From Macrostomum lignano (lineage: Eukaryota), in contig NIVC01000094.1 in the NCBI GenBank assembly GCA_002269645.1, positions 1,054,001-1,118,000 on the forward strand: DNA of 64,000 nt. Direction: 5' to 3'. The notes under the pieces are model-generated. The model saw only the letters and a list, made by a program, of their open reading frames with translations. It searched no databases and was not told where the DNA came from. Both the position numbers and the translations under genes were made by a program. Of the stretch, positions 1 to 64,000 are shown piece after piece (positions within the stretch are counted from its first letter, which is position 1; each line of letters opens with the position of its first letter).

Positions 1-13
1 TTATGCCGCGCAG

Positions 14-845
14 GTCAGGCGACGCGCTCTTTTATCAGTCGCTGCCGCAATCACTTCTGCGGCCGACGCCGACGACGAGGACGACAAGGATTGTGCCTCT
101 GAAAGTGTTGCGCCGCTAGACGTTACACGTCAGCTAAAATCCGCTGGCCGGTCGAAGTCCGACTGTAATCGCATTTACGTTCCACTCTCTGAGGAATTTC
201 CGACCCAGAAGGTAATGACGCATAAATCATTTGATTCCGTCGTTATTCTTATTATCCGAAATCTAATATTGTTTCACAGACAATATACAAGTTACAATGT
301 ACAGATTTATTATGCCCCACCTTTTCGGACGATCACAATACATACAGGTGCGAGCTATGGATCGTGCGTCAATCCTAACACAAATTGAGCAGTTGAAGCG
401 CTGCGAAGACGTTGACAAGTTGTCGAAACTTCGATGGAGCCTGCTCCGATTTTGTATTCGCGCTCTTTTTGAAAAAATAGAGCTGGAAGACACATCATTT
501 ACCGGCCGTAGCTCCGGGGAGAACACGCGAGTGGCGGCGGACCGCACCAGAATTGACGTCATTATCCAGCATCTGGATAATAACGGTGTCAAAGTGTCTC
601 GCGCCGAAATTCAGCGGGCCTACGCGGCATGCGTCGACGCCATTAACCAGGCAAAGAAGAGGGCGGGACACCCGTTAGAGAAACGTGAAGCGAAAGCGGC
701 CAAGCCTGCAAACAAGGCCGACAAAACGGCGGACGAGGCCGACAAAACGGCGGACGAGGCCGACAAAACGGCGGACGAGGCCGACAAAACGGCGGACGAG
801 GCCGACAAAACGGCGGACAAGGCCGACAAATCTGGTCCTGCCTGA
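14..845 (+). CDS. BEN-domain-like protein, 3' part (exons 14-211 and 348-845; 5' end probably outside the window)
   Basis: cag|GTC at 14, AAG|gtaatg at 211 and cag|GTG at 348 are all phase 0 and join into one frame. Exon 2 has LLRFCIRALFEKIELEDTSFTGRSSGENTRVAADRTRIDVIIQHL...SRAEIQRAYAACVDAINQAKKR, resembling the BEN pattern (L..LF...EL...S.TG......D..RI..I), followed by an (ADKTADE)n tail. Confidence 0.55.
716..828 (+). repeat. 21-bp in-frame coding tandem repeat (GGCCGACAAAACGGCGGACGA, ~5 copies)
   Basis: Read directly; encodes ADKTADE repeats just before the TGA. Confidence 0.95.
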
Positions 846-1430
846 TCTGGGAGAGGGTGGGAGTCACTTAAAACTGTTTTATAACAATTTTATCTACTTT
901 ATCGTACTTCCATATCATATGCATATTATTCATATTAAACTTTAAACATACTTCAGCATTTTTCTAAAATTTATACAAACGAACAATTTTCAACAAAGTA
1001 ATAATTTTTACAAACTAAAAGGTAAACGCCAATATAATTTTTCAAACTAATGGTACTGTAAAAAATAATATAGTAATTAAGCAGTCAACTTTAATTATAT
1101 TTTAAAACTTGCTACAACATTTAATTTTATAATTACAAACCGCAAAATCTTGAGTCAAACACTGTTAGTTTCTTACTTTGGTGAATATATATCGAGACCA
1201 AGATTGTTCCATTAATTCGAGCCATCATTGTCGGGTGAAAGTCGCGTAGCAGTTAGTCCGACTTGTGCAGATGAAAATCGGTGAAAATCGGAGTGAATCA
1301 CATCGTCATATTTATGCAGGTTTACACACCGCTGAAAGTCGGACTTATGCCTTATCGTCGGACTTATAAGGTATCTGGTGAATGTCGGAGTAGTTGTTAC
1401 GTTTTCTTAGAGAAATCGATGAGTCGTCGA

Positions 1431-1468
1431 TTTTGTCGGACCGACTTTTCTCTTTCGGTCCGACAAAA
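1431..1468. other. Perfect 14-bp inverted repeat (hairpin) with a 10-nt loop
   Basis: TTTTGTCGGACCGA (1431-1444) and TCGGTCCGACAAAA (1455-1468) are exact reverse complements. Confidence 0.9.
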
Positions 1469-1664
1469 ACCGGTGAGAATCGTACGAAGATGAATGTTAG
1501 TCCGAATTTCATCCGTTTTTTTATACTTTCATCTGCCTAAAATCGAGCCGACGACACCGACGTTCCAACAATATGAAAATCGGATGAAAATCGGCTTGAT
1601 TTTCCTCTTCTTTGAGTCAGTTAGTTTACGGTTGAAAGTCGGAGTTGGGTCCCAGCGGGTAGAA

Positions 1665-2148
1665 TCAAGCTGTGGGCTCCTCTTTCACTGCCCCCGATTC
1701 TCCATCCCCATTGAAGTCTATCAGCTGATTGTCTTCAACAGCAGACGAGTGCGAAGATGAAGCCGAGAGGCTGGTGTTGTAAAGTGAGTTTACTCACTGG
1801 TTTGTTTTGCTAGTCGGTGTTTGGGGGTCAAGGGATCCGATGTACATGCGCGCTCTGTTTGTATATGTACATGCGTTCTCGAGTAAATATAAGAATAGCT
1901 CCACCCTTTGGGTGAGGGTTTGAATTTTGTTTGTTGGACTAAACCTGACTGGCTTGTCTCTCGCTCACCACAGCTGGCACAGTTGGAGTACTTGGCAGCC
2001 AGGAGTTGCAGATCGGAGGAAACCCCACCCCGGCAGCCAGTTGACGAAGCGCAGCCAACTCGCGGCGCGCGGCTGCCAACTCCGATTGGAGGGCGGAGCA
2101 GCGCTGGCAAGCACCGCTGCTGGCGAGGGAAGTGGCTGAGCCTGAAAT
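1665..2148 (-). CDS. Possible exons of an unassigned gene (2148-1969, coiled-coil-like; 1770-1665, terminal-exon-like); junction unresolved
   Basis: GC-rich block bounded by ttcag| and |gtgagc, reading CQRCSALQSELAAARRELAALRQL. A second block after caccag| reads either LSASSSHSSAVEDNQLIDFNGDGESGAVKEEPTA* or PLGFIFALVCC*. The phases do not give the more protein-like join. Confidence 0.3.
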
Positions 2149-2175
2149 CTGAATTGTTGTTAGGAAGAGCATACT

Positions 2176-2553
2176 AGCCAATCAGAGTCGAGCACCAATC
2201 AGAAACCAACAAGACTGACCGAATTTGAGTATGGCAGTTTTCAGCCAATTAGAGACCAGCAAGACTGACCGAATTTGAATACGGCAGTTTTTAGCCAATC
2301 AGAGACGGGCAAGACTGACCGCATTTGAATATGGCAGTTTTCAGCCAATCAGAGACCAGCAAGACTGACCGGATTTGAATATGGCAGTTTTCAGCCAATT
2401 AGAGACCAGCAAGACTGACCGCATTTGAATACGGCAGTTTTCAGCCAATCAGAGACCAGCAAGACTGACCGCATTTGATTGAATATGGCATTTTTCAGCC
2501 AATCAGAGGCAAGCAAGACTGACCGGATTTGAATATGGCAGTACTGAGCCAAT
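2176..2553. repeat. ~50-bp minisatellite (~7 copies) carrying AGCCAATCAGAG
   Basis: Unit AGCCAATCAGAGACCAGCAAGACTGACCGAATTTGAATATGGCAGTTTTC read directly. Confidence 0.95.
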
Positions 2554-2938
2554 TAATTAGCGATGATCAAGGATGACAGTGTAGCATCTGGACTTAAGAT
2601 ACCTAGAAACAACTTATTTTAGTATAGTGGATAAATACAATAAAAAACAAAACGATTTAAAAAAAACTTTGAAATAGCTGATAATAATTACTTCACTTTC
2701 AGTTTTATTTTACAACAGAAAGGCTTCACTGGAAGAGGCAGACTATAAAAGCATTTGGATCCCAGAACTAGAACTTTGCTAATTATTAGTACATACGAGT
2801 ACTACTAACAATAGAACATGTCCAGCAAGCACTTCAGAAAGATGAAATTAACTATCAGCATGAAAAAAATTCAACAGGATAAAAACATAAACCAAATAGG
2901 GTGAGATCTAAGACGCATCCTTCTGCATTAGTTTTTAA

Positions 2939-3262
2939 GCCTCTGATTGGCTAGAAACTACGATCTTCTGATCCACGCCTCTGATTGGCTAGAAACTACG
3001 ATCTTCCGATCCCCGCCTCTGATTGGCTAGAAACTACGATCTTCCGATCCCCGCCTCTGATTGGCTAGAAACTACGATCTCCTAATGCCTGACTCTGATT
3101 GGCCAGAGGCTACGATCTCCCAATCCCCGACTCTGATTGGCTAGAAGCTACGATCTCCCAATCCCCGTCTCTAATTGGCTAGAAACTACGATCTCCCCAC
3201 CCCGGATTGGCTAGAAACTACGATCTCCCCACCCCTGATTGGCTAGAAACTACGATCCCCAC
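2939..3262. repeat. ~39-bp minisatellite (~8 copies) carrying CTCTGATTGGCT
   Basis: Unit CTCTGATTGGCTAGAAACTACGATCTCCCAATCCCCGC; lies directly after the COA7 stop. Confidence 0.95.
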
Positions 3263-3268
3263 CCGAAG

Positions 3269-3991
3269 TCAGCTAGCCGAAGTTTTCCCCGACGCGGACT
3301 CAGCAGCCGCCGAGGCCCGCAGTTGCTCGCCCATTGCCCGAAACCGATTGGCCAGAGCTTCATCTCTCGGGCCGCAGTCGCCTCTGGCGTAGGCCGTGGC
3401 CGCGTTGAAGCAGCCGTTGGCGTAGCCCAGCTCGCAGGCGCGCACGGCAAAGCGCAGCGACTCCGGCAGATCGCGCGGCTTATCCGGCGCTTCAATCATG
3501 TGCAGGGCGGACAGGTGAAAGCAGGCGGCGCCGTAGTCGGCCCGACAGGCCTTGTCGAAAGCCTCCAGAGCGCCCGGCAGGTTGGGCGCGTGACTGGCCA
3601 GGGCTTTGGCGTCGATGACGCCCAGACCGAAGCAGCCGGTCGGGCTGTCCAACTCGTGGCAGGCTCGGCTGTAAAATCGGCGCGCCGCGTGGCAGTCCCT
3701 GGCGGCGCCGCCGAGGCCGCGCAGTCGCGCGTTGCCCAGCCGCAGGCAGCTGTCGGCGTGGCGCAACGAGCCGCAGGCGTCGGCAAGCAGGCCGAGGGCC
3801 TCCTCGCGAGGCTCCTTGGCGCGCTGCTGCAGGAGGGCGTCAGCCAGGTGGTAAGCGGACTGACCGGCTGCGGCCAGCCTGCTGGCGTCGCTGCTGCCGC
3901 CTTCCACGCGCCGTCGGGCCTCGGCGTAGATGGAGCGCAGCTCCTCCAGCGACTCAGTTGGCGCCGACTGCGTGTGAGGTGTCGGCGACTT
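3269..3991 (-). CDS. COA7: Cytochrome c oxidase assembly factor 7 (Sel1-repeat protein); single coding exon starting at a splice acceptor, no in-frame ATG
   Basis: Cys-rich Sel1-like repeats (HADSCLRLG, FYSRACHELDSPTGCFGLG, AFDKACRADYGAACFHLS, FAVRACELGYANGCFNAA, GDCGPRDEALA) match the COA7 layout. Acceptor tgtcgcag|AAG at 3991 is phase 0; in-frame TAG upstream at 4033-4031. Confidence 0.8.
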   Translation of the reverse strand, partial: KSPTPHTQSAPTESLEELRSIYAEARRRVEGGSSDASRLAAAGQSAYHLADALLQQRAKEPREEALGLLADACGSLRHADSCLRLGNARLRGLGGAARDCHAARRFYSRACHELDSPTGCFGLGVIDAKALASHAPNLPGALEAFDKACRADYGAACFHLSALHMIEAPDKPRDLPESLRFAVRACELGYANGCFNAATAYARGDCGPRDEALANRFRAMGEQLRASAAAESASGKTSAS

Positions 3992-4131
3992 CTGCGACAA
4001 ATTGGTTACTTGCTGATGATTGGCGCGGCTCTAATCTAGTAGCTTGGCAGCTCTAATCTTATCTGATGTCTCTAATCTTATGAGTAAAAACAAGCCTAAA
4101 TTAAAGATTAGATGAACACGGGTCTATTGAC

Positions 4132-4425
4132 ATATCTAATCTCATGGGTAAGCAGGAGTCTGAAAGATCTAATCTCATGGGTAAACAGCAATCTAATGGC
4201 AGAGCTAATCTCATTGGTAAACAGCAATCTAATGGCAGATCTAATCTCATAGGTGAACAGCAATCTAATGGCAGATCTAATCTCATAAGTAAACAGCAAT
4301 CTAATGGCAGATCTAATCTTATAGGTAAACAGCAATCTAATGGCAGATCTAATATCATAGGTAAAGAGCAATCTAATGGTAGATCTAATCTCATAGGTAA
4401 ACAGCAATCTAATGGCAGATCTAAT
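4132..4425. repeat. 36-bp minisatellite, left part (interrupted by the LTR element)
   Basis: Unit ATCTAATCTCATAGGTAAACAGCAATCTAATGGCAG. Confidence 0.95.
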
Positions 4426-4699
4426 TGTTGGGCCTAGTGCGTGGGGTTGGGGTGCGCTTTTACTCCGTGTATTGTTTGTGTTCTTAACTCTGTGCGTGTA
4501 CTCATGGTCCGTGGCTCACGCTTTTTGCACGTCTCTGCTTTATCGTGATTTTAATGTACGTTGTTGGTGTTTTAGCCCTGGGGTGGGGGTGGCTACTATT
4601 GAACCTCGCTTGTAATAAATCGTATCGTTGGTTGTCGGTGCTCTTGGCACTTTCGTCTTGTCTCGCATACTCTCAGCTCATGACTTGTTCATTTCAACA
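4426..4699 (+). repeat. 5' LTR (274 bp)
   Basis: TGTTGG...TCAACA; matches the 3' LTR apart from 6 substitutions and a 34-bp extra segment before AATAAA (hand alignment). Confidence 0.97.
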
Positions 4700-4702
4700 T
4701 TT

Positions 4703-4720
4703 TGGCGTCGCGAGCAGGAT
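4703..4720 (+). promoter_or_regulatory. Primer-binding site, probably tRNA-Ser
   Basis: TGGCGTCGCGAGCAGGAT; its reverse complement ATCCTGCTCGCGACGCCA resembles a tRNA 3' end with a G discriminator, as in tRNA-Ser. Confidence 0.75.
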
Positions 4721-4726
4721 CTACAG

Positions 4727-7700
4727 ATGTCTATAAAGCTACGAGACTCACTGCCTCTCAACAACATTGAAGAGTTGCGGGCATGGATCGAGGTCTTTGA
4801 CGCCCAGGCGCGATCAAAAGGAGTGAAGGACACCGATCGCACTGATGACACAGCCGGCAATCTGGCGTTGACCGATGCCTTCCTTGGCTGCCTTGGCGTG
4901 GCACAGCTCATCAAAGTGAAGCAGCTGGTCGCGCCCAAACCGCTCTCGCAGATGAAGTGGGCGGAAATCAAGGAGTGCCTCGTGAGGTTTCTGGAGCCCA
5001 AGAAGAGGCTGTTGATTGCCGAGAGAGCGGCTTTCATGTCCATGCGCCAAGGAGACGGCGAGACGGTTGCCGGCTTCGCTGCCCGACTTCAAGAGCAGGC
5101 GGTGGTGTGCGAATTCGAGAAGCTGAAGGGCGAGAATGTTGATCCAGCTGAGCAGCTGATCAAAATGCGCCTCATCGCCGGTCTCAGCAACCAGGAGGTC
5201 CGGAGCAAGGTTCTCGAGCGCGAAGTCTCCGCAGAGCTCTCGGTGAGCCAGATCACCGAGTACGTGCAGCAACTTCAGATGGTGAGCAAATTTTCGTTCG
5301 GGCCACTGACTGCTCCGGCCAAGCTGAAGGAGACTCGGCGGTGCATCAGGCATCGCCCGCTAGCCAGGAGGTGCCAGAAGAGGATTCTGCTGGTGCCAAT
5401 AGCATCAACGCGGCTGAGATGGTGAGGCCCAGAGCCGGTGGAGGCCAGAGCTGCCAGCGCTGCGGCCAGGCGCAACATAGCAGACCGACAGACTGCCGGG
5501 CCCTGAAGGTCACCTGTCACAAGTGCGGGAAGACTGGCCACTTCGCGAAGGTCTGCCGGAGTGCCAGGAACCACTTTGTCGCACCCAACGAATCCAAGCA
5601 CTCTGACTCAGCCGTGACCAGAGACGAGCCGGTTTTCTACTGCGGTGCGGGCACCCCTGCTGCACTCTGCGATGTGAAAATCAACAGAAGGCAGGTCAAA
5701 ATGGAAAAGGACAGCGGCGCCTCGTGCTCACTAATCTCGAGAAAGATCTGGGAAGAACTCGGCAGGCCGCCACTGAAGTCGCCCAAGTCTCGGATGCTGG
5801 CCTACGACGGGCACGTGATGAAGCAGCTCGGCATCCTGGAGTGTCTGGAGACTGGCGGCCCTGATGGCCGCTTCGCTGCGGCGGAGCTGCCCGTCATCGA
5901 ATGCGAGCAGAATTTCGGGTTGCTCGGCCGGGATCTGCTCAGCTCGCTGCCAGCTCACCACTCAGATGAGGCCAAGCCGCCCAGCAACAACAGGTACGAG
6001 AGCTTGTTGGGCATCAAGGGAGCAGTTGGCGAGATCCTGTTGAAGGCGGGAGCCAGGCCGATTTTCCAACCAGCCAGAGAGCTGCCGCTGGCGCTGCGTC
6101 CACTGGTGAAGAAGGAGCTGGACCTGATGGAGAAGGCGGGCATAGTTGAGAAGGTGACGTCCTCAGAGTGGGGCAGCTCCATAGTGGTGACGGTGAAATC
6201 CGACAAGATGTCTGTGAGGATCTGCGGAGACTACACTGCTGTCAATCATTGGGTGCAGGACCAGACGTACTTGACTCCGTCCGTCGAGACAGCCTTCTCA
6301 AAGATGGGAAACAAGAAGTTGTTCTGCCGACTGGATTTATCTGACGCTTATTATCAGGTTCCGCTGGAAAATGAGTCAAAAGACATCACCACGATCAACA
6401 CCCCTTTCGGCTGCTACCGCTTTAACAGGCTGCCGTACGGCATCAGGTTTCTCCGTCTGTGTTCCAGCGCGAGATGGAGAAGCTGCTGGGTGAGCACCCA
6501 AGTGTACCAGGATGATGTGCTCATGGGAGCGGTGTCAAAGGCGGAGCTGCAGAATATCAGAGAGAAGGTGCTGGACAAGCTGAGGGCAGCTAATGTGAAA
6601 ATCAACGAAGCGAAGTGCATTTTGGAGGCCAGAAGCCTAAAGTTCCTGGGCCACATCATCGATGAAGAGGGGATCAAGCCGGATCCGGGAATGGTGCAGA
6701 AGATTCAGGATGTGGAGGCTCCAAAAAGCAAGAAGGATCTAGAGCGGTTTCTGGGCTTGGCGCAGTTCTATGGTCGGTTGGTTCGCAACTTTGCTGAGAA
6801 GTGTCGGCCTCTGCAGGAACTTCGTCGAGCGGACCGTGTGTTTGACTGGAGTGCGGCTGCCGAGGCAGCGTTCACCAATGTGAAGCAGAGCCTGAGCTCG
6901 AATCCGTGTGTGAAACCGTTTGACGTCAACTCGCCGGTGTGTCTGCGGGTGGATGCTAGCGAGCAGTCTCTGGGCGCTGTGCTGGTGCAGTCAGGGCACC
7001 CAGTCATGTACCTCTCTCGGGCGCTGACCAAGTCTGAGGCCAACTACTCCAACATTGAGCGGGAGGCTCTGGCCATTGTCTGGGCGGTGGAGCGAGCCCG
7101 CAAGATGCTCCTGGGGAAGAGGTTCACGCTCCAGACTGACCACGAGCCACTGAAGTACATCTTCAATCCCAGCAAGAACCTTCCTAAAACAGTGTCGGCA
7201 AGACTAACTCGCTGGGCCCTGTATGTGCCAGGAAGACTGATGGTGGATGCGGATGCCTTATCTCGTTTGAGTTTTGCTGCCCAAGACCCTCCAAGTGACG
7301 CCGTGCACCAGCTGGAGCATGAAGAGGTCGTGTCAGAAGGAGCTCTTGTGACTCTGCAGGATCTTCGTGAGGGAACCAGGATGTGCGCGTTGATGAAGCG
7401 GCTGCAGCAGAGGATCAGAACAGGCCGGTGGGGCCAGGTGTCGCAGGTGGAGAGGCTGTACAAAGCGTGCCGGGAGGCGCTGTCGGTGGAAGACGGTCTG
7501 GTGATCCACGGAACCAGAATTGTGCCCCCACCTGTTCTCCGCAGGCGCATTCTGGAGGTGGCGCACGACGAGGTGCATCCGAGCAACGACAACACCAAGG
7601 CGCACATCTCCAAGGAGTTCTGGTGGCCGGGTCTCGATCGCGATGTTCGCAGCTTTGTGGAGCGCTGCCAGCAGTGCTCAGAAACTCGGCCAGTCCTGCA

Positions 7701-8544
7701 GCGGAGAATCGACACCTGGCCAGCCGAGAGTGAGCCGTGGTCCCGGGTTCACATGGACCATTGTGAGATTTCTGGTGTCGGCCTGCTACTGCTACTGTCG
7801 GACTCCTACTCCGGGTGGCCTGAGGCGATTCAGGTGCCAGACCGAACTGCGGACAGTGTCCTGCGGGTTCTGAGAGCGGTATTTGCCAGGAACGGAGTGC
7901 CTCGGACGCTGGTGTCGGACAATGCGCCGGAGTTCAAGTCGGAGAAAGTGTCCCAGTGGCTGCGCAGCATCGGGTGCCAGGAGCTGCACACTCCACCGTA
8001 CCATCCGGCCTCGAACGGTCAGGCAGAAAGGCTGGTGAGGATCATCAAGGATAGACTCAAGGCGTGGACGAAGATGGTGCCGTTCGATCACTTCCTGCAG
8101 AAACTGCTGCTGACGATCAGGACCAGCCGGCCCAGTGGAAATTGAGCGGCATCTCCGGACGTTCTGATGTGGGGTCGTCGCCTTCGCCACCCGCTAACCA
8201 TGACTGAGTAGGTGGGCGATCCAATCTGGCTGAGGATGCGTCCGGGATTTTCGCCGGTTCCGGCCAAGTTCGTGGTGCAGCACGGCCAGAACACGGCGCT
8301 GGTAGCCCCTGCGGACCAATCGGACGGCGGCCTGCGGCTGGCGCACTCGAATCAGTGGACCGGCCGGCCGAGTGCGCCTGGGTCGCCTGAGGGGGCCAAA
8401 CCTGAGGCGGAGTTGCCGGAGCAGCTTCCTGGCGCAATGGTTGAGCACCTTCCTGATCCGGAACCAACGGTGGCGCCAATGAACAGTGGCCAGCGAGAGC
8501 CGTACGAGCTTCGGCCTTGCCAGCCTGTCTGCTTTAAAGTATAG
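4727..8544 (+). pseudogene. Disrupted gag-pol polyprotein
   Basis: ATG at 4727. Motifs: CHKCGKTGHFAKVC knuckle, DSGAS protease, LDLSDAYYQ/YQDD RT, VDAS/YSNIEREALA RNase H, H..H..C..C and HMD/SDN/NGQAE integrase. Lesions: frameshift near 5310-5340, a compensated frameshift pair near 6450-6505, an apparent ~10-codon deletion in RNase H (RWALYVPG), in-frame stops at 8143 and 8209. Confidence 0.9.
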
Positions 8545-8607
8545 TGACTCTTTGTGACTGTACTTGACTCTGATTTTGTTCTTGTGGTTTCAGTCTTTGT
8601 TTGCTTT

Positions 8608-8621
8608 GGCGGGGGGGGCAG
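8608..8621 (+). promoter_or_regulatory. Polypurine tract
   Basis: GGCGGGGGGGGCAG directly before the 3' LTR. Confidence 0.8.
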
Positions 8622-8861
8622 TGTTGGGCCTGGTGCGTGGGGTTGGGGTGCACTTTTACTCCGTGTATTGTTTGTGTTCTTAACTCTGTGCGTGTACTCA
8701 TGGTCCGTGGCACACGCTCTTTGCACGTCTCTGCTCTATCGTGATTTTAATGTACATTGTTGGTGTTTTAGCCCTAATAAATCGTATCGTTGGTTGTCGG
8801 TGCTCTTGGCACTTTCGTCTTGTCTCGCATACTCTCAGCTCATGACTTGTTCATTTCAACA
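8622..8861 (+). repeat. 3' LTR (240 bp)
   Basis: Matches the 5' LTR but lacks its 34-bp segment. Confidence 0.97.
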
Positions 8862-9135
8862 CTAATCTCATAGGTAAACAGCAATCTAATGGCAGATCCA
8901 ATCTCATTGGTAAACAGCAATCTAATGGCAGATCCAATCTCATTGGTAAACAGCAATCTAATGGCAGATCAATCTCATTGGTAAACAGCAATCTAATGGC
9001 AGATCCAATCTCATTGGTAAACAGCAATCTAATGGCAGATCTAATATAATAGGTAAACAGCAATCTAATGGCAGATCTAATCTCATAGGTGTACGGCAGT
9101 CTAATCGCAGATCTAATCTCATAGGTAAATTGGTG
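8862..9135. repeat. 36-bp minisatellite, right part
   Basis: Same unit as 4132-4425, resuming in register after the TSD. Confidence 0.95.
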
Positions 9136-9650
9136 CACCTGAAGCAATCTAATTTAATATTAAAACTTTAAATGGAACCACAAGGAAAAGTCATTGACCT
9201 CATAATTATGAAAATCGCAAAGTTTATTAAAACAATGTAAAAATCTAATTAAGAAGTGAACCTTCGAATGTACATGTATTGTACTGAGTTTAAGGCATTG
9301 TTTAGCATGGTGTACAACAGGCATTTAGGCCAACTTTAAAACCTCGCACAGCATAATTTAATGACTGGAGTAAAATGTCAATAAGGAATCGGTGATTTAA
9401 AAGTAAAGCAAATTTATAATCTGCCATATTCAAAGTATATGGATAAACACTTCCAAAGGGCCAATGGAAGCGTTCTTAATAATATAATATAATGATTATA
9501 GCTGTTTATATCTCCACGCATTATTGATAGTTAATTGTGTAATGATTGAGCGCAATTTTAATGCTACAATACATACATATACTACTCATACCGTAGGGAA
9601 GTAAGTAGCTGCAACCATCTTTCAGTAGCTTTGTTTGACATCAACTGGCA

Positions 9651-9900
9651 TAGCTACTGACACTATAACTGACACAGCTACTGACACTATAACTGACACA
9701 GCTACTGACACTTTAACTGACACAACTACTAACACTATAACTGACACAGCTACTGACACTTTAACTGACACAACTACTGACATTATAACTGACACAGCTA
9801 CTGACACTTTAACTGACCCAGCTACTAACACTTTAACTGACACAGCTACTAACACTTTAACTGACACAGCTACTGACACTATAACTGACACAGCTACTGC
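9651..9900. repeat. 24-bp minisatellite (GCTACTGACACTATAACTGACACA)
   Basis: ~10 tandem copies read directly. Confidence 0.95.
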
Positions 9901-10028
9901 CTGGCACAGCTTCTGTAATAGCTTCACATAAAGCACAGCTTCTGTAACAGTTTCACATAAAACTGACACTAAAGCTGCATCATTTGAAATCGAATATCAT
10001 CTACAAACGGCTACAAACAGTTAGCAAA

Positions 10029-13000
10029 TCAATTCAAATTGTGCTTCTCCCGCAGCTGCCACGCCATCTCGAGCAGTTTCAGCCGCTCATCGGCATCATC
10101 AATATGATAGGCAGCCAGATCGGCCAGTGACAAACGGCTGGGCGCGCTCACCACGTTCGGGAACTGGGTGTGGCCCGGCAGCGCCCTGTGCGTGTCCCTG
10201 AACACCCGGTCAGCAATGGCGTTCAGCAGCCTCCAGGGCAGGAGCTCCTCCCGGCGTTCCTGCTCGCTTCGCTCCGAGCTGCAAGCGCTGCGCAGGCAGC
10301 TAAGGAGGGCGCGAACTCCGAATGAGCCCGAGCTGCTGCCGGCCAGAGCTACCTGGCTGGCGCCGGCTGAGTACAACCGGAAATAGTCCGGACTCTCCAG
10401 GATCTGCGGGAAGGGGCGGACTCTTCAGGCTAATATTGCCTGTGTCTAACCTGATCTACTAATCTGCATTTCTCTCCTAACCCCCCATTCCTCTCCTAAT
10501 CCCCCATTCCTCTCCTAATCCCCAAATTCCTCTCCTAATCCCCAATTACTCTCCTAATCCCCAATTCTACGTAATAAGTCTACTCAATCCTCAACCCGGA
10601 GATAAGCAGCGGATTCGGCAGCCAGCGACGCACCGGCAGGCTGGGCGCGACTCCCATCGTCAAGTTGTCGGCAGTTCGGCAGGCGTCGTAGAAGCCGAGC
10701 AGGAGGCGCCGGCCGCTCTGCTGGTGCACCGGCAGCGCCTCGAACAGCGGCCTGACCAATTCGGCGTCGATATCGACGGAGCCGCCGCCGGGCAGCACGA
10801 ACAGGTTGCGACCGATGGTGTTGGCGTCCTGGCTGGACACCGACAGCTCGCCGTGGCCGTCCACCAGCAGTAGCGCCTGCACCGGGTGGCCTTCGGTGGT
10901 TTTGAATTGGATAAAGTTTTGCATTGGCCTTAAGTTGTAAACGAGACCGATAAGTTATAATAGGTAGTAAAGAAACACCAGGATACATATCGGCAATAAA
11001 TACAGTTTCGATACATATCGGCAATAAATACAGTTTCGATACATATCGGAAATCAATACAGTTTCGATACATATCGGCAATCAATACAGTTTCGATACAT
11101 ATCGGCAATCAATACAGTTTCGATACATATCGGCAATCAATACAGTTCCGATACATATCGGCAATAAATACAGTTTCGATACATATCGGCAATCAATAGT
11201 TTCGATACACATCAGCAATCAATACAGTTCCGATACATATCGGCAATAAATACAGTTTCGATACATATCGGCAATCAATACAGTTTCGATACATATCGGC
11301 AATCAATACAGTTTCGATACATATCGGAAATCAATACAGTTTCGATACATATCGGCAATAAATAGTTTTGGTACATATCGGCAATCAATAGTTTCGATAC
11401 ATATCGGCAATAAATAGTTTTTATACATATCGGCAATCAATAGTTTCGATACATATCGGCAATAAATAGTTTTTATACATATCGGCAATAAATAGTTTCA
11501 ATACATATCGGCAATCAATAGTTTCGATACATATCGGCAATAAATATTTTCGATACATATCAGTAATAAATACAGTTTCGATACATATCGGCAATTAATA
11601 CAGTTTCGATAAATATCGGGAATCAATGCAGGTTCGATACATATCGGTCAGGAAAATTCGAAAACTAGACGGACAGCTGAAAGTACTAACAATCGCTGCC
11701 GCCAGCTTCCCTCAGCAATTCGCAGAAGTCGGCAACCACGGCCAGCAGGGCTTCCTTGGCGTCGCCGGAGTCGCCGCGGGCCCAGTCGCAGCAGACGATT
11801 GTCTGGTAGCCCAGCAGTTGCAGAGCGCCCGCTACCTGGCGCAGTTCGCCGGGCACGCATGGCAGATCGCCGCACTCGTAGCGACTGGCGCCAATGAGAA
11901 GGGCGAACTTGCGCCACGCCGGCTGAGCGACCGTGACCAGGCGATTAGCCGCGAATATCGAGAAGAAATCCGTGAGCATCACGAGGTCTGATAAGCGGGT
12001 CCTAGTAGCCGAGACCTGGAATGTTAAATATGACCATGTTAAGTGACGGATTTTGTAAAACCTGTTTATGATCGGAAATCTGATCTATGACCAGAAAAAA
12101 TCTATATGACCAGAAAGCCTATCTATATGACCAGACAGCCAATCTATATGACCAGAAAGCCGATCTATATGACCAGAAAGCCTATCTATATGACCAGAAA
12201 GCCGATCTATATGGTCAGACAGCCTATCTATATGATCAGACAGCCTATCTATATGATCAGACAGCCTATCTATATAATCAGACAGCCTATCTAAATTATC
12301 ATCAGACAGCCTATCTATATGATCAGACAGCCGATCTATATGATCAGACAGCCTATCTATATGATCAGACAGCCTATCTATATGATCAGACAGCCTATCT
12401 ATATGATCAGAAAGCCTATCTATATGATCAGACAGCCTATCTATATGATCAGACAGCCGATCTATATGATCAGACAGCCTATCTATATGACCGGGAAGCC
12501 AATCCTTGCGACCAGAAAGTCTATCTGTTACCAGAATGTCGTATGACATAGCTCATGCACAGAACGCTGACCTGCAGTTCAGGCAGCTGCTCCTGGTACC
12601 GCTCCGCTATCTCCCTGATGGACTTCGACACCCCAGTGAGGAAGCTGTCCACCTGCAGTCGTCCCTCGTCGCACAGGTGCTGGCGCAGCTGCGAATTCAA
12701 AGCCGAAATGCCGAACGACTGTCGATTCCGGTTGTGCCTGGCGCTGTCCAGCACGGCAGCCGCGGCGCTGCCGTAGCTGGTGGCGTGCAAGCGGTGGATC
12801 TGGCTGCCACGAACTGTCACGCCGAGGTCTCCGCCCAGGTGCACAGACGGGCAGCTGGCAATACGGCACATGTCCATCATCACCACTAGAAGGCCTTTGT
12901 CGCTGCTGTCATCGCATGCCGGTTGCCTGCGACCAGCCGACATCGCGTGATTGCCAGGCAGGCAGTCGGCCAGAGGCTTGAGGAAGTCCTCCTCGACACG

Positions 13001-14785
13001 GAGGAAGCTGTCGGGCTGCTCCAGCTTGGCGTCGATTGGCAGAAAACAGGCGCTGGTGGTGACGCCGTCTGCTTTGTAGTTCTGCAACATGCATGATGTT
13101 GTTTCGATATTCGATACATATCGGAACTTTAAAAGCTTTGTTATACACCGTTAATAAATTAGATACATATCAGTATTTAAATATCTTCAATACATATCGG
13201 TACTTAAATAGCTTTAATACATATCGGTACTTAAGTAGCTTCGATACATATCAGTACATAAATAGCTTCGATACATATCGGTATTTAAATAGCTTCGATA
13301 CATATCGGTATTTAAATAGCTTCGATACATATCGGTACTTAAGTAGCTTCGATTACAGAAACAGAACTTCCATATATATCGGCAGGGATAGCTAGGTGCA
13401 CATACGTTTACGACAGTGCCATGACCATCTAACAATAGAAACAGGTGCGGCTCCGGCCCGCTCAGAAGTGCCAAAATGTGACGCAGCCGATCGATGGCGC
13501 AGAGCAGCTTTGCCCGGCTCGGATCCATCAGACGGAGGGTCCGGTAGCCCAGCTTGCGAAGGTAGTCCTCCAATTGGTCGAGCTCTCTTGTATTACCGCA
13601 ACCAAGCCCCGGCATGTGCTTGTAGCTCTGGCAGCTAACTATCAGGGCGTATTTGTGCGTTCGCTCCATGTCGATAGGCAGCGGGCCCTTCGGCTTGATG
13701 TCTGGCACTGCCTGCAGCATTGGAGGCGCAGGTTGGATGCAGGGTTGCGACAAAAATGCGACTTAAGAAAGACTTAATTACTAAAGGTAGGAAGACAGGG
13801 CATTGCACTTCCTAGAAATATTTTTAAAGGCCGAGTAGGAGTTGTAGTAGTAGCTTGCAAAATATTTAATTTCCTATTTACGTAGTAAATTCTTTGCGCA
13901 GAACTACTATTACTACTACTACTACTACTACTACTATTACTACTACCACCACTACTACTACTAAGTATTAGACTTACACGCGGCAAATGTGGCCTTGCCC
14001 GAACTTTCAGGCTGAACATCGCGTATGGTCGAGAACTGACGGGCAGCTGGTTGGCGAGTTGCACTGCGCAACGGTACTGGCCCTGCGGGGGTAGTTAAAG
14101 TACATGTGTACACATACAATAGATATGATTATTTGTCTTCATTATAGGCAGTCTCTTCACTTACTTGATCAGTCAGCGCCACTTGCTTAATACGCAGGTG
14201 AACACCGGTGCAGAGCACCTCATCACTGAGCGCCTTGTGCCAGGACACGCTGGCTATGGCAGCAAACTGTTCTCCAAGGGTAACACCAAACAATGCCACG
14301 CCGCCTTCATCAACTTCCAAGGTGCGACTGGCTGGTAGTAGTCTTTCAAACAAGCCGACGGGCTGCTGCTGCTGCTGCTGTGGTGGCTGAGGCGCCGGCG
14401 GGTTGATGCCGCGAGCGGCGGCGGCGGCAGCGTCAGCAGCGAAGCCCATGGCGGCGAGCACCTCAGCAGACTCAGGTATCCGGCGGAGCACGGAGACCAG
14501 ATGGGCCAGGGTGGCGCCGCGCCGCTGGCCCATTCTTAGCAGGGCGTCGTGCGCCAAATCGATAGAATTGCTGCCAGTCTTGGCCTCGAGCTCCAGAATC
14601 TCAGTCTGCTTCAGAAAGAAGGGCATCACGCGTTTGATGAGCGGATCGCCTGGCGGGACGCCTAACTTGGTGTATAGCGTGTGAAACTGTCCACCTGGCA
14701 GGTGCTGCAGCATGAGCTGATGCGCGTTCATTTGCCTGACGGGTCTCTGCTGCGGCTGCGGCTGCTGCGGGAGCGCGGAAACCAT
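10029..14785 (-). CDS. MALT1-type paracaspase with death domain, one Ig domain and two tandem caspase-like domains (~832 aa; exons 14785-14165, 14082-13978, 13711-13406, 13081-12572, 12015-11691, 10890-10634, 10403-10029)
   Basis: All introns are GT-AG with matching phases (0,0,0,0,1,0); total 2499 nt. Death-domain-like helix set (LAHDALLRMGQRRGATLAHLVSVL). Ig strands (VSWHK...LTDQ|GQYRC). Domain 1: KYALIV...LLDGHG...FLPIDA...MMDMCR. Domain 2: KFALLIG...LVDGHG...FYDACR. These match MALT1 KVALLIG/YAGHG/MVPVDA/LLDMCR. Confidence 0.85.
10470..10566. repeat. ~20-bp short tandem repeat (CTCCTAATCCCCCATTCCT) in paracaspase intron 6
   Basis: ~5 copies read directly. Confidence 0.85.
10983..11645. 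repeat. 26/28-bp minisatellite (GATACATATCGGCAATAAATACAGTTTC) in paracaspase intron 5
   Basis: More than 20 copies read directly. Confidence 0.95.
12103..12495. repeat. 21-bp minisatellite (CTATATGATCAGACAGCCTAT) in paracaspase intron 4
   Basis: ~18 copies read directly. Confidence 0.95.
13106..13352. repeat. 27-bp minisatellite (GATACATATCGGTATTTAAATAGCTTC) in paracaspase intron 3
   Basis: Read directly; same core as 10983-11645. Confidence 0.9.
13902..13962. repeat. (ACT)n microsatellite in paracaspase intron 2
   Basis: Read directly. Confidence 0.95.
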
Positions 14786-15885
14786 TGAGTGTTCGTGTGC
14801 AAAACTAAAATCTTTGTGCGCAAAAATATAAGAGAAGAAGACGCTATTGTTCCAAGGCCAAGCCAGAGCACCCGACAGTTAATATACAGGACAGGGAATC
14901 TGCAGGCTTGCCGTGTGTGTGCGAGCGAGACTAAGATAAGAGTTCGTGATTGCGGATATCCCTTGCTGGTGATAAAAAAAAACAATTTCTATTTATAGCC
15001 AGCCGAGCGAACTGTCGCATTAAATGCTATCCGCGTCAGACAACTGGGGGTTATTTAATTAGCGTGACCGGCCCGAGGGGAGGGAGTGAGAAATCAATGT
15101 ACATTAACTGTACACTGTACACTCAATAGAGAGAGCCAGGCGAAGTATCTATTTATAGGCGAGTTTTAAGTTAGAATTTGGACTAGAAAACTATCTGAAA
15201 GCTGCGCTCTACTAATTCTAGGTAGGGCTAACTCTAAAGAGAGTGAAGGACCCACATGAAGGACCACATCAATTTTATTCATTTAAGGGCCCAATTTAGG
15301 CTAGACAATTGGTTTAACATCTTCCCTGTTGCTTTAAATGTAGCCATTCTTACGACTTTTCATCATCAGATATACTAAGTTCCCAATTACTTGCTGAGTT
15401 GGGAGATTTAGACTGAGATTTAGAGATCTCAATCTCTAAAAAGTAACAATATAGTGATCATATGGGGTAATATTTCTTTCTTAGTCAAAGACACTACTTT
15501 AATATGGGCGTCTGTATAGAGTTTTAACGTAAAACTTTTCGTTTTGAAAACTTATTAATAAACTTTTGTCTATGGCCTAAACTGACAAATGTAACGTTCT
15601 ATCGCAAAATCCGATAGTAATTTGCGCTCAAAATGCTAAAAGTAGGCTGAAGCGATTAAAGATAATCTACTGTTTGAGCCTACAATCAAGCATAACTGGT
15701 TTATATGCTAAATTTATATTTTTAAAACCGAAATTGTTTTATTAACGCGTGACAATGCATGACAATTGAGTAAATGCTAAGACAAAGCAATAATTATCAG
15801 TAGCAAAACAGTTTTTTATGATTCTAAAATAAATAGGTTAACTAAGATAACCAAGATTTTCTAGCAAAATGTAATCAAAATCCTG

Positions 15886-16921
15886 TCGACAGGATCAGAA
15901 TCCTACAGACGGGATCGGAATCCCTACAAACAGGATCAGAATTCCTACAGACGGGATCAGAATCCCTACAGACGGGATCGGAATCCCTACAAACAGGATC
16001 AGAATTCCTACAGACGGGATCGGAATCCCTACAAACAGGATCAGAATTCCTACAGACGGGATCAGAATCCCTACAGACGGGATCGGAATCCCTACAAACA
16101 GGATCAGAATTCCTACAGACGGGATCGGAATCCCTACAAACAGGATCAGAATTCCTACAGACGGGATCAGAATCCCTACAGACGGGATCAGAATCCCTAC
16201 AGACATGATCAGAATCCCTACAGACAGGATCAGAATCACTACAGACAGGATCAGAATCCTACAGACAGGATCAGAATCCCTACAGACAGGATCAGAATCC
16301 CTACAAACAGGATCAGAACCCCTACAGACAGGATCAGAATCTCAACAGACAGGATCAGAATCTCAATAGACAGGATCAGAATCCCTACAGACAGGATTAG
16401 AATCACTACAGACAGGATCAGAATCCTACAGACAGGATCAGAATCCCTACAGACAGGATCAGAATCCCTACAAACAGGATCAGAACCCCTACAGACAGGA
16501 TCAGAATCTCAACAGACAGGATCAGAATCTCAATAGACAGGATCAGAATCCCTACAGACAGGATCAGAATCCCTACAGACAGGATCAGAATCCCTACAGA
16601 CAGGATCAGAATCCCTACAGACAGGATCAGAGTCCCTACAGACAGGATCAGAATCCCTACAGACAGGATCAGAATCCCTACAGACAGGATCAGAGTCCCT
16701 ACAGACAGGATCAGAATCTCAACAGACAGGATCAAAATCCCTACAGACAGGATCAAAATCCCTACAGACAGGATCAGAGTCCCTACAGACAGGATCAGAG
16801 TCCCTACATACAGGATCAGAGTCCCTACAGACAGGATCAGAATCCCTACAGACAGGATCAGAGTCCCTACAGACAGGATCAGAGTCCCTACAGACAGATC
16901 AGAATCCCTACAGACAGGATA
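15886..16921. repeat. 21-bp minisatellite (ACAGACAGGATCAGAATCCCT), ~1 kb
   Basis: Read directly; starts just 3' of the SMIM8 stop on the minus strand. Confidence 0.95.
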
Positions 16922-16980
16922 GAGAAAAGCAGAAACAATGGCCAGATGCTCAAAGTCACGAGCGCAACAGCAAGGAGCCC

Positions 16981-17268
16981 TCAGTCCCACTTGGACCGCG
17001 GCCTGGCGGGAGCGCCTTGCTGGCCAGCGGCACTGTCAAGATTCTCCTGGCGCACATTCATGTAGGCCAGGAAAGCGGCGCAGCAGGTCAGAGCGGCCGT
17101 GCCAATCAGCATCACGGTTTTGTTCGGCTTGGTGTACAGCTCGTAGTTCAACGCCCGAAACATCGGCGAGGTCTTCAGGCCCGAGAGACCGCCGCCGCTG
17201 CTGCCGCCACCTCCTCCTCCAGGTTGATGCAGCTGGCCAGACTGCGCCCGCGGCGGATCTTGGCTTGA
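16981..17268 (-). CDS. SMIM8: Small integral membrane protein 8; single coding exon starting at a splice acceptor, no in-frame ATG
   Basis: GLSGLKTSPMFRALNYELYTKPNKTVMLIGTAALTCCAAFLAYMNVRQEN...RSKWD* matches SMIM8 ([24 protein letters not shown]...SKWD). Acceptor tttccag|TCA at 17268 is phase 0; upstream in-frame TAA at 17349-17347. Confidence 0.88.
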   Translation of the reverse strand, partial: SSQDPPRAQSGQLHQPGGGGGGSSGGGLSGLKTSPMFRALNYELYTKPNKTVMLIGTAALTCCAAFLAYMNVRQENLDSAAGQQGAPARPRSKWD

Positions 17269-17483
17269 CTGGAAATTCGAATTTAAAAAAATTAACACGC
17301 ATTGGTCGTTTTTTGGCCTACTAAAAGTAGTGCGAACGAAAAAAATTTAAGCTACGAGCTAATAGCTATATTTTTATAGCGAAACTGTGGTATCAAATAT
17401 ATATTAATATATGAAAACTCGTATACCTCTTTTACCAAGACAAAATGTTTACCTATAATAAAATATACTAAAAAGGTAATGTC

Positions 17484-17617
17484 CAGTGGCGTAGCTCAAG
17501 GTGGGCTGGGGGGTCATGAGCCCTCCAGACGACGACAGACCAGACAGATCACTATAGCTACTATGACTCCGGCTCGTGACCCCCCCCCCCAAGATGAAAA
17601 TCCTGGCTATGCCGCAG
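17484..17617. mobile_element. hAT-like MITE (134 bp)
   Basis: Ends CAGTGGCGTAGC / GCTATGCCGCAG form an imperfect TIR (3 mismatches); 8-bp flanks GTAATGTC / GTAATGCC (7/8) fit a hAT target-site duplication. Confidence 0.7.
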
Positions 17618-17785
17618 GTAATGCCAACCCTTTATATTAGCACATTAGAGATTAAAAATCTAATTGATTGAAGCATAAGTCCCAGTAGATTAAGGAAACC
17701 ATTTTCAATACACTGTATATTTTGTAAATGCTCAAATGCATAAATAAACGAGTATTAACGGGTTAAATAGTCATAAATCGCGTAT

Positions 17786-20700
17786 TTAGGTGAGCCTGTC
17801 GTCCAGACTCTGAATCTCGCCATTGGACAATTCGGCAACAAGTTGAGCAGGTTGAAAATCAAAGTGCTGATGCTTCAGTACCTGCCAAATTTGGTTGGAA
17901 ATCGAAAGTTCTGTTTATACTAATATAAGTAGTATTATTGCAATATTTTCCGTCCATACCTCGTTACCCCAGCTGGACCAGCCAGGTGTGAGATTTCTGG
18001 CAAACAGTTCGAGGCATCGATAATCGTCTGAGCCAAACAGTGCGTTGAGCAGCGCTGTGGGCAAGGGATTTTATGGCTCTATCAGATGATAGTGCAACTC
18101 ATATTTTCATTTCCTATCGGTAGAAACCTCCTCCAATTAGAGCAATGGCCATCGACAATTATCACCTGTATGCATCACACTCACCCTTACACCGGACTAA
18201 TTAGAGCAATAGCCACCCAATAATTATCACCTGTATATTACTCACCCTTATCTGGACTAATTAGAGCAATAGCCACCCAATAATTATCACCTGTATATTA
18301 CTCACCCTTACCTGGACTAATTAGACCAATGGCCACCCAATAATTATCACCTGTATATTACTCACCCTTACCTGGACTAATTAGAGCAATAGCCACCCAA
18401 TAATTATCACCTGTATATTACTCACCCTTACCTGGACTAATTAGAGCAATAGCCACCCCATAATTATCACCCGTGTACATTGCTCATCACTACACCTGAC
18501 CAACTACCTAATACCCTACTAATAATCGGAGCAATAATGCCGGACTTAAATAACTCACGCTTCAAACACGGCTTCCTTGAGTGCAGGCAAGACGGCACGG
18601 ACATCAGAGTGAGCTCGGCGGGCACGCGTTTATAAACGTCGGATGACGCTGCAAGCTGGGCGGGCGCCAGCACGTAAAGCCGTTCGAAAGGCCGGCGAAA
18701 TCTGCTGTGCAGTGGGGTCAGCGGTCGCCCCGTAGCGGTCACCTGCTCAAGAGTCAGCGGAATGGGCAGCTTCTGCGAATACTTTTATTACTGTTAACTA
18801 TGTCGATCGAACCGGCTGACCCACCTTGACCCACAGCCAACGGCCGATGCAGCGCAGGCCCCAGGCAGCGGTCAGGTCTTCTAGCACGCAGCGCACATGC
18901 TTCAGCGAGTTGGTGCACCAGACCAGCACCAGAGGCCCCGGCCACCCCTTCGCTCCTCCCCCTGACTGTTCAGCTCGATGACGCAGCAACTCCGGCACGG
19001 GTATTCGCGACAGAAGCTCGAGCCCGATGGACTCAGCGGCAGAATAGACTCCGCGCCTGCGTGCCGACGCGTTTGGCCAGGGCGGGTCGGCCAGCACAAC
19101 GTCGTAGGGCCCGTCCGATGAGCTCAGCTGGAGCAGCAGAGGCTTGGCGCTGCACAACTGTGAGATGGCGAACGAGCTGCGAGCCGGCACAGCATAGCAA
19201 CCACCTAGCAGACGAACTGCTCGCCGTTGGCTGACGCTGGGCTCAACAAGAGCAACCCGGCCGAGACGGCAAGCGTCGGCCAGAGCAGCGCCCGGGCCGC
19301 AGTCGGTGCCAGAGTTGAACAGCTCAAACAGGGCCGTCTGGCTCTCAATGCCGCAGATTGAGCGAAGCTGGCCAGCCTCAGTTGGCGTCAGGAAGCTGAC
19401 CAGCCCGGACTGAGTAGCTAGGGACAGCCGGCCTTCAATTGATGATACTGAGAATGCGGACTGGGCAAACCGGGTGATGGACGAGTTTGTCCTTTATAAG
19501 TACACTGAGTTCTTTTATTTATTAGGATCATTTATTATTATTATTAGAGGCAGGGGGGTTGTGTGCACCCTGGCGCACTTTAAGCGACATAGGCACACAA
19601 CCGGCGAGAGGCATTACTGCCCATTCCGCCGACTCCCCTGAGCAGGCACACAAGCGCGCGGATACGTACGCAGGCACACACTCACACAGGAGTGTACAGC
19701 GGCCCTAACTTTATATTATCGTTAGGCATGTACACTTCACTGCGCCTTGGGGGGTTGGCTCTCAAGGCCGTTAATTGCACGAGCAGAGCCAAGCCGAAAT
19801 TCCAATTCAGCCCCAAATTAATGTGACTGCATTTGGAATCGAGCTTGGGTCGCTGGCACACCAGAGCCTGCGCTAGACCGCTGGGCTACGGCCCCCCCTA
19901 TTAGGATCATACTCTGAGGATTATAGGGGATTCCAGCACTAGTTTGAGGATTATAGGGGATTCCAGCACTAGTTTGAGGATTATAGGGGATTCCAGCACT
20001 AGTTTGAGGATTATAGGGGATTCCAGCACTAGTTTGAGGATTATAGGGGATTCCAGCACTAGTTTGAGGATTATAGGGGATTCCAGCACTAGTTTGAGGA
20101 TTATAGGGGATTACAACACTATTTTGAGGATTATAGGGGATTCCAGCACTAGTTTGAGGATTATAGGGGATTCCAGCACTAGTTTGAGGATTATAGGGGA
20201 TTCCAGCACTAGTTTGAGGATTATAGGGGATTCCAGCACTAGTTTGAGGATTATAGGGGATTCCAGCACTAGTTTGAGGATTATAGGGGATTCCAGCACT
20301 AGTTTGAGGATCTTTGGGGATTATAGCACTATTTTGAGGATTATAGGGGATTCCAGCACTAGTTTGAGGATTATAGGGGATTCCAGCACTAGTTTGAGGA
20401 TCTTTGGGGATTATAGCACTATTTTGAGGATTATAGGGGATTTCAGCACTAGTTTGAGGATCTTTGGGGATTACAGCACTAGTTTGAGGATCTTTGGGGA
20501 TTACAGCACTAGTTTGAGGATCTTTGGGGATTCCAGCACTAGTTTGAGGATCTTTGGGATTCCAGAACTAGTTTGAGGATCTTTGGGGATTACATCACTA
20601 GTTTGAGGATCTCTGGGGATTACAGCACTAGTTTGAGGATCTCTGGGGATTACAGCACTACTTTGAGGATCTCTGGGGATTACAGTACTAGTTTGAGGAT

Positions 20701-21161
20701 CTCTGGGGATTACAGCACTACTTTGAGTATATTTAAGGATGACAGGGCTAATTTAAGGATCTTTGGAATGATAGCACTGCCTTGGGGATCTCGTTTTGGC
20801 AGCACTATACTTAAATAAATGGATTATAGAGCCTACATCATCAGACTCGCCACTGTCCGTGTGATCTTCTACGAAACCAGCCGCAGCGGCCTTGCGTTTC
20901 CTTGATTTGGCAGGTTTTTCACGTTCGGGCTCTACAAACACAGACAAGAATTATTGTGTGCATTGAATATACATACTATTCTACTGATTCATTCTATTCA
21001 GTAGCGAATGCGTATATCTTACCATTGTTATACAGCGGATCTAGAATAAGATATTCCAAGTCGGATATTGATTTTGCTTCCTTCAAGTTCCGAAGATGCC
21101 GGAGGGTCTGACGCAGGAAAGTCGTCTCCAGCTGCAGCCTGGCATCGCTGGAAGCTTCTGC
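17786..21161 (-). CDS. METTL4: METTL4 (MT-A70 family N6-adenine methyltransferase); exons 21161-21023, 20931-20837, 19460-18825, 18742-18559, 18054-17960, 17881-17786; start codon not in this model
   Basis: YAVPARSSF, YDVVLADPPW, LVWCTN, WLWVK|VT, SVPSCLHSRKP, CLELFARNL..GWSSWGNE|VLKHQH match METTL4. Splice phases are consistent (1,0,0,1,0). The two upstream exons are less certain (KRK basic patch, phase fit). Confidence 0.85.
18140..18478. repeat. 60-bp minisatellite in a METTL4 intron
   Basis: Unit CTCACCCTTACCTGGACTAATTAGAGCAATAGCCACCCAATAATTATCACCTGTATATTA, ~5.5 copies. Confidence 0.95.
19912..20730. repeat. 30-bp minisatellite (TTTGAGGATTATAGGGGATTCCAGCACTAG) in a METTL4 intron
   Basis: ~27 copies, near-identical at the left and diverging to the right. 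Confidence 0.97.
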
Positions 21162-21240
21162 CTGAAAGTTTGCGCACCGGGACTTGTGAGCTCTCGAAAG
21201 ATTAGGAATCCCATCATTGTAAATCGAGGGTGGCAGTGAC

Positions 21241-22487
21241 CCAGTCTGGGGGTGCTGAGGACCAGTCTGAGGATCCGAGAGGGTGCTGAGGACCAGCCTA
21301 AGGATCCGAGAGGGTGCTGAGGACCAGCCTAAGGATCCGAGAGGGTGCTGAGGACCAGCCTAAGGATCCGAGAGGGTGCTGAGGACCAGCCTAAGGATCC
21401 GAGAGGGTGCTGAGGACCAGTCTAAGGATCTGAGAGGGTGCTGAGGACCAGCCTAAGGATCCGAGAGGGTGCTGAGGACCAGCCTGGGGATCCGAGAGGG
21501 TGCTGAGGACCAGTCTGAGGATTCGAGAGGGGCTGAGGATCCGAGAGGGTGCTGATGACCAGTGTGGGGATCCGAGAGGGTGCTGAGGACCAGCCTAAGG
21601 ATCCGAGAGGGTGCTGAGGACCAGCCTAAGGATCCGAGAGGGTGCTGAGGACCAGCCTAAGGATCTGAGAGGGTGCTGAGGACCAGCCTAAGGATCTGAG
21701 AGGGTGCTGAGGACCAGCCTAAGGATCCGAGAGGGTGCTGAGGACCAGCCTAAGGATCCGAGAGGGTGCTGAGGACCAGCCTAAGGATCTGAGAGGGTGC
21801 TGAGGACCAGTCTGAGGATCCGAGAGGGGCTGAGGATCCGAGAGGGTGCTGAGGACCAGTCTGGGGATTCGAGAGGGTGCTGAGGACCAGCCTGGGGATC
21901 CGAGAGGGTGCTGAGGACCAGCCTGAGGATCCGAGAGGGTGCTGAGGACCAGCCTGGGGATCCGAGAGGGTGCTGAGGATCAGCCTGGGGATCCGAGAGG
22001 GTGCTGAGGACCAGTCTGAGGATTCGAGAGGGGCTGAGGATCCGAGAGGGTGCTGATGACCAGTGTGGGGATCCGAGAGGGTGCTGAGGACCAGTCTGAG
22101 GATCCGAGAGGGTGCTGAGGACCAGTCTGGGGATTCGAGAGGGTGCTGAGGACCAGCCTGGGGATCCGAGAGGGTGCTGAGGACCAGCCTGGGGATCCGA
22201 GAGGGTGCTGAGGACCAGTCTGAGGATTCGAGAGGGGCTGAGGATCCGAGAGGGTGCTGATGACCAGGGTGGGGATCCGAGAGGGTGCTGAGGACCAGTC
22301 TGAGGATCCGAGAGGGTGCTGAGGACCAGTCTGGGGATTCGAGAGGGTGCTGAGGACCAGCCTGGGGATCCGAGAGGGTGCTGAGGACCAGCCTGGGGAT
22401 CCGAGAGGGTGCTGAGGACCAGTCTGAGGATCCGAGAGGGGCTGAGGACCAGCCCGAGAATCCGAGAGGGTGCTGAGGACCAGCCTT
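21241..22487. repeat. 31-bp minisatellite (GAGGACCAGCCTAAGGATCCGAGAGGGTGCT) with periodic shorter variant units
   Basis: Read directly; lies between CIR1 and METTL4. Confidence 0.95.
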
Positions 22488-23060
22488 AAGAATCATCATC
22501 ACAGAATCACTTTTGAGTTTTGAACTTGAATAAGCAGCCCAAGTAAAACTACAAGAAGTGCAACGAAATTGTTTGAAAACCAAGAATAAATTATATTGAA
22601 TCTCATACAGATCCGTATTTGAGTATGCACTGTTCGCAAACAAGCGCGGACAACAAACATTAAACCACTGACAGGGTTTTGTCTATATATTTGATTGATA
22701 AAAACTTTGAAAAACAATCAGCAAGCATGTACACGGTTGCATAACACGGCCGATAAATAAATGAGAGTTGTAAGAAAGCTTATTTACTATGTACAAAAGT
22801 AAAATGAAGTTATAAGTTCTTTCAACACATTATTAAAACAAGATTAGGTAGCAGCCGCCTCTCCGTCACAGACATACTTGACTCATTAAAAAGTCACTTG
22901 CATCGCCCCAGAGTCACTAGGGAGTTATTTGCAGCGACTATTTAGCAATTCTTGCCAAAGGTATCATCGTTTTCAACGGGGGAGAATAGTTAAGAAAACA
23001 AGACAGAAGCAAAATCATCTCAGACAGGAATTAAACAGTTAGCGAATTCGTACTGCAAAC

Positions 23061-26000
23061 TCAGCGCTCCTTACGGCGCCTCCTGTCCTTTTCTTTTTTC
23101 TCTTTCTTTTCCTTCTTGTGCTTCTTGTGCTTCTTCTTGCCGCCGTCTCGGTCGCTTTTGCCCGACTCCAGCTTCTCGAGCTTCTTCATCAGCTTCTCGC
23201 GCTGGGCAGGCGTCAGCGAGCGAAAGAAGGCCTCAACCTCGGCTTCGCTGCTGGCCGATGCGCCGCCGCCGGCGACGACTTCGTTGTAGCCGGAGGCCTC
23301 GGCCCGGCGGGTGAAGCGCAGGTGCTGCTCGTCGCGCATGTGCCGGCCGGCGTCGCCAAGATGAGAGTCGGGCAGCTGCGGCTCCATGGTGATGGACTTG
23401 CCATACAGCGGGCACAGCCGGTCGGTGTTCACGTGGCCCCAGCTGTGGCATTTCACGCAGCGCACGTTGCGCACCTCGATGCCAAACGGCTGGTCGCGGA
23501 CCTCGTCGCTGCCTTTGCAGTAGGCCTCTCTGGGCGCCTGGAATTTGCGCTGCCATTCGAAGCGAACCTCGCGAGCCTCGCTGGGGCCGGCCTCCTCCTG
23601 CGGGACCGGGGGGTGTGATTGGTTAGATTAGCTAATTAATAGAGTTCCACTGTAGCTATGGATAATAGCTACGGAAACTTATGGATATGGTTAAGTCCCT
23701 GAGGTTGAGGACTCAATATTTGTAATCCCATATTCACATGATGTTAAGGTAATTGTTAAGATGAATGTTTTCACTTTCAATGCGATGAGGTCTTAAATGT
23801 GAATTTTAATGATAATTGCATCAATACAATGTTCTATTGCGAAGCAGTGGAAAAGCAATAAATATTAATTCAGTAAATTATTCACTTAAGAACTGATTTA
23901 AATGCCATTTCAAGATATAACCAAGATGCTTTTTGACACCAATATACTGCTTTGCCTGCATCAAAAAAGTGTAAACTTCAATCACTGCTATCCAGACCAG
24001 ACACAGACTGTCTCGAAACTTTAGCAAAACCCCTTAATTCATTTTAGCAAACTTTTATACCAAAGGACCTTATATTACTAAAAAACCTATCACTAAAATG
24101 ACCATGCCCATAAAAATTATAGGAAGCAAACAAAAACTCATTATATCCCAGACTCTGGATGGTATTAGTACATAAGGGGCCTAGTATATCCTTTGGTATA
24201 TAGCCTGGCATGCAGAGATTGCCAAGAAAGCAAGTGGGACCAAAGTTTCAAGTCAATGTAATCAATGTATATACTTAGTATACAAAATGACTAAGTTCAA
24301 CTTTGGCATAGTCTTTATATGCATAGTTATAGTTATAGTAGCTAAATTTTGATCAAAAAGAATAGCTCCTATGGATCTTTAAAAGTTATTAACAAAAAAC
24401 AAAATAAAAAATCATGTTTAATTCTATATTTTTAATTCTATATTCCAGAAGGTATATATTATGTCATGCCAGAATTTCTAGTATATATTTGGTTTGGCCA
24501 AAAAAATTGGCATGCCTTTTGGTTAAGCAAAAAATAAGGTATGCTATGCCATGGAATAGCTTGATAGCATATAATATAATATAGTATGATCATAGTGGGG
24601 CAGTGTTTTTGAGTTTTGGAAAATACTTATAAATATATTTTATCCTGTTTATTTTTACTAGAAATACCAAAGAGTACCGAAAAAATTTATAATTTAATTT
24701 AATGCTTATGCCTATAGTTATAAATTTTTAAAGCTTTGTTTTTTCTTGTGCATTTTTAAAATATAATTTTTGCATATATTTTTGCTTTTTTGTGGGGCTA
24801 TTGTTAATTATTTCAATGGTATATGTGGCATAAAGTTGGTAAACATGGCATGCAATAGGTGTACAAACAAAAAATGCTAGGTATATATTCTAGCAAGCAA
24901 TTAACATGATCTAGAATATGGCAAAAATGGTTAAAAGATAGTTCTTCATGGTTTAGTATAAAAATAACCAATTTTTACTAATGATTTTTTGGCAATCCTC
25001 TAGTTTTGTATGGTAAATTATTTTTATTGAAAATGATAACCTTTAAATAACTTTCAGCTTGATAAGTGGTGAGATAGATAATAGAGAACAAATTTAACAT
25101 ATTATCAAATGCCTAGTTTTGTTTAAATATGTATAAATGATATTTTTTTCTAGCTTATCAATAGCTGCCTAACCATGCTATCATCAATTTTTGACTGCAT
25201 TTTGTAAACCCAGTGGACCTAACTATTTACATTAATATTATTGAAGGCACATAGATAGGCTCATGAAAAAAACTAAATTTAGTCTTATATTTTGGCGAAA
25301 ATGTGATCAAAATCAGTCGAGAATTGCAATCTCTAGAGCATTATGGACAAGCATACAAACAAACAAATATTAGAGATTTAGTATATTTAGATTTACATTA
25401 ATATTATTGAAGGCACATAGATAAGCTCATGAAAAAACTAAATTTAGTCTTATATTATAGACTAGTTGAGTCCTACTTATAGAAATACCTTTGGCAGCAC
25501 CAGTTCCTAAACAAGACCTTCAGGAACTTTTTATATACTGGGTATTATATTATTATCAACTTTAACATCCATTAATATTGTTTATATATGTTTAGGGCCT
25601 AAACAAAAGTCTTAAAACAAAAACATAAGTTTAAACAAAACAAAAGGCCTAGGCACTCAATAATATGATAAGTTTGTTCTCTATTATCTATTTTGTTATT
25701 TATTGAGCTTAAAGTTACATAAAAGTTATTATTTTCAACAAAAAATTAAATGTGTCTAAATTATTAAGATGCCTCCATATAATATAAAAATATAAAAAAT
25801 ACATTAGCAATGCTTTATAATGAAATTTTATTATAGACTCTAGTAGTCGAACTAAATGTTTTGACAGATTACGAAAGAAAAAGATAGGTCTAGGTCTAAT
25901 ATATATAACAATGTAAAAAATGTTTACCTTATCAGCACCAGGGGGCCTATCATACATGAAAGCAATTCCAAGCTTTGCTTTTTCATCTCCTAAAATGGCT

Positions 26001-26167
26001 CGAGCTTCAAGCTGCTCTTGCTCTCGACGATAAAGAGCGACTTTTTCTTCTTCCTTTTTTTCCTCGAATTCCTTTTTCTGCTGTGCCATCCATAAACGTT
26101 TAATATTGTCGAAGCTTCCTGGGTGGAAGAACTTCTTGTTCATATAATTTTGATAACCTTTGCCCAT
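23061..26167 (-). CDS. CIR1: Corepressor interacting with RBPJ 1 (exons 26167-25928 and 23597-23061)
   Basis: [31 protein letters not shown]...[11 protein letters not shown]|EEAG...[12 protein letters not shown]...[33 protein letters not shown] matches CIR1; phase-0 GT-AG intron; Lys-rich tail. Confidence 0.95.
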
Positions 26168-29100
26168 TTTAACGTGAGTTGGGCGCTAAACAGTTGAAGA
26201 AATGAATATATGTATATGGACTTACACTTGTTGTAAGCAATTTCAACTAGGACCTCAGCTTAAATTTTATCTTTTATGTAAAAAAATGTACAGTTTGAGT
26301 CGTAACGGATGTTGCAATTCATCGTAAATTATTATTTAAACTTATTGGTTTATTAAAACGCCGAAAATACTATTTTTAAAATCTGTTTTTATTGTATTGT
26401 TACCACCTGGTTTTTCAAGAAACCCCCAAGTTACTTTTTTTGACAATTTTTTTTACTTTGTTTAACATAACTTACCGGAGATTTCTTAAAAGTGTTTGAT
26501 TACATTGCTTAATAGCAGTGTTGGTGACTTGGCTTTGCAATTATTGTTGTTTTGTAAGTACTTTATTCAGTGTTTTTAACAGAAGGTGTTTCTATCTTGA
26601 TTCACTGCGTTCGCTTTTCTATTTTGCTGTTTTAATTCATTCTAGCCCCTTACTATTCTAATCCCAAGTTTTTCGCGCCGTCTCTTCGTGATGTAATCGC
26701 GCTCATCAATAGCAACATATAAACCGCAATCGTTTGCCATTTCGTACCAAACTTTATCATTTTGAAATCTCAAGTTAATTCTTTACAAGTAAGTAAAAGT
26801 GATTTATAATAATTATTAAACAAGACGATAGCTGGGATTCTAAGAACTCTGAAAATACTTTTGAAGGCGTACGCGATTACGTATGAGAGTATGATTCTCA
26901 GAGTATGTATAAAAATACTAGCTTTATTATTTATCTGTAGTTACTTACCTTATTTTCATTTAAGTTTATTTTGATCATCACTTACTCATAAATGGCAGCA
27001 GGTTAAGTGATTTTTTTCGTTTCTTATAAGGGCCTGAAGTACGAGTAGTACGTGCTAATACACATGAATGCATATGTATCAAGGACCACTAGAAGTTACC
27101 GTTGATACAACCGTTGATATGTACATGTAAGCCCATGGGCTGCAAAGCCTCCTCGCTGTTTCCAGACGAACGGAGCCCCCTGCAGCTAATGTCAAGCCCA
27201 TAATATCGCGCGCAATTCATATTGACTGTTCGTGAATTGATTGATTGCAAAATGAGAAAAAAATCATACATTAATATACGAGTAACATATTGCCCCAGAA
27301 CAGCTGAAAAATATCAAATATATATATAAGCGATAGAAACGAAAACAGTACGTTTTTATCCGAATGCAGTCCTGATCTATAACCCAGGGAGGCAGCTCGC
27401 GTACTGTTGTACTCTTTAATTACATGTACGTGCATTAAACGCTTGATCTATCGGGGACGCTGCGGCTTTCAAATGACAAAAAACAGCTAAAAGCCAAACG
27501 CTCGCGGTTGTGAGCAGCCAAGCAAGGCCGAGTTGATCCAGTTATACCGCCTCAGCATTGCGGCAACAAGCGACTTTGCTCGACGTTGCAGAACTCGTTA
27601 AGTGCTTTGCTGCTTTTCGTCACACTCTGCCAAAAAAGCTCTTTCTCCATGCAAGCTCACAAGAACTAACCCACTTAATATAAAGTCCATCCCTCCCTTT
27701 TATCTAGCAATTGACATCAAAAATCAGTTAAGTCTATTCCCTCAGTGTGATTTTCCCTTGGAAGTCCCGATTAAAGCATTGACGACATTTCCCCGGTGTT
27801 AAATATATCTACCATTTATTAAGATATATAAGACAAAGATAGATTAAAAAGGCATGTAATTTAAACGACTCAGATCATAAGTTATTTACCCGCTCGTACT
27901 GTCAATTGATGAGTCGGTGGTGACTGCATGAGCACTAAGCGGCCAAGGCAATACGTCGAACCGCAGCAATTAGAAAGCACGGCGACCCTCCGCTTTGAAA
28001 TGCATCATTACCTCCTGTTATCTAGCTTCATTGGATTTTTCTCGCAAATTAAGCCGGAGCGCTCCCCAACTGCCTTGTCCCACTTTCGCTGGAAAATTAC
28101 CTTAGGTAATCCTTCCGATCCACTGAAAGAGGGTGCAGCGAGTAATACAATTTTGACCTCGCTCTCCTACACCCCCCCAGCCCGATCCTAATCAACCGGA
28201 ATTGTTTGGTGAGGTCCCGGCGGGACACGGGGCTGGTGTCGGCGTCCTGTGTGTCCAGCAGAGTCTAGTTCAACAAATCAAGCGAGAGTAAAACAGGATA
28301 CTGCATACGAGTTGGCACTCACTTGGCTACGGGATCAATACGTGCTAAACCAGCTTCGTTGGCACGTTCGAAACGCCTCCGTGTTGGGGGGGGGGGGCAA
28401 GAAGTGGCGCCGGGGCCGTACGCGCATACGGCAGTGTTTCGCTTCAGTCGGCGGTTCGATTCGTCAATTCATTTGTAAGGACGAGAGGCGCCGTAGTGGG
28501 TGATGTAACTCTTCGACTCTCCCCCATCTCTCTCTCTAAACGCTTAATGAGGCTTACACAGACTCCAGTGGCAGCTGTGCAAAGCTGAAGGCCATTTAAT
28601 GCGGCTGACACTACGGATTATGCAGCCCATCGAGTTGAGCCGGGCTCAGCTGAGCTGGCCGAGCTCACCGGCTGCCTGCTGGCGTCATCTGTCTGCACAG
28701 ACCGGTCGGACGTCCCCCGCGCCACTCTGCATGCCCACTTCTCTCAAGCGACCGACCAAAAAACTCAATTTTCTGGATGGGGGGCCGAAGGGAGAAAGGG
28801 ACAGAGTCAGAAACAGAAGACCCCGAGACTGCTGGGACGCTAATTGCGACTGAGTGCCGACTCGAAGGGGAGGGGGGCTGCGGTCATCTGCCGGGCGCAC
28901 ATCGGGCTGATGAAGGCAGGCGCGCATTTTTTGTTTTTGGCTTCGATGCTTCGAGTCTCTCTGGTTGTCGTGTCGATGCTTTGCTGCTGGCAGAGCATTT
29001 TCTGTTCAATTAATAGCTTGTAGGCATGAAATCCGGTCTAAAGAGAGCATGTCCTGCCGGTTTGGCTATCCGTCAGACTGCCTGTCCTGTCACCCTCACA

Positions 29101-29220
29101 ACATGAAATCCGCAAAATGATCGCGCAAAAATTTCAATGCTCGATTAATTTCGAAGCACTTCTAAGGGGATATTTTTATAGTGCAACCTACGCCTGTCAA
29201 TCACTTGATGGAACTTAAGA

Positions 29221-29462
29221 GGGATGTGAACTTAAGAGTCAAAATGGAGCCTGAAGCATTGGGTCCCGATTTCTCTACACCAATCCCTACATTTGGAGCC
29301 AAATAGCTCCCGTTTTGACGAAAACCCGACCATTTTAGCAATTGGGGATCTTTATGGGGAGAAGTGAAATAAATGGGGATTTCACGTGAACATGATTTCA
29401 TGCGAATATGATCATGGGACCCAATGTTTCAGGCTCCATTTTGGCTTTTAAGTTCACATCCC
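29221..29462. mobile_element. MITE-like element with 47-bp terminal inverted repeats (~242 bp)
   Basis: 29221-29267 and the reverse complement of 29416-29462 differ at 3 of 47 positions; no clear TSD. Confidence 0.75.
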
Positions 29463-32310
29463 CTTTGGTCCAATGTCGAATGACGTTCTTGTCGACAGTA
29501 ATAATTTTTAACAGTGCGATCTGGTTGGAACTCGACTGACTGAACTTGCGTGTCACTGGCTCAGCAAATATTTGATAGCAAAGTTCGTTGATAAAGATTG
29601 CTTGGCAAAAATGTGTCGCCTTTTTTATTGCCTACATGCTCCGGTAATATCAAGCAGAATTGATTGCTTGGAATAATAATTTGCGCAAGTGTTGCGTAAT
29701 TTCTAAACAAGCTTGTGTATGCATAGCTGGGGTGGCTTTCCTTCATTGCAGCAGCGGTTCCCAGCTGACTTGAATCTGTCCGCGGGGCAGCATTAAGTGA
29801 CAGGTTGGTGCCTGCCGAACTGATTGCCACCCATATTGCACAACTGCGCAAAACCTTCAGCGGGCCTGAATGTGACACGCTGGCTCTGACCTTTGCGTGC
29901 GAGCTTTAATATGATTTTAGGCATTGCTATTTCTGCCTATCTCAGTATCAGTTTTGTTCCACAAGCAGATAGGGGAATGTGTTTCGAGTGCAACAATGCG
30001 GATGCTTGGGTATGACCTCCGTGGCATTCCAGACTCTATATGCGTGATTCGGCATCCAAAGTCAGACTGTCTGACTCACGGCTCTCTGCTGTCTCAGAGC
30101 GGGCCGATCTGAAATTAATTAGCCATCCTTTGTTTTCCCTGGCACACACTCCAGAATGCCAATGATGATGAGGCTCTGAAGGAGCTTGTCCTCCCCCGAC
30201 CTACCCTATCCGGGACCGGCTCGGAATGCATTAGGAGGGGACTTCCTACAGCATTCGAACGGAGCCTCCCCGAGCTCCAATACCGCTAATGACTGCTGCC
30301 GGTCCCTCCGCGTCTGTTCTTGGGACTTCGGGCCTCTGTTAAATGCTGACCTGTCTGGCTGAACAAGCTGGGGAGACAGACGAAATCGGAGCGGCTTATC
30401 CTGTCCCTCGGAGGGGACCGGATCAGTGGGCATGACGCAATCATGCGGATTGGCAAGTGGCCGAGAGGCTTGGCCTTCTCTCCGAAGCCCCGCACAGAAT
30501 TCCCGGATCCCACGCACCCCGAGATCCCGCTTCAGTTTAGGGATGGCGGCAGCTGTTTGATCTTGACTGATTTCTAGGAAAATGCTGCTCACATTTTGTT
30601 CTTCTCTCACAAATCTCTCACGTCAATCCCGCATGAATGGAGCAGGTGGCCTTGTGAGTCCTTGTGAGCTCTCTGTGAGCTCAAATCCCCGCTTGGAAGC
30701 CTTAAAACTGGCCATGCAGCGCTGCGGCAGGGGGATCAGCAGCGGCCTCTCCCGCACGGTTGGTTGCCAGGGCCCGCGTGTTGGTCGGGCCGTCGCCACG
30801 CATAGCGCAGTGAATAATGCATGGCGCGGCGGGGTGGCTCAGCTTCATCATATCTTGATGAAGGGAGGAGGAGGCTGCAGTAGGGCGGGGCCGGCCCAGA
30901 GACTGCATGACTGAACAGAGCTGGTGGGCTGTTGTATTTTGGGGGGGGGGTTGAGACGTGTCGGTGGGTGGCAAGGTGTGGACGGCTGCGTCAACATCAA
31001 TAAATAAAAGGATGTTTTGTCAGGCCGGCGGAAGAGGGTGGAGCGCGGAGAAGTGCTCACCCTGTTCTCCCAGTAAGCTCTCGATTTTCCTCTCGCATCC
31101 TCTTGACTCTTCATCAATTCGATTAATCCATCCCACTACGCGTTTGCACCTTTCTGCCTTTTCTGCAACAACAGATCTGCTTGGGTGCTTCTCTTCCTTT
31201 AATTATCCTCAGTTCACTGCTTTCTCTTATGAGCCACTTTCTTCACTGTCCCACTGACCGCCTTTATCTACTGTCCTCTCCTGTGACCCCCACTTATCTA
31301 CTGTCCTCTCCTGTGACCCCCACTTATCTGCTGTCCTCTCCTATGACCCCAACTAATCTAATGTCCTCTCCTATGACCCCACTTATCTAGTGTCCTCTTA
31401 TCTCAAAAGAAATACGCTTTTCCTATGACCCACCCTCCTATGAGGCTCATAAAATCGCACTTTACTGACTCGAACTTGTTATCAAAACAACAATGTACTT
31501 TTTAACCTCAACTGACCGGAAGTTCGAGGCCGACCAATTAGCACGCATACCTCATTTCTCTCAGCGACTGCCCAGCTCTCGTCTCGGGTTTCTCTCGCCA
31601 TCATACAGAGCATTGGGGGCGGGCTTTTGCTAACACACACTGTTGACCCCCCCCCCCCAACACTGCCCAAGGCTGGCATTGCAGAGTGGGAAAGTGGGGA
31701 CCCCACTTAGTGCGAGGAAAGTGTTTTGAAAGACAGCAACAAGCAGCTTCTACCACATTTGCTGCGGGTTGTCCAGGTAGGCGGTAACTCCGTCCAGCTG
31801 CTCTTCAATGCAATTTGGTCGCTCAATATGCACTTTGTGTGGAATTCTCTCACCTAACTCTGCATTTGTGCTTGAGAGAGTAAACACAGCACTGCGCATG
31901 ATCTGAGGACTGTGCAGCTATTCTTAAATTTGTTTTTTATATAGTATATATCTGAGCAGATATGTACTTTGAGCCTAGGAGCAAGCAGTTTAGTCCTTAG
32001 TGAGAATCAATCTACTTCGAAGTATTGAAGACGATTTTCATTGTCTATGGCCCAGAAGGGGAATATCTGTGAAGTGAATTGAAACAGTAAAAGACAAAAT
32101 CGTAACGTACAGTACAAGTTCAAAACAATCGTATGTGTCTCGAAGCAATGCTGAACAAATGGAACTCGAACCCCTGATCAATGTTCGAAGAATCTCTTCT
32201 CCATTGAAGCAGCGTGGGATGAAGCCCTGCTCAATTAAACTCTTGTCTCACATTTCCATGTTTGTCTAATGAAACCCGTCATATTCTATGGCCCAAGTCT
32301 TGTACAACTG

Positions 32311-32420
32311 CAGGGGCGTCGCCATCGGGGGGAGGGGGCACAGCGGGACATGTCCCCCCTAGTAAAAGCTATTGGGGGGACATGCCAATGTTTTTTCTCC
32401 CCACCCCACCTTGCGACCCG
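32311..32420. mobile_element. Probable truncated hAT-type MITE end (CAGGGGCGTCGCC...G/C-run motifs)
   Basis: CAGGGGCG start typical of hAT-derived MITEs; no matching other end found. An unrelated-looking hAT-like end CGCCGACCCCTG lies near 33126-33137. Confidence 0.35.
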
Positions 32421-32507
32421 TTATGGAAATCAATAATTCTGCTTCAGGGCGCTAAAGTGACTGCCTGAAGCGCCAAAATGAGTGCCTAATATAATATAAT
32501 AGTGCCT

Positions 32508-32935
32508 CGCCTCTCCTCTCCTCTCTCCTCTCCTCTCCTCTCCTCTCCTCTCCTCTCCTCTCCTTCTCCTTCTCCTCTCCTCTCCTCTCCTCACCTCTCC
32601 TCTCCTCACCTCTCCTCTCCTCTCCTCACCTCTCCTCTCCTCTCCTCTTCTCTCCTCTCCTCTCCTCTCCTTTCCTCTCCTCTCCTCTCCTCTCCTCTCC
32701 TCTCCTCTCCTCTCCTCTCCTCTCCTCTCCTCTCCTCTCCTCTTCTCTACTCTCCTCTCCTCTTCTCTCCTCTCCTCTCCTCTCCTCTCCTCTCCTCACC
32801 TCTCCTCTCCTCTCCTCTCCTCTCCTCTCCTCTCCTCTCCTCTCCTCTCCTCACCTCTCCTCTCCTCTCCTCTCCTCTCCTCTCCTCTCCTCTCCTCTCC
32901 TCTCCTCTCCTCTCCTCTTCTCTCCTCTCCTCAAA
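32508..32935. repeat. (CTCCT)n pentamer microsatellite
   Basis: Read directly. Confidence 0.97.
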
Positions 32936-35639
32936 TCTCTCCCTTCCCTCCTCTCTCTTCTCCTCTCTCATCTCCTATTTTATCTCTCCTCTCCTCTTGT
33001 CTCCCCTCTTCTCCTTTATTCCCTCGCCTCACCTTTCTCCTATCTCTCTTCTGTATTCCCTCTCCTCTCTCCCCTCATATGAGTCATGCGCTAGGTTCTT
33101 TATCTGGCCCTTGAGGTAAAAAGTTCGCCGACCCCTGGTCTATGGGGAAAATATAAATGCTTCATTGCCAGTGGAGTTGGTCTCTGTGATAATGAAAAGC
33201 AAGTCTCGAACAGCTTGACCCTAGAGCGAGCTATTGGCTTGAGAATGCTGTACAAGTTTGTGCAATACTGCGGGTTTTAGATTGCAAAATCCGATTGAAC
33301 TCAGACAGGCAACTTCACTCCAGATAAAAACTATGCATTCAATTCTATAAAAAAGTTTCAGTTCCGCCCTGTAAAAGAACGAAGGCCAATGCAAATTTTG
33401 CCCGTTTTGAGACTTTTAAATCTCCCCCCCCCAACTGGGAGCGCCCAGTTTGAGGACACGAGCCTGGGGTGGATTCCAACCCCCGCCCAATTTTGCCTCG
33501 TGACAGATTAAAGAAATGGTCCCGATTTCTTCTGTAGCATTTCGAGCACAATTCTTCTTTGCCCTTTGATTTGGCACAGAACAGAAATTGTAGCAATTAT
33601 GAAAGCAGAAAAATGCTCCGCTTTTCTGCGCCATTTTTATGCGGTGTTTTCTTTGAAACTGGCTGCGCCGCCATTCAATCGGGCACTCTTGCTGCAGCTC
33701 TCGTACTGCATGGGGAAACTTCATGCTTTCCTTTTGAAGTTTAATTCCTCAAAGCTGATGGGTCCTTGGCAAATCCAGTTGCAGGTGCCGTCCCTTGGAC
33801 AATAAAGTTTTAGTATAGAACTGTATCTGGCTCTCGGATCATCTCCGATACCCCGCCACAGAGACCAAAATCTAGCATTAGTCACCGATCACCGCATGCG
33901 GATACTGGTAAGCTTCATCTCCAGGCAGCAGCCAGCCAGCCTGCCAGTGCTTAGGAAAGCAGGCGGACTTGAATAAACAGCGATCGGGGTCTCTGCTTTG
34001 GCAGCATTGGCCACCGGCCTGTTGGACCAGCCTGTGCGCGAGACAGCGCACTTCGAGGAGTGATGCCTCAGTTAAGACAAAAACAAACCATTTTCCCACT
34101 CTCCAAGCTACATGTCGTCACCGGCGCAGGCTGGACAGAAATCTTCCCAGCCCACCAAAGCCAGGAACTTCTCTGAAAGAACCTCCGCCGGTTTCTTTTG
34201 CCGTGACTCATTCCCGTTAATTCGCCAAGGCTGCCGCTTACCTGCCTGGCCTCTGTGTTCAGTCGGTGGCGCTTTTTTTAACAGCATCGGCGTAGCGACA
34301 CACGTGCCAATGTGTGCTGCATGTGTGTCTGCATGTGTGCGCTGATTAAACCCAGACTCCAGCTCAGTACCCTCCCCCCCGTCTCCTCAAGCCACCGTCA
34401 ATCGATTCCGCTGTGGGAGACGGGAAATATTAGCAGTCCGCCTGATGAAAAAAATCTTTGACTCTGGCACGCTTGCCCGGACTCACTGGGGGGGGGGGGA
34501 GAACTCCTGCTCCGGCTCACTGCTGGATGGGGCAGCGTGTCCCCAGGAGACATCTGCGGTGCCTCTCCCATTCTGATCTCTCTAAATTTGACCACCAGAG
34601 CTCAGATGCCGATCTCCATCCCCAAATAGCTCCAAGTTCAGCCTCCAATTCTGCATCATTTCAAATTAGCTTTGCTCAGGCCTGGCAGCTGATTTGTCCC
34701 CATAAATTAATTACCGAGCAGTCCCCAGTTCACTACAGGGAAAACTACTCAAAAATAAATGCAAAAATATCGGCATTTTGATGGATCCAAAAAACAAATA
34801 AAAATTCGACTCAGAAATCGGGTATATTATCAACTTGGCTGTACTGTACCATACTATACAAGCAGGTGGGGGGTATTTGCAGGGACCGGTGCAAATCCGC
34901 ACAATGCTCCAGCAACTGAAAACTACAGAGAAGCAATGAGCGAGAACAACAGCGCAAAATCTGAGGTAAATCGAGTGGAATAATTCCAAAAAAGACATCA
35001 AAACTGAAATGTTCTAAAAGGAGCAGCGGGCATAGCGGTGTGACATGAGCGCGGTGAAAAACGCAAAAAATGTGGATGGCATTCAGGAAACACTTCATAA
35101 GTTTTCCTACAGATTGAAAAAGTCCTTTGCCAGATCTTCTGCGCACCCCTTTCCTACTGTGTGGTCGAGAGAAACAGCGAGAAACAGCGCATCAGGAAAA
35201 GTTCATCCTGGCTTCCATTGCGATCTGATTTGCGGATTAAGGGACTGCGGCTGCAGCTGGCGGATGGGGATCTGAGAGAGAGGGTACAGTTTTTTCTCTG
35301 TGAAAATTTTGCGATGGCGAAAATGGTGAGGAAAAAGCGCATCGAAAAAATTTTGCAGGAATTTCTGTGCCAGGAGGGCGGTGCGGGTGCCGCTGGGGGG
35401 GCGGAGACTTGGCGACTCTGTCAGGTGGGCGCGGATTTTGTCAGCGACCGGCCGATGGCCGAAATTTCCCAGGATCCCAGCCAGTCAGCTGATTTTTTGC
35501 CCAAAAAAGTTCGGCGAGCCTTCGGACCCATTTCAGGCTGCCAGGCTGAGGCAGATAGTTTCCCACTAGCAAAAAATCCGAACATACCTGGTGAAAGGTC
35601 TCAAAAATAACAAAAAGCGTCTGCGCCAAAAACCGAATT

Positions 35640-36020
35640 TACTGACCCAAAACCCGAAATATCTGACCCAAAACCCGAAATATCTGACCCAAAACCCGAA
35701 ATATCTGACCCAAAACCCGAAATATCTGACCCAAAACCCGAAATATCTGACCCAAAACCCGAAGTCACTAATCCATAAACCCGAAGTCATTGACCCAAAA
35801 CCCGAAGTCATTGACCCAAAACCCGAAGTCATTGACCCAAAACCCGAAGTCATTGACCCAAAACCCGAAGTCATTGACCCAAAACCCGAAGTCATTGACC
35901 CAAAACCCGAAGTCATTGACCCAAAACCCGAAGTCATTGACCCAAAACCCGAAGTCACTGACCCAAAACCCGAAGTCATTGACCCAAAACCCGAAGTCAC
36001 AGACCCAAAGCCCGAAACTT
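35640..36020. repeat. 21-bp minisatellite (TGACCCAAAACCCGAAGTCAT), two sub-types in blocks
   Basis: Read directly; just downstream of the 36142 stop codon. Confidence 0.95.
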
Positions 36021-36141
36021 CTGACCTGAAAGCCGAAGAAGCATTTGATCCAATAAATTAGCAAAATAAGTATATCAAGTGTTCCGCCACCCGACACTCC
36101 GGCCGTCCCCTCAGAGCATGTCAGCCCAGTCCATCACCCAG

Positions 36142-37743
36142 TCACACCAGACTCGCCTGAAGTTCCCCATTCGACGTTGCCAGATAAAAGGACCTCGCGT
36201 AGCTGCTGCAGCGGTCGTCAGGCGGCAGGAACCGCTCCTGCACCCGCTGGTGCAGCGCCTGAGTCTCCGGGCTGGCGGTCAGCTGGTGCAGGAAGCGCCG
36301 GATCTCCCGGAAGCCCGGGCCGGCCACCTCAACGCGGCGCAGGCCCGGTGGCAGGTCCTGCGACTCCGCCATCGGCACCAGGCGCAGCCAGCAGCCGTAG
36401 CGGCGGGCCAGGCAGACCACCAGGCTGTCGAACAGGAAGGCCTCGCTCTGTGCTAGCGAGCTCGCTCGGATGTGGAAGAAGTAGAAGGTGCGCTGGTTCG
36501 GGTCTTTCCGCGCCGCTGCCAGCGTTGCCGCCGAGGGGCTTCGCGGAGGATCGCGCGACACCGTCTGGCAGCGTCTCCGTGATGGCGTACCGGCGCCGCT
36601 GCCGCCTCCGCCCGGCTCGCTGTGCGCCCGTGGTTCCGAGTCGCCGCCGGCCCGAACTGAGTCTCGGCGACTCTTCCGCCCGCTGTCCGAAGCTTCTTCG
36701 TCAACCGCAAGCTCGGCTGGCTGCAGCAGGTGCATCCGTTCGAGACCTTCCACCAGAGATAGACGCAGGCAGGTGTACCGCGGCCGGTACTCCACGGTCG
36801 GTCTGGTGTCGATCACTTCGATGGTCTTGGCCGCGGCGCGGGTGATGGCGGGCCGGAAGCTGACTCGTGGGCCCGCGTGCTGGCGCCCTGCCCGGCTTCC
36901 ACGTCCCCGACGGACCGTCACCTTGAACTGCGACTCGGTACTGTTGGTCCGCTTCAGGAAGTTCACCAGCGACGTCTGGCTGCCCTGCGACGGCGGGGCG
37001 GCCTGCGTAGCCAACGCCGCAGCGGACCTCCTTGAGGAGGATGGCGGCAGCGGAGCCGGTGGAGGAGACGGCGGCGGCGTGTCCACCGGGGACTCCAGCG
37101 GGATCCTGGCGCTCGGAGCGACCCGGCTGGCGGATTCGGCACCCCTGCTCGGCGAGGTGGCGACAAACTTCGATAGGCGCTTCTCGTCAAAGCTGATCGA
37201 CAGGCGGTTCGCCACGGTGGCGAACGGCTTGGCGGGCTGCGGAGCCGGCTGCGCGGCCGGGATGTACCCCAGCCGGGGCCTGGCTGCACCGTTCCTGCCG
37301 CTGCCGGACTGCGGCTGCTGCGGCTGTCGGGAGCCGTGCACCGGGCAGCTTGGCCGGACTCGGCCGCTACCGCTGCAGCCGCCGCCGTTGCCGCACTTGC
37401 TGAAGGGCGACCGGTTCGGTAGTGGCTGATTTGACGTCATCGGACGTCTTCTGAGTGGTACAGCATCGCCGTTGCCATGGAGACTGGTCGGGGGCTTGCC
37501 CGGCTGAGCTGCTGGCCCTGCGGTGGTCAGCAGGCGGCAGTTCTGATGCAGCTTGCAGTCGCCGAAGTCCACCAGGTATTCCGCGACCACGTAGCCTGGC
37601 GGATGCTGCTGCTGCTGCTGCTCGCCTCCGTTTTGCCTGCGGTTGCTATAGCAACCAACGCCGCGTCCGGTCCGGCCGTTCTTTTTTGCAAGCCGCGCAG
37701 CGGCCGACCGCCTCTTGTGCAGGCAAGACAGGTGGGCACCCAT
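36142..37743 (-). CDS. Intronless 533-aa uncharacterised protein: N-terminal myristoylation-like motif, disordered middle, compact C-terminal domain
   Basis: True ATG at 37743; 1.6-kb open frame; strong GC3 bias in the C-terminal part (ttc tac ttc ttc cac atc...), as in the conserved genes here. Confidence 0.75.
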   Translation of the reverse strand: MGAHLSCLHKRRSAAARLAKKNGRTGRGVGCYSNRRQNGGEQQQQQHPPGYVVAEYLVDFGDCKLHQNCRLLTTAGPAAQPGKPPTSLHGNGDAVPLRRRPMTSNQPLPNRSPFSKCGNGGGCSGSGRVRPSCPVHGSRQPQQPQSGSGRNGAARPRLGYIPAAQPAPQPAKPFATVANRLSISFDEKRLSKFVATSPSRGAESASRVAPSARIPLESPVDTPPPSPPPAPLPPSSSRRSAAALATQAAPPSQGSQTSLVNFLKRTNSTESQFKVTVRRGRGSRAGRQHAGPRVSFRPAITRAAAKTIEVIDTRPTVEYRPRYTCLRLSLVEGLERMHLLQPAELAVDEEASDSGRKSRRDSVRAGGDSEPRAHSEPGGGGSGAGTPSRRRCQTVSRDPPRSPSAATLAAARKDPNQRTFYFFHIRASSLAQSEAFLFDSLVVCLARRYGCWLRLVPMAESQDLPPGLRRVEVAGPGFREIRRFLHQLTASPETQALHQRVQERFLPPDDRCSSYARSFYLATSNGELQASLV

Positions 37744-38816
37744 GGATTTGGGTCCGGGGTTTGCACCGGGGACTCGAGCTGGTCCCGTCAGGTGACTCGA
37801 GACTCAAGCATTCGACCTTCGATCGGGTGGGCGGGCCCGGGCCAGCGAGGTACTCGACGAGAGGTCTAGATGCCTGGGGGTTGCTGGGGCGGCCCGGCTC
37901 GCGTCATGGCTTAGAAACTGCGACGGGTCTCTTATCTGATGAATCTCGCTGTGCTTCTTTTGTCTCTTCTTTTCGTCTCTTTGCTTGCCGGTTTCCTAGC
38001 AAAACAGCTGCTTTTAGAAGCGCGGCCTCGCGCGAAATTGCGAAGGCTATTAAACTTTTTAAGTGGCTGCAGGCAGGTATGACGCAACTGGGATGGTCAC
38101 AAAACTGCAGGTTGCTTTGGCAATTAAATTCTTTATAGATTTCGACGCGCTGACCAGTTCGAATCCTGGCGCATGTTGGAAAAGCGAAGCTCGAAAGCGT
38201 TGTGTCGGCAGCCGCTTGCCATGTGCTGGGGGCTCCTTGGACTGAGTCTGCCCTCAGTGACTCGCCCTCTCTCCCTTTTCTTTCCTTTCACGCCCGGCCC
38301 CTCAGTCCCCGCAACCCCTCCTCCCCCAACCGGTTCTGCCTCTCTCTCGCACTGCCGTACTGTGGCCGGTGGGGAGCCCGCCGCCATTGGCTGGCTCACC
38401 ATCAGGGCCTCCCTCGGCTTGCTGCCTTCCTCCTCTATTTTTATTCTTGCCCCCAAATAACGCCTGCAGATTCTCTCTCTCTCTCGCTAGACTCCTGTCG
38501 CTGCCTCCTTCTTCAAGCAGCAGCTGCCAATTTTGGTAGGGGGGGGGGGGGCAAGGGACTCGACCAGTTGACCCGAATAAGGGGGCCTGCAGACAGACAG
38601 GGTCCCAGTCAGACCAAACCCTCTTGGTCCCCAATGGCCCGGTTAGGAGCCAGTCGTGCACCATCTAGGCCCCAGCTGTGCTATATTTGGGGACTCTGGG
38701 GTTGTTCGAAGACGCGCTTAAGATAATCTTTGTAGCTGCTTGGAGAAGCGGCGCATAACTTCTGGCATACAAACTGACGCTTGCCAACCATGCCGTTAGC
38801 TTTGGTAAATCTAATC

Positions 38817-40650
38817 CTCTCTCTCCCTCTCTCTGATCCTCTCTCTCCTCTCTCTGATCCTCTCTCTCCTTCTCTCTGATCCTCTCTCTCCCTCTCTCTG
38901 ATCCTCTCTCCCTCTCTCTGATCCTCTCTCTCCCTCTCTCTTTGATCCTCTCTCTCCCTCTCTCTGATCCTCTCTCTCCCTCTCTCTATGATCCTCTCTC
39001 CCTCTCTCTCTGATTCTCTCTCCCTCTCTCTCTGATTCTCTCTCCCTCTCTCTATGATCCTCTCTCCCTCTCTCTCTGATTCTCTCTCCCTCTCTCTCTG
39101 ATTCTCTCTCCCTCTCTCTGATCCTCTCTCCCTCTCTCTGATCCTCTCTTCCTGTCTCTATGATCCTCTCTTCCTCTCTCTCTGATTCTCTCTCCCTCTC
39201 TCTCTGATTCTCTCTCCCTCTCTCTCTGATCCTCTCTCTCCCTCTCTCTGATCCTCTCTCCCTCTCTCTGATCCTCTCTCTCCCTCTCTCTTTGATCCTC
39301 TCTCTCCCTCTCTCTGATCCTCTCTCTCCCTCTCTCTGATCCTCTCTCTCCCTCTCTCTGATCCTCTCTCCCTCTCTCTGATCCTCTCTCTCCCTCTCTC
39401 TTTGATCCTCTCTCTCCCTCTCTCTGATCCTCTCTCTCCCTCTCTCTATGATCCTCTCTCCCTCTCTCTCTGATTCTCTCTCCCTCTCTCTCTGATTCTC
39501 TCTCCCTCTCTCTGATCCTCTCTCCCTCTCTCTGATCCTCTCTCTCCCTCTCTCTTTGATCCTCTCTCTCCCTCTCTCTGATCCTCTCTCTCCCTCTCTC
39601 TATGATCCTCTCTCCCTCTCTCTCTGATTCTCTCTCCCTCTCTCTGATCCTCTCTCCCTCTCTCTGATCCTCTCTCTCCCTCTCTCTTTGATCCTCTCTC
39701 TCCCTCTCTCTGATCCTCTCTCCCTCTCTCTCTGATCCTCTCTTCCTCTCTCTCTGATCCTCTCTCCCTCTCTCTCTGATCCTCTCTCCCTCTCTCTCTG
39801 ATCCTCTCCCTGTCTCTATGATCCTCTCTCCCTCTCTCTCTGATCCTCTCTCCCTGTCTCTATGATCCTCTCTCCCTCTCTCTCTGATCCTCTCTCCCTG
39901 TCTCTATGATCCTCTCTCCCTCACTCTGATCCTCTCTTCCTGTCTCTTTGATCCTCTCTCCCTCTCTCTCTGATCCTCTCTTCCTCTCTCTCTGATCCTC
40001 TCTCTCTCTCTCTCTCTCTGATCCTCTCTCTCCCTCTCTCTGATCCTCTCTCCCTCTCTCTGATCCTCTCTCTCCCTCTCTCTGATCCTCTCTCCCTCTC
40101 TCTGATCCTCTCTTCCTGTCTCTATGATCCTCTCTTCCTCTCTCTCTGATCCTCTCTCTCCCTCTCTCTGATCCTCTCTCCCTCTCTCTGATCCTCTCTC
40201 TCCCTCTCTCTGATCCTCTCTCCCTCTCTCTGATCCTCTCTTCCTGTCTCTATGATCCTCTCTTCCTCTCTCTCTGATCCTCTCTTCCTCTCTCTCTGAT
40301 CCTCTCTCTCTCTCTCTGATCCTCTCTCTCCCTCTCTCTGATCCTCTCTCCCTCTCTCTGATCCTCTCTCTCCCTCTCTCTGATCCTCTCTCCCTCTCTC
40401 TGATCCTCTCTTCCTGTCTCTATGATCCTCTCTTCCTCTCTCTCTGATTCTCTCTTCCTCTCTCTCTGATCCTCTCTCTCTCTGATCCACTCTCCCTCTC
40501 TCTCTGATCCTCTCTCTCTCTCTCTCTCTGATCCTCTCTCTCTCTCTCTCTGATCCTCTCTCTCTCTCTCTCTGATCCACTCTCCCTCTCTCTCTGATCC
40601 TCTCTCTCTCTCTCTGATCCTCTCTCTCCCTCTCTCTCTGATCCTCTCTC
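38817..40650. repeat. Compound (CT)n-GAT microsatellite (CTCTCTGATCCT family)
   Basis: Read directly. Confidence 0.97.
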
Positions 40651-42668
40651 CCCCTACGAGTGTATTCAATGAGCACAATGATTTCGTTATGCTTCGACTC
40701 GATTCCCATCCAAACGGACCATGATAAGCAAAACTTATCTGAAGAGGCCGCCACACCGGAGACAGGCAGTGTGGGTGACAGCAAATATTAACCAAGCCGA
40801 CAGTTGAACCGCTACCAGCCCTTCCCAGGCGTGAAGAGCGAAAGTAGTGGGTGATGGCGGCTGAGCTGGAAGCCCTGGGATCTGTTGGTTGAGCAGCAAC
40901 TCAAACGAAGAACGCGTGCCCGGAAGCTTTCGGCTCTTTTCCCATTTAATCCCATTCGTTTCCATTCCCCCCACTAATGCCCCGCAATATGCTCAGGCTT
41001 TGTTTATCCTTAGCAAAGCCTTAAATCCCCACGCGCAGCGTCCCTTCCAGCTTCTCTTCTGCATCTAGAGGGATCCGAATCCTCAGCTCTCCCTTCAGCT
41101 TCCTCGGATCGGAAAGAAGGCAGGAGAAAGTTTTTGGTGATGGAGGTGAGCAAAGCTCCACGAATTCCAGCCTCTCTGCCTGCTTGCAAACGCCAGATGT
41201 CTCATAAATTTGCTTGCTTTAGCGTTAGTCATGCACCTTACTCGTGCGGCTAAGGCGACGCAGAATCTCCCAGCTTCATCAGTGAATTCTCCTTCTCGGT
41301 TCTCCAGAATTTTCAAGTCAAAATTTCCCACAGCACTCAACTAGAAGGTGCTGCAGGGGGATCTGATCGGTATCTGGGGGCTGGGATTGCGGGCCTGTCC
41401 GGTCCTTCGTCACTTCAGTTCCATCAGATTTCCCATAATCCCTATCACTTCCCCTCATAGCACTCACATCCCCCCCCAGTGCGTGTCAGCTGTCAGCTCC
41501 CCTTCCCACGAAGGAAATTTCCAGTTGAATCTGCAGTTGCGCAACGCAGCGCACAATCTCCATTACCAGTTCGACAAACTATTCGAAATTAACTGCCCCG
41601 CGGTGCCGGCGCCAACTGGCTGCAACACCAGGGTTCGAAACTGTTTAGGCCGAGGAGGATCGGCGGTCTCGGCCAGCTGGCAAACCGGACAGATTGGAGC
41701 TCCGCCACCCCACGCTGTGTTAATGAGCTTTCTAGCAACAGATAAGGCATCGCCGAATGCCGTTCGGTCTCCAAGCTACAGAGAAAGCGAAATTCGCGCA
41801 AACTGAAATCGAGGCCGCAATCTTATCGTGACTGATGCGTTCCGCCTCTTCAGCGCTCGCTTATCCTTGGCCTCGAAGCTCGAAGCAGAGGAATTCGAGA
41901 TCTGAGGAACTGCCAAGTGACTAAGCGCGTCATCTGGTCGCCCCAGCCCATCTTACTCTTTTGACAAGCCTCTTTAGCCGCTCCATCAAGCTGATTGACT
42001 CTCCGGGGATTCACTTTGTTCTTCTTAGTTTGCCTGGCTCGCGAAACTCAAAATCACCAGAGGGAGGAAAACTGGCAATCGCGAAAAAGTGCAAGCCGAC
42101 TAACCCTGGTCCTGCAGATTGCATAAACATCCTCGCCAGCTTTGGTGGGATAAACAAATCCTCCCCCCCCCCAAGACATGGACTTGGGATCTTGAGTGTC
42201 CAGGCGAGATTCTATTGGCCGAAAGAAGCTTACAGAAGAAACAACTTAATTCCTACAAGCTTCTATCAATCCAGTTTGCCCGAGCAAAAAACTGACAAAA
42301 CCGGGCAACTGCAAAGCTGGGTCAAATTTCTGACACCGAAAGCTGCGGCTACCTGAAGCGAGCCTTGGTCTGGGCGGAGGTCAGGTAGGCAAGCGGAGGT
42401 CAACGGCACTTTAGAATTTTTCGTCCCTGCAATTTGCCGGAGAGAAAGAGGGGGGGCAGCGGGAGGGAGGGAGGGGGGGTCACGTGGGAGGGCCAGTAAA
42501 CAAGACCGCTATGCCACTTGATTTGAGCTGAGGGAGACTCGAGTGTTTTGAGCGGGGCTTTGGAGCCGAAAATGCTTGGCGAATGCGGGCCGGAGACCGC
42601 AGCTTTTGAGGCTTCGGCACGCAACAGTCGGCAAGTGGGGAGACGCGGGGAGCTGGAAGCTGAAATAG

Positions 42669-43092
42669 CTGAGACACTGAGGCACTGAGACACTGAGGCA
42701 CTGAGACACAGAGATCCAGACAGAGATACTGAGACACTCAGACACTGAGACGGACACTCAGACACTCAGACACTCAGACACTCAGACACTGAGACACCCA
42801 GACACCCAGACACTGAGACGCTGAGACGCTGAGACACTGAGACACTCAGACACCCAGACACCCAGACACTGAGACACAGAGATACAGACAGAGATACTGA
42901 GACACTCAGACACTGAAACGGACACTCAGACACTCAGACACTCAGACACTCAGACACTGAGACACTCAGACATTCAGACACCCAGACACTGAGACACAGA
43001 GATACAGACAGAGATACTGAGACACCCAGACACTGAGACACAGAGATACAGACAGAGACGCTGAGACACTCAGAGACTCAGACACTCAGATA
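42669..43092. repeat. GAGACACT/CAGACACT low-complexity array
   Basis: Read directly; its reverse complement resembles the CTCAGTGTCT arrays downstream. Confidence 0.9.
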
Positions 43093-43789
43093 CTGGCTGT
43101 AGCAAGAGCCCAACCAGCAGGAGCCTGAAGGCAGTAGCGAAGGAAGCAAAAGAGGATCAGCTGACAAAGGGCTCAGCTGACTCACTCGCGCCCCATCCGT
43201 CTCAGCCTCCGTCTTAACTTATTCCCCATCTCTAGCTACTCCCTTTCTCTCCTCGCCTCGGCCTGGGCAAAAATTTCCCCCCCCCCCGACGCCTCAGGGG
43301 GCAAACGGCTCGAGGGTTTGTAATTTGTTGCAACACTCCTTGGCGGGATAATGAGGACCCTCGGCCGGCCTCTGTGCATCGGGTTATCCCCATCTCCATC
43401 CCCAGCATGCGGGTGGCCAGCGTGTTTGAAGATTTGAACTCTCCCGCTCCGATTCGAACCAATTTCCTGTCGCTAGACCGGCCGGACAAACCTGTCAAAA
43501 TTTATTTTGCCCTGGCTTTTGTGCTTGCTGACTGCTTTCACTGTTCTGTTGTCTTTTGCCAAGATATTGAATAAGTACTGAATAAGTTATGCAAATTATG
43601 CCAAGCCCCAGATGTATCCAAGTGTTATCCAGAATCAATGCTTCCTGACAAACCCTTTGCCTCTGCAAACTTTACTGTGCATAGACTGACTGTTCGCCGG
43701 ATAAGGTCAAACTTTCGATACATATCGCCAGTTCTGCGCTACTAATTTGAGTTCGCTAGTCGAAAGAGAGAGAACTTACTCTCTCGGAG

Positions 43790-44340
43790 TCTACCCTCTT
43801 TCAGTGTCTACCTTAAGTATCTACACTCAGTGTCTACCCTCTCTGTGTCTACCCTACTCTCAGTGTCTACCCTACTCTCAGTGTCTACCCTACTCTCAGT
43901 GTCTACCCTACCCTCAGTGTCTACCCTCTCTGTGTCTACCTTCTCAGTGTCTACACTACCCTCAGTGTCTACCCTACCCTCAGTGTCTACCCTACCCTCA
44001 GTGTCTACCCTCTCTGTGTCTACCTTCTCAGTGTCTACCCTACCCTCAGTGTCTACCCTCTCTGTGTCTACCTTCTCAGTGTCTACACTACCCTCAGTGT
44101 CTACCTACCCTCAGTGTCTACCCTACGCCCACCTCAGTGTCCACCCTCTCAGTGTCTACCCTCTCTGTGTCTACTCTCTCTCTTTCTGTGTCTACCTTAC
44201 TCTCAGTGTCTACCCTCTCAGTATCTACCCTCTCTGTGTCTACTCTCTCTCTCTCTGTGTCTACCCTACTCTCGGTGCCGACCCTCTCTGTGTCTACCCC
44301 ACTCTCAGTGTCTACCCTCTCTTAGTGTTTACCCTCCCTC
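43790..44340. repeat. CTCAGTGTCTACCCT minisatellite
   Basis: Read directly. Confidence 0.92.
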
Positions 44341-45489
44341 AGCAGGTAGGGTAAAAATCAAACTGCTAAAAATCAAGGCGCTAGTCGAATTGCACCTGTT
44401 GACCCTGGAGCACGCACACGCAGGCTCACACAGGGTGTACATTTTCTCGTCGTCAAGAAGGCACACTCTGTGACGTGAGAGTTGGCCCCATAGGCGTGAA
44501 TTGAAAAATTAAACCTAGTTTCTTGAAATACTTCATGACCTCACGTAATCTCTATCAGTGGATATTCAATCACAAAGGATTACTGAGAAGTCAACTCTCT
44601 GCATTCTTTCACTCCAGCTTCCTTTATACCTCTCCATCCAGTCATTTCTCTTTCACTAGGCGAGGAACAAGTTTCATTTTGCCCCCCCCCTTTACATCTC
44701 CTGTTCTCTCGGCTCAAGTCTTTGAGCATGGGTGAGTCACGTAAATAGAAATCAAAGGAATTTTACGCTTTAATATAGGCGTCCAACATTGCCCCTCCTG
44801 ATCACTCGGAAATGCAGGCGCAACGTCACTTTGCCACGAAATCGCCATTCACTTTTCTTGGGTAAGAGGGGGCTTTAAAAAATCCCCTCGTTCACACCTG
44901 ACTCCTGTGGGAAGAGAATTTTTTTAGAGAGGGGGTATTTAGAGGGGAGAAAGGTAAAGCAGGAGATTAAGACTGGGAGGTGTGCTTGAGGATCGGTTCT
45001 GCCTAGCATGACGCAATCAACCCAGCAGCATTTTTTGGCCCGGCTCCAAAAAGCATTGGAAAGGGGCTTTTTTTCCACGCAAAGTGAGGTGTGAAGGAAA
45101 TATGAATAAATCCGGTGGTTGGTTTACCTCGGCCTCGGGTTGCTGCATGGGAATCGCCAGGGGACTTTGGTGGGAAACCAGCCGGTTGGGAGCTGTGGGG
45201 ATCGGGAAAAGAACAACAAAGTCAGCTGTTTTTTGCTTTTAATTTTTCCGATTTCTCAATCGGCAACTGTGGCCGGTTGAGGCTGAGGGGAGTTGGGAAT
45301 CAAATGTAGAATATGACTGACGACTTCCTTTGGGAAACAATTCCCAGCAGAGCACTGGTGTCCCCTCACCGAGTCTTAAGGTGATAATTAATGGTGACTT
45401 GCTCTGAGCAGACAGCCTGCCTGCGCAATCTAAAAATTTAATTTCCTATCTTATTTACTGAACTGATTTGTTGCCAGCCGCTTCAAGAT

Positions 45490-47985
45490 ACTCTCTCTAT
45501 GGCTACCCTCTCTCTCTATGGCTACCCTCTCTCTCTATGGCTACCCTCTCTCTCTGTCAACCCTCTCTCTGTGTCTACCTTCTCTCTTCTCTCTCTGTCT
45601 ACCTTCTCTCTTCTCTCTGTGTCTACCCTCTCTCTCTGTCAACCCTCTCTCAGTGTGTCAACCCTCTCTCAGTGTGTCTACCATCTCTCAGTGTGTCTAC
45701 CATCTCTCTGTGTGTCTACCCTCTCTCAGTGTGTCTACCATCTCTCTCAGTGTGTCTACCCTCTCTCAATGTGTCTACCCTCTCTCAGTGTGTCTACCCT
45801 CTCTCTGTGTGTCTACCCTCTCTCTGTGTGTCTACCATCTCTCAGTGTGTCTACCCTCTCTCTGTGTGTCTACCCTCTCTCTGTGTGTCTACCATCTCTC
45901 AGTGTGTCTACCCTCTCTCAGTGTGTCTACCCTCTCTCAGTGTGTCTACCCTCTCTCTGTGTGTCTACCCTCTCTCAGTGTGTCTACCCTCTCTCTGTGT
46001 GTCTACCCTCTCTCTGTGTGTCTACCATCTCTCAGTGTGTCTACCCTCTCTCAGTGTGTCTACCCTCTCTCAGTGTGTCTACCCTCTCTCTCAGTGTGTC
46101 TACCCTCTCTCAGTGTGTCTACCCTCTCTCAGTGTGTCTACCCTCTCTCTGTGTGTCTACCATCTCTCAGTGTGTCTACCCTCTCTCAGTGTGTCTACCC
46201 TCTCTCAGTGTGTCTACCCTCTCTCTCAGTGTGTCTACCCTCTCTCAGTGTGTCTACCCTCTCTCAGTGTGTCTACCCTCTCTCTGTGTGTCTACCCTCT
46301 CTCTCAGTGTGTCTACCATCTCTCAGTGTGTCTACCATCTCTCTGTGTGTCTACCATCTCTCAGTGTGTCTACCATCTCTCTCAGTGTGTCTACCCTCTC
46401 TCAATGTGTCTACCCTCTCTCAGTGTGTCTACCCTCTCTCTGTGTGTCTACCCTCTCTCTGTGTGTCTACCATCTCTCAGTGTGTCTACCCTCTCTCTGT
46501 GTGTCTACCCTCTCTCTGTGTGTCTACCATCTCTCAGTGTGTCTACCCTCTCTCAGTGTGTCTACCCTCTCTCAGTGTGTCTACCCTCTCTCAGTGTGTC
46601 TACCCTCTCTCAGTGTGTCTACCCTCTCTCTGTGTGTCTACCCTCTCTCTGTGTGTCTACCATCTCTCAGTGTGTCTACCCTCTCTCAGTGTGTCTACCC
46701 TCTCTCAGTGTGTCTACCCTCTCTCTCAGTGTGTCTACCCTCTCTCAGTGTGTCTACCCTCTCTCAGTGTGTCTACCCTCTCTCTGTGTGTCTACCATCT
46801 CTCAGTGTGTCTACCCTCTCTCAGTGTGTCTACCCTCTCTCAGTGTGTCTACCCTCTCTCTCAGTGTGTCTACCCTCTCTCAGTGTGTCTACCCTCTCTC
46901 AGTGTGTCTACCCTCTCTCTGTGTGTCTACCCTCTCTCTCAGTGTGTCTACCCTCTCTCTGTGTGTCTACCCTCTCTCTGTGTGTCTACCCTCTCTCTGT
47001 GTGTCTACCCTCTCTCTGTGTGTCTACCCTCTCTCTGTGTGTCTACCCTCTCTCTGTGTGTCTACCCTCTCTCAGTGTGTCTACCCTCTCTCTCAGTGTG
47101 TCTACCCTCTCTCTCAGTGTCTACCCTCTCTCTGTGTGTCTACCCTCTCTCTGTGTGTCTACCCTCTCTCTGTGTGTCTACCCTCTCTCAGTGTGTCTAC
47201 CCTCTCTCTGTGTGTCTACCCTCTCTCTGTGTGTCTACCCTCTCTCTGTGTGTCTACCCTCTCTCTGTGTGTCTACCCTCTCTCTGTGTGTCTACCCTCT
47301 CTCTCAGTGTCTACCCTCTCTCTGTGTGTCTACCCTCTATCTGTGTGTCTACCCTCTCTCTCAGTGTCTACCCTCTCTCTGTGTGTCTACCCTCTCTCTC
47401 AGTGTGTCTACCCTCTCTCTCAGTGTCTACCCTCTCTCTGTGTGTCTACCCTCTCTCTCAGTGTGTCTACCCTCTCTCTGTGTGTCTACCCTCTCTCTGT
47501 GTGTCTACCCTCTCTCTGTGTGTCTACCCTCTCTCAGTGTGTCTACCCTCTCTCTGTGTGTCTACCCTCTCTCTGTGTGTCTACCCTCTCTCTGTGTCTC
47601 TACCCTCTCTCTGTGTGTCTACCCTCTCTCAGTGTGTCTACCCTCTCTCTGTGTGTCTACCCTCTCTCTGTGTGTCTACCCTCTCTCTCAGTGTGTCTAC
47701 CCTCTCTCTCAGTGTCTACCCTCTCTCTGTGTGTCTACCCTCTCTCTGTGTGTCTACCCTCTCTCAGTGTGTCTACCCTCTCTCTGTGTGTCTACCCTCT
47801 CTCTGTGTGTCTACCCTCTCTCTGTGTGTCTACCCTCTCTCTCAGTGTCTACCCTCTCTCTCTCACTGTCTACCCTCTCTCTCAGTGTCTACCCTCTCTC
47901 TCTCACTGTCTACCCTCTCTCTCAGTGTCTACCCTCTCTCTCTCACTGTCTACCCTCTCTCTCAGTGTCTACCCTTTCTCAGTAT
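45490..47985. repeat. ~20-bp minisatellite (CTCTCTCAGTGTGTCTACC), 2.5 kb
   Basis: Read directly; accounts for the three ~850-aa spurious ORFs. Confidence 0.97.
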
Positions 47986-50614
47986 TTACTCCCTACTCAC
48001 TCTGCCAACCACCCAACTCCATCTTATTTCGCGTCATTTAGAAGTCGGGACTCCATAGCTAAAAATATTTTTTAATATTGAGTTTGTTTGTTTCAGTTCC
48101 AAGCGAAGTATCTTAAATTTCCCACGATTTCAACGTGCTATTTTTGCCAACTAGAGAACTAGAGAAATAAATATGAAGTTTCACGTTGAGGTCCTTCTCA
48201 ATTTCTTAGAAACAACTTAAAAACAATTTACAACTTGAGTAAAAAACGACTAAGACTCATAAAGCGGCTATTAATTTTCCCTTCAAGTCGAAAAAAATCC
48301 TGCCCCGCGTCCCCTGCCGTTTTTACAACTCGAACTGAATTTTATGGCCCCCATCAGGCAGGGACCACTAGAAGCACATGGGTCGTGGGGGGGGGGGTTG
48401 CAGAAGTTTTACAATTTCGCGAATAGAAACTAAGTCAAAACTCTCAGATCATTTGTCCGCTTCACATTGGAGTTGCGTAATTCTGATATTATTATAGATT
48501 AATTTTTTGTGAATATTAATGCAGAAATTCAGCCTATATTGTAGACATTGATTGCAGTGGGATCTCCTAACAATTTGTTATTTTCCTTGCTCCATCGGAC
48601 TCTGATTGCGTCAGCTCAGGTTTGAGCAGCAAGTGGTCAGTCAGAGAATTTCCCGAGAGAGGCATGAGAGATGAATAGCGGGGATAATGCTCCCACATTC
48701 AAGGCTTCTGCTCATCGTTGGAGGGTTTGGCTGGAGTTCGGAGAGCATTTTCATTATGATGATACTCAAACTCGACAGCAACAGGAGCTCTCCTGGAAGC
48801 AGCAGACTCTCTGTGAATGTTGGTAGTGATAAAGTGAGAATTACTGAGCTGGGAGATTACTGGCTCTTCATCCCTCTCGGCGGCCCTGTCCCGCTGTTGC
48901 CACCCGAGCCTGTCCGCTGCCCGGCCTGCAGTATCGAGTTTTTCTCCCCCAAGGGGGGCGCTGGGAAATGAAGCAAGCAGGCAAAGAGCTGGGTAGAGGG
49001 AGAGTCGGTTTACTTTCTTCCCAAACCGGTCGCTGCAGCCAAGGAGGACTGCATCTGCAATCTGGATTGCAGCGTGATCTTCGTCTAGATCGCGACAAAA
49101 ATATAAATTTGCGCTTCCTACTTTTCCAAAAGTCGTACTCAGAGTCGTATGATTTTTCAGCGAGGATGCGTACAAACCTAGAGATTACTGGTAACGGTAG
49201 TATAAAAGCTGCAAGAGTTTCTGTTTCCAGATTCGGCTTCTGGTCTCCTTGGCCCAGCGCCAAGTCAGATGGGGGAGGGCACCGCAGCGGTGGCTGGAGT
49301 AAACACACCACACACAGTGGGGAAATAGCTAAAAAGAGGAATAGCGGCAATGAGGCAAGTTAGACTGAGATGAGAGATAGGAGAATAGAACTGTCAGTCC
49401 CCCCCCGCCAGTTGGAGGACGAGCCTCCGAAGACAGCTCACTCATCACCGCCTTCTGAAGGCGATCCAATTTTAGATTGGCTTTTTGGTTGGCTGGCCTG
49501 AGTTCAAAAACTTTTTATTATCGAAACTTTTCCTCCAGTGGAGTTTCAAGGCTTCTTCGACTCCTTGGTCGAATAGGATTAGCAAGCCTCGCTTCAGAAA
49601 GTTCTGCACTACTGATGCTTCGATGCTTCAGGGCTTGCACGGTTGCTGGACATGCACCATTTCCCTTCGTACTTTCTGATTGGTCAATCGCAACCCACCC
49701 CATTTTCTTACACACTTTCTGATTGGCCGATTGCAACCCACCCCATTTTCCTTCCCCCATTTTGAAGGTCAGTTGTCGCCCACCTCACTTTCCTTTCCCT
49801 TTCTCTCCCTCCACTAGCGTACATAGCTAATGTACAGTGCAAATCCACCCCATTTCTCATACTTCGCTAATGGACTAATTCACAAAATTCTTGACTTATC
49901 AAACAGTTCGTTAGATCAGAACGTTCATTATTAAGAACTAAAAAAGTGTAAAAAATACTGAAATTTAACCTGCAGTTCTCCCTGCTCATCCTCTGGGGAG
50001 TCCTTGACTCTCCCCGATCCTCTCCGGATGAAGCGATGACGCAATCCAGAGCGGGGTTGTTGCTCTACTCTCTCGGACTGCTGACATGAATTCAGCTGAG
50101 CGCCAGAGCGAGAGGGAATTCCAGGCGGATGATTTGGCCAGATATTTTTATTGTGCATCGGCCTGCATCCCGGACGTTCGTGGGCGCCAATTGCTTAAAA
50201 TCCAGTTTAATCGCTCCCCACAGACCCGGCTCAGCCTCCCTCATGCTCATGCTGCCACGGAGTCTTTGTTCTCCTCTCCGAAATGAAATGGGATTACGCA
50301 ATGAAAACCTATCATTGAATTGCTTCGTCCCACTGGCCTGGGGCGAGAAGGACCAAAAGGGGGATTGAGATGGCCATTTTTAGTTACTTCATCATCGATG
50401 AGGCTGGGAACTGGCGCTCCAGGTGAATTCAATCCGGCCGCTTCACTGCCTCTGGCCGCCTCTGGTCATTAGTTGTTCCAACAATCCACCTGGATCTACT
50501 TTCTCGGGTCCGGTATCCACTTTGCTCTGGATTAGCGTCCTTGCTGTCCCACACTTAATATCCCTTAACAACATCTCCATTTGCCATCTCTCATACCACC
50601 TCTCCCACAGTCCC

Positions 50615-51590
50615 ATCTCCCGCATTCCCTCTCCCGCATTCCCCTCTCCCGCATTCCCCTCTCCCGCATTCCCCTCTCCCGCATTCCCCTCTCCCGCATT
50701 CCCCTCTCCCGCATTCCCCTCTCCCGCATTCCCATCTCCCGCATTCCCATCTCCCACAGTTCCCTCTCCCGCATTCCCCTCTCCCGCATTCCCCTCTCCC
50801 GCATTCCCCTCTCCCGCATTCCCCTCTCCCGCATTCCCCTCTCCCGCATTCCCATCTCCCGCATTCCCATCTTCCGCATTTCCCTCTCCCACATTCCCTT
50901 CTCCCGCATTCCCCTCTCCCGCATTCCCCTCTCCCACATTCCCCTCTCCCACATTCCCCTCTCTCACATTCCCCTCTCCCGCATTCCCCTCTCCCGCATT
51001 CCCCTCTCCCGCATTCCCCTCTCCTGCATTCGCCTCTCCCACATTCCCCTCTCCCGCATTCCCATCTCCCACATTCCCCTCTCCCACATTCCCCTCTCCC
51101 GCATTCCCCTCTCCCGCATTCCCCTCTCCCGCATTCCCCTCTCCCGCATTCCCCTCTCCCACATTCCCCTCTCCCGCATTCCCATCTCCCGCATTCCCCT
51201 CTCCCACATTCCCCTCTCCCACATTCCCCTCTCCCGCATTCCCCTCTCCCGCATTCCCCTCTCCCACATTCCCCTCTCCTGCATTCCCATCTCCTACATT
51301 CCCCTCTCCCACATTCCCCTCTCCCGCATTCCCCTCTCCCACATTCCCCTCTCCCGCATTCCCCTCTCCCGCATTCCCCTCTCCCACATTCCCCTCTCCC
51401 GCATTCCCATCTCCCACATTCCCCTCTCCCACATTCCCCTCTCCCACATTCCCCTCTCCCGCATTCCCCTCTCCCGCATTCCCCTCTCCCGCATTCCCCT
51501 CTCCCGCATTCCCCTCTCCCACATTCCCCTCTCCCGCATTCCCATCTCCCACATTCCCCTCTCCCACATTCCCCTCTCCCGCATTCCCTT
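50615..51590. repeat. 15-bp minisatellite (CCCCTCTCCCGCATT), ~65 copies
   Basis: Read directly. Confidence 0.97.
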
Positions 51591-52189
51591 CTTCCTTAAT
51601 TCCCGTCTTCAATTAATTTCCACTCCCCCAATTCTAATTAATTTCCTGCAATCTGTCCTCAACAAATTGAAAAGCCAATTGCTCTGCTGAGTGGCTGAGA
51701 GCTGCTCTCAATGGCGAAGAAAAGGCAAACCAAGAACCAATTAATAGGAAGCGGGACCTCACTTAGAGGGGACTCAAATTATTGCTTGAGACTCAGCAAT
51801 AAAACTGACTGCTGGTGACAGGTGGCCGGGGACCCGGCACAGGAAATCAGTCTTGGCACGAGAGTTCTGATTTGTAATTTGTTTTTTGGCATTCATAAAC
51901 AGTTGCCAGTTGCTCTCCGCTGCTCTGAGTGCCTTCTCACCTCGTGGAATTCAGCGGCAGCTTTGGGGACACATCTGCATATCTGGGATCTCCTTCCTCT
52001 CCTCTCCCTGGCCATAAGCGGATTGAATTTCAATCAGATTTTGGCTCTGTGACAGCAGCGAAGATTTGGCGACTCTGATCTGACAGCTCCGTAGCCTTAT
52101 CAGCTCAGAATGAGCATTGACTCAAGCAAATTCACAGCCAATGTCTCCTTCAGTGATTTCTCCTCGTTTTTTCTTCTCTTCTCCTCTCT

Positions 52190-53122
52190 CATTGTCTCTG
52201 ATCCTTTCTCCCATTCTCTCTGATCATCTCTCCCTCTCTCTGATCATTTCTCATTCTCTCTGATCCTCTCTCCCTCTCTCTGATCATTTCTCATTCTCTC
52301 TGATCCTCTCTCCCTCTCTCTCTGATCCTCTCTCCCTCTCTCTCTGATCCTTTCTCATTCTCTCTGATCCTCTCTCCCTCTCTCTCTGATCCTCTCTCCC
52401 TCTCTCTATGATCCTCTCTCCCTCTCTCTCTGATCCTCTCTCCCTCTCTCTATGATCCTCTCTCCCTCTCTTTCTGATTCTCTCTCCCTCTCTCTATGAT
52501 CCTCTCTCCCTCTCTCTCTCTGATCCTCTCTCCCTCTCTCTATGATCCTCTCTCCCTCTCTCTCTGATCCTCTCTCCCTCTCTCTATGATCCTCTCTCCC
52601 TCTCTCTCTGATCCTCTCTCCCTCTCTCTATGATCCTCTCTCCCTCTCTCTCTGATTCTCTCTCCCTCTTTCTATGATCCTCTCTCCCTCTTTCTATGAT
52701 CCTCTCTCCCTCTCTCTATGATCCTCTCTCCCTCTCTCTCTGATTCTCTCTATCTCTCTCTCTCTGATCCTCTCTCCCTCTCTCTCTGATCCTCTCTCCC
52801 TCTCTCTATGATCCTCTCTCCCTCTCTCTCTGATCCTCTCTCCCTCTCTCTGATCCTCTCTCCCTCTCTCTGATCCTCTCTCCCTCTCTCTCTGATCCTC
52901 TCTCCCTCTCTCTCTGATCCTCTCTCCCTCTCTCTGATCCTCTCTCCATCTCTCTGATCCTCTCTCCCTCTCTCTCTGATCCTCTCTCCCTCTCTCTCTG
53001 ATCCTCTCTCCCTCTCTCTGATCCTCTCTCCCTCTCTCTGATCCTTTCTCATTCTCTCTGATCCTCTCTCCCTCTCTCTCTGATCCTCTCTCCCTCTCTC
53101 TGATCCTTTCTCATTCTCTCTG

Positions 53123-53192
<70 letters not shown>

Positions 53193-53340
53193 CCTCTCTC
53201 CCTCTCTCTCTGATCCTCTCTCCCTCTTTCTCTGATTCTCTCTGATTCTCTCTGATCCTCTCTCCTTCTCGCTCTGATCCTCTCTCCCTCTCTCTCTCTG
53301 ATCCTCTCTCCCTCTCTCTCTGACCCTCTCACCCTCTGTC
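52190..53340. repeat. Compound (CT)n-GAT microsatellite, same family as 38817-40650
   Basis: Read directly; includes a pure (CT)n run near 53125-53190. Confidence 0.97.
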
Positions 53341-54567
53341 TCTGATCCCCTCTCCGTCTCTCTCTGCCTCCCTCCCCTTTCCCAGATCGTATCTCCATAA
53401 CTCTTCAATTTCCTTTTTACCAATATTCAGAATCCATTTTCGTTTTCCTTCACTGCCCTCTTACTGTCTCTTCAACCCCGGCTCGCTCAGAAACGCAGCT
53501 GTCCCGCAACATATTTTTTCATTCCCGATTTTAAATCCGGGGTGATGCAAGTTTAGCCGTTTCTCACCCGTTCCATTTATGACTTCTACTGGAGCCGTGC
53601 AGCAAAGTGTCACTCAGCGCTCTGGGCCTAAGACAGACACGCGCGCAGCATAATCGACCCAATTTACTCTCTGTCTCCATCGGACAGCCCCCTTTTTGTG
53701 CATTTGCCGCGGAATGGAATATTCGGGCAGTACGATTACGCAACAAGGGTTAGCGGGAGACGCAGAAAGGTGGGGTTGGTGGCCACCATTCAGCACACAC
53801 GCAGAAAAACTAGATATGAAAACCGAGCTATGAATAGGAGGCCATGGTTGTATTCACATGACAGAGCAGGTGATTGATGGAGACAAGGACGGGGCTCAAA
53901 CAGCCTCGGGTCAGGATAATTTCTTGTCCTATACGGGGTCTCTGCCTTGGCCAGCTCACCCAAACCCTTCCCGGGCATCAATTTCCGATCTCACGAAATC
54001 CCCATAGCCAGCAGAATGCCTGTCAAAATGACTGCCAGCAGGTCCTGCGCCGCGATCTCCCCTCTGCCAGGCAGGCAAACCGCACCGTTGTAAAAGGCGC
54101 GGCGGCGGCAGCTTCTCTTATAAAGAAAAAACACGCGCATACAAACATTGGAGTCATATTCCCCTGATTACGTCACATACATTTTTTGCTCAGTGAGTAC
54201 GATCGCTGCATTGGGAGGCAGAATTACTCTTGAGCAACTCTAATGTAGGATATTGCAGAATTCTTAGGCTTCTCAGAATATGAGAGCGCTGAGAAAATTA
54301 ACAGAGTTGGGGGGGGGGGGTAGAAGCATACCTGTTGACTCAGCTAAGGTAGCCAAATAAAAATAACAAATCCAATCAACTATGAGAAATAAAATGCGAA
54401 GTAGCCGCATCAGAAGCAACTGGCACTGACTCTCGGTGGCTGTGCGCAATTTTTAACCAGCTTTGATAAAAAACTGCAGAAAATAATTTTGCATTTCTCC
54501 TACTTAGCTAAGTTTGATATCGCTCCTCGATAGTCATGCTGTCAAAATGGGGTTATATCGGCACCGA

Positions 54568-57500
54568 AATGAGTGTCAGTAGCGTCAGAATGAGTGTCAG
54601 TAGCGTCAGAATGAGTGTCAGTAGCGTCAGAATGAGTGTCAGTAGCGTCAGAATGAGTGTCAGTAGCGTCAGAATGAGTGTCAGTAGCGTCAGAATGAGT
54701 GTCAGTAGCGTCAGAATGAGTGGCAGTAGCGTCAGAATGAGTGTCAGTAGCGTCAGAATGAGTGTCAGTAGCGTCAGAATGAGTGTCAGTAGCGTCAGAA
54801 TGAGTGTCAGTAGCGTCAGAATGAGTGTCAGTAGCGTCAGAATGAGTGTCAGTAGCGTCAGAATGAGTGTCAGTAGCGTCAGAATGAGTGTCAGTAGCGT
54901 CAGAATGAGTGTCAGTAGCGTCAGAATGAGTGTCAGTAGCGTCAGAATGAGTGTCAGTGTCAGTAGCGTCAGAATGAGTGTCAGTAGCGTCAGAATGAGT
55001 GTCAGTAGCGTCAGAATGAGTGTCAGTAGCGTCAGAATGAGTGTCAGTGTCAGTAGCGTCAGAATGAGTGTCAGTAGCGTCAGAATGAGTGTCAGTAGCG
55101 TCAGAATGAGTGTCAGTAGCGTCAGAATGAGTGTCAGTAGCGTCAGAATGAGTGTCAGTAGCGTCAGAATGAGTGTCAGTGTCAGTAGCGTCAGAATGAG
55201 TGTCAGTAGCGTCAGAATGAGTGTCAGTAGCGTCAGAATGAGTGTCAGTAGCGTCAGAATGAGTGTCAGTAGCGTCAGAATGAGTGTCAGTGTCAGTAGC
55301 GTCAGAATGAGTGTCAGTAGCGTCAGAATGAGTGTCAGTAGCGTCAGAATGAGTGTCAGTAGCGTCAGAATGAGTGTCAGTGTCAGTAGCGTCAGAATGA
55401 GTGTCAGTAGCGTCAGAATGAGTGTCAGTAGCGTCAGAATGAGTGTCAGTAGCGTCAGAATGAGTGTCAGTAGCGTCAGAATGAGTGGCAGTAGCGTCAG
55501 AATGAGTGTCAGTAGCGTCAGAATGAGTGTCAGTAGCGTCAGAATGAGTGTCAGTAGCGTCAGAATGAGTGTCAGTGTCAGTAGCGTCAGAATGAGTGTC
55601 AGTAGCGTCAGAATGAGTGTCAGTAGCGTCAGAATGAGTGTCAGTAGCGTCAGAATGAGTGTCAGTAGCGTCAGAATGAGTGTCAGTAGCGTCAGAATGA
55701 GTGTCAGTAGCGTCAGAATGAGTGTCAGTAGCGTCAGAATGAGTGGCAGTAGCGTCAGAATGAGTGTCAGTAGCGTCAGAATGAGTGTCAGTAGCGTCAG
55801 AATGAGTGTCAGTAGCGTCAGAATGAGTGTCAGTGTCAGTAGCGTCAGAATGAGTGTCAGTAGCGTCAGAATGAGTGTCAGTAGCGTCAGAATGAGTGTC
55901 AGTAGCGTCAGAATGAGTGTCAGTAGCGTCAGAATGAGTGTCAGTAGCGTCAGAATGAGTGTCAGTAGCGTCAGAATGAGTGTCAGTAGCGTCAGAATGA
56001 GTGGCAGTAGCGTCAGAATGAGTGTCAGTAGCGTCAGAATGAGTGTCAGTAGCGTCAGAATGAGTGTCAGTAGCGTCAGAATGAGTGTCAGTGTCAGTAG
56101 CGTCAGAATGAGTGTCAGTAGCGTCAGAATGAGTGTCAGTAGCGTCAGAATGAGTGTCAGTAGCGTCAGAATGAGTGTCAGTAGCGTCAGAATGAGTGTC
56201 AGTAGCGTCAGAATGAGTGTCAGTAGCGTCAGAATGAGTGTCAGTAGCGTCAGAATGAGTGTCAGTGTCAGTAGCGTCAGAATGAGTGTCAGTAGCGTCA
56301 GAATGAGTGTCAGTAGCGTCAGAATGAGTGTCAGTAGCGTCAGAATGAGTGTCAGTAGCGTCAGAATGAGTGTCAGTGTCAGTAGCGTCAGAATGAGTGT
56401 CAGTAGCGTCAGAATGAGTGTCAGTAGCGTCAGAATGAGTGTCAGTAGCGTCAGAATGAGTGTCAGTGTCAGTAGCGTCAGAATGAGTGTCAGTAGCGTC
56501 AGAATGAGTGTCAGTAGCGTCAGAATGAGTGTCAGTAGCGTCAGAATGAGTGTCAGTAGCGTCAGAATGAGTGTCAGTAGCGTCAGAATGAGTGTCAGTA
56601 GCGTCAGAATGAGTGTCAGTAGCGTCAGAATGAGTGTCAGTAGCGTCAGAATGAGTGTCAGTAGCGTCAGAATGAGTGTCAGTGTCAGTAGCGTCAGAAT
56701 GAGTGTCAGTAGCGTCAGAATGAGTGTCAGTAGCGTCAGAATGAGTGTCAGTAGCGTCAGAATGAGTGTCAGTAGCGTCAGAATGAGTGTCAGTAGCGTC
56801 AGAATGAGTGTCAGTAGCGTCAGAATGAGTGTCAGTAGCGTCAGAATGAGTGTCAGTGTCAGTAGCGTCAGAATGAGTGTCAGTAGCGTCAGAATGAGTG
56901 TCAGTAGCGTCAGAATGAGTGTCAGTAGCGTCAGAATGAGTGTCAGTAGCGTCAGAATGAGTGTCAGTGTCAGTAGCGTCAGAATGAGTGTCAGTAGCGT
57001 CAGAATGAGTGTCAGTAGCGTCAGAATGAGTGTCAGTAGCGTCAGAATGAGTGTCAGTGTCAGTAGCGTCAGAATGAGTGTCAGTAGCGTCAGAATGAGT
57101 GTCAGTAGCGTCAGAATGAGTGTCAGTAGCGTCAGAATGAGTGTCAGTAGCGTCAGAATGAGTGTCAGTAGCGTCAGAATGAGTGTCAGTAGCGTCAGAA
57201 TGAGTGTCAGTAGCGTCAGAATGAGTGTCAGTAGCGTCAGAATGAGTGTCAGTAGCGTCAGAATGAGTGGCAGTAGCGTCAGAATGAGTGTCAGTAGCGT
57301 CAGAATGAGTGTCAGTAGCGTCAGAATGAGTGTCAGTAGCGTCAGAATGAGTGTCAGTGTCAGTAGCGTCAGAATGAGTGTCAGTAGCGTCAGAATGAGT
57401 GTCAGTAGCGTCAGAATGAGTGTCAGTAGCGTCAGAATGAGTGTCAGTAGCGTCAGAATGAGTGTCAGTAGCGTCAGAATGAGTGTCAGTAGCGTCAGAA

Positions 57501-57695
57501 TGAGTGTCAGTGTCAGTAGCGTCAGAATGAGTGTCAGTAGCGTCAGAATGAGTGTCAGTAGCGTCAGAATGAGTGTCAGTAGCGTCAGAATGAGTGTCAG
57601 TAGCGTCAGAATGAGTGTCAGTAGCGTCAGAATGAGTGTCAGTAGCGTCAGAATGAGTGTCAGTAGCGTCAGAATGAGTGTCAGTAGCGTCAAAG
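54568..57695. repeat. 21-bp satellite (ATGAGTGTCAGTAGCGTCAGA), 3.1 kb, very homogeneous, with 27-bp and TGGCAG variant units
   Basis: Read directly; accounts for the >1000-aa spurious ORFs. Confidence 0.98.
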
Positions 57696-60600
57696 TGAGT
57701 GTCAGAAATGCCTAGGATAAGAGTCAGGGTAGGATCGACGAGCAAGCGGCAAAACTTTATCGATTTTGCTAATTTTAATTGCGTTCTCTCCCACCTTAAA
57801 ACCTGCTGGCAATGTGTCTGCAGTATCCGCCCGGCAACTATACCGGAACAATTTCTAACCGCCTCTTTGAACCCGTGTACTCGCTGACTAATTCCGACTA
57901 CTTTTGTCACCTCATTCACTTATTCCAATACAACCAATGTGGGCAATTTGCTTCTGAAGGGCCTTCTGAATAGACAAACAGTGAAGAGAGGTGAGCGACT
58001 TGGCTCTCTCTCTCTGGTCCTTCTGGTTAGCTATACGCTTAAAGAAGACACCCGACAACAAAAGCAAGCCGAGAACTCATACAGCCTCTACTAGGCTGCA
58101 ACAATGCATCTACACGTACAAGAAATTTAAATTGATGAGCTGTCATTCAATAAAATGCATAATTTCAAGACGCTATTATAAAAAGTGTAAGCATGGACTT
58201 GTCATGAGGACTACCTCGTCTACCTGGGTGTTGCTACGAGTATATGACAAAAGCAGCCATCAGATTAGTCATTCACTGAATGTACAGAGAACAGTGCATG
58301 GTAGGCGAATCAAACCGACGCCAGCGTGCTACAAAATATTTCCGGGTGCATACATGTACGCGCGGCATAGCATGTGGCATTATGGTATAAAATGATCAAT
58401 CATGTCAATCGCACTTAAAACATGTGTGATGCGTTTATATTCAAGCAAAGCAAAAGTATTTAGGTCGAGATTTTGTATGTACACAGCTATCGTGCACATC
58501 TACTCAAAGATTTATGAAGAATTCTACTGCAAGTAGCCACCAAAAGCCAATATTGTTGACAAAATAGACATATAATAATGAATACAATGTCTGTTATACT
58601 AACTAAAAAATGAAGTAATAATATCGAAGCTAATTTTGCTGAATTTCAATAAATGACTACAGGAGTAAAATTTATTCATCCAAAAACACATAGGATAAAT
58701 AGGGGAAAGATTTAGTTGTCCTTTAGATTGGTCCATGCTTCTCGAATGAATTTCCGTAGGACTGACGTACCTTCCATGGATTAAACACACGATACTACTG
58801 TACTGCGTCCTTGTGTATAATGTATATAATGCATTTACTTGCACGTGTAACCCACGGATTGTAAGATAGCTAAAATTATTCTAGTATCTGTGGTTTAACC
58901 AAAGATGACTTCAATGGATGTTGTTCAAGTGCGAAATTAAATTGTCCCCAGTTCAGAAACAAACAATGTCAATAAAGGGCCGATGATATTGCGAACATCT
59001 AAAGAAACAATCAACTCGCAAAAAGATGCACAAAGCTAAAGCAACAAAAATTTATGCACGAGCACAACCCAAGTTTTCATCCACATTAACAGAGGTCTCG
59101 ACGAGGTTATGATGATCACTTTTTTTCCATTGAGCCTAAACTCTGACTTCTGAGCCTGAAAGAATAACACTTTCCAAAGATGCAATGCTTCCATGAGAAA
59201 ACGTGTCTGGGTCGTTCGCAAATTCTAGGAGGAGCAAAAATTTTAACAATTTTCCGAACATTTACTATTGTTACTGCCATATTTAAAATAATAGGACACT
59301 TTTATCTGTGAATAAAGATAACTTTTGGGTTGAACTTTATCATGCAAAAGTGTTTTTAATCATCTGGCGGTATTAAGCGATAATTAGCGATGAAAAAATT
59401 CAAATTCAATCATTTCACCGATGTTAATTTTTGATACTACAAGATGTCTGTAGCTAAAAAAAGTTGTTGTTGTGTTGAAACCTTGCTATATTACATTTAA
59501 AATGAAAGCTTATATAAATTTAATTTAAGATTTTTTTAAAGCTTAATAAACTGCACTATAAATTATTTTATAGACGCTTAACTGTACGCCTAGCATTTCC
59601 GGTGGGATAGCCTCTTCTCATCTCACAAAATGTATTTTTCAGCTGACGTCTAGAATGTGCGCTTAAAATGATACATTTTGATGCAGATAATTAGAAAAAC
59701 ATGTCTTATTATCTTTTTGTAAAAAATTGTTATGAAATAGAGCACTATTGTTGATAAAAATAATTAAAAGCAACCATGCATCGCAATAAACTCCTACTTT
59801 GAAGCACAAAATAAATATCCTCTAACCACACTAGCATTCTCCATGGAGCACCTTTTGAGCTGAAATTTTACACAGATATCCAGTAAAGTAAACTGAGCAA
59901 ATGATTTTTTTTGTTTTTGAAAATACTTCAATTTGGCTATGTATCAGTTAGTTCATTGGACATATTTATTATATTTTTATTAGAATCCTTGTAACCAAGC
60001 TACAGAGAAACATGTGCAAAACTGGACCTTGAAATTTGACCTGAATGATCAGCAAATGTGTATCTCGAAATGATTTTTTTTTGTTTTCATCAAGTCATTC
60101 TATGCTAATTTTTTCTGAAGGGAAAGATACCATGTATTTAGAGTCAATAGGGGAAGCATTTAGACTTATTCAATAGTCATTAAAATTGCAACTATATTAT
60201 TATAATACAGTAATAATATTATACATGTATTATATAGTAATATTAACTTCTAAGATGCCCTTATAAATTTAAGTAAAGACAACAGGCCTTAATTAATTAA
60301 TCAGCATTTTGAAGAAACTGACCTTATACAGATGGGCCCCAAGCTAAGAAATGAATGTAGAGCTTATTTCGTGTAAGGTATAAAAATCAATTTATTATAA
60401 TATTAAATACTCCTAATAAATTGGTTAAATTAGTTATTTACCTTGAATTAATTTAATTTAATAATTAAATATATAAATTTGTTTCACTTCTTACTGCATT
60501 TAAATAGAGTACCTCTCTACTATACTATAGAAGTATAGTAAAAGTATATGGTAAAAAAGTATAGTAAAAAATTTTCTTTGGTTTAATCCCAGCTTGCCTC

Positions 60601-63600
60601 AGTTTTTTAGTCTTAATACGAGCTAGATAGTAAGTGTTGATTAATTTGCTCCATCACCTTTTGCCACGGAAACAGCACATGTCGGACATGCAACACTCTT
60701 CCTGATCCCTGGATCCAAGATGACTGCTTCTGCTTCTTCAATGCTTGAAAACTGAGCTCATGGAGCTTTAGGTTATGCTGTCAGAGTGCTGCTGCCGGTG
60801 CTGTGTGTGTATGTGTGTGTCTTCTGCGGGTAGGTTCCCTGTCCCTCAGTTTAGCCACTGTTGTGGGCTAACTGGAGGAATTGCCGTTGTCGGTGCTGCA
60901 GGTGGCACTGCATGGTAGTATTGACGCTGTCAGTGACGCTGGCAAAGGCTTGGACGAAGCTAGGTGCCGTCATTGTCAGGAGGACATGCGTGTGCTGCTT
61001 AGACCAGTGCGCACATTCGACTGGACTCGTATCTGGTGCAGTCTGGTGTATTCACTGAGATTGTGTGGATCTGCCTCCTCGCATCATCTCAACCAGGCTC
61101 AATTTCTTTTGTAGAATTTTCGTGCGCTGCTTAACTGCATCTTGTGCCTGCTGAGTGATGCCAAGAATTGTGCCACACAATAATTTGGCCCATAAACTAC
61201 TCGTATATTATACATATGTATGCACAGCACACACACACGCAGTTCATTCATATTAAATGTACTAGTTTATTGAATTCTCATCTCATGAGCTCTAGTCTAT
61301 GGACAAACCTGAAATTACTAGAATATCTAGATAGATCTAAACTTATTTGAGCAGCGCGCTGCGCTGCGAGCAAATACATGTAGATTCCTTAGCGCAACTA
61401 ATTAATAGTGTAGTACAGTCTACAGCCTGAAGTAGCCTGTGTAAGATGCGGAGGGATGATTTTTGCATAGGAAGCCACTACGGTAAGGTTGATGGAACTA
61501 TGGGGAGGTGAGAGATTCAAAGCGAGGGACGGAAGCCATGCATAGTTCGATCATAAGTTTGATTACTGCATGAGTCTGGGGATGCATTAACGAGAGGCGG
61601 ACGAGAGCATAGAAATAAAGCGGGCTAAATATATTAATACACAAAATTACATGTACTAGCTTGTAATTTCAGAATGGTCAGCGACTCCTCCGATTTGTAT
61701 CCGCGACCGCGTGCCCACAAATCCCCTGGCAGACCCTGTCGCAGTTGGTGGTTGTGCACAGAATAAATGTTAATTTTCGAGCTTCTCTGCAAAAAATGCG
61801 TGATGCACTCAAGATGCGTGCTAAAGTCTACTTCTTTGATTGATGGCTGGGTTTTGCCTTTTCGCTTGTGATCATCAAAAGCTTGGGCGTCATTGCTACT
61901 GGTGTTTCAGTGTGCGCATTATGTCTGGTTATCATATTATGTGCATGTGCAGTGTCTTTTACCTACATTTTTGTTTGTCTCTGTTTCCTGCATGCTCTTT
62001 CGCATTTTTACACCTCGCACATCCTCATTTTTCTCAATTAACAAGTGAAATCTTTTCTTAAAGACTAATTGCTATTTCAGTTAAGCTAGTAGGTTTTTGG
62101 TAATTAAATAATTCAATTTTGTCTATTTTCCAAAAAGTTTCAAAAAATGAATTAATAAAAATAAATTTGAATTATTTTAAGTTAATTGGAGTAAAATGTC
62201 TAATAAGTAACCATAATTTTTTATTTTAAGTACATGTAGCTTTGGTATAAGTATTAATGTAATGAGTACTTAAAGTAAAATCAAGCAAGTTATAGTTTTC
62301 AGAAATTATGCTACAAATAATCAAATATATACTAGTATCCGAATTCCTTTATTAAGGAACATGCAGTCGATATTAAATCCACAATTTGCTTTTTGGTTTT
62401 CAAGGATAGTTCCCTGACTTTTTCTATTATTAGTTAGATTTTATTATATTTAATGTAAAAATGAACAATTCTATTCAAGGTAAAAATGAACATTCTTTAT
62501 TTGTCGAATCATCTTGCCTTTGAAAAGATACATAGTGAAAACTTGATTTTTAATTCAACCTTTCAAGACTTATTTAGACTTCTTAATTCAGTGATTAGTT
62601 AAACTGATCGAAGTTCTTTCGAGTGCATGCTATAATAATTTCGCACTTTTTCGCACACGATAATTTTAAATGTCTGGGATTTAGAGCAGAGTAACAAAAT
62701 GCTGTGCTCAAAAACATTTCCTTTGTCAATTTCTTGTTCTTTTATTTTTGCAAAAGAAATTTAACTGCATATTTAAAATAAAAATGGAAGAACATTTTAT
62801 TTTCTGTTTAATATTTTTGTCGTTTATTTTCCGCAACAAAGAATAACAAATAGCCTTGATTTCTTCTCAATTTCAAGTTTTCTTGTGGTTTTAGTAGCAG
62901 CTTCTTACAGAAATTGTCGAAAGAATTTTTTTTGTACGATTATTGGTCGATGTATAAACTTTTTTTGCAATAACAAAAAGTTGTGACCTAGCTTTGAGAA
63001 CGACCCGTCTGTTCAGGCGAAGGCTTTTGAATTCGTTCAATTATACATTGGTTTTTCTTTGCTTACATTGTTGTTTAAATTTTTAATTTTCTTGGAAATC
63101 CCTCTATACCAACGCCACGTCCAGAATGTCTTATGCTTAAATGCTTATAAGCTTATCTGTGTTTTAAATTGTCAATGAAGTTTAAATTAAACTCTATGTA
63201 TTGATTTTGCTAAGCCGTATTAGTTAAACGATATTTTGTTCTTATTAACCTAATTAGTCAATTTTTAAAGTTAGCAATATAATAAGTAGCCATCAGTCGC
63301 AGAGAGTTTCAGTATTGACTCTGGTACAAATCATTAGAGTCAAAGAATGTATTATGCAGCGCTGTGCTAAGCCCCTCTCTATAAAACATTATAATCACAA
63401 AAATTTACAATTCATATTCCCATTCACATTTTCTACCAAAAAAAATTGTTGCTAAGATTTTCAAATAAGAAATTGCAACTTTTTGCATGCTTTTTAATTT
63501 TTTTTAGCATTTTAACAATAATAAACTAAATAAATCATACTTTTGTTGCCATTTTTCTTATATTTTTTCTATGCATTGCCATTATATTTTATAATAATAA

Positions 63601-64000
63601 AGCTTATCAATGTATCATGTTATAACAAAATTTCAAATTAGGGCCTAAAATTAAGTTAACAAATAAAGCTTGATCTATGTCATGCATTAAACAAGTATTG
63701 CACTTTTAACTCTTATCTAGGCAATGGTACAACCAGGGGGGTGGGGAGGTCAGTCACCCCCCCTACCCCTTAGGCAGAGACCCAAGTGCAATAGAAAGTT
63801 ACAAAAGATTGGGAAAGAAGTGAATCAAAGTAATCCATGCTCACATGCAAGCAAAAAAGTTCACAATTTTAATTCATTATTAAAGTTTATTAGTAAGAAG
63901 TTGTTACATTTGCATGATCATCTTTATAAACAAAGAGAATAATTATTAGGTGCATTAATAAATTTCCACAGTAATAGAAATTTTTGGCATGAGTATTTAA

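What the first reader, a model, noticed from the sequence alone, without database searches (positions are those of the whole stretch)
3269..26167. Operon-like co-directional cluster in which several genes may depend on trans-splicing for their start codon
Seen: CIR1, METTL4, SMIM8, the paracaspase and COA7 are all on the minus strand, with unique spacers of a few hundred bp to ~1 kb once repeats and the LTR element are removed. The most upstream gene (CIR1) has its own ATG, while three downstream genes lack one and start at phase-0 acceptors. Known: SL trans-splicing resolves polycistronic transcripts in flatworms and nematodes. Inference: a eukaryotic operon where trans-splicing is required for translation, giving a possible regulatory checkpoint and linking an unusual immune protease to housekeeping genes.
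Basis: inference. Interest (0 to 1): 0.7.

Follow-up and report, generated by a model that had tools for sequence, protein, structure and literature searches.

The report
Flatworm operon needing spliced-leader start codons

Summary
The window is Macrostomum lignano assembly Mlig_3_7, contig NIVC01000094.1 (contig coordinate = window + 1,054,000). CIR1, METTL4, SMIM8, a caspase-family protein and COA7 all lie on the minus strand. My exon models reproduce the GenBank proteins exactly.

METTL4, SMIM8 and COA7 have no usable genomic ATG. Each begins at an AG acceptor in phase 0 (21161, 17268, 3991). GenBank marks all four downstream CDSs as 5'-partial. Stop-to-acceptor spacers are 1899, 517, 2176 and 6037 nt. 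They shrink to 662, 517, 1117 and 711 nt once minisatellites and a plus-strand LTR retrotransposon are removed.

The published M. lignano spliced leader ends in ATG. About 30% of its genes are reported trans-spliced and 15% in operons, defined by this same repeat-subtracted rule. A spliced-leader AUG acting as initiator is established in Schistosoma.

The start-codon reading is therefore well supported, though indirectly. The operon reading is supported only for CIR1 and METTL4, which share transcriptional-unit name Mlig001109. SMIM8 probably belongs too. The caspase-family gene and COA7 carry other unit names. No transcript read was available here. The "regulatory checkpoint" idea has no evidence. 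This is a known kind of feature and of low interest.

The parts
25928..26167 (-). CIR1 exon 1, with its own ATG at 26167-26165
   Evidence: Model translates exactly to PAA91176.1 (BOX15_Mlig001109g13, 258 aa). Cir_N Pfam hit, E 9.7e-11.
26186..26187 (-). Acceptor-like AG (ctgtttAG|CGCCC) 18 nt upstream of the CIR1 ATG and in frame with it. It is a possible trans-splice site for the first gene.
   Evidence: Sequence only; no transcript evidence.
23061..23597 (-). CIR1 exon 2, with stop TGA at 23063-23061
21162..23060 (-). Spacer 1, CIR1 stop to METTL4 acceptor: 1899 nt, of which 1237 nt are a 31/62-bp minisatellite (21250-22486)
   Evidence: The same spacer is 1061 nt in two paralogous copies.
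21023..21161 (-). METTL4 exon 1. It starts after aactttcAG at a phase-0 acceptor and holds no in-frame ATG. The only ATG (21146-21144) is out of frame and meets a stop 20 codons later.
17786..20931 (-). METTL4 exons 2-6 (20931-20837, 19460-18825, 18742-18559, 18054-17960, 17881-17786) and their introns. Stop TAA at 17788-17786.
   Evidence: Exact match to 'A' + PAA91175.1 (BOX15_Mlig001109g11, 5'-partial). MT-A70 hit, E 1.5e-27. DPPW motif present.
17269..17785 (-). Spacer 2, METTL4 stop to SMIM8 acceptor: 517 nt, with no repeats
16981..17268 (-). SMIM8, a single exon starting after aatttccAG at a phase-0 acceptor. The first in-frame ATG (17163) lies inside the conserved domain.
   Evidence: DUF4500 hit, E 1.1e-20, covering residues 24-78 of 95. 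The GenBank CDS is an 85-aa 5'-partial starting at 17238.
14805..16980 (-). Spacer 3, SMIM8 stop to the caspase-family gene's acceptor (ttttAG at 14806-14805): 2176 nt, of which 1033 nt are a 21-bp minisatellite (15888-16920)
   Evidence: The spacer is 3181 and 2843 nt in the paralogous copies.
10029..14785 (-). Caspase-family ('paracaspase-like') gene, seven exons: 14785-14165, 14082-13978, 13711-13406, 13081-12572, 12015-11691, 10890-10634, 10403-10029. Genomic ATG at 14785. GenBank CDS starts at 14761.
   Evidence: Exact match to 'MVSALPQQ' + PAA91173.1 (BOX15_Mlig034005g3, 824 aa, 5'-partial). Peptidase_C14 hit, E 1.1e-15.
3992..10028 (-). Spacer 4, caspase-family gene stop to COA7 acceptor: 6037 nt. 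About 711 nt remain after removing the LTR element and tandem repeats (4123-4425, 8864-9129, 9643-9961).
4426..8863 (+). LTR retrotransposon of Ty3/gypsy type, in the opposite orientation to the gene cluster and inserted into a 36-bp satellite. LTRs at 4426-4699 and 8622-8863. Gag ORF 4628-5425, pol ORF 5341-8145.
   Evidence: It is also present in the paralogous contig.
3269..3991 (-). COA7, a single exon starting after tttgtcgcAG at a phase-0 acceptor. The first in-frame ATG is at codon 164.
   Evidence: Matches 'KSP' + the 237-aa GenBank 5'-partial protein. The paralogue is named BOX15_Mlig024831g1. Human COA7 (7MQZ) matches at E 2.5e-23, with query residue 46 aligned to human residue 42.
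1..845 (+). 3' end of a convergent plus-strand gene (399-aa product), which closes the co-directional run

Best explanation
This is a Macrostomum lignano gene cluster of the already described operon / spliced-leader (SL) type.

CIR1 carries its own ATG and heads the cluster. The nearest upstream same-strand gene ends about 10 kb away. METTL4, SMIM8 and COA7 are processed by SL trans-splicing at the acceptors 21161, 17268 and 3991. Because the leader ends in AUG and each acceptor is in phase 0, the leader supplies the initiator methionine. The products would begin M-AEASSD..., M-SSQDPP... and M-KSPTPH.... RNA that is not trans-spliced cannot produce these proteins.

CIR1 and METTL4 are made from one primary transcript, and SMIM8 very probably from the same one. 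The caspase-family gene and COA7 are also trans-spliced, but they may or may not belong to that transcript. The long spacers are short intercistronic regions inflated by minisatellites and one LTR retrotransposon.

Shown here: gene order, strand and exon models; absence of usable ATGs; acceptor phase and motif; spacer composition; the shared unit name for CIR1 and METTL4. Inferred: the actual SL junctions, initiation at the SL AUG, and co-transcription beyond CIR1-METTL4.
For: Species and contig identity. The SL sequence CGGTCTCTTACTGCGAAGACTCAATTTATTGCATG, 30% of genes trans-spliced, 15% in operons, the operon rule (same strand, downstream gene trans-spliced, repeat-subtracted distance below 1 kb) and the acceptor motif [T/C]TNCAG all come from PMC8629364. 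PMC10468722 states that the Macrostomum SL likely contains the final ATG as translation start codon. In Schistosoma mansoni the SL AUG is in frame in 28% of trans-spliced mRNAs and more than 40 cDNAs need it (Cheng 2006, as cited in PMC9851317).

There is no in-frame ATG before conserved coding sequence in METTL4, SMIM8 or COA7, and all three acceptors are in phase 0, two with the exact motif. N-terminal lengths fit the orthologues. GenBank flags all four downstream CDSs as 5'-partial, in three genome copies.

CIR1 is Mlig001109g13 and METTL4 is Mlig001109g11 on this contig. The prefix names a transcriptional unit assembled from RNA-seq, from which genes are cut at SL and poly(A) signals (PMC5730564). 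Two unrelated genes can share a prefix only if some assembled unit contains both. Repeat-adjusted spacers are 662, 517, 1117 and 711 nt from stop to acceptor. Measured from the last poly(A)-like hexamer they are about 200, 100, 700-940 and 160 nt.
Against: No SL-containing read, cDNA, CAGE or poly(A) data could be examined, so every junction is inferred. The annotated 5' ends of the partial CDSs lie 3-30 nt downstream of the proposed acceptors for METTL4, SMIM8 and COA7 (43 nt below the ttttAG acceptor for the caspase-family gene), and they differ between copies (21158 here, against the equivalent of 21134 in the paralogues). They therefore do not pinpoint the junctions.

The caspase-family gene and COA7 carry their own unit names. 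The SMIM8-to-caspase-gene spacer is at or above the 1-kb rule unless the 3' UTR is long. A promoter-bearing LTR retrotransposon lies antisense in the last spacer. The COA7 acceptor (TCGCAG) does not match the published motif exactly. Alternative phase-0 AGs exist nearby (3988, 21131, 17241).
Confidence: 0.62

Rival explanations
1. All five genes form one roughly 23-kb polycistronic primary transcript from a single promoter upstream of CIR1. It requires transcription to read through the antisense LTR retrotransposon.
For: All five genes are co-directional, with no annotated opposite-strand host gene between them. All repeat-adjusted spacers are near or below the published 1-kb criterion. The operon paper notes that RNA-seq transcriptional units tend to break in repeat-rich intergenic regions, so separate unit names do not exclude a single operon. 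Operons of up to nine genes are reported.
Against: The annotation has three different unit prefixes. Spacer 3 is 1117 nt after repeat removal. Spacer 4 holds a 4.4-kb LTR element with long gag and pol reading frames on the other strand. There is no transcript evidence.
Confidence: 0.25
2. The genes are independently transcribed, each from its own promoter, and are merely neighbours. Some or all are monocistronic trans-spliced genes. In M. lignano about 60% of trans-spliced genes are not in operons.
For: PMC8629364 assigns only about 40% of trans-spliced genes to operons. Five genes on one strand is a 1-in-16 coincidence. Raw spacers of 1.9-6 kb leave room for promoters. The caspase-family gene and COA7 have separate unit names.
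Against: CIR1 and METTL4 share a transcriptional unit name. The METTL4-SMIM8 spacer is only 517 nt including the METTL4 3' UTR. The unique sequence left in spacers 1, 2 and 4 after the last poly(A)-like hexamer is only about 100-200 nt.
Confidence: 0.3
3. The missing ATGs are an annotation or assembly gap. Each gene has an unrecognised upstream cis-spliced exon that carries the ATG, or uses a non-AUG start.
For: The acceptors prove only that something is spliced on. An in-frame TTG lies at 4000 upstream of COA7. The annotated 5' ends are imprecise.
Against: Three independent genome copies are all annotated 5'-partial from RNA-seq-guided assembly. Protein lengths from the acceptor already equal those of the orthologues, leaving no room for more than a few extra residues. 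Upstream sequence is minisatellite or outron-like, with in-frame stops at 4033 and 17349. The SL ending in ATG gives a complete explanation.
Confidence: 0.08
4. The ATG-less genes are decaying pseudogene copies in a duplicated, repeat-rich region.
For: The genome is neopolyploid with three copies of this locus, and the region is full of minisatellites and a transposon.
Against: The reading frames are intact across up to seven exons with canonical GT-AG introns. The DPPW, GHG and DMCR motifs are kept. The same intact frames occur in all three copies. METTL4 and COA7 score strongly against orthologues.
Confidence: 0.03

Closest known systems
Macrostomum lignano SL trans-spliced operons (Wudarski et al. 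2017, PMC5730564; Ustyantsev & Berezikov 2021, PMC8629364)
   Same: Same species and genome assembly. Co-directional genes whose downstream members start at [T/C]TNCAG-type acceptors. Spacers are inflated by repeats and fall to under about 1 kb once these are subtracted. CIR1 and METTL4 are already named as genes of one transcriptional unit.
   Different: Five genes would be an unusually long operon: 75% of the reported ones have two genes and 18% have three. One spacer holds a whole antisense LTR retrotransposon. The annotation itself splits the cluster into three units.
Flatworm SL 3'-terminal AUG used as initiator methionine (Schistosoma mansoni; Cheng et al. 2006, J Biol Chem 281:733, as summarised in PMC9851317)
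   Same: The leader ends in AUG. The acceptor is in frame with an ORF that lacks its own AUG. Translation therefore depends on trans-splicing.
   Different: That mechanism was shown experimentally in Schistosoma. Here it is inferred from sequence. For Macrostomum the literature says only that the SL 'likely contains' the start codon (PMC10468722).
Caenorhabditis elegans operons resolved by SL2 trans-splicing
   Same: A polycistronic pre-mRNA is cut into monocistronic mRNAs by 3'-end formation coupled to trans-splicing. The first gene need not be trans-spliced.
   Different: From my own knowledge: nematodes use a dedicated SL2 for downstream genes, have intercistronic regions of about 100 nt, and their leaders do not supply the AUG. 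M. lignano has one reported SL, and here the spacers are kilobases long because of repeats.

Membership tests
M. lignano operon (operational definition of PMC8629364) | Adjacent genes in the same orientation, not interrupted by a transcript in the opposite orientation | tested here: inconclusive
   All five host genes are on the minus strand, with no annotated opposite-strand host gene between them. A plus-strand LTR retrotransposon with gag and pol ORFs lies between the caspase-family gene and COA7. The published method subtracts such repeats.
M. lignano operon (operational definition of PMC8629364) | The downstream gene of each pair is SL trans-spliced (SL-containing reads at its 5' end) | not testable with these tools
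   No RNA reads were reachable. Indirect support only: 5'-partial CDSs in GenBank, a phase-0 acceptor and the published motif.
M. lignano operon (operational definition of PMC8629364) | Repeat-subtracted intergenic distance below 1000 bp | tested here: inconclusive
   Stop-to-acceptor distances after subtraction are 662, 517, 1117 and 711 nt. Three pass outright. SMIM8 to the caspase-family gene passes only if the SMIM8 3' UTR exceeds about 120 nt. The true gene ends are unknown.
M. lignano operon (operational definition of PMC8629364) | Genes derive from one assembled transcriptional unit (precursor RNA) | tested here: inconclusive
   CIR1 and METTL4 share the prefix Mlig001109. The caspase-family gene is Mlig034005 and COA7 is Mlig024831 (named on the paralogous contig). 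The name of SMIM8 was not retrievable.
SL-AUG-dependent ORF (flatworm 'slORF') | The spliced leader of the species ends in AUG | tested here: met
   The published 35-nt SL ends ...TTGCATG (PMC8629364; PMC10468722). This is taken from the literature, not re-derived. No SL RNA gene lies in the window.
SL-AUG-dependent ORF (flatworm 'slORF') | The acceptor is in phase 0 with the ORF, with no stop between them | tested here: met
   Exon starts at 21161, 17268 and 3991 are all in phase 0 and open.
SL-AUG-dependent ORF (flatworm 'slORF') | No genomic in-frame AUG able to give the conserved protein | tested here: met
   Met for METTL4, SMIM8 and COA7. Not met for the caspase-family gene, which has an ATG at 14785.
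SL-AUG-dependent ORF (flatworm 'slORF') | The SL is physically joined at that acceptor and translation starts at its AUG | not testable with these tools
   This needs SL-junction reads, ribosome profiling or N-terminal peptides.
Paracaspase (MALT1-like) | Caspase-like C14 domain with a His/Cys dyad | tested here: met
   PF00656 hit, E 1.1e-15, in two stretches. GHG...DMCR and GHG...DACR motifs are visible in the sequence.
Paracaspase (MALT1-like) | Detectable sequence similarity to MALT1 or other solved paracaspases, plus an N-terminal death domain | tested here: not met
   No PDB match for the whole protein at E<=0.01, and none for the first caspase-like domain even at E<=10. Pfam finds no death domain. 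'Caspase-family protein' is therefore the safe name.

The most novel reading that the evidence does not exclude
All five genes are one roughly 23-kb polycistronic unit whose RNA polymerase reads through a 4.4-kb antisense LTR retrotransposon, and whose four downstream cistrons all take their initiator AUG from the spliced leader. The caspase-family gene would do so through the CAGCAG acceptor at 14761, which bypasses its genomic ATG. Translation of the whole unit would then depend strictly on trans-splicing.
Probability: 0.2. Interest if true: 0.35.

Novelty: already known. Interest (0 to 1): 0.18.

Why it matters
The locus is a clean, compact illustration of two documented flatworm features: operons whose spacers have been inflated by satellites and transposons, and genes that have lost their own start codon and rely on the AUG at the end of the spliced leader.

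Its practical value is for annotation. The four downstream GenBank CDSs are flagged 5'-partial, and UniProt carries fused CIR1-METTL4 and METTL4-SMIM8 models. If the SL-AUG reading is right, the complete proteins for METTL4, SMIM8 and COA7 are obtained simply by placing Met in front of the first codon after the acceptor.

It opens no new question. There is no evidence for a special regulatory checkpoint, or for a functional link between the protease and the housekeeping genes.

Tried and rejected
- A search for the SL sequence or an SL RNA gene in the window found nothing. Rfam gave no hit and ARAGORN found no tRNA.

- I tried to use the annotated starts of the 5'-partial CDSs as exact SL junctions and rejected this. 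For METTL4, SMIM8 and COA7 they lie 3, 30 and 9 nt downstream of the nearest good acceptor. For the caspase-family gene the CDS start directly follows the CAGCAG acceptor at 14761 (offset 0) but lies 43 nt below the ttttAG acceptor at 14804. The METTL4 start also differs between genome copies.

- The third protein-database search, with the N-terminal half of the caspase-family protein, returned nothing. This was probably because Q-rich words swamped the candidate list. The protein was recovered through the representative search instead.

- Two brute-force exon enumerations failed because a 105-nt Ig-like exon (14082-13978) was missing from my first model.

- The gene names Mlig001109, Mlig034005, Mlig024831 and Mlig017808 were sought in the main texts and held supplements of the M. 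lignano genome papers. None was found.

- The UniProt fusion models (CIR1-METTL4, METTL4-SMIM8) were considered as proof of co-transcription. I did not rely on them, because an ab initio predictor would also join ATG-less ORFs in frame.

- The Logan and other transcript-derived proteins in the protein collection held no M. lignano entries for these genes, so no SL-bearing contig could be fetched.

- The bacterial promoter/terminator scan was not used, because it does not apply to a flatworm.

Full report
**Identity of the window.**
The COA7-like ORF (3269-3991, minus strand) is 100% identical to GenBank PAA48080.1, 'BOX15_Mlig024831g1, partial', from Macrostomum lignano. The window's own copy lies on the 1.29-Mb contig NIVC01000094.1 of assembly Mlig_3_7, GCA_002269645.1. 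Loci fetched around three proteins give the mapping contig coordinate = window + 1,054,000. The sequence is repeat-rich. Minisatellites sit in most introns and spacers.

**Checking the observation.**
- Pfam supports the gene identities: Cir_N for CIR1, MT-A70 for METTL4, DUF4500 for SMIM8, Peptidase_C14 for the 'paracaspase' and Sel1 for COA7. Human COA7 (7MQZ) also matches at E 2.5e-23.
- I rebuilt every gene by hand. Each model translates exactly to the GenBank protein of this contig, apart from a short N-terminal extension.
  - CIR1: 26167-25928 and 23597-23061.
  - METTL4: 21161-21023, 20931-20837, 19460-18825, 18742-18559, 18054-17960 and 17881-17786.
  - SMIM8: 17268-16981.
  - Caspase-family gene: seven exons from 14785 to 10029.
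  - COA7: 3991-3269.
- All introns are GT-AG. All five genes are on the minus strand.
- A convergent plus-strand gene ends at 845.
- The next upstream minus-strand gene (533 aa, 36142-37743) ends about 10 kb before the CIR1 ATG. Only about 1 kb of that interval is tandem repeat. CIR1 is therefore plausibly the head of the cluster.

**The missing start codons are real.**
- METTL4: the frame is open for 67 codons upstream of 21161 without an ATG. Exon 1 has no in-frame ATG. The first methionine of the protein lies about 345 residues in, beyond the DPPW catalytic motif. The only nearby ATG (21146) is out of frame and runs into a stop.
- COA7: an in-frame stop lies 14 codons upstream (4033), and the first in-frame ATG is codon 164.
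- SMIM8: an in-frame stop lies 27 codons upstream (17349). The first ATG is codon 35, inside the DUF4500 match that starts at residue 24.
- Acceptors: each ORF begins directly after an AG in phase 0, namely aactttcAG|GCA (21161), aatttccAG|TCA (17268) and tttgtcgcAG|AAG (3991). The first two fit the published M. lignano trans-splice motif [T/C]TNCAG exactly.
- GenBank flags METTL4, the caspase-family protein and COA7 as 5'-partial by name. The SMIM8 CDS is likewise ATG-less, starting GQLHQ at 17238. CIR1 alone is complete.

**Spacers.**

| Pair | Stop to acceptor (nt) | After removing repeats (nt) | What was removed |
|---|---|---|---|
| CIR1 to METTL4 | 1899 | 662 | Minisatellite 21250-22486 |
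| METTL4 to SMIM8 | 517 | 517 | Nothing |
| SMIM8 to caspase-family gene | 2176 | 1117 | Array 15888-16920 |
| Caspase-family gene to COA7 | 6037 | 711 | LTR retrotransposon 4426-8863 and three tandem arrays |

- Counting only from the last poly(A)-like hexamer, the repeat-adjusted gaps are about 200, 100, 700-940 and 160 nt. This last step is inference.
- Two paralogous copies of the locus (contigs NIVC01004243.1 and NIVC01002590.1) keep the same gene order and identical acceptor contexts. They differ in spacer length only through minisatellite copy number: 1061 against 1899 nt, and 3181 or 2843 against 2176 nt.

**What it is.**
- The published 35-nt spliced leader of M. lignano is CGGTCTCTTACTGCGAAGACTCAATTTATTGCATG. 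About 30% of genes are reported as trans-spliced and 15% as lying in operons.
- In Schistosoma mansoni the leader's AUG is in frame in 28% of trans-spliced mRNAs and is required by more than 40 cDNAs (Cheng et al. 2006, as summarised in PMC9851317).
- Placing that ATG in front of the three acceptors gives MAEASSD..., MSSQDPP... and MKSPTPH.... The protein lengths then fit the orthologues, since COA7 residue 46 aligns with human residue 42. Little room remains for a missing coding exon.

**Evidence for co-transcription.**
- In the Mlig_3_7 annotation, a name prefix denotes an RNA-seq-assembled transcriptional unit. Units are clustered at 95% identity. The suffix gN denotes genes cut out of the unit at SL and poly(A) signals (PMC5730564).
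- On this contig CIR1 is Mlig001109g13 and METTL4 is Mlig001109g11. Two unrelated genes can share a prefix only if an assembled unit contains both.
- The name of SMIM8 was hidden. It lies only 517 nt from the METTL4 stop.
- The caspase-family gene (Mlig034005) and COA7 (Mlig024831, named on the paralogous contig) have their own units.
- The operon paper warns that units tend to break in repeat-rich spacers. This neither proves nor excludes a five-gene operon.
- UniProt models from the older assembly fuse CIR1 to METTL4 and METTL4 to SMIM8. The second fusion uses the 17268 acceptor. I treat these as weak evidence, because a gene predictor would join ATG-less ORFs in frame anyway.

**Limits.**
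- No transcript read, CAGE tag or poly(A) tag could be reached. The protein collection holds no transcript-derived M. lignano entries for these genes. The supplements held for the relevant papers do not contain the gene names.
- The annotated partial CDS starts lie up to 43 nt from the acceptors proposed here and differ between copies, so they cannot serve as junction markers.
- One detail is suggestive. In all three copies the caspase-family CDS starts at the equivalent of 14761. That is 24 nt downstream of the genomic ATG and directly after cccgCAGCAG, in phase 0. This gene may also be trans-spliced there and use the leader's AUG.

**Verdict.**
- SL-supplied start codons for METTL4, SMIM8 and COA7 are the best explanation; I put this at about 0.7-0.8.
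- A CIR1-METTL4(-SMIM8) operon is likely, at about 0.6.
- A single five-gene operon is possible but unproven, at about 0.2-0.25.
- The 'regulatory checkpoint' and the functional coupling of an 'immune protease' to housekeeping genes have no support.
- The protease could not even be tied to MALT1 by sequence. No PDB hit appeared, and there were only two hits among 1.84 billion representative proteins.
- Both the mechanism and the architecture are already described for this species, so novelty and interest are low.

Noticed in passing
window 4426-8863 (+): An LTR retrotransposon of Ty3/gypsy type with long gag and pol reading frames. Gag ORF 4628-5425. The 934-aa pol ORF 5341-8145 has protease, RT, RNase H and integrase Pfam hits. 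LTRs at 4426-4699 and 8622-8863 have TG...CA ends and a 34-bp indel. A 5-bp CTAAT target duplication flanks it. It is inserted into a 36-bp satellite and is shared with the paralogous contig, so it predates the duplication.
   Followed up: partly
window 10029-14785 (-): The 'paracaspase' has two tandem caspase-like domains (GHG...DMCR and GHG...DACR) and a 35-aa Ig-like exon (YRCAV motif). It is nearly an orphan: only two hits among 1.84 billion representative proteins, and no PDB hit. Pfam detects no death domain.
   Followed up: partly
window 14761 and the equivalents in L004 (16952) and L005 (16612): GenBank starts the caspase-family CDS 24 nt downstream of the genomic ATG, directly after cccgCAGCAG, in all three genome copies. 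This may be an alternative phase-0 trans-splice site that replaces the genomic ATG with the leader's ATG.
   Followed up: partly
window 23061-23075 and 21157; 17960 and 17268: UniProt models from the older ML2 assembly fuse neighbouring genes. A0A1I8JHM9 joins a GTAAGG donor inside the last CIR1 codons to an AG 4 nt inside METTL4 exon 1. A0A1I8GV94 joins the donor of METTL4 exon 5 to the SMIM8 acceptor. These are either chimeric read-through transcripts or prediction artefacts.
   Followed up: partly
window 26185-26187 (-): An acceptor-like ctgtttAG lies 18 nt upstream of the CIR1 ATG, in frame and with no stop between them. If CIR1 is itself trans-spliced, the leader's ATG would add seven residues.
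   Followed up: no
window 10982-11647, 12100-12490, 13162-13353, 18135-18471, 19915-20727: Most introns of METTL4 and the caspase-family gene carry their own minisatellite arrays (19- to 60-bp units, up to 27 copies). Several keep long open reading frames by chance.
   Followed up: no
window 19800-19900 (-): A tRNA-like stretch (gggggccgtagcccagcggtctagcgc...cgattcc) sits inside METTL4 intron 2. It looks like a tRNA-derived SINE head. ARAGORN does not call a tRNA there.
   Followed up: partly
window 36142-37743 (-): A single-exon, 533-aa, proline/serine/arginine-rich ORF annotated as a gene. It has no Pfam hit, lies on the same strand as the cluster and ends about 10 kb upstream of CIR1.
   Followed up: partly
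window 32505-33015, 45468-48075, 50423-51690, 54536-57919: Very large satellite arrays with strong GC and AT skew. Each is open in several frames over 0.5-3.4 kb. They dominate the half of the window upstream of the cluster.
   Followed up: no

Follow-up and report, generated by a model that had tools for sequence, protein, structure and literature searches.

A Macrostomum lignano gene encoding one protein with two tandem, MALT1-like caspase-fold domains that both retain the His–Cys dyad

A gene on the minus strand of a 64,000-nucleotide window of the genome of the flatworm Macrostomum lignano (contig NIVC01000094.1; positions are those of the window) encodes a protein in which a helical N-terminal region and one Ig-like domain are followed by two caspase-fold (Peptidase C14) domains, each with an intact His–Cys dyad. 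We confirm that this gene is real and is expressed in M. lignano as one chain of 832 residues. At somewhat better than even odds (roughly 55%), we believe the protein to be a fast-evolving derivative of a type 1 paracaspase (MALT1 family), in which the caspase-like domain was tandem-duplicated long ago, Ig3 is absent, and the tethered copies would form a pseudo-dimer with at least domain 1 active. What appears to be new is the presence of tandem MALT1-like domains with both dyads in one chain; the protein sequence had already been deposited, and tandem caspase domains are known elsewhere.

MALT1 and caspases are activated by dimerisation. For animals that lack the CARD-CC/BCL10 scaffold, the means of paracaspase activation has yet to be settled (Staal et al., 2018; PMC5978004). 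A paracaspase-like protein that naturally lacks Ig3 and carries two intact active sites on one chain would test the sufficiency of a tethered dimer for activity, and also the contribution of Ig3 and the divergence of specificity between dimer halves. M. lignano is amenable to transgenesis and RNAi, and the question is therefore testable.

Gene structure and support for a single polypeptide

A first-pass annotation of the window had proposed seven phase-compatible exons encoding about 832 residues. Exon assembly reproduced this model, giving an ORF of 832 residues with the junction 12572|12015 (Table 1), and the details quoted with it, namely the junction, the motifs, the read-through TAG and the ATG at 11979, all proved correct. 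The six introns are all GT...AG, with compatible phases. Older models that do not span intron 5 end after GGSDC at a stop codon (538–539 residues), and the length of this intron varies among three genomic copies of the gene.

Table 1. Features of the double-C14 gene, in window coordinates
Feature	Position	Strand	Description
Whole coding gene	10029..14785	(-)	7 exons, 832 aa; ATG at 14785, TGA at 10031-10029
Exon 1	14785-14165	(-)	aa 1-207: Q/P-rich start, helical N-terminal region, Ala/Gln-rich linker, first part of Ig-like domain
Intron 1	14164-14083	(-)	interrupts the coding of the Ig-like domain
Exon 2	14082-13978	(-)	rest of Ig-like domain
Exon 3	13711-13406	(-)	part of C14 domain 1
Exon 4	13081-12572	(-)	part of C14 domain 1
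Intron 4	12016..12571	(-)	between Q514 and V515; filled by a minisatellite
Minisatellite in intron 4	12100-12490		21-bp unit, 18.5 copies
Exon 5	12015-11691	(-)	first 14 codons finish C14 domain 1; then domain 2
Intron 5	10891..11690	(-)	holds the minisatellite below
Minisatellite in intron 5	10982-11647		28-bp unit, 24 copies
Exon 6	10890-10634	(-)	part of C14 domain 2
Exon 7 including stop	10403-10029	(-)	end of C14 domain 2 and tail
Ig-like domain	13978..14359	(-)	aa ~143-242; end of exon 1 and exon 2
C14 domain 1	11974..13663	(-)	aa ~259-528; Pfam PF00656, E 3.2e-11, 43.8 bits
C14 domain 2	10110..11919	(-)	aa ~547-806; Pfam PF00656, E 2.6e-4, 21.2 bits (cutoff 21.4)

The model is identical over its length (100% identity) to M. 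lignano GenBank PAA91173.1 (P0001), a transcript-derived ‘hypothetical protein’ of 824 residues that is 5'-partial, its CDS beginning at 14761. The same two-domain protein has also been deposited as PAA56689.1, PAA48081.1 and UniRef A0A1I8HHJ6; the names given are only ‘hypothetical’ or ‘Ig-like domain-containing’ protein, UniRef using the latter. The suggestion that the architecture is undescribed therefore stands in part: literature searches on the gene identifier, on flatworm paracaspases and on double paracaspase domains found no description of it, but the protein was already in GenBank and UniProt, without a name for its architecture, and taken literally this is one of the refuting circumstances that the first-pass annotation had named. 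The GenBank annotation rests on RNA-seq together with a transcriptome assembled de novo (PMC5730564), and the transcript support for the fused gene is short-read based.

Two further genomic copies, making three loci in total, have the same structure, with intact ORFs and GT–AG introns. The three copies differ at 10–18 sites in 2.5 kb, too few for an estimate of dN/dS or selection. An assembly or annotation chimera was ruled out by the agreement of the three loci and two annotation pipelines. The spliceosomal introns and the flatworm sequence context also indicate that the gene is not a contamination.

The end motif of domain 1, Q-x-P-E...L-x-D, spans the exon 4/5 junction (PELQ|VSATRT) and is complete, as had been claimed, only after splicing, which supplies the ∼14 opening codons of exon 5; it aligns with the motif that ends both the caspase-like domains of paracaspases and domain 2. 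Exon 4 is joined in frame to exon 5 in every one of the public protein models (7/7), which cover three loci and come out of two independent annotation efforts. Moreover, the TBONE pipeline, which uses trans-splice and poly(A) signals as the cutting points of transcripts (PMC5730564), left the gene uncut between the two domains. Because all public models make this join, the single polypeptide carrying both C14 domains, as originally proposed, is well supported.

Domain organization and active sites

The two matches to Pfam Peptidase_C14 that had been anticipated were found (E 1.1e-15 for the whole protein). The two domains share 26% identity over 231 residues (BLASTP, E 1e-8). Together with the identity to the deposited protein, these matches lie well outside what chance would give. 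No Ig or MALT1_Ig match follows domain 1, the second C14 domain fills the position of Ig3, which in MALT1 packs on the protease domain, and a helical tail of only ∼26 residues separates domain 2 from the stop, which bears out the earlier view that a second protease domain stands where Ig3 would be.

Domain 1 contains the motifs LLDGHG, with His339 (13423–13421), and MMDMCR, with Cys416 (12868–12866); the equivalent motifs in domain 2 are LVDGHG, with His635 (10855–10853), and FYDACR, with Cys693 (10681–10679). When the domains were aligned with 12 paracaspases by MAFFT, H339/C416 and H635/C693 fell on H415/C464 of MALT1, and the His, the Gly that follows it and the Asp-x-Cys-Arg are kept in both domains. 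Both of the proposed dyads are thus intact in sequence.

The Arg-binding S1 pocket of MALT1 is made up of D365, D462 and E500 (PMC4626109). In both flatworm domains these positions are occupied by Glu, Asp and Ala respectively, in a loop region where the assignment is alignment-dependent; E500 is invariant across the 12 paracaspases compared. With Ala at E500 and the two acidic residues kept, the P1 preference may differ from the strict Arg of MALT1. E549 has a role in the MALT1 dimer interface (PMC3747146), and its equivalent is the E of PELQ in domain 1 and Asn in domain 2.

The region upstream of the Ig-like domain (residues ∼20–125), a putative death domain, is predicted to be helical, with helices at pLDDT < 40. 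The death domain label given to it could not be demonstrated. An HMM of 13 paracaspase death domains gave 6.4 bits, confined to a weak death-domain-like stretch at residues 81–105 (LLRMGQRRGATLAHLVSVL), the maximum from 2000 shuffles being 5.2; the hhalign probability was 4%, there was no match in Pfam, and phmmer found no match for the N-terminus in the PDB. The Ig label survives in a weakened form: a single Ig-like domain is weakly supported, as its Pfam matches (V-set, I-set and Izumo-Ig, E 0.004–0.006) lie below the cutoff, and its one match in an exhaustive protein search was to the Ig repeats of P0008 (E 1.1e-5). MALT1 has two Ig domains ahead of its caspase-like domain. The one here lines up with whichever paracaspase Ig lies next to the caspase-like domain and leaves their first Ig unmatched; space for a second is absent.

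Affinity with paracaspases and a proposed mechanism

In BLASTP comparisons, domain 1 scored 25–44 bits against animal type 1 paracaspases and at most 20 bits against bacterial C14 proteins. Alignment of domains 1 and 2 with paracaspases by hhalign gave 97.7% (E 2.5e-12), and the whole protein aligns colinearly with six invertebrate paracaspases through the helical N-terminus, the Ig and the caspase-like domain. An AlphaFold model of domain 1, predicted with moderate confidence (pLDDT 59.7, pTM 0.66) from an input alignment without MALT1, points in the same direction, as Foldseek placed MALT1 at ranks 1–29 for this model, with caspases next. A full-length model from a seven-sequence alignment was unusable (pLDDT 34).

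Other searches show how far the protein has diverged. A paracaspase HMM scored 34 bits with domain 1 and 10.5 bits with domain 2, as compared with 65–109 bits for bacterial C14 proteins, so that the divergence of the flatworm protein from paracaspases exceeds that between bacterial C14 proteins and paracaspases. Searches of the PDB, by phmmer with domain 1 or domain 2 and by a profile of domains 1 and 2 alone, retrieved no C14 chain; when one bacterial sequence was added, the profile retrieved MALT1 (1.5e-7), caspase-4 (5e-4) and metacaspase (0.03). When 1.84e9 representatives were searched exhaustively with phmmer, no eukaryotic relative was found, and the sole C14 match of the whole protein was a bacterial TPR-C14 protein, P0009, matched by domain 2 (34% identity, E 1.8e-5). 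By BLASTP, P0009 scored 56 bits to domain 2, compared with 42 bits for domain 1; other bacterial C14 proteins reached at most 22 bits to domain 2. Word-indexed searches with the full protein, with its full-length alignment with six paracaspases and with a caspase-domain alignment found no orthologue in other species and yielded nothing beyond the M. lignano cluster and bacterial Ig/C14 proteins; these searches missed even known paracaspases used as queries and are consequently uninformative about other flatworms. The protein is extremely divergent and is known so far from one species only. We also considered domain 2 as a type 2 paracaspase, but a type 2 sequence, that of Trichoplax, scores 60–87 bits with the type 1 domains, as one of them would, and shows no greater affinity to domain 2, which makes the comparison uninformative.

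The term ‘paracaspase’ used in the first-pass annotation is partly supported. The proximity of domain 1 to animal paracaspases, the Foldseek ranking and the colinear order make it the best-fit label for the sequence, but membership is not clean, given the single Ig, the lack of Ig3, the Ala at E500 and the HMM scores.

Under the favoured derivation from a type 1 paracaspase, the duplication is taken to be ancient because the copies have diverged to ∼26% identity and have no intron positions in common. The chain starts with a helical region that may be a degenerate death domain and runs on through one Ig-like domain, C14 domain 1, a linker of ∼18 residues and C14 domain 2 to the short helical tail. 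The tethered domains would most likely pack via the beta6/alpha5 face, as in MALT1 and caspase dimerisation, and such packing would generate a permanent pseudo-dimer, independent of scaffold-induced proximity and of the Ig3 switch. Domain 1, at least, is predicted to be an active cysteine protease. FLIP(L) is the activating partner of caspase-8; the more divergent domain 2 might provide a second active site, or might serve chiefly as an activating partner, in the manner of FLIP(L) or, as has been proposed, of the dead domain of caspase-16. Caspase-16 (PMC12198278) and the dimerisation of MALT1 are the analogies from which we infer the pseudo-dimer. The scaffold independence, dual specificity and part in innate-immune or death signalling suggested in the first-pass annotation are likewise conjectural.

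Alternative readings and comparison with known systems

In principle, the two domains could be made as two products, from a tandem pair or operon-like arrangement in which domain 2 is (also) expressed as a stand-alone protein of ∼319 residues when a spliced leader (SL) is trans-spliced onto exon 5, with the fused ORF a minor isoform or an artefact. In M. lignano ∼30% of genes are SL trans-spliced, operons are common and the spliced leader ends in ATG (PMC8629364). Exon 5 opens in phase 0 and is preceded by TTCCAG, a match to the reported trans-acceptor [T/C]TNCAG, and an SL-donated ATG would be in frame; there is also an internal ATG at 11979, and read-through of exon 4 meets a TAG (12523–12521) after 16 codons. 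However, exons 3 and 4 have cis acceptors that fit the same motif, which therefore does not discriminate, and the uniform fusion of exons 4 and 5 in the public models, the uncut state in which TBONE, a pipeline designed to cut at trans-splice and poly(A) peaks, left the gene, and the need of domain 1 for exon 5 codons make two products very unlikely. We also think it improbable that the protein is not of paracaspase descent at all, but a lineage-specific C14 protease of another source that acquired an Ig domain, with domain 2 perhaps bacterial-type or orthocaspase-like and the MALT1-like layout convergent. The bacterial nature of the only C14 match among 1.84e9 proteins would fit such an origin, as would the undetectable death domain, the missing E500 and the emergence of the PDB profile link to MALT1 only when a bacterial sequence is included. 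Nevertheless, P0009 is the best of billions of candidates and its score is thereby inflated by selection, other bacterial C14 proteins do not exceed 22 bits (domain 2) or 20 bits (domain 1) while many animal paracaspases give domain 1 higher scores, and the N-terminal region, Ig and caspase-like domain are ordered and spaced as in paracaspases. Foldseek puts MALT1 first, and the introns and sequence context exclude contamination.

It is conceivable, although we doubt it, that there is one working protease only, domain 2 (or domain 1) being a regulatory pseudo-enzyme that retains His and Cys and replaces Ig3 as an intramolecular partner or autoinhibitor, by comparison with FLIP(L), caspase-16 and caspase-X. 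In each of the two tandem caspase-domain proteins published so far, one domain is inactive; domain 2 is far more degenerate than domain 1 by Pfam (21 versus 44 bits) and by the paracaspase HMM, has Asn at the Glu549 dimer-interface position, and occupies the place of Ig3, which regulates MALT1 (PMC4713714). Set against this, domain 2 keeps the His, the next Gly, the Asp-x-Cys-Arg and the acidic D365 equivalent despite its low identity to domain 1, whereas the dead domain of the known precedents has lost its dyad. The bolder proposal of a self-dimer, in which two competent MALT1-type domains, fused head to tail, would pack through the canonical dimer interface, with no BCL10/CARD-CC filament or Ig3/monoubiquitin switch and with an altered S1 and possibly different substrates, seems to us unlikely; if true, it would give the caspase superfamily its first natural member with two active sites on a single chain.

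Among known systems, type 1 paracaspases (MALT1/PCASP; Peptidase C14B) resemble the flatworm protein in the order of helical N-terminal region, Ig-like and caspase-like domain, in the GHG, D-x-C-R, acidic D365 and D462 positions and Q-x-P-E...L-x-D end motif, and in providing the best pairwise and structural matches of domain 1. The flatworm protein differs from them in its second C14 domain, the lack of Ig3, the change of E500 to Ala, the undetectable death domain and its one Ig, where the aligned type 1 paracaspases have at least two.

Bacterial multi-domain C14 proteins (orthocaspase-like; TPR-C14 P0009 and P0015) share the D-A-C-R active-site motif and the Q-x-P end motif and account for the highest score of domain 2 in any single pairwise comparison, but they are prokaryotic and intronless, lack an Ig and helical N-terminus in such an arrangement, and score no more than 20 bits with domain 1. 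By eye, a complete C14 region in P0015 appears to be preceded by a degenerate C14-like one.

There are precedents for caspase-fold domains in tandem within a single chain. Mammalian caspase-16 has two per chain, arising from internal duplication of the domain-coding exons, and its authors propose them as an intramolecular counterpart of the caspase dimer; it is a true caspase, whose N-terminal copy lacks the His and Cys, leaving one active site (PMC12198278). In the coral Acropora millepora, caspase-X (AmCaspase Xa–d) is an invertebrate protein with two tandem caspase domains, the first without catalytic His and Cys and predicted to be inactive, and belongs to the caspase rather than the paracaspase branch (PMC4715348). 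Unlike these proteins, each of which has lost one dyad, the flatworm protein keeps both, and it differs further from caspase-16 in being paracaspase-like, with an Ig domain upstream.

Gene structure and a single polypeptide

Three-frame translation and splice-site inspection place a eukaryotic protease gene on the minus strand (Table). All six introns have GT...AG boundaries and compatible phases, and the coordinates in the first-pass annotation proved right throughout, including the 12572|12015 junction, the TAG reached by read-through (12523-12521) and the ATG at 11979. The GenBank CDS is 5'-partial, beginning at 14761 directly after CTCCCGCAGCAG (window 14761-14785, minus strand), which resembles a splice acceptor. 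The spliced leader of M. lignano has ATG at its 3' end (PMC8629364), and trans-splicing at 14761 would give an in-frame ATG (M-PQPQQRP...). Because of these two features, the real start codon may be donated by the spliced leader rather than being the genomic ATG at 14785.

The 832-aa model is 100% identical to GenBank PAA91173.1 (Macrostomum lignano), a 'hypothetical protein BOX15_Mlig034005g3, partial' of 824 aa, which lacks only the first eight residues. Its 90% identity cluster also holds two GenBank copies (g1 and g2) and four UniRef entries, which come from an older annotation and are titled 'Ig-like domain-containing protein'. The join between exons 4 and 5 (…QLPELQ|VSATRT…) is present in all seven public models; those of 538-539 aa stop at GGSDC*, where intron 5 is not crossed. 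The GenBank annotation of M. lignano is transcript-derived, from StringTie/TACO on RNA-seq and a de novo transcriptome, and in its TBONE step transcription units are cut where trans-splice and poly(A) sites have been measured (PMC5730564). The processed annotation contains no cut between domain 1 (aa ~259-528, H339/C416) and domain 2 (aa ~547-806, H635/C693). Two further genomic copies, L001 and L002, keep all seven exons, every GT-AG pair and an intact ORF, with exons 99-100% identical to those in the window and introns of varying length. As far as short-read transcript assembly can show, the seven models, the uncut transcription unit and the two additional copies thus give good support to the first proposal that both domains lie in one polypeptide.

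Neighbouring features and repeats

Features of the window (positions in the window)
Feature	Position	Strand	Remarks
Protease gene	10029-14785	-	eukaryotic, 7 exons, 832-aa ORF
Protease-gene exons	14785-14165, 14082-13978, 13711-13406, 13081-12572, 12015-11691, 10890-10634, 10403-10029	-	
LTR-retrotransposon gag-pol ORF	4628-8145	+	934 aa, uninterrupted
Exon-like ORFs, neighbouring genes	3269-4000 and 18798-19190	-	one Sel1 repeats, one MT-A70
Minisatellite arrays	9643-9899, 10467-10567, 10982-11647, 12100-12490, 13162-13353, 15888-16920, 19915-20727		introns and intergenic
Minisatellite arrays, further	21250-22486, 38810-40655, 45491-47980, 50599-51592, 52195-53366, 54568-57705		

The gag-pol ORF, ~1.9 kb past the 3' end of the protease gene, carries a Ty3/gypsy-like set of domains (zinc knuckle, aspartyl protease, RT, RNase H and integrase). 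One neighbouring exon-like ORF has Sel1 repeats at 28.3 bits, just under the cutoff; the other encodes an MT-A70 methyltransferase domain (DPPW motif, E 1e-10).

Introns and intergenic DNA are filled with minisatellite arrays (repeat units of 15-62 bp, as many as 145 copies), which account for the pronounced GC/AT-skew blocks between 38 and 57 kb. The protease-gene introns consist mostly of such repeats (periods 19-28 bp); introns 3 and 5 contain related units of the CGATATGTATCGAA type. The arrays vary in length among the three gene copies. Within intron 4 (12085-12549, minus strand), a 21-bp minisatellite is open for 154 codons of HIDRLSD repeats. Since this frame is not in frame with exon 4 and a stop separates it from exon 5, it appears to be a side effect of a repeat period divisible by 3, not coding sequence.

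Two C14 domains and their relation to paracaspases

The HMM scan proposed in the first-pass annotation bore out its expectation, as Pfam matches Peptidase_C14 twice in the 832-aa protein. Scored alone, domain 1 reaches 43.8 bits (E 3.2e-11) and domain 2 21.2 bits (E 2.6e-4), just below the 21.4-bit cutoff. Because an exhaustive phmmer search of 1.84 billion proteins pairs domain 2 with a bacterial TPR-C14 protein (E 1.8e-5), we regard this domain, on sequence, as a secure C14 domain despite its sub-cutoff Pfam score. The two domains are 26% identical across 231 aa (E 1e-8). Introns interrupt domain 1 seven residues past the His (after GHGTVVN) and within its terminal motif, and domain 2 ten residues ahead of the His and 15 residues past the Cys; these differing positions argue that the duplication is old and not an assembly artefact.

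A separate case outside the window is P0015, a bacterial 'caspase-like protein' of 783 aa from a JGI metagenome. Read by eye, it appears to have a degenerate C14-like region (…FSGHGTR…, without the Cys motif) and, downstream, a complete C14 domain (…YYAGHG…SDSCYSGG), and may be a prokaryotic tandem C14 with one dead copy.

Both flatworm domains were aligned with the domains of 12 type 1 paracaspases that Staal et al. 2018 (PMC5978004) provide in their supplement. MALT1 residues H415, G416, D462, C464 and R465 are conserved in both flatworm domains, and Glu occupies the D365 position in each. E500, which in MALT1 is the third residue to anchor the P1 arginine (PMC4626109), is invariant in all 12 paracaspases and replaced by Ala in both domains. 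At the position of E549, a dimer-interface residue of MALT1 (PMC3747146), domain 1 has Glu (the E of PELQ) and domain 2 Asn. The paracaspases and both flatworm domains have the end motif Q-x-P-E-[VIL]…L-x-D in common, and in domain 1 it spans the exon 4/5 junction, as had been noticed from the sequence. A similar Q-x-P motif also closes the bacterial C14 domain, so the motif is evidence for the splice but does not single out paracaspases.

The protein is colinear with six invertebrate paracaspases over the N-terminal region, the caspase-proximal Ig and the caspase-like domain. In a small BLASTP panel, the top external match of domain 1 was the paracaspase of Haemonchus (44 bits, 263 aa aligned); other animal paracaspases followed at 25-38 bits, and the three bacterial C14 domains stayed at ≤20. 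With hhalign, the two domains together matched the paracaspase alignment at 97.7% probability (E 2.5e-12). An AlphaFold2 model of domain 1, for which domain 2 was aligned together with seven bacterial C14 proteins as input, gave pLDDT 59.7 and pTM 0.66; in the PDB, Foldseek ranks 1-29 for this model were MALT1 (E 1e-9 to 2e-7, TM ~0.53), followed by caspases from 4e-7 (TM 0.45-0.51). Searching the PDB by phmmer with domain 1, domain 2 or a two-sequence profile returned no C14 chain, and MALT1 became the top match only once the bacterial sequence joined the profile.

The death domain claimed in the first-pass annotation cannot be shown: Pfam and PDB searches found none, hhalign gave 4% probability, and an HMM built from the death domains of 13 paracaspases scored 6.4 bits, more than all 2000 shuffles, but covered only LLRMGQRRGATLAHLVSVL. 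One Ig-like domain is weakly supported, where MALT1 has two; the absence of Ig3 was correctly recognized.

Proposed mechanism and comparison with tandem caspases

In MALT1, dimerisation of the protease domains is activating and Ig3 exerts control (PMC4713714; PMC3747146). For the flatworm protein we consider it most likely, by analogy with MALT1 and the published tandem caspases, that the two domains would form a tethered pseudo-dimer, with domain 2 in the place of Ig3; by our estimate the ~18-residue linker seems long enough. Full-length structure prediction gave pLDDT 34.

Alternatively, one of the two C14 domains might be a pseudo-enzyme; or domain 2 might additionally be made on its own through spliced-leader trans-splicing, as the ATG-terminated leader (PMC8629364) and the phase 0 start of exon 5 after TTCCAG would allow. 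A non-paracaspase origin is a further alternative. The paracaspase label stands in part. In the BLASTP panel and by Foldseek, domain 1 comes nearest to animal paracaspases and MALT1, but its score against a paracaspase HMM is 34 bits and that of domain 2 is 10.5, where bacterial C14 proteins reach 65-109. The active-site layout appears paracaspase-like, with two family-defining features, Ig3 and E500, missing. We read the protein as a relative of the type 1 paracaspases that has diverged strongly.

Literature searches found no paper on this M. lignano gene, on flatworm paracaspases or on double paracaspase domains. The architecture is already deposited, though unnamed, in the PAA91173.1 cluster. 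No orthologue was found in protein collections that clearly under-represent eukaryotes for this family, and restriction to M. lignano should therefore not be concluded.

Tandem caspase domains occur in two published families, mammalian caspase-16, for which an intramolecular pseudo-dimer has been proposed, and coral caspase-X. The dyad has been lost from the N-terminal copy in each family, whereas the flatworm protein has a dyad in each copy, which, judged from sequence, is its new feature.
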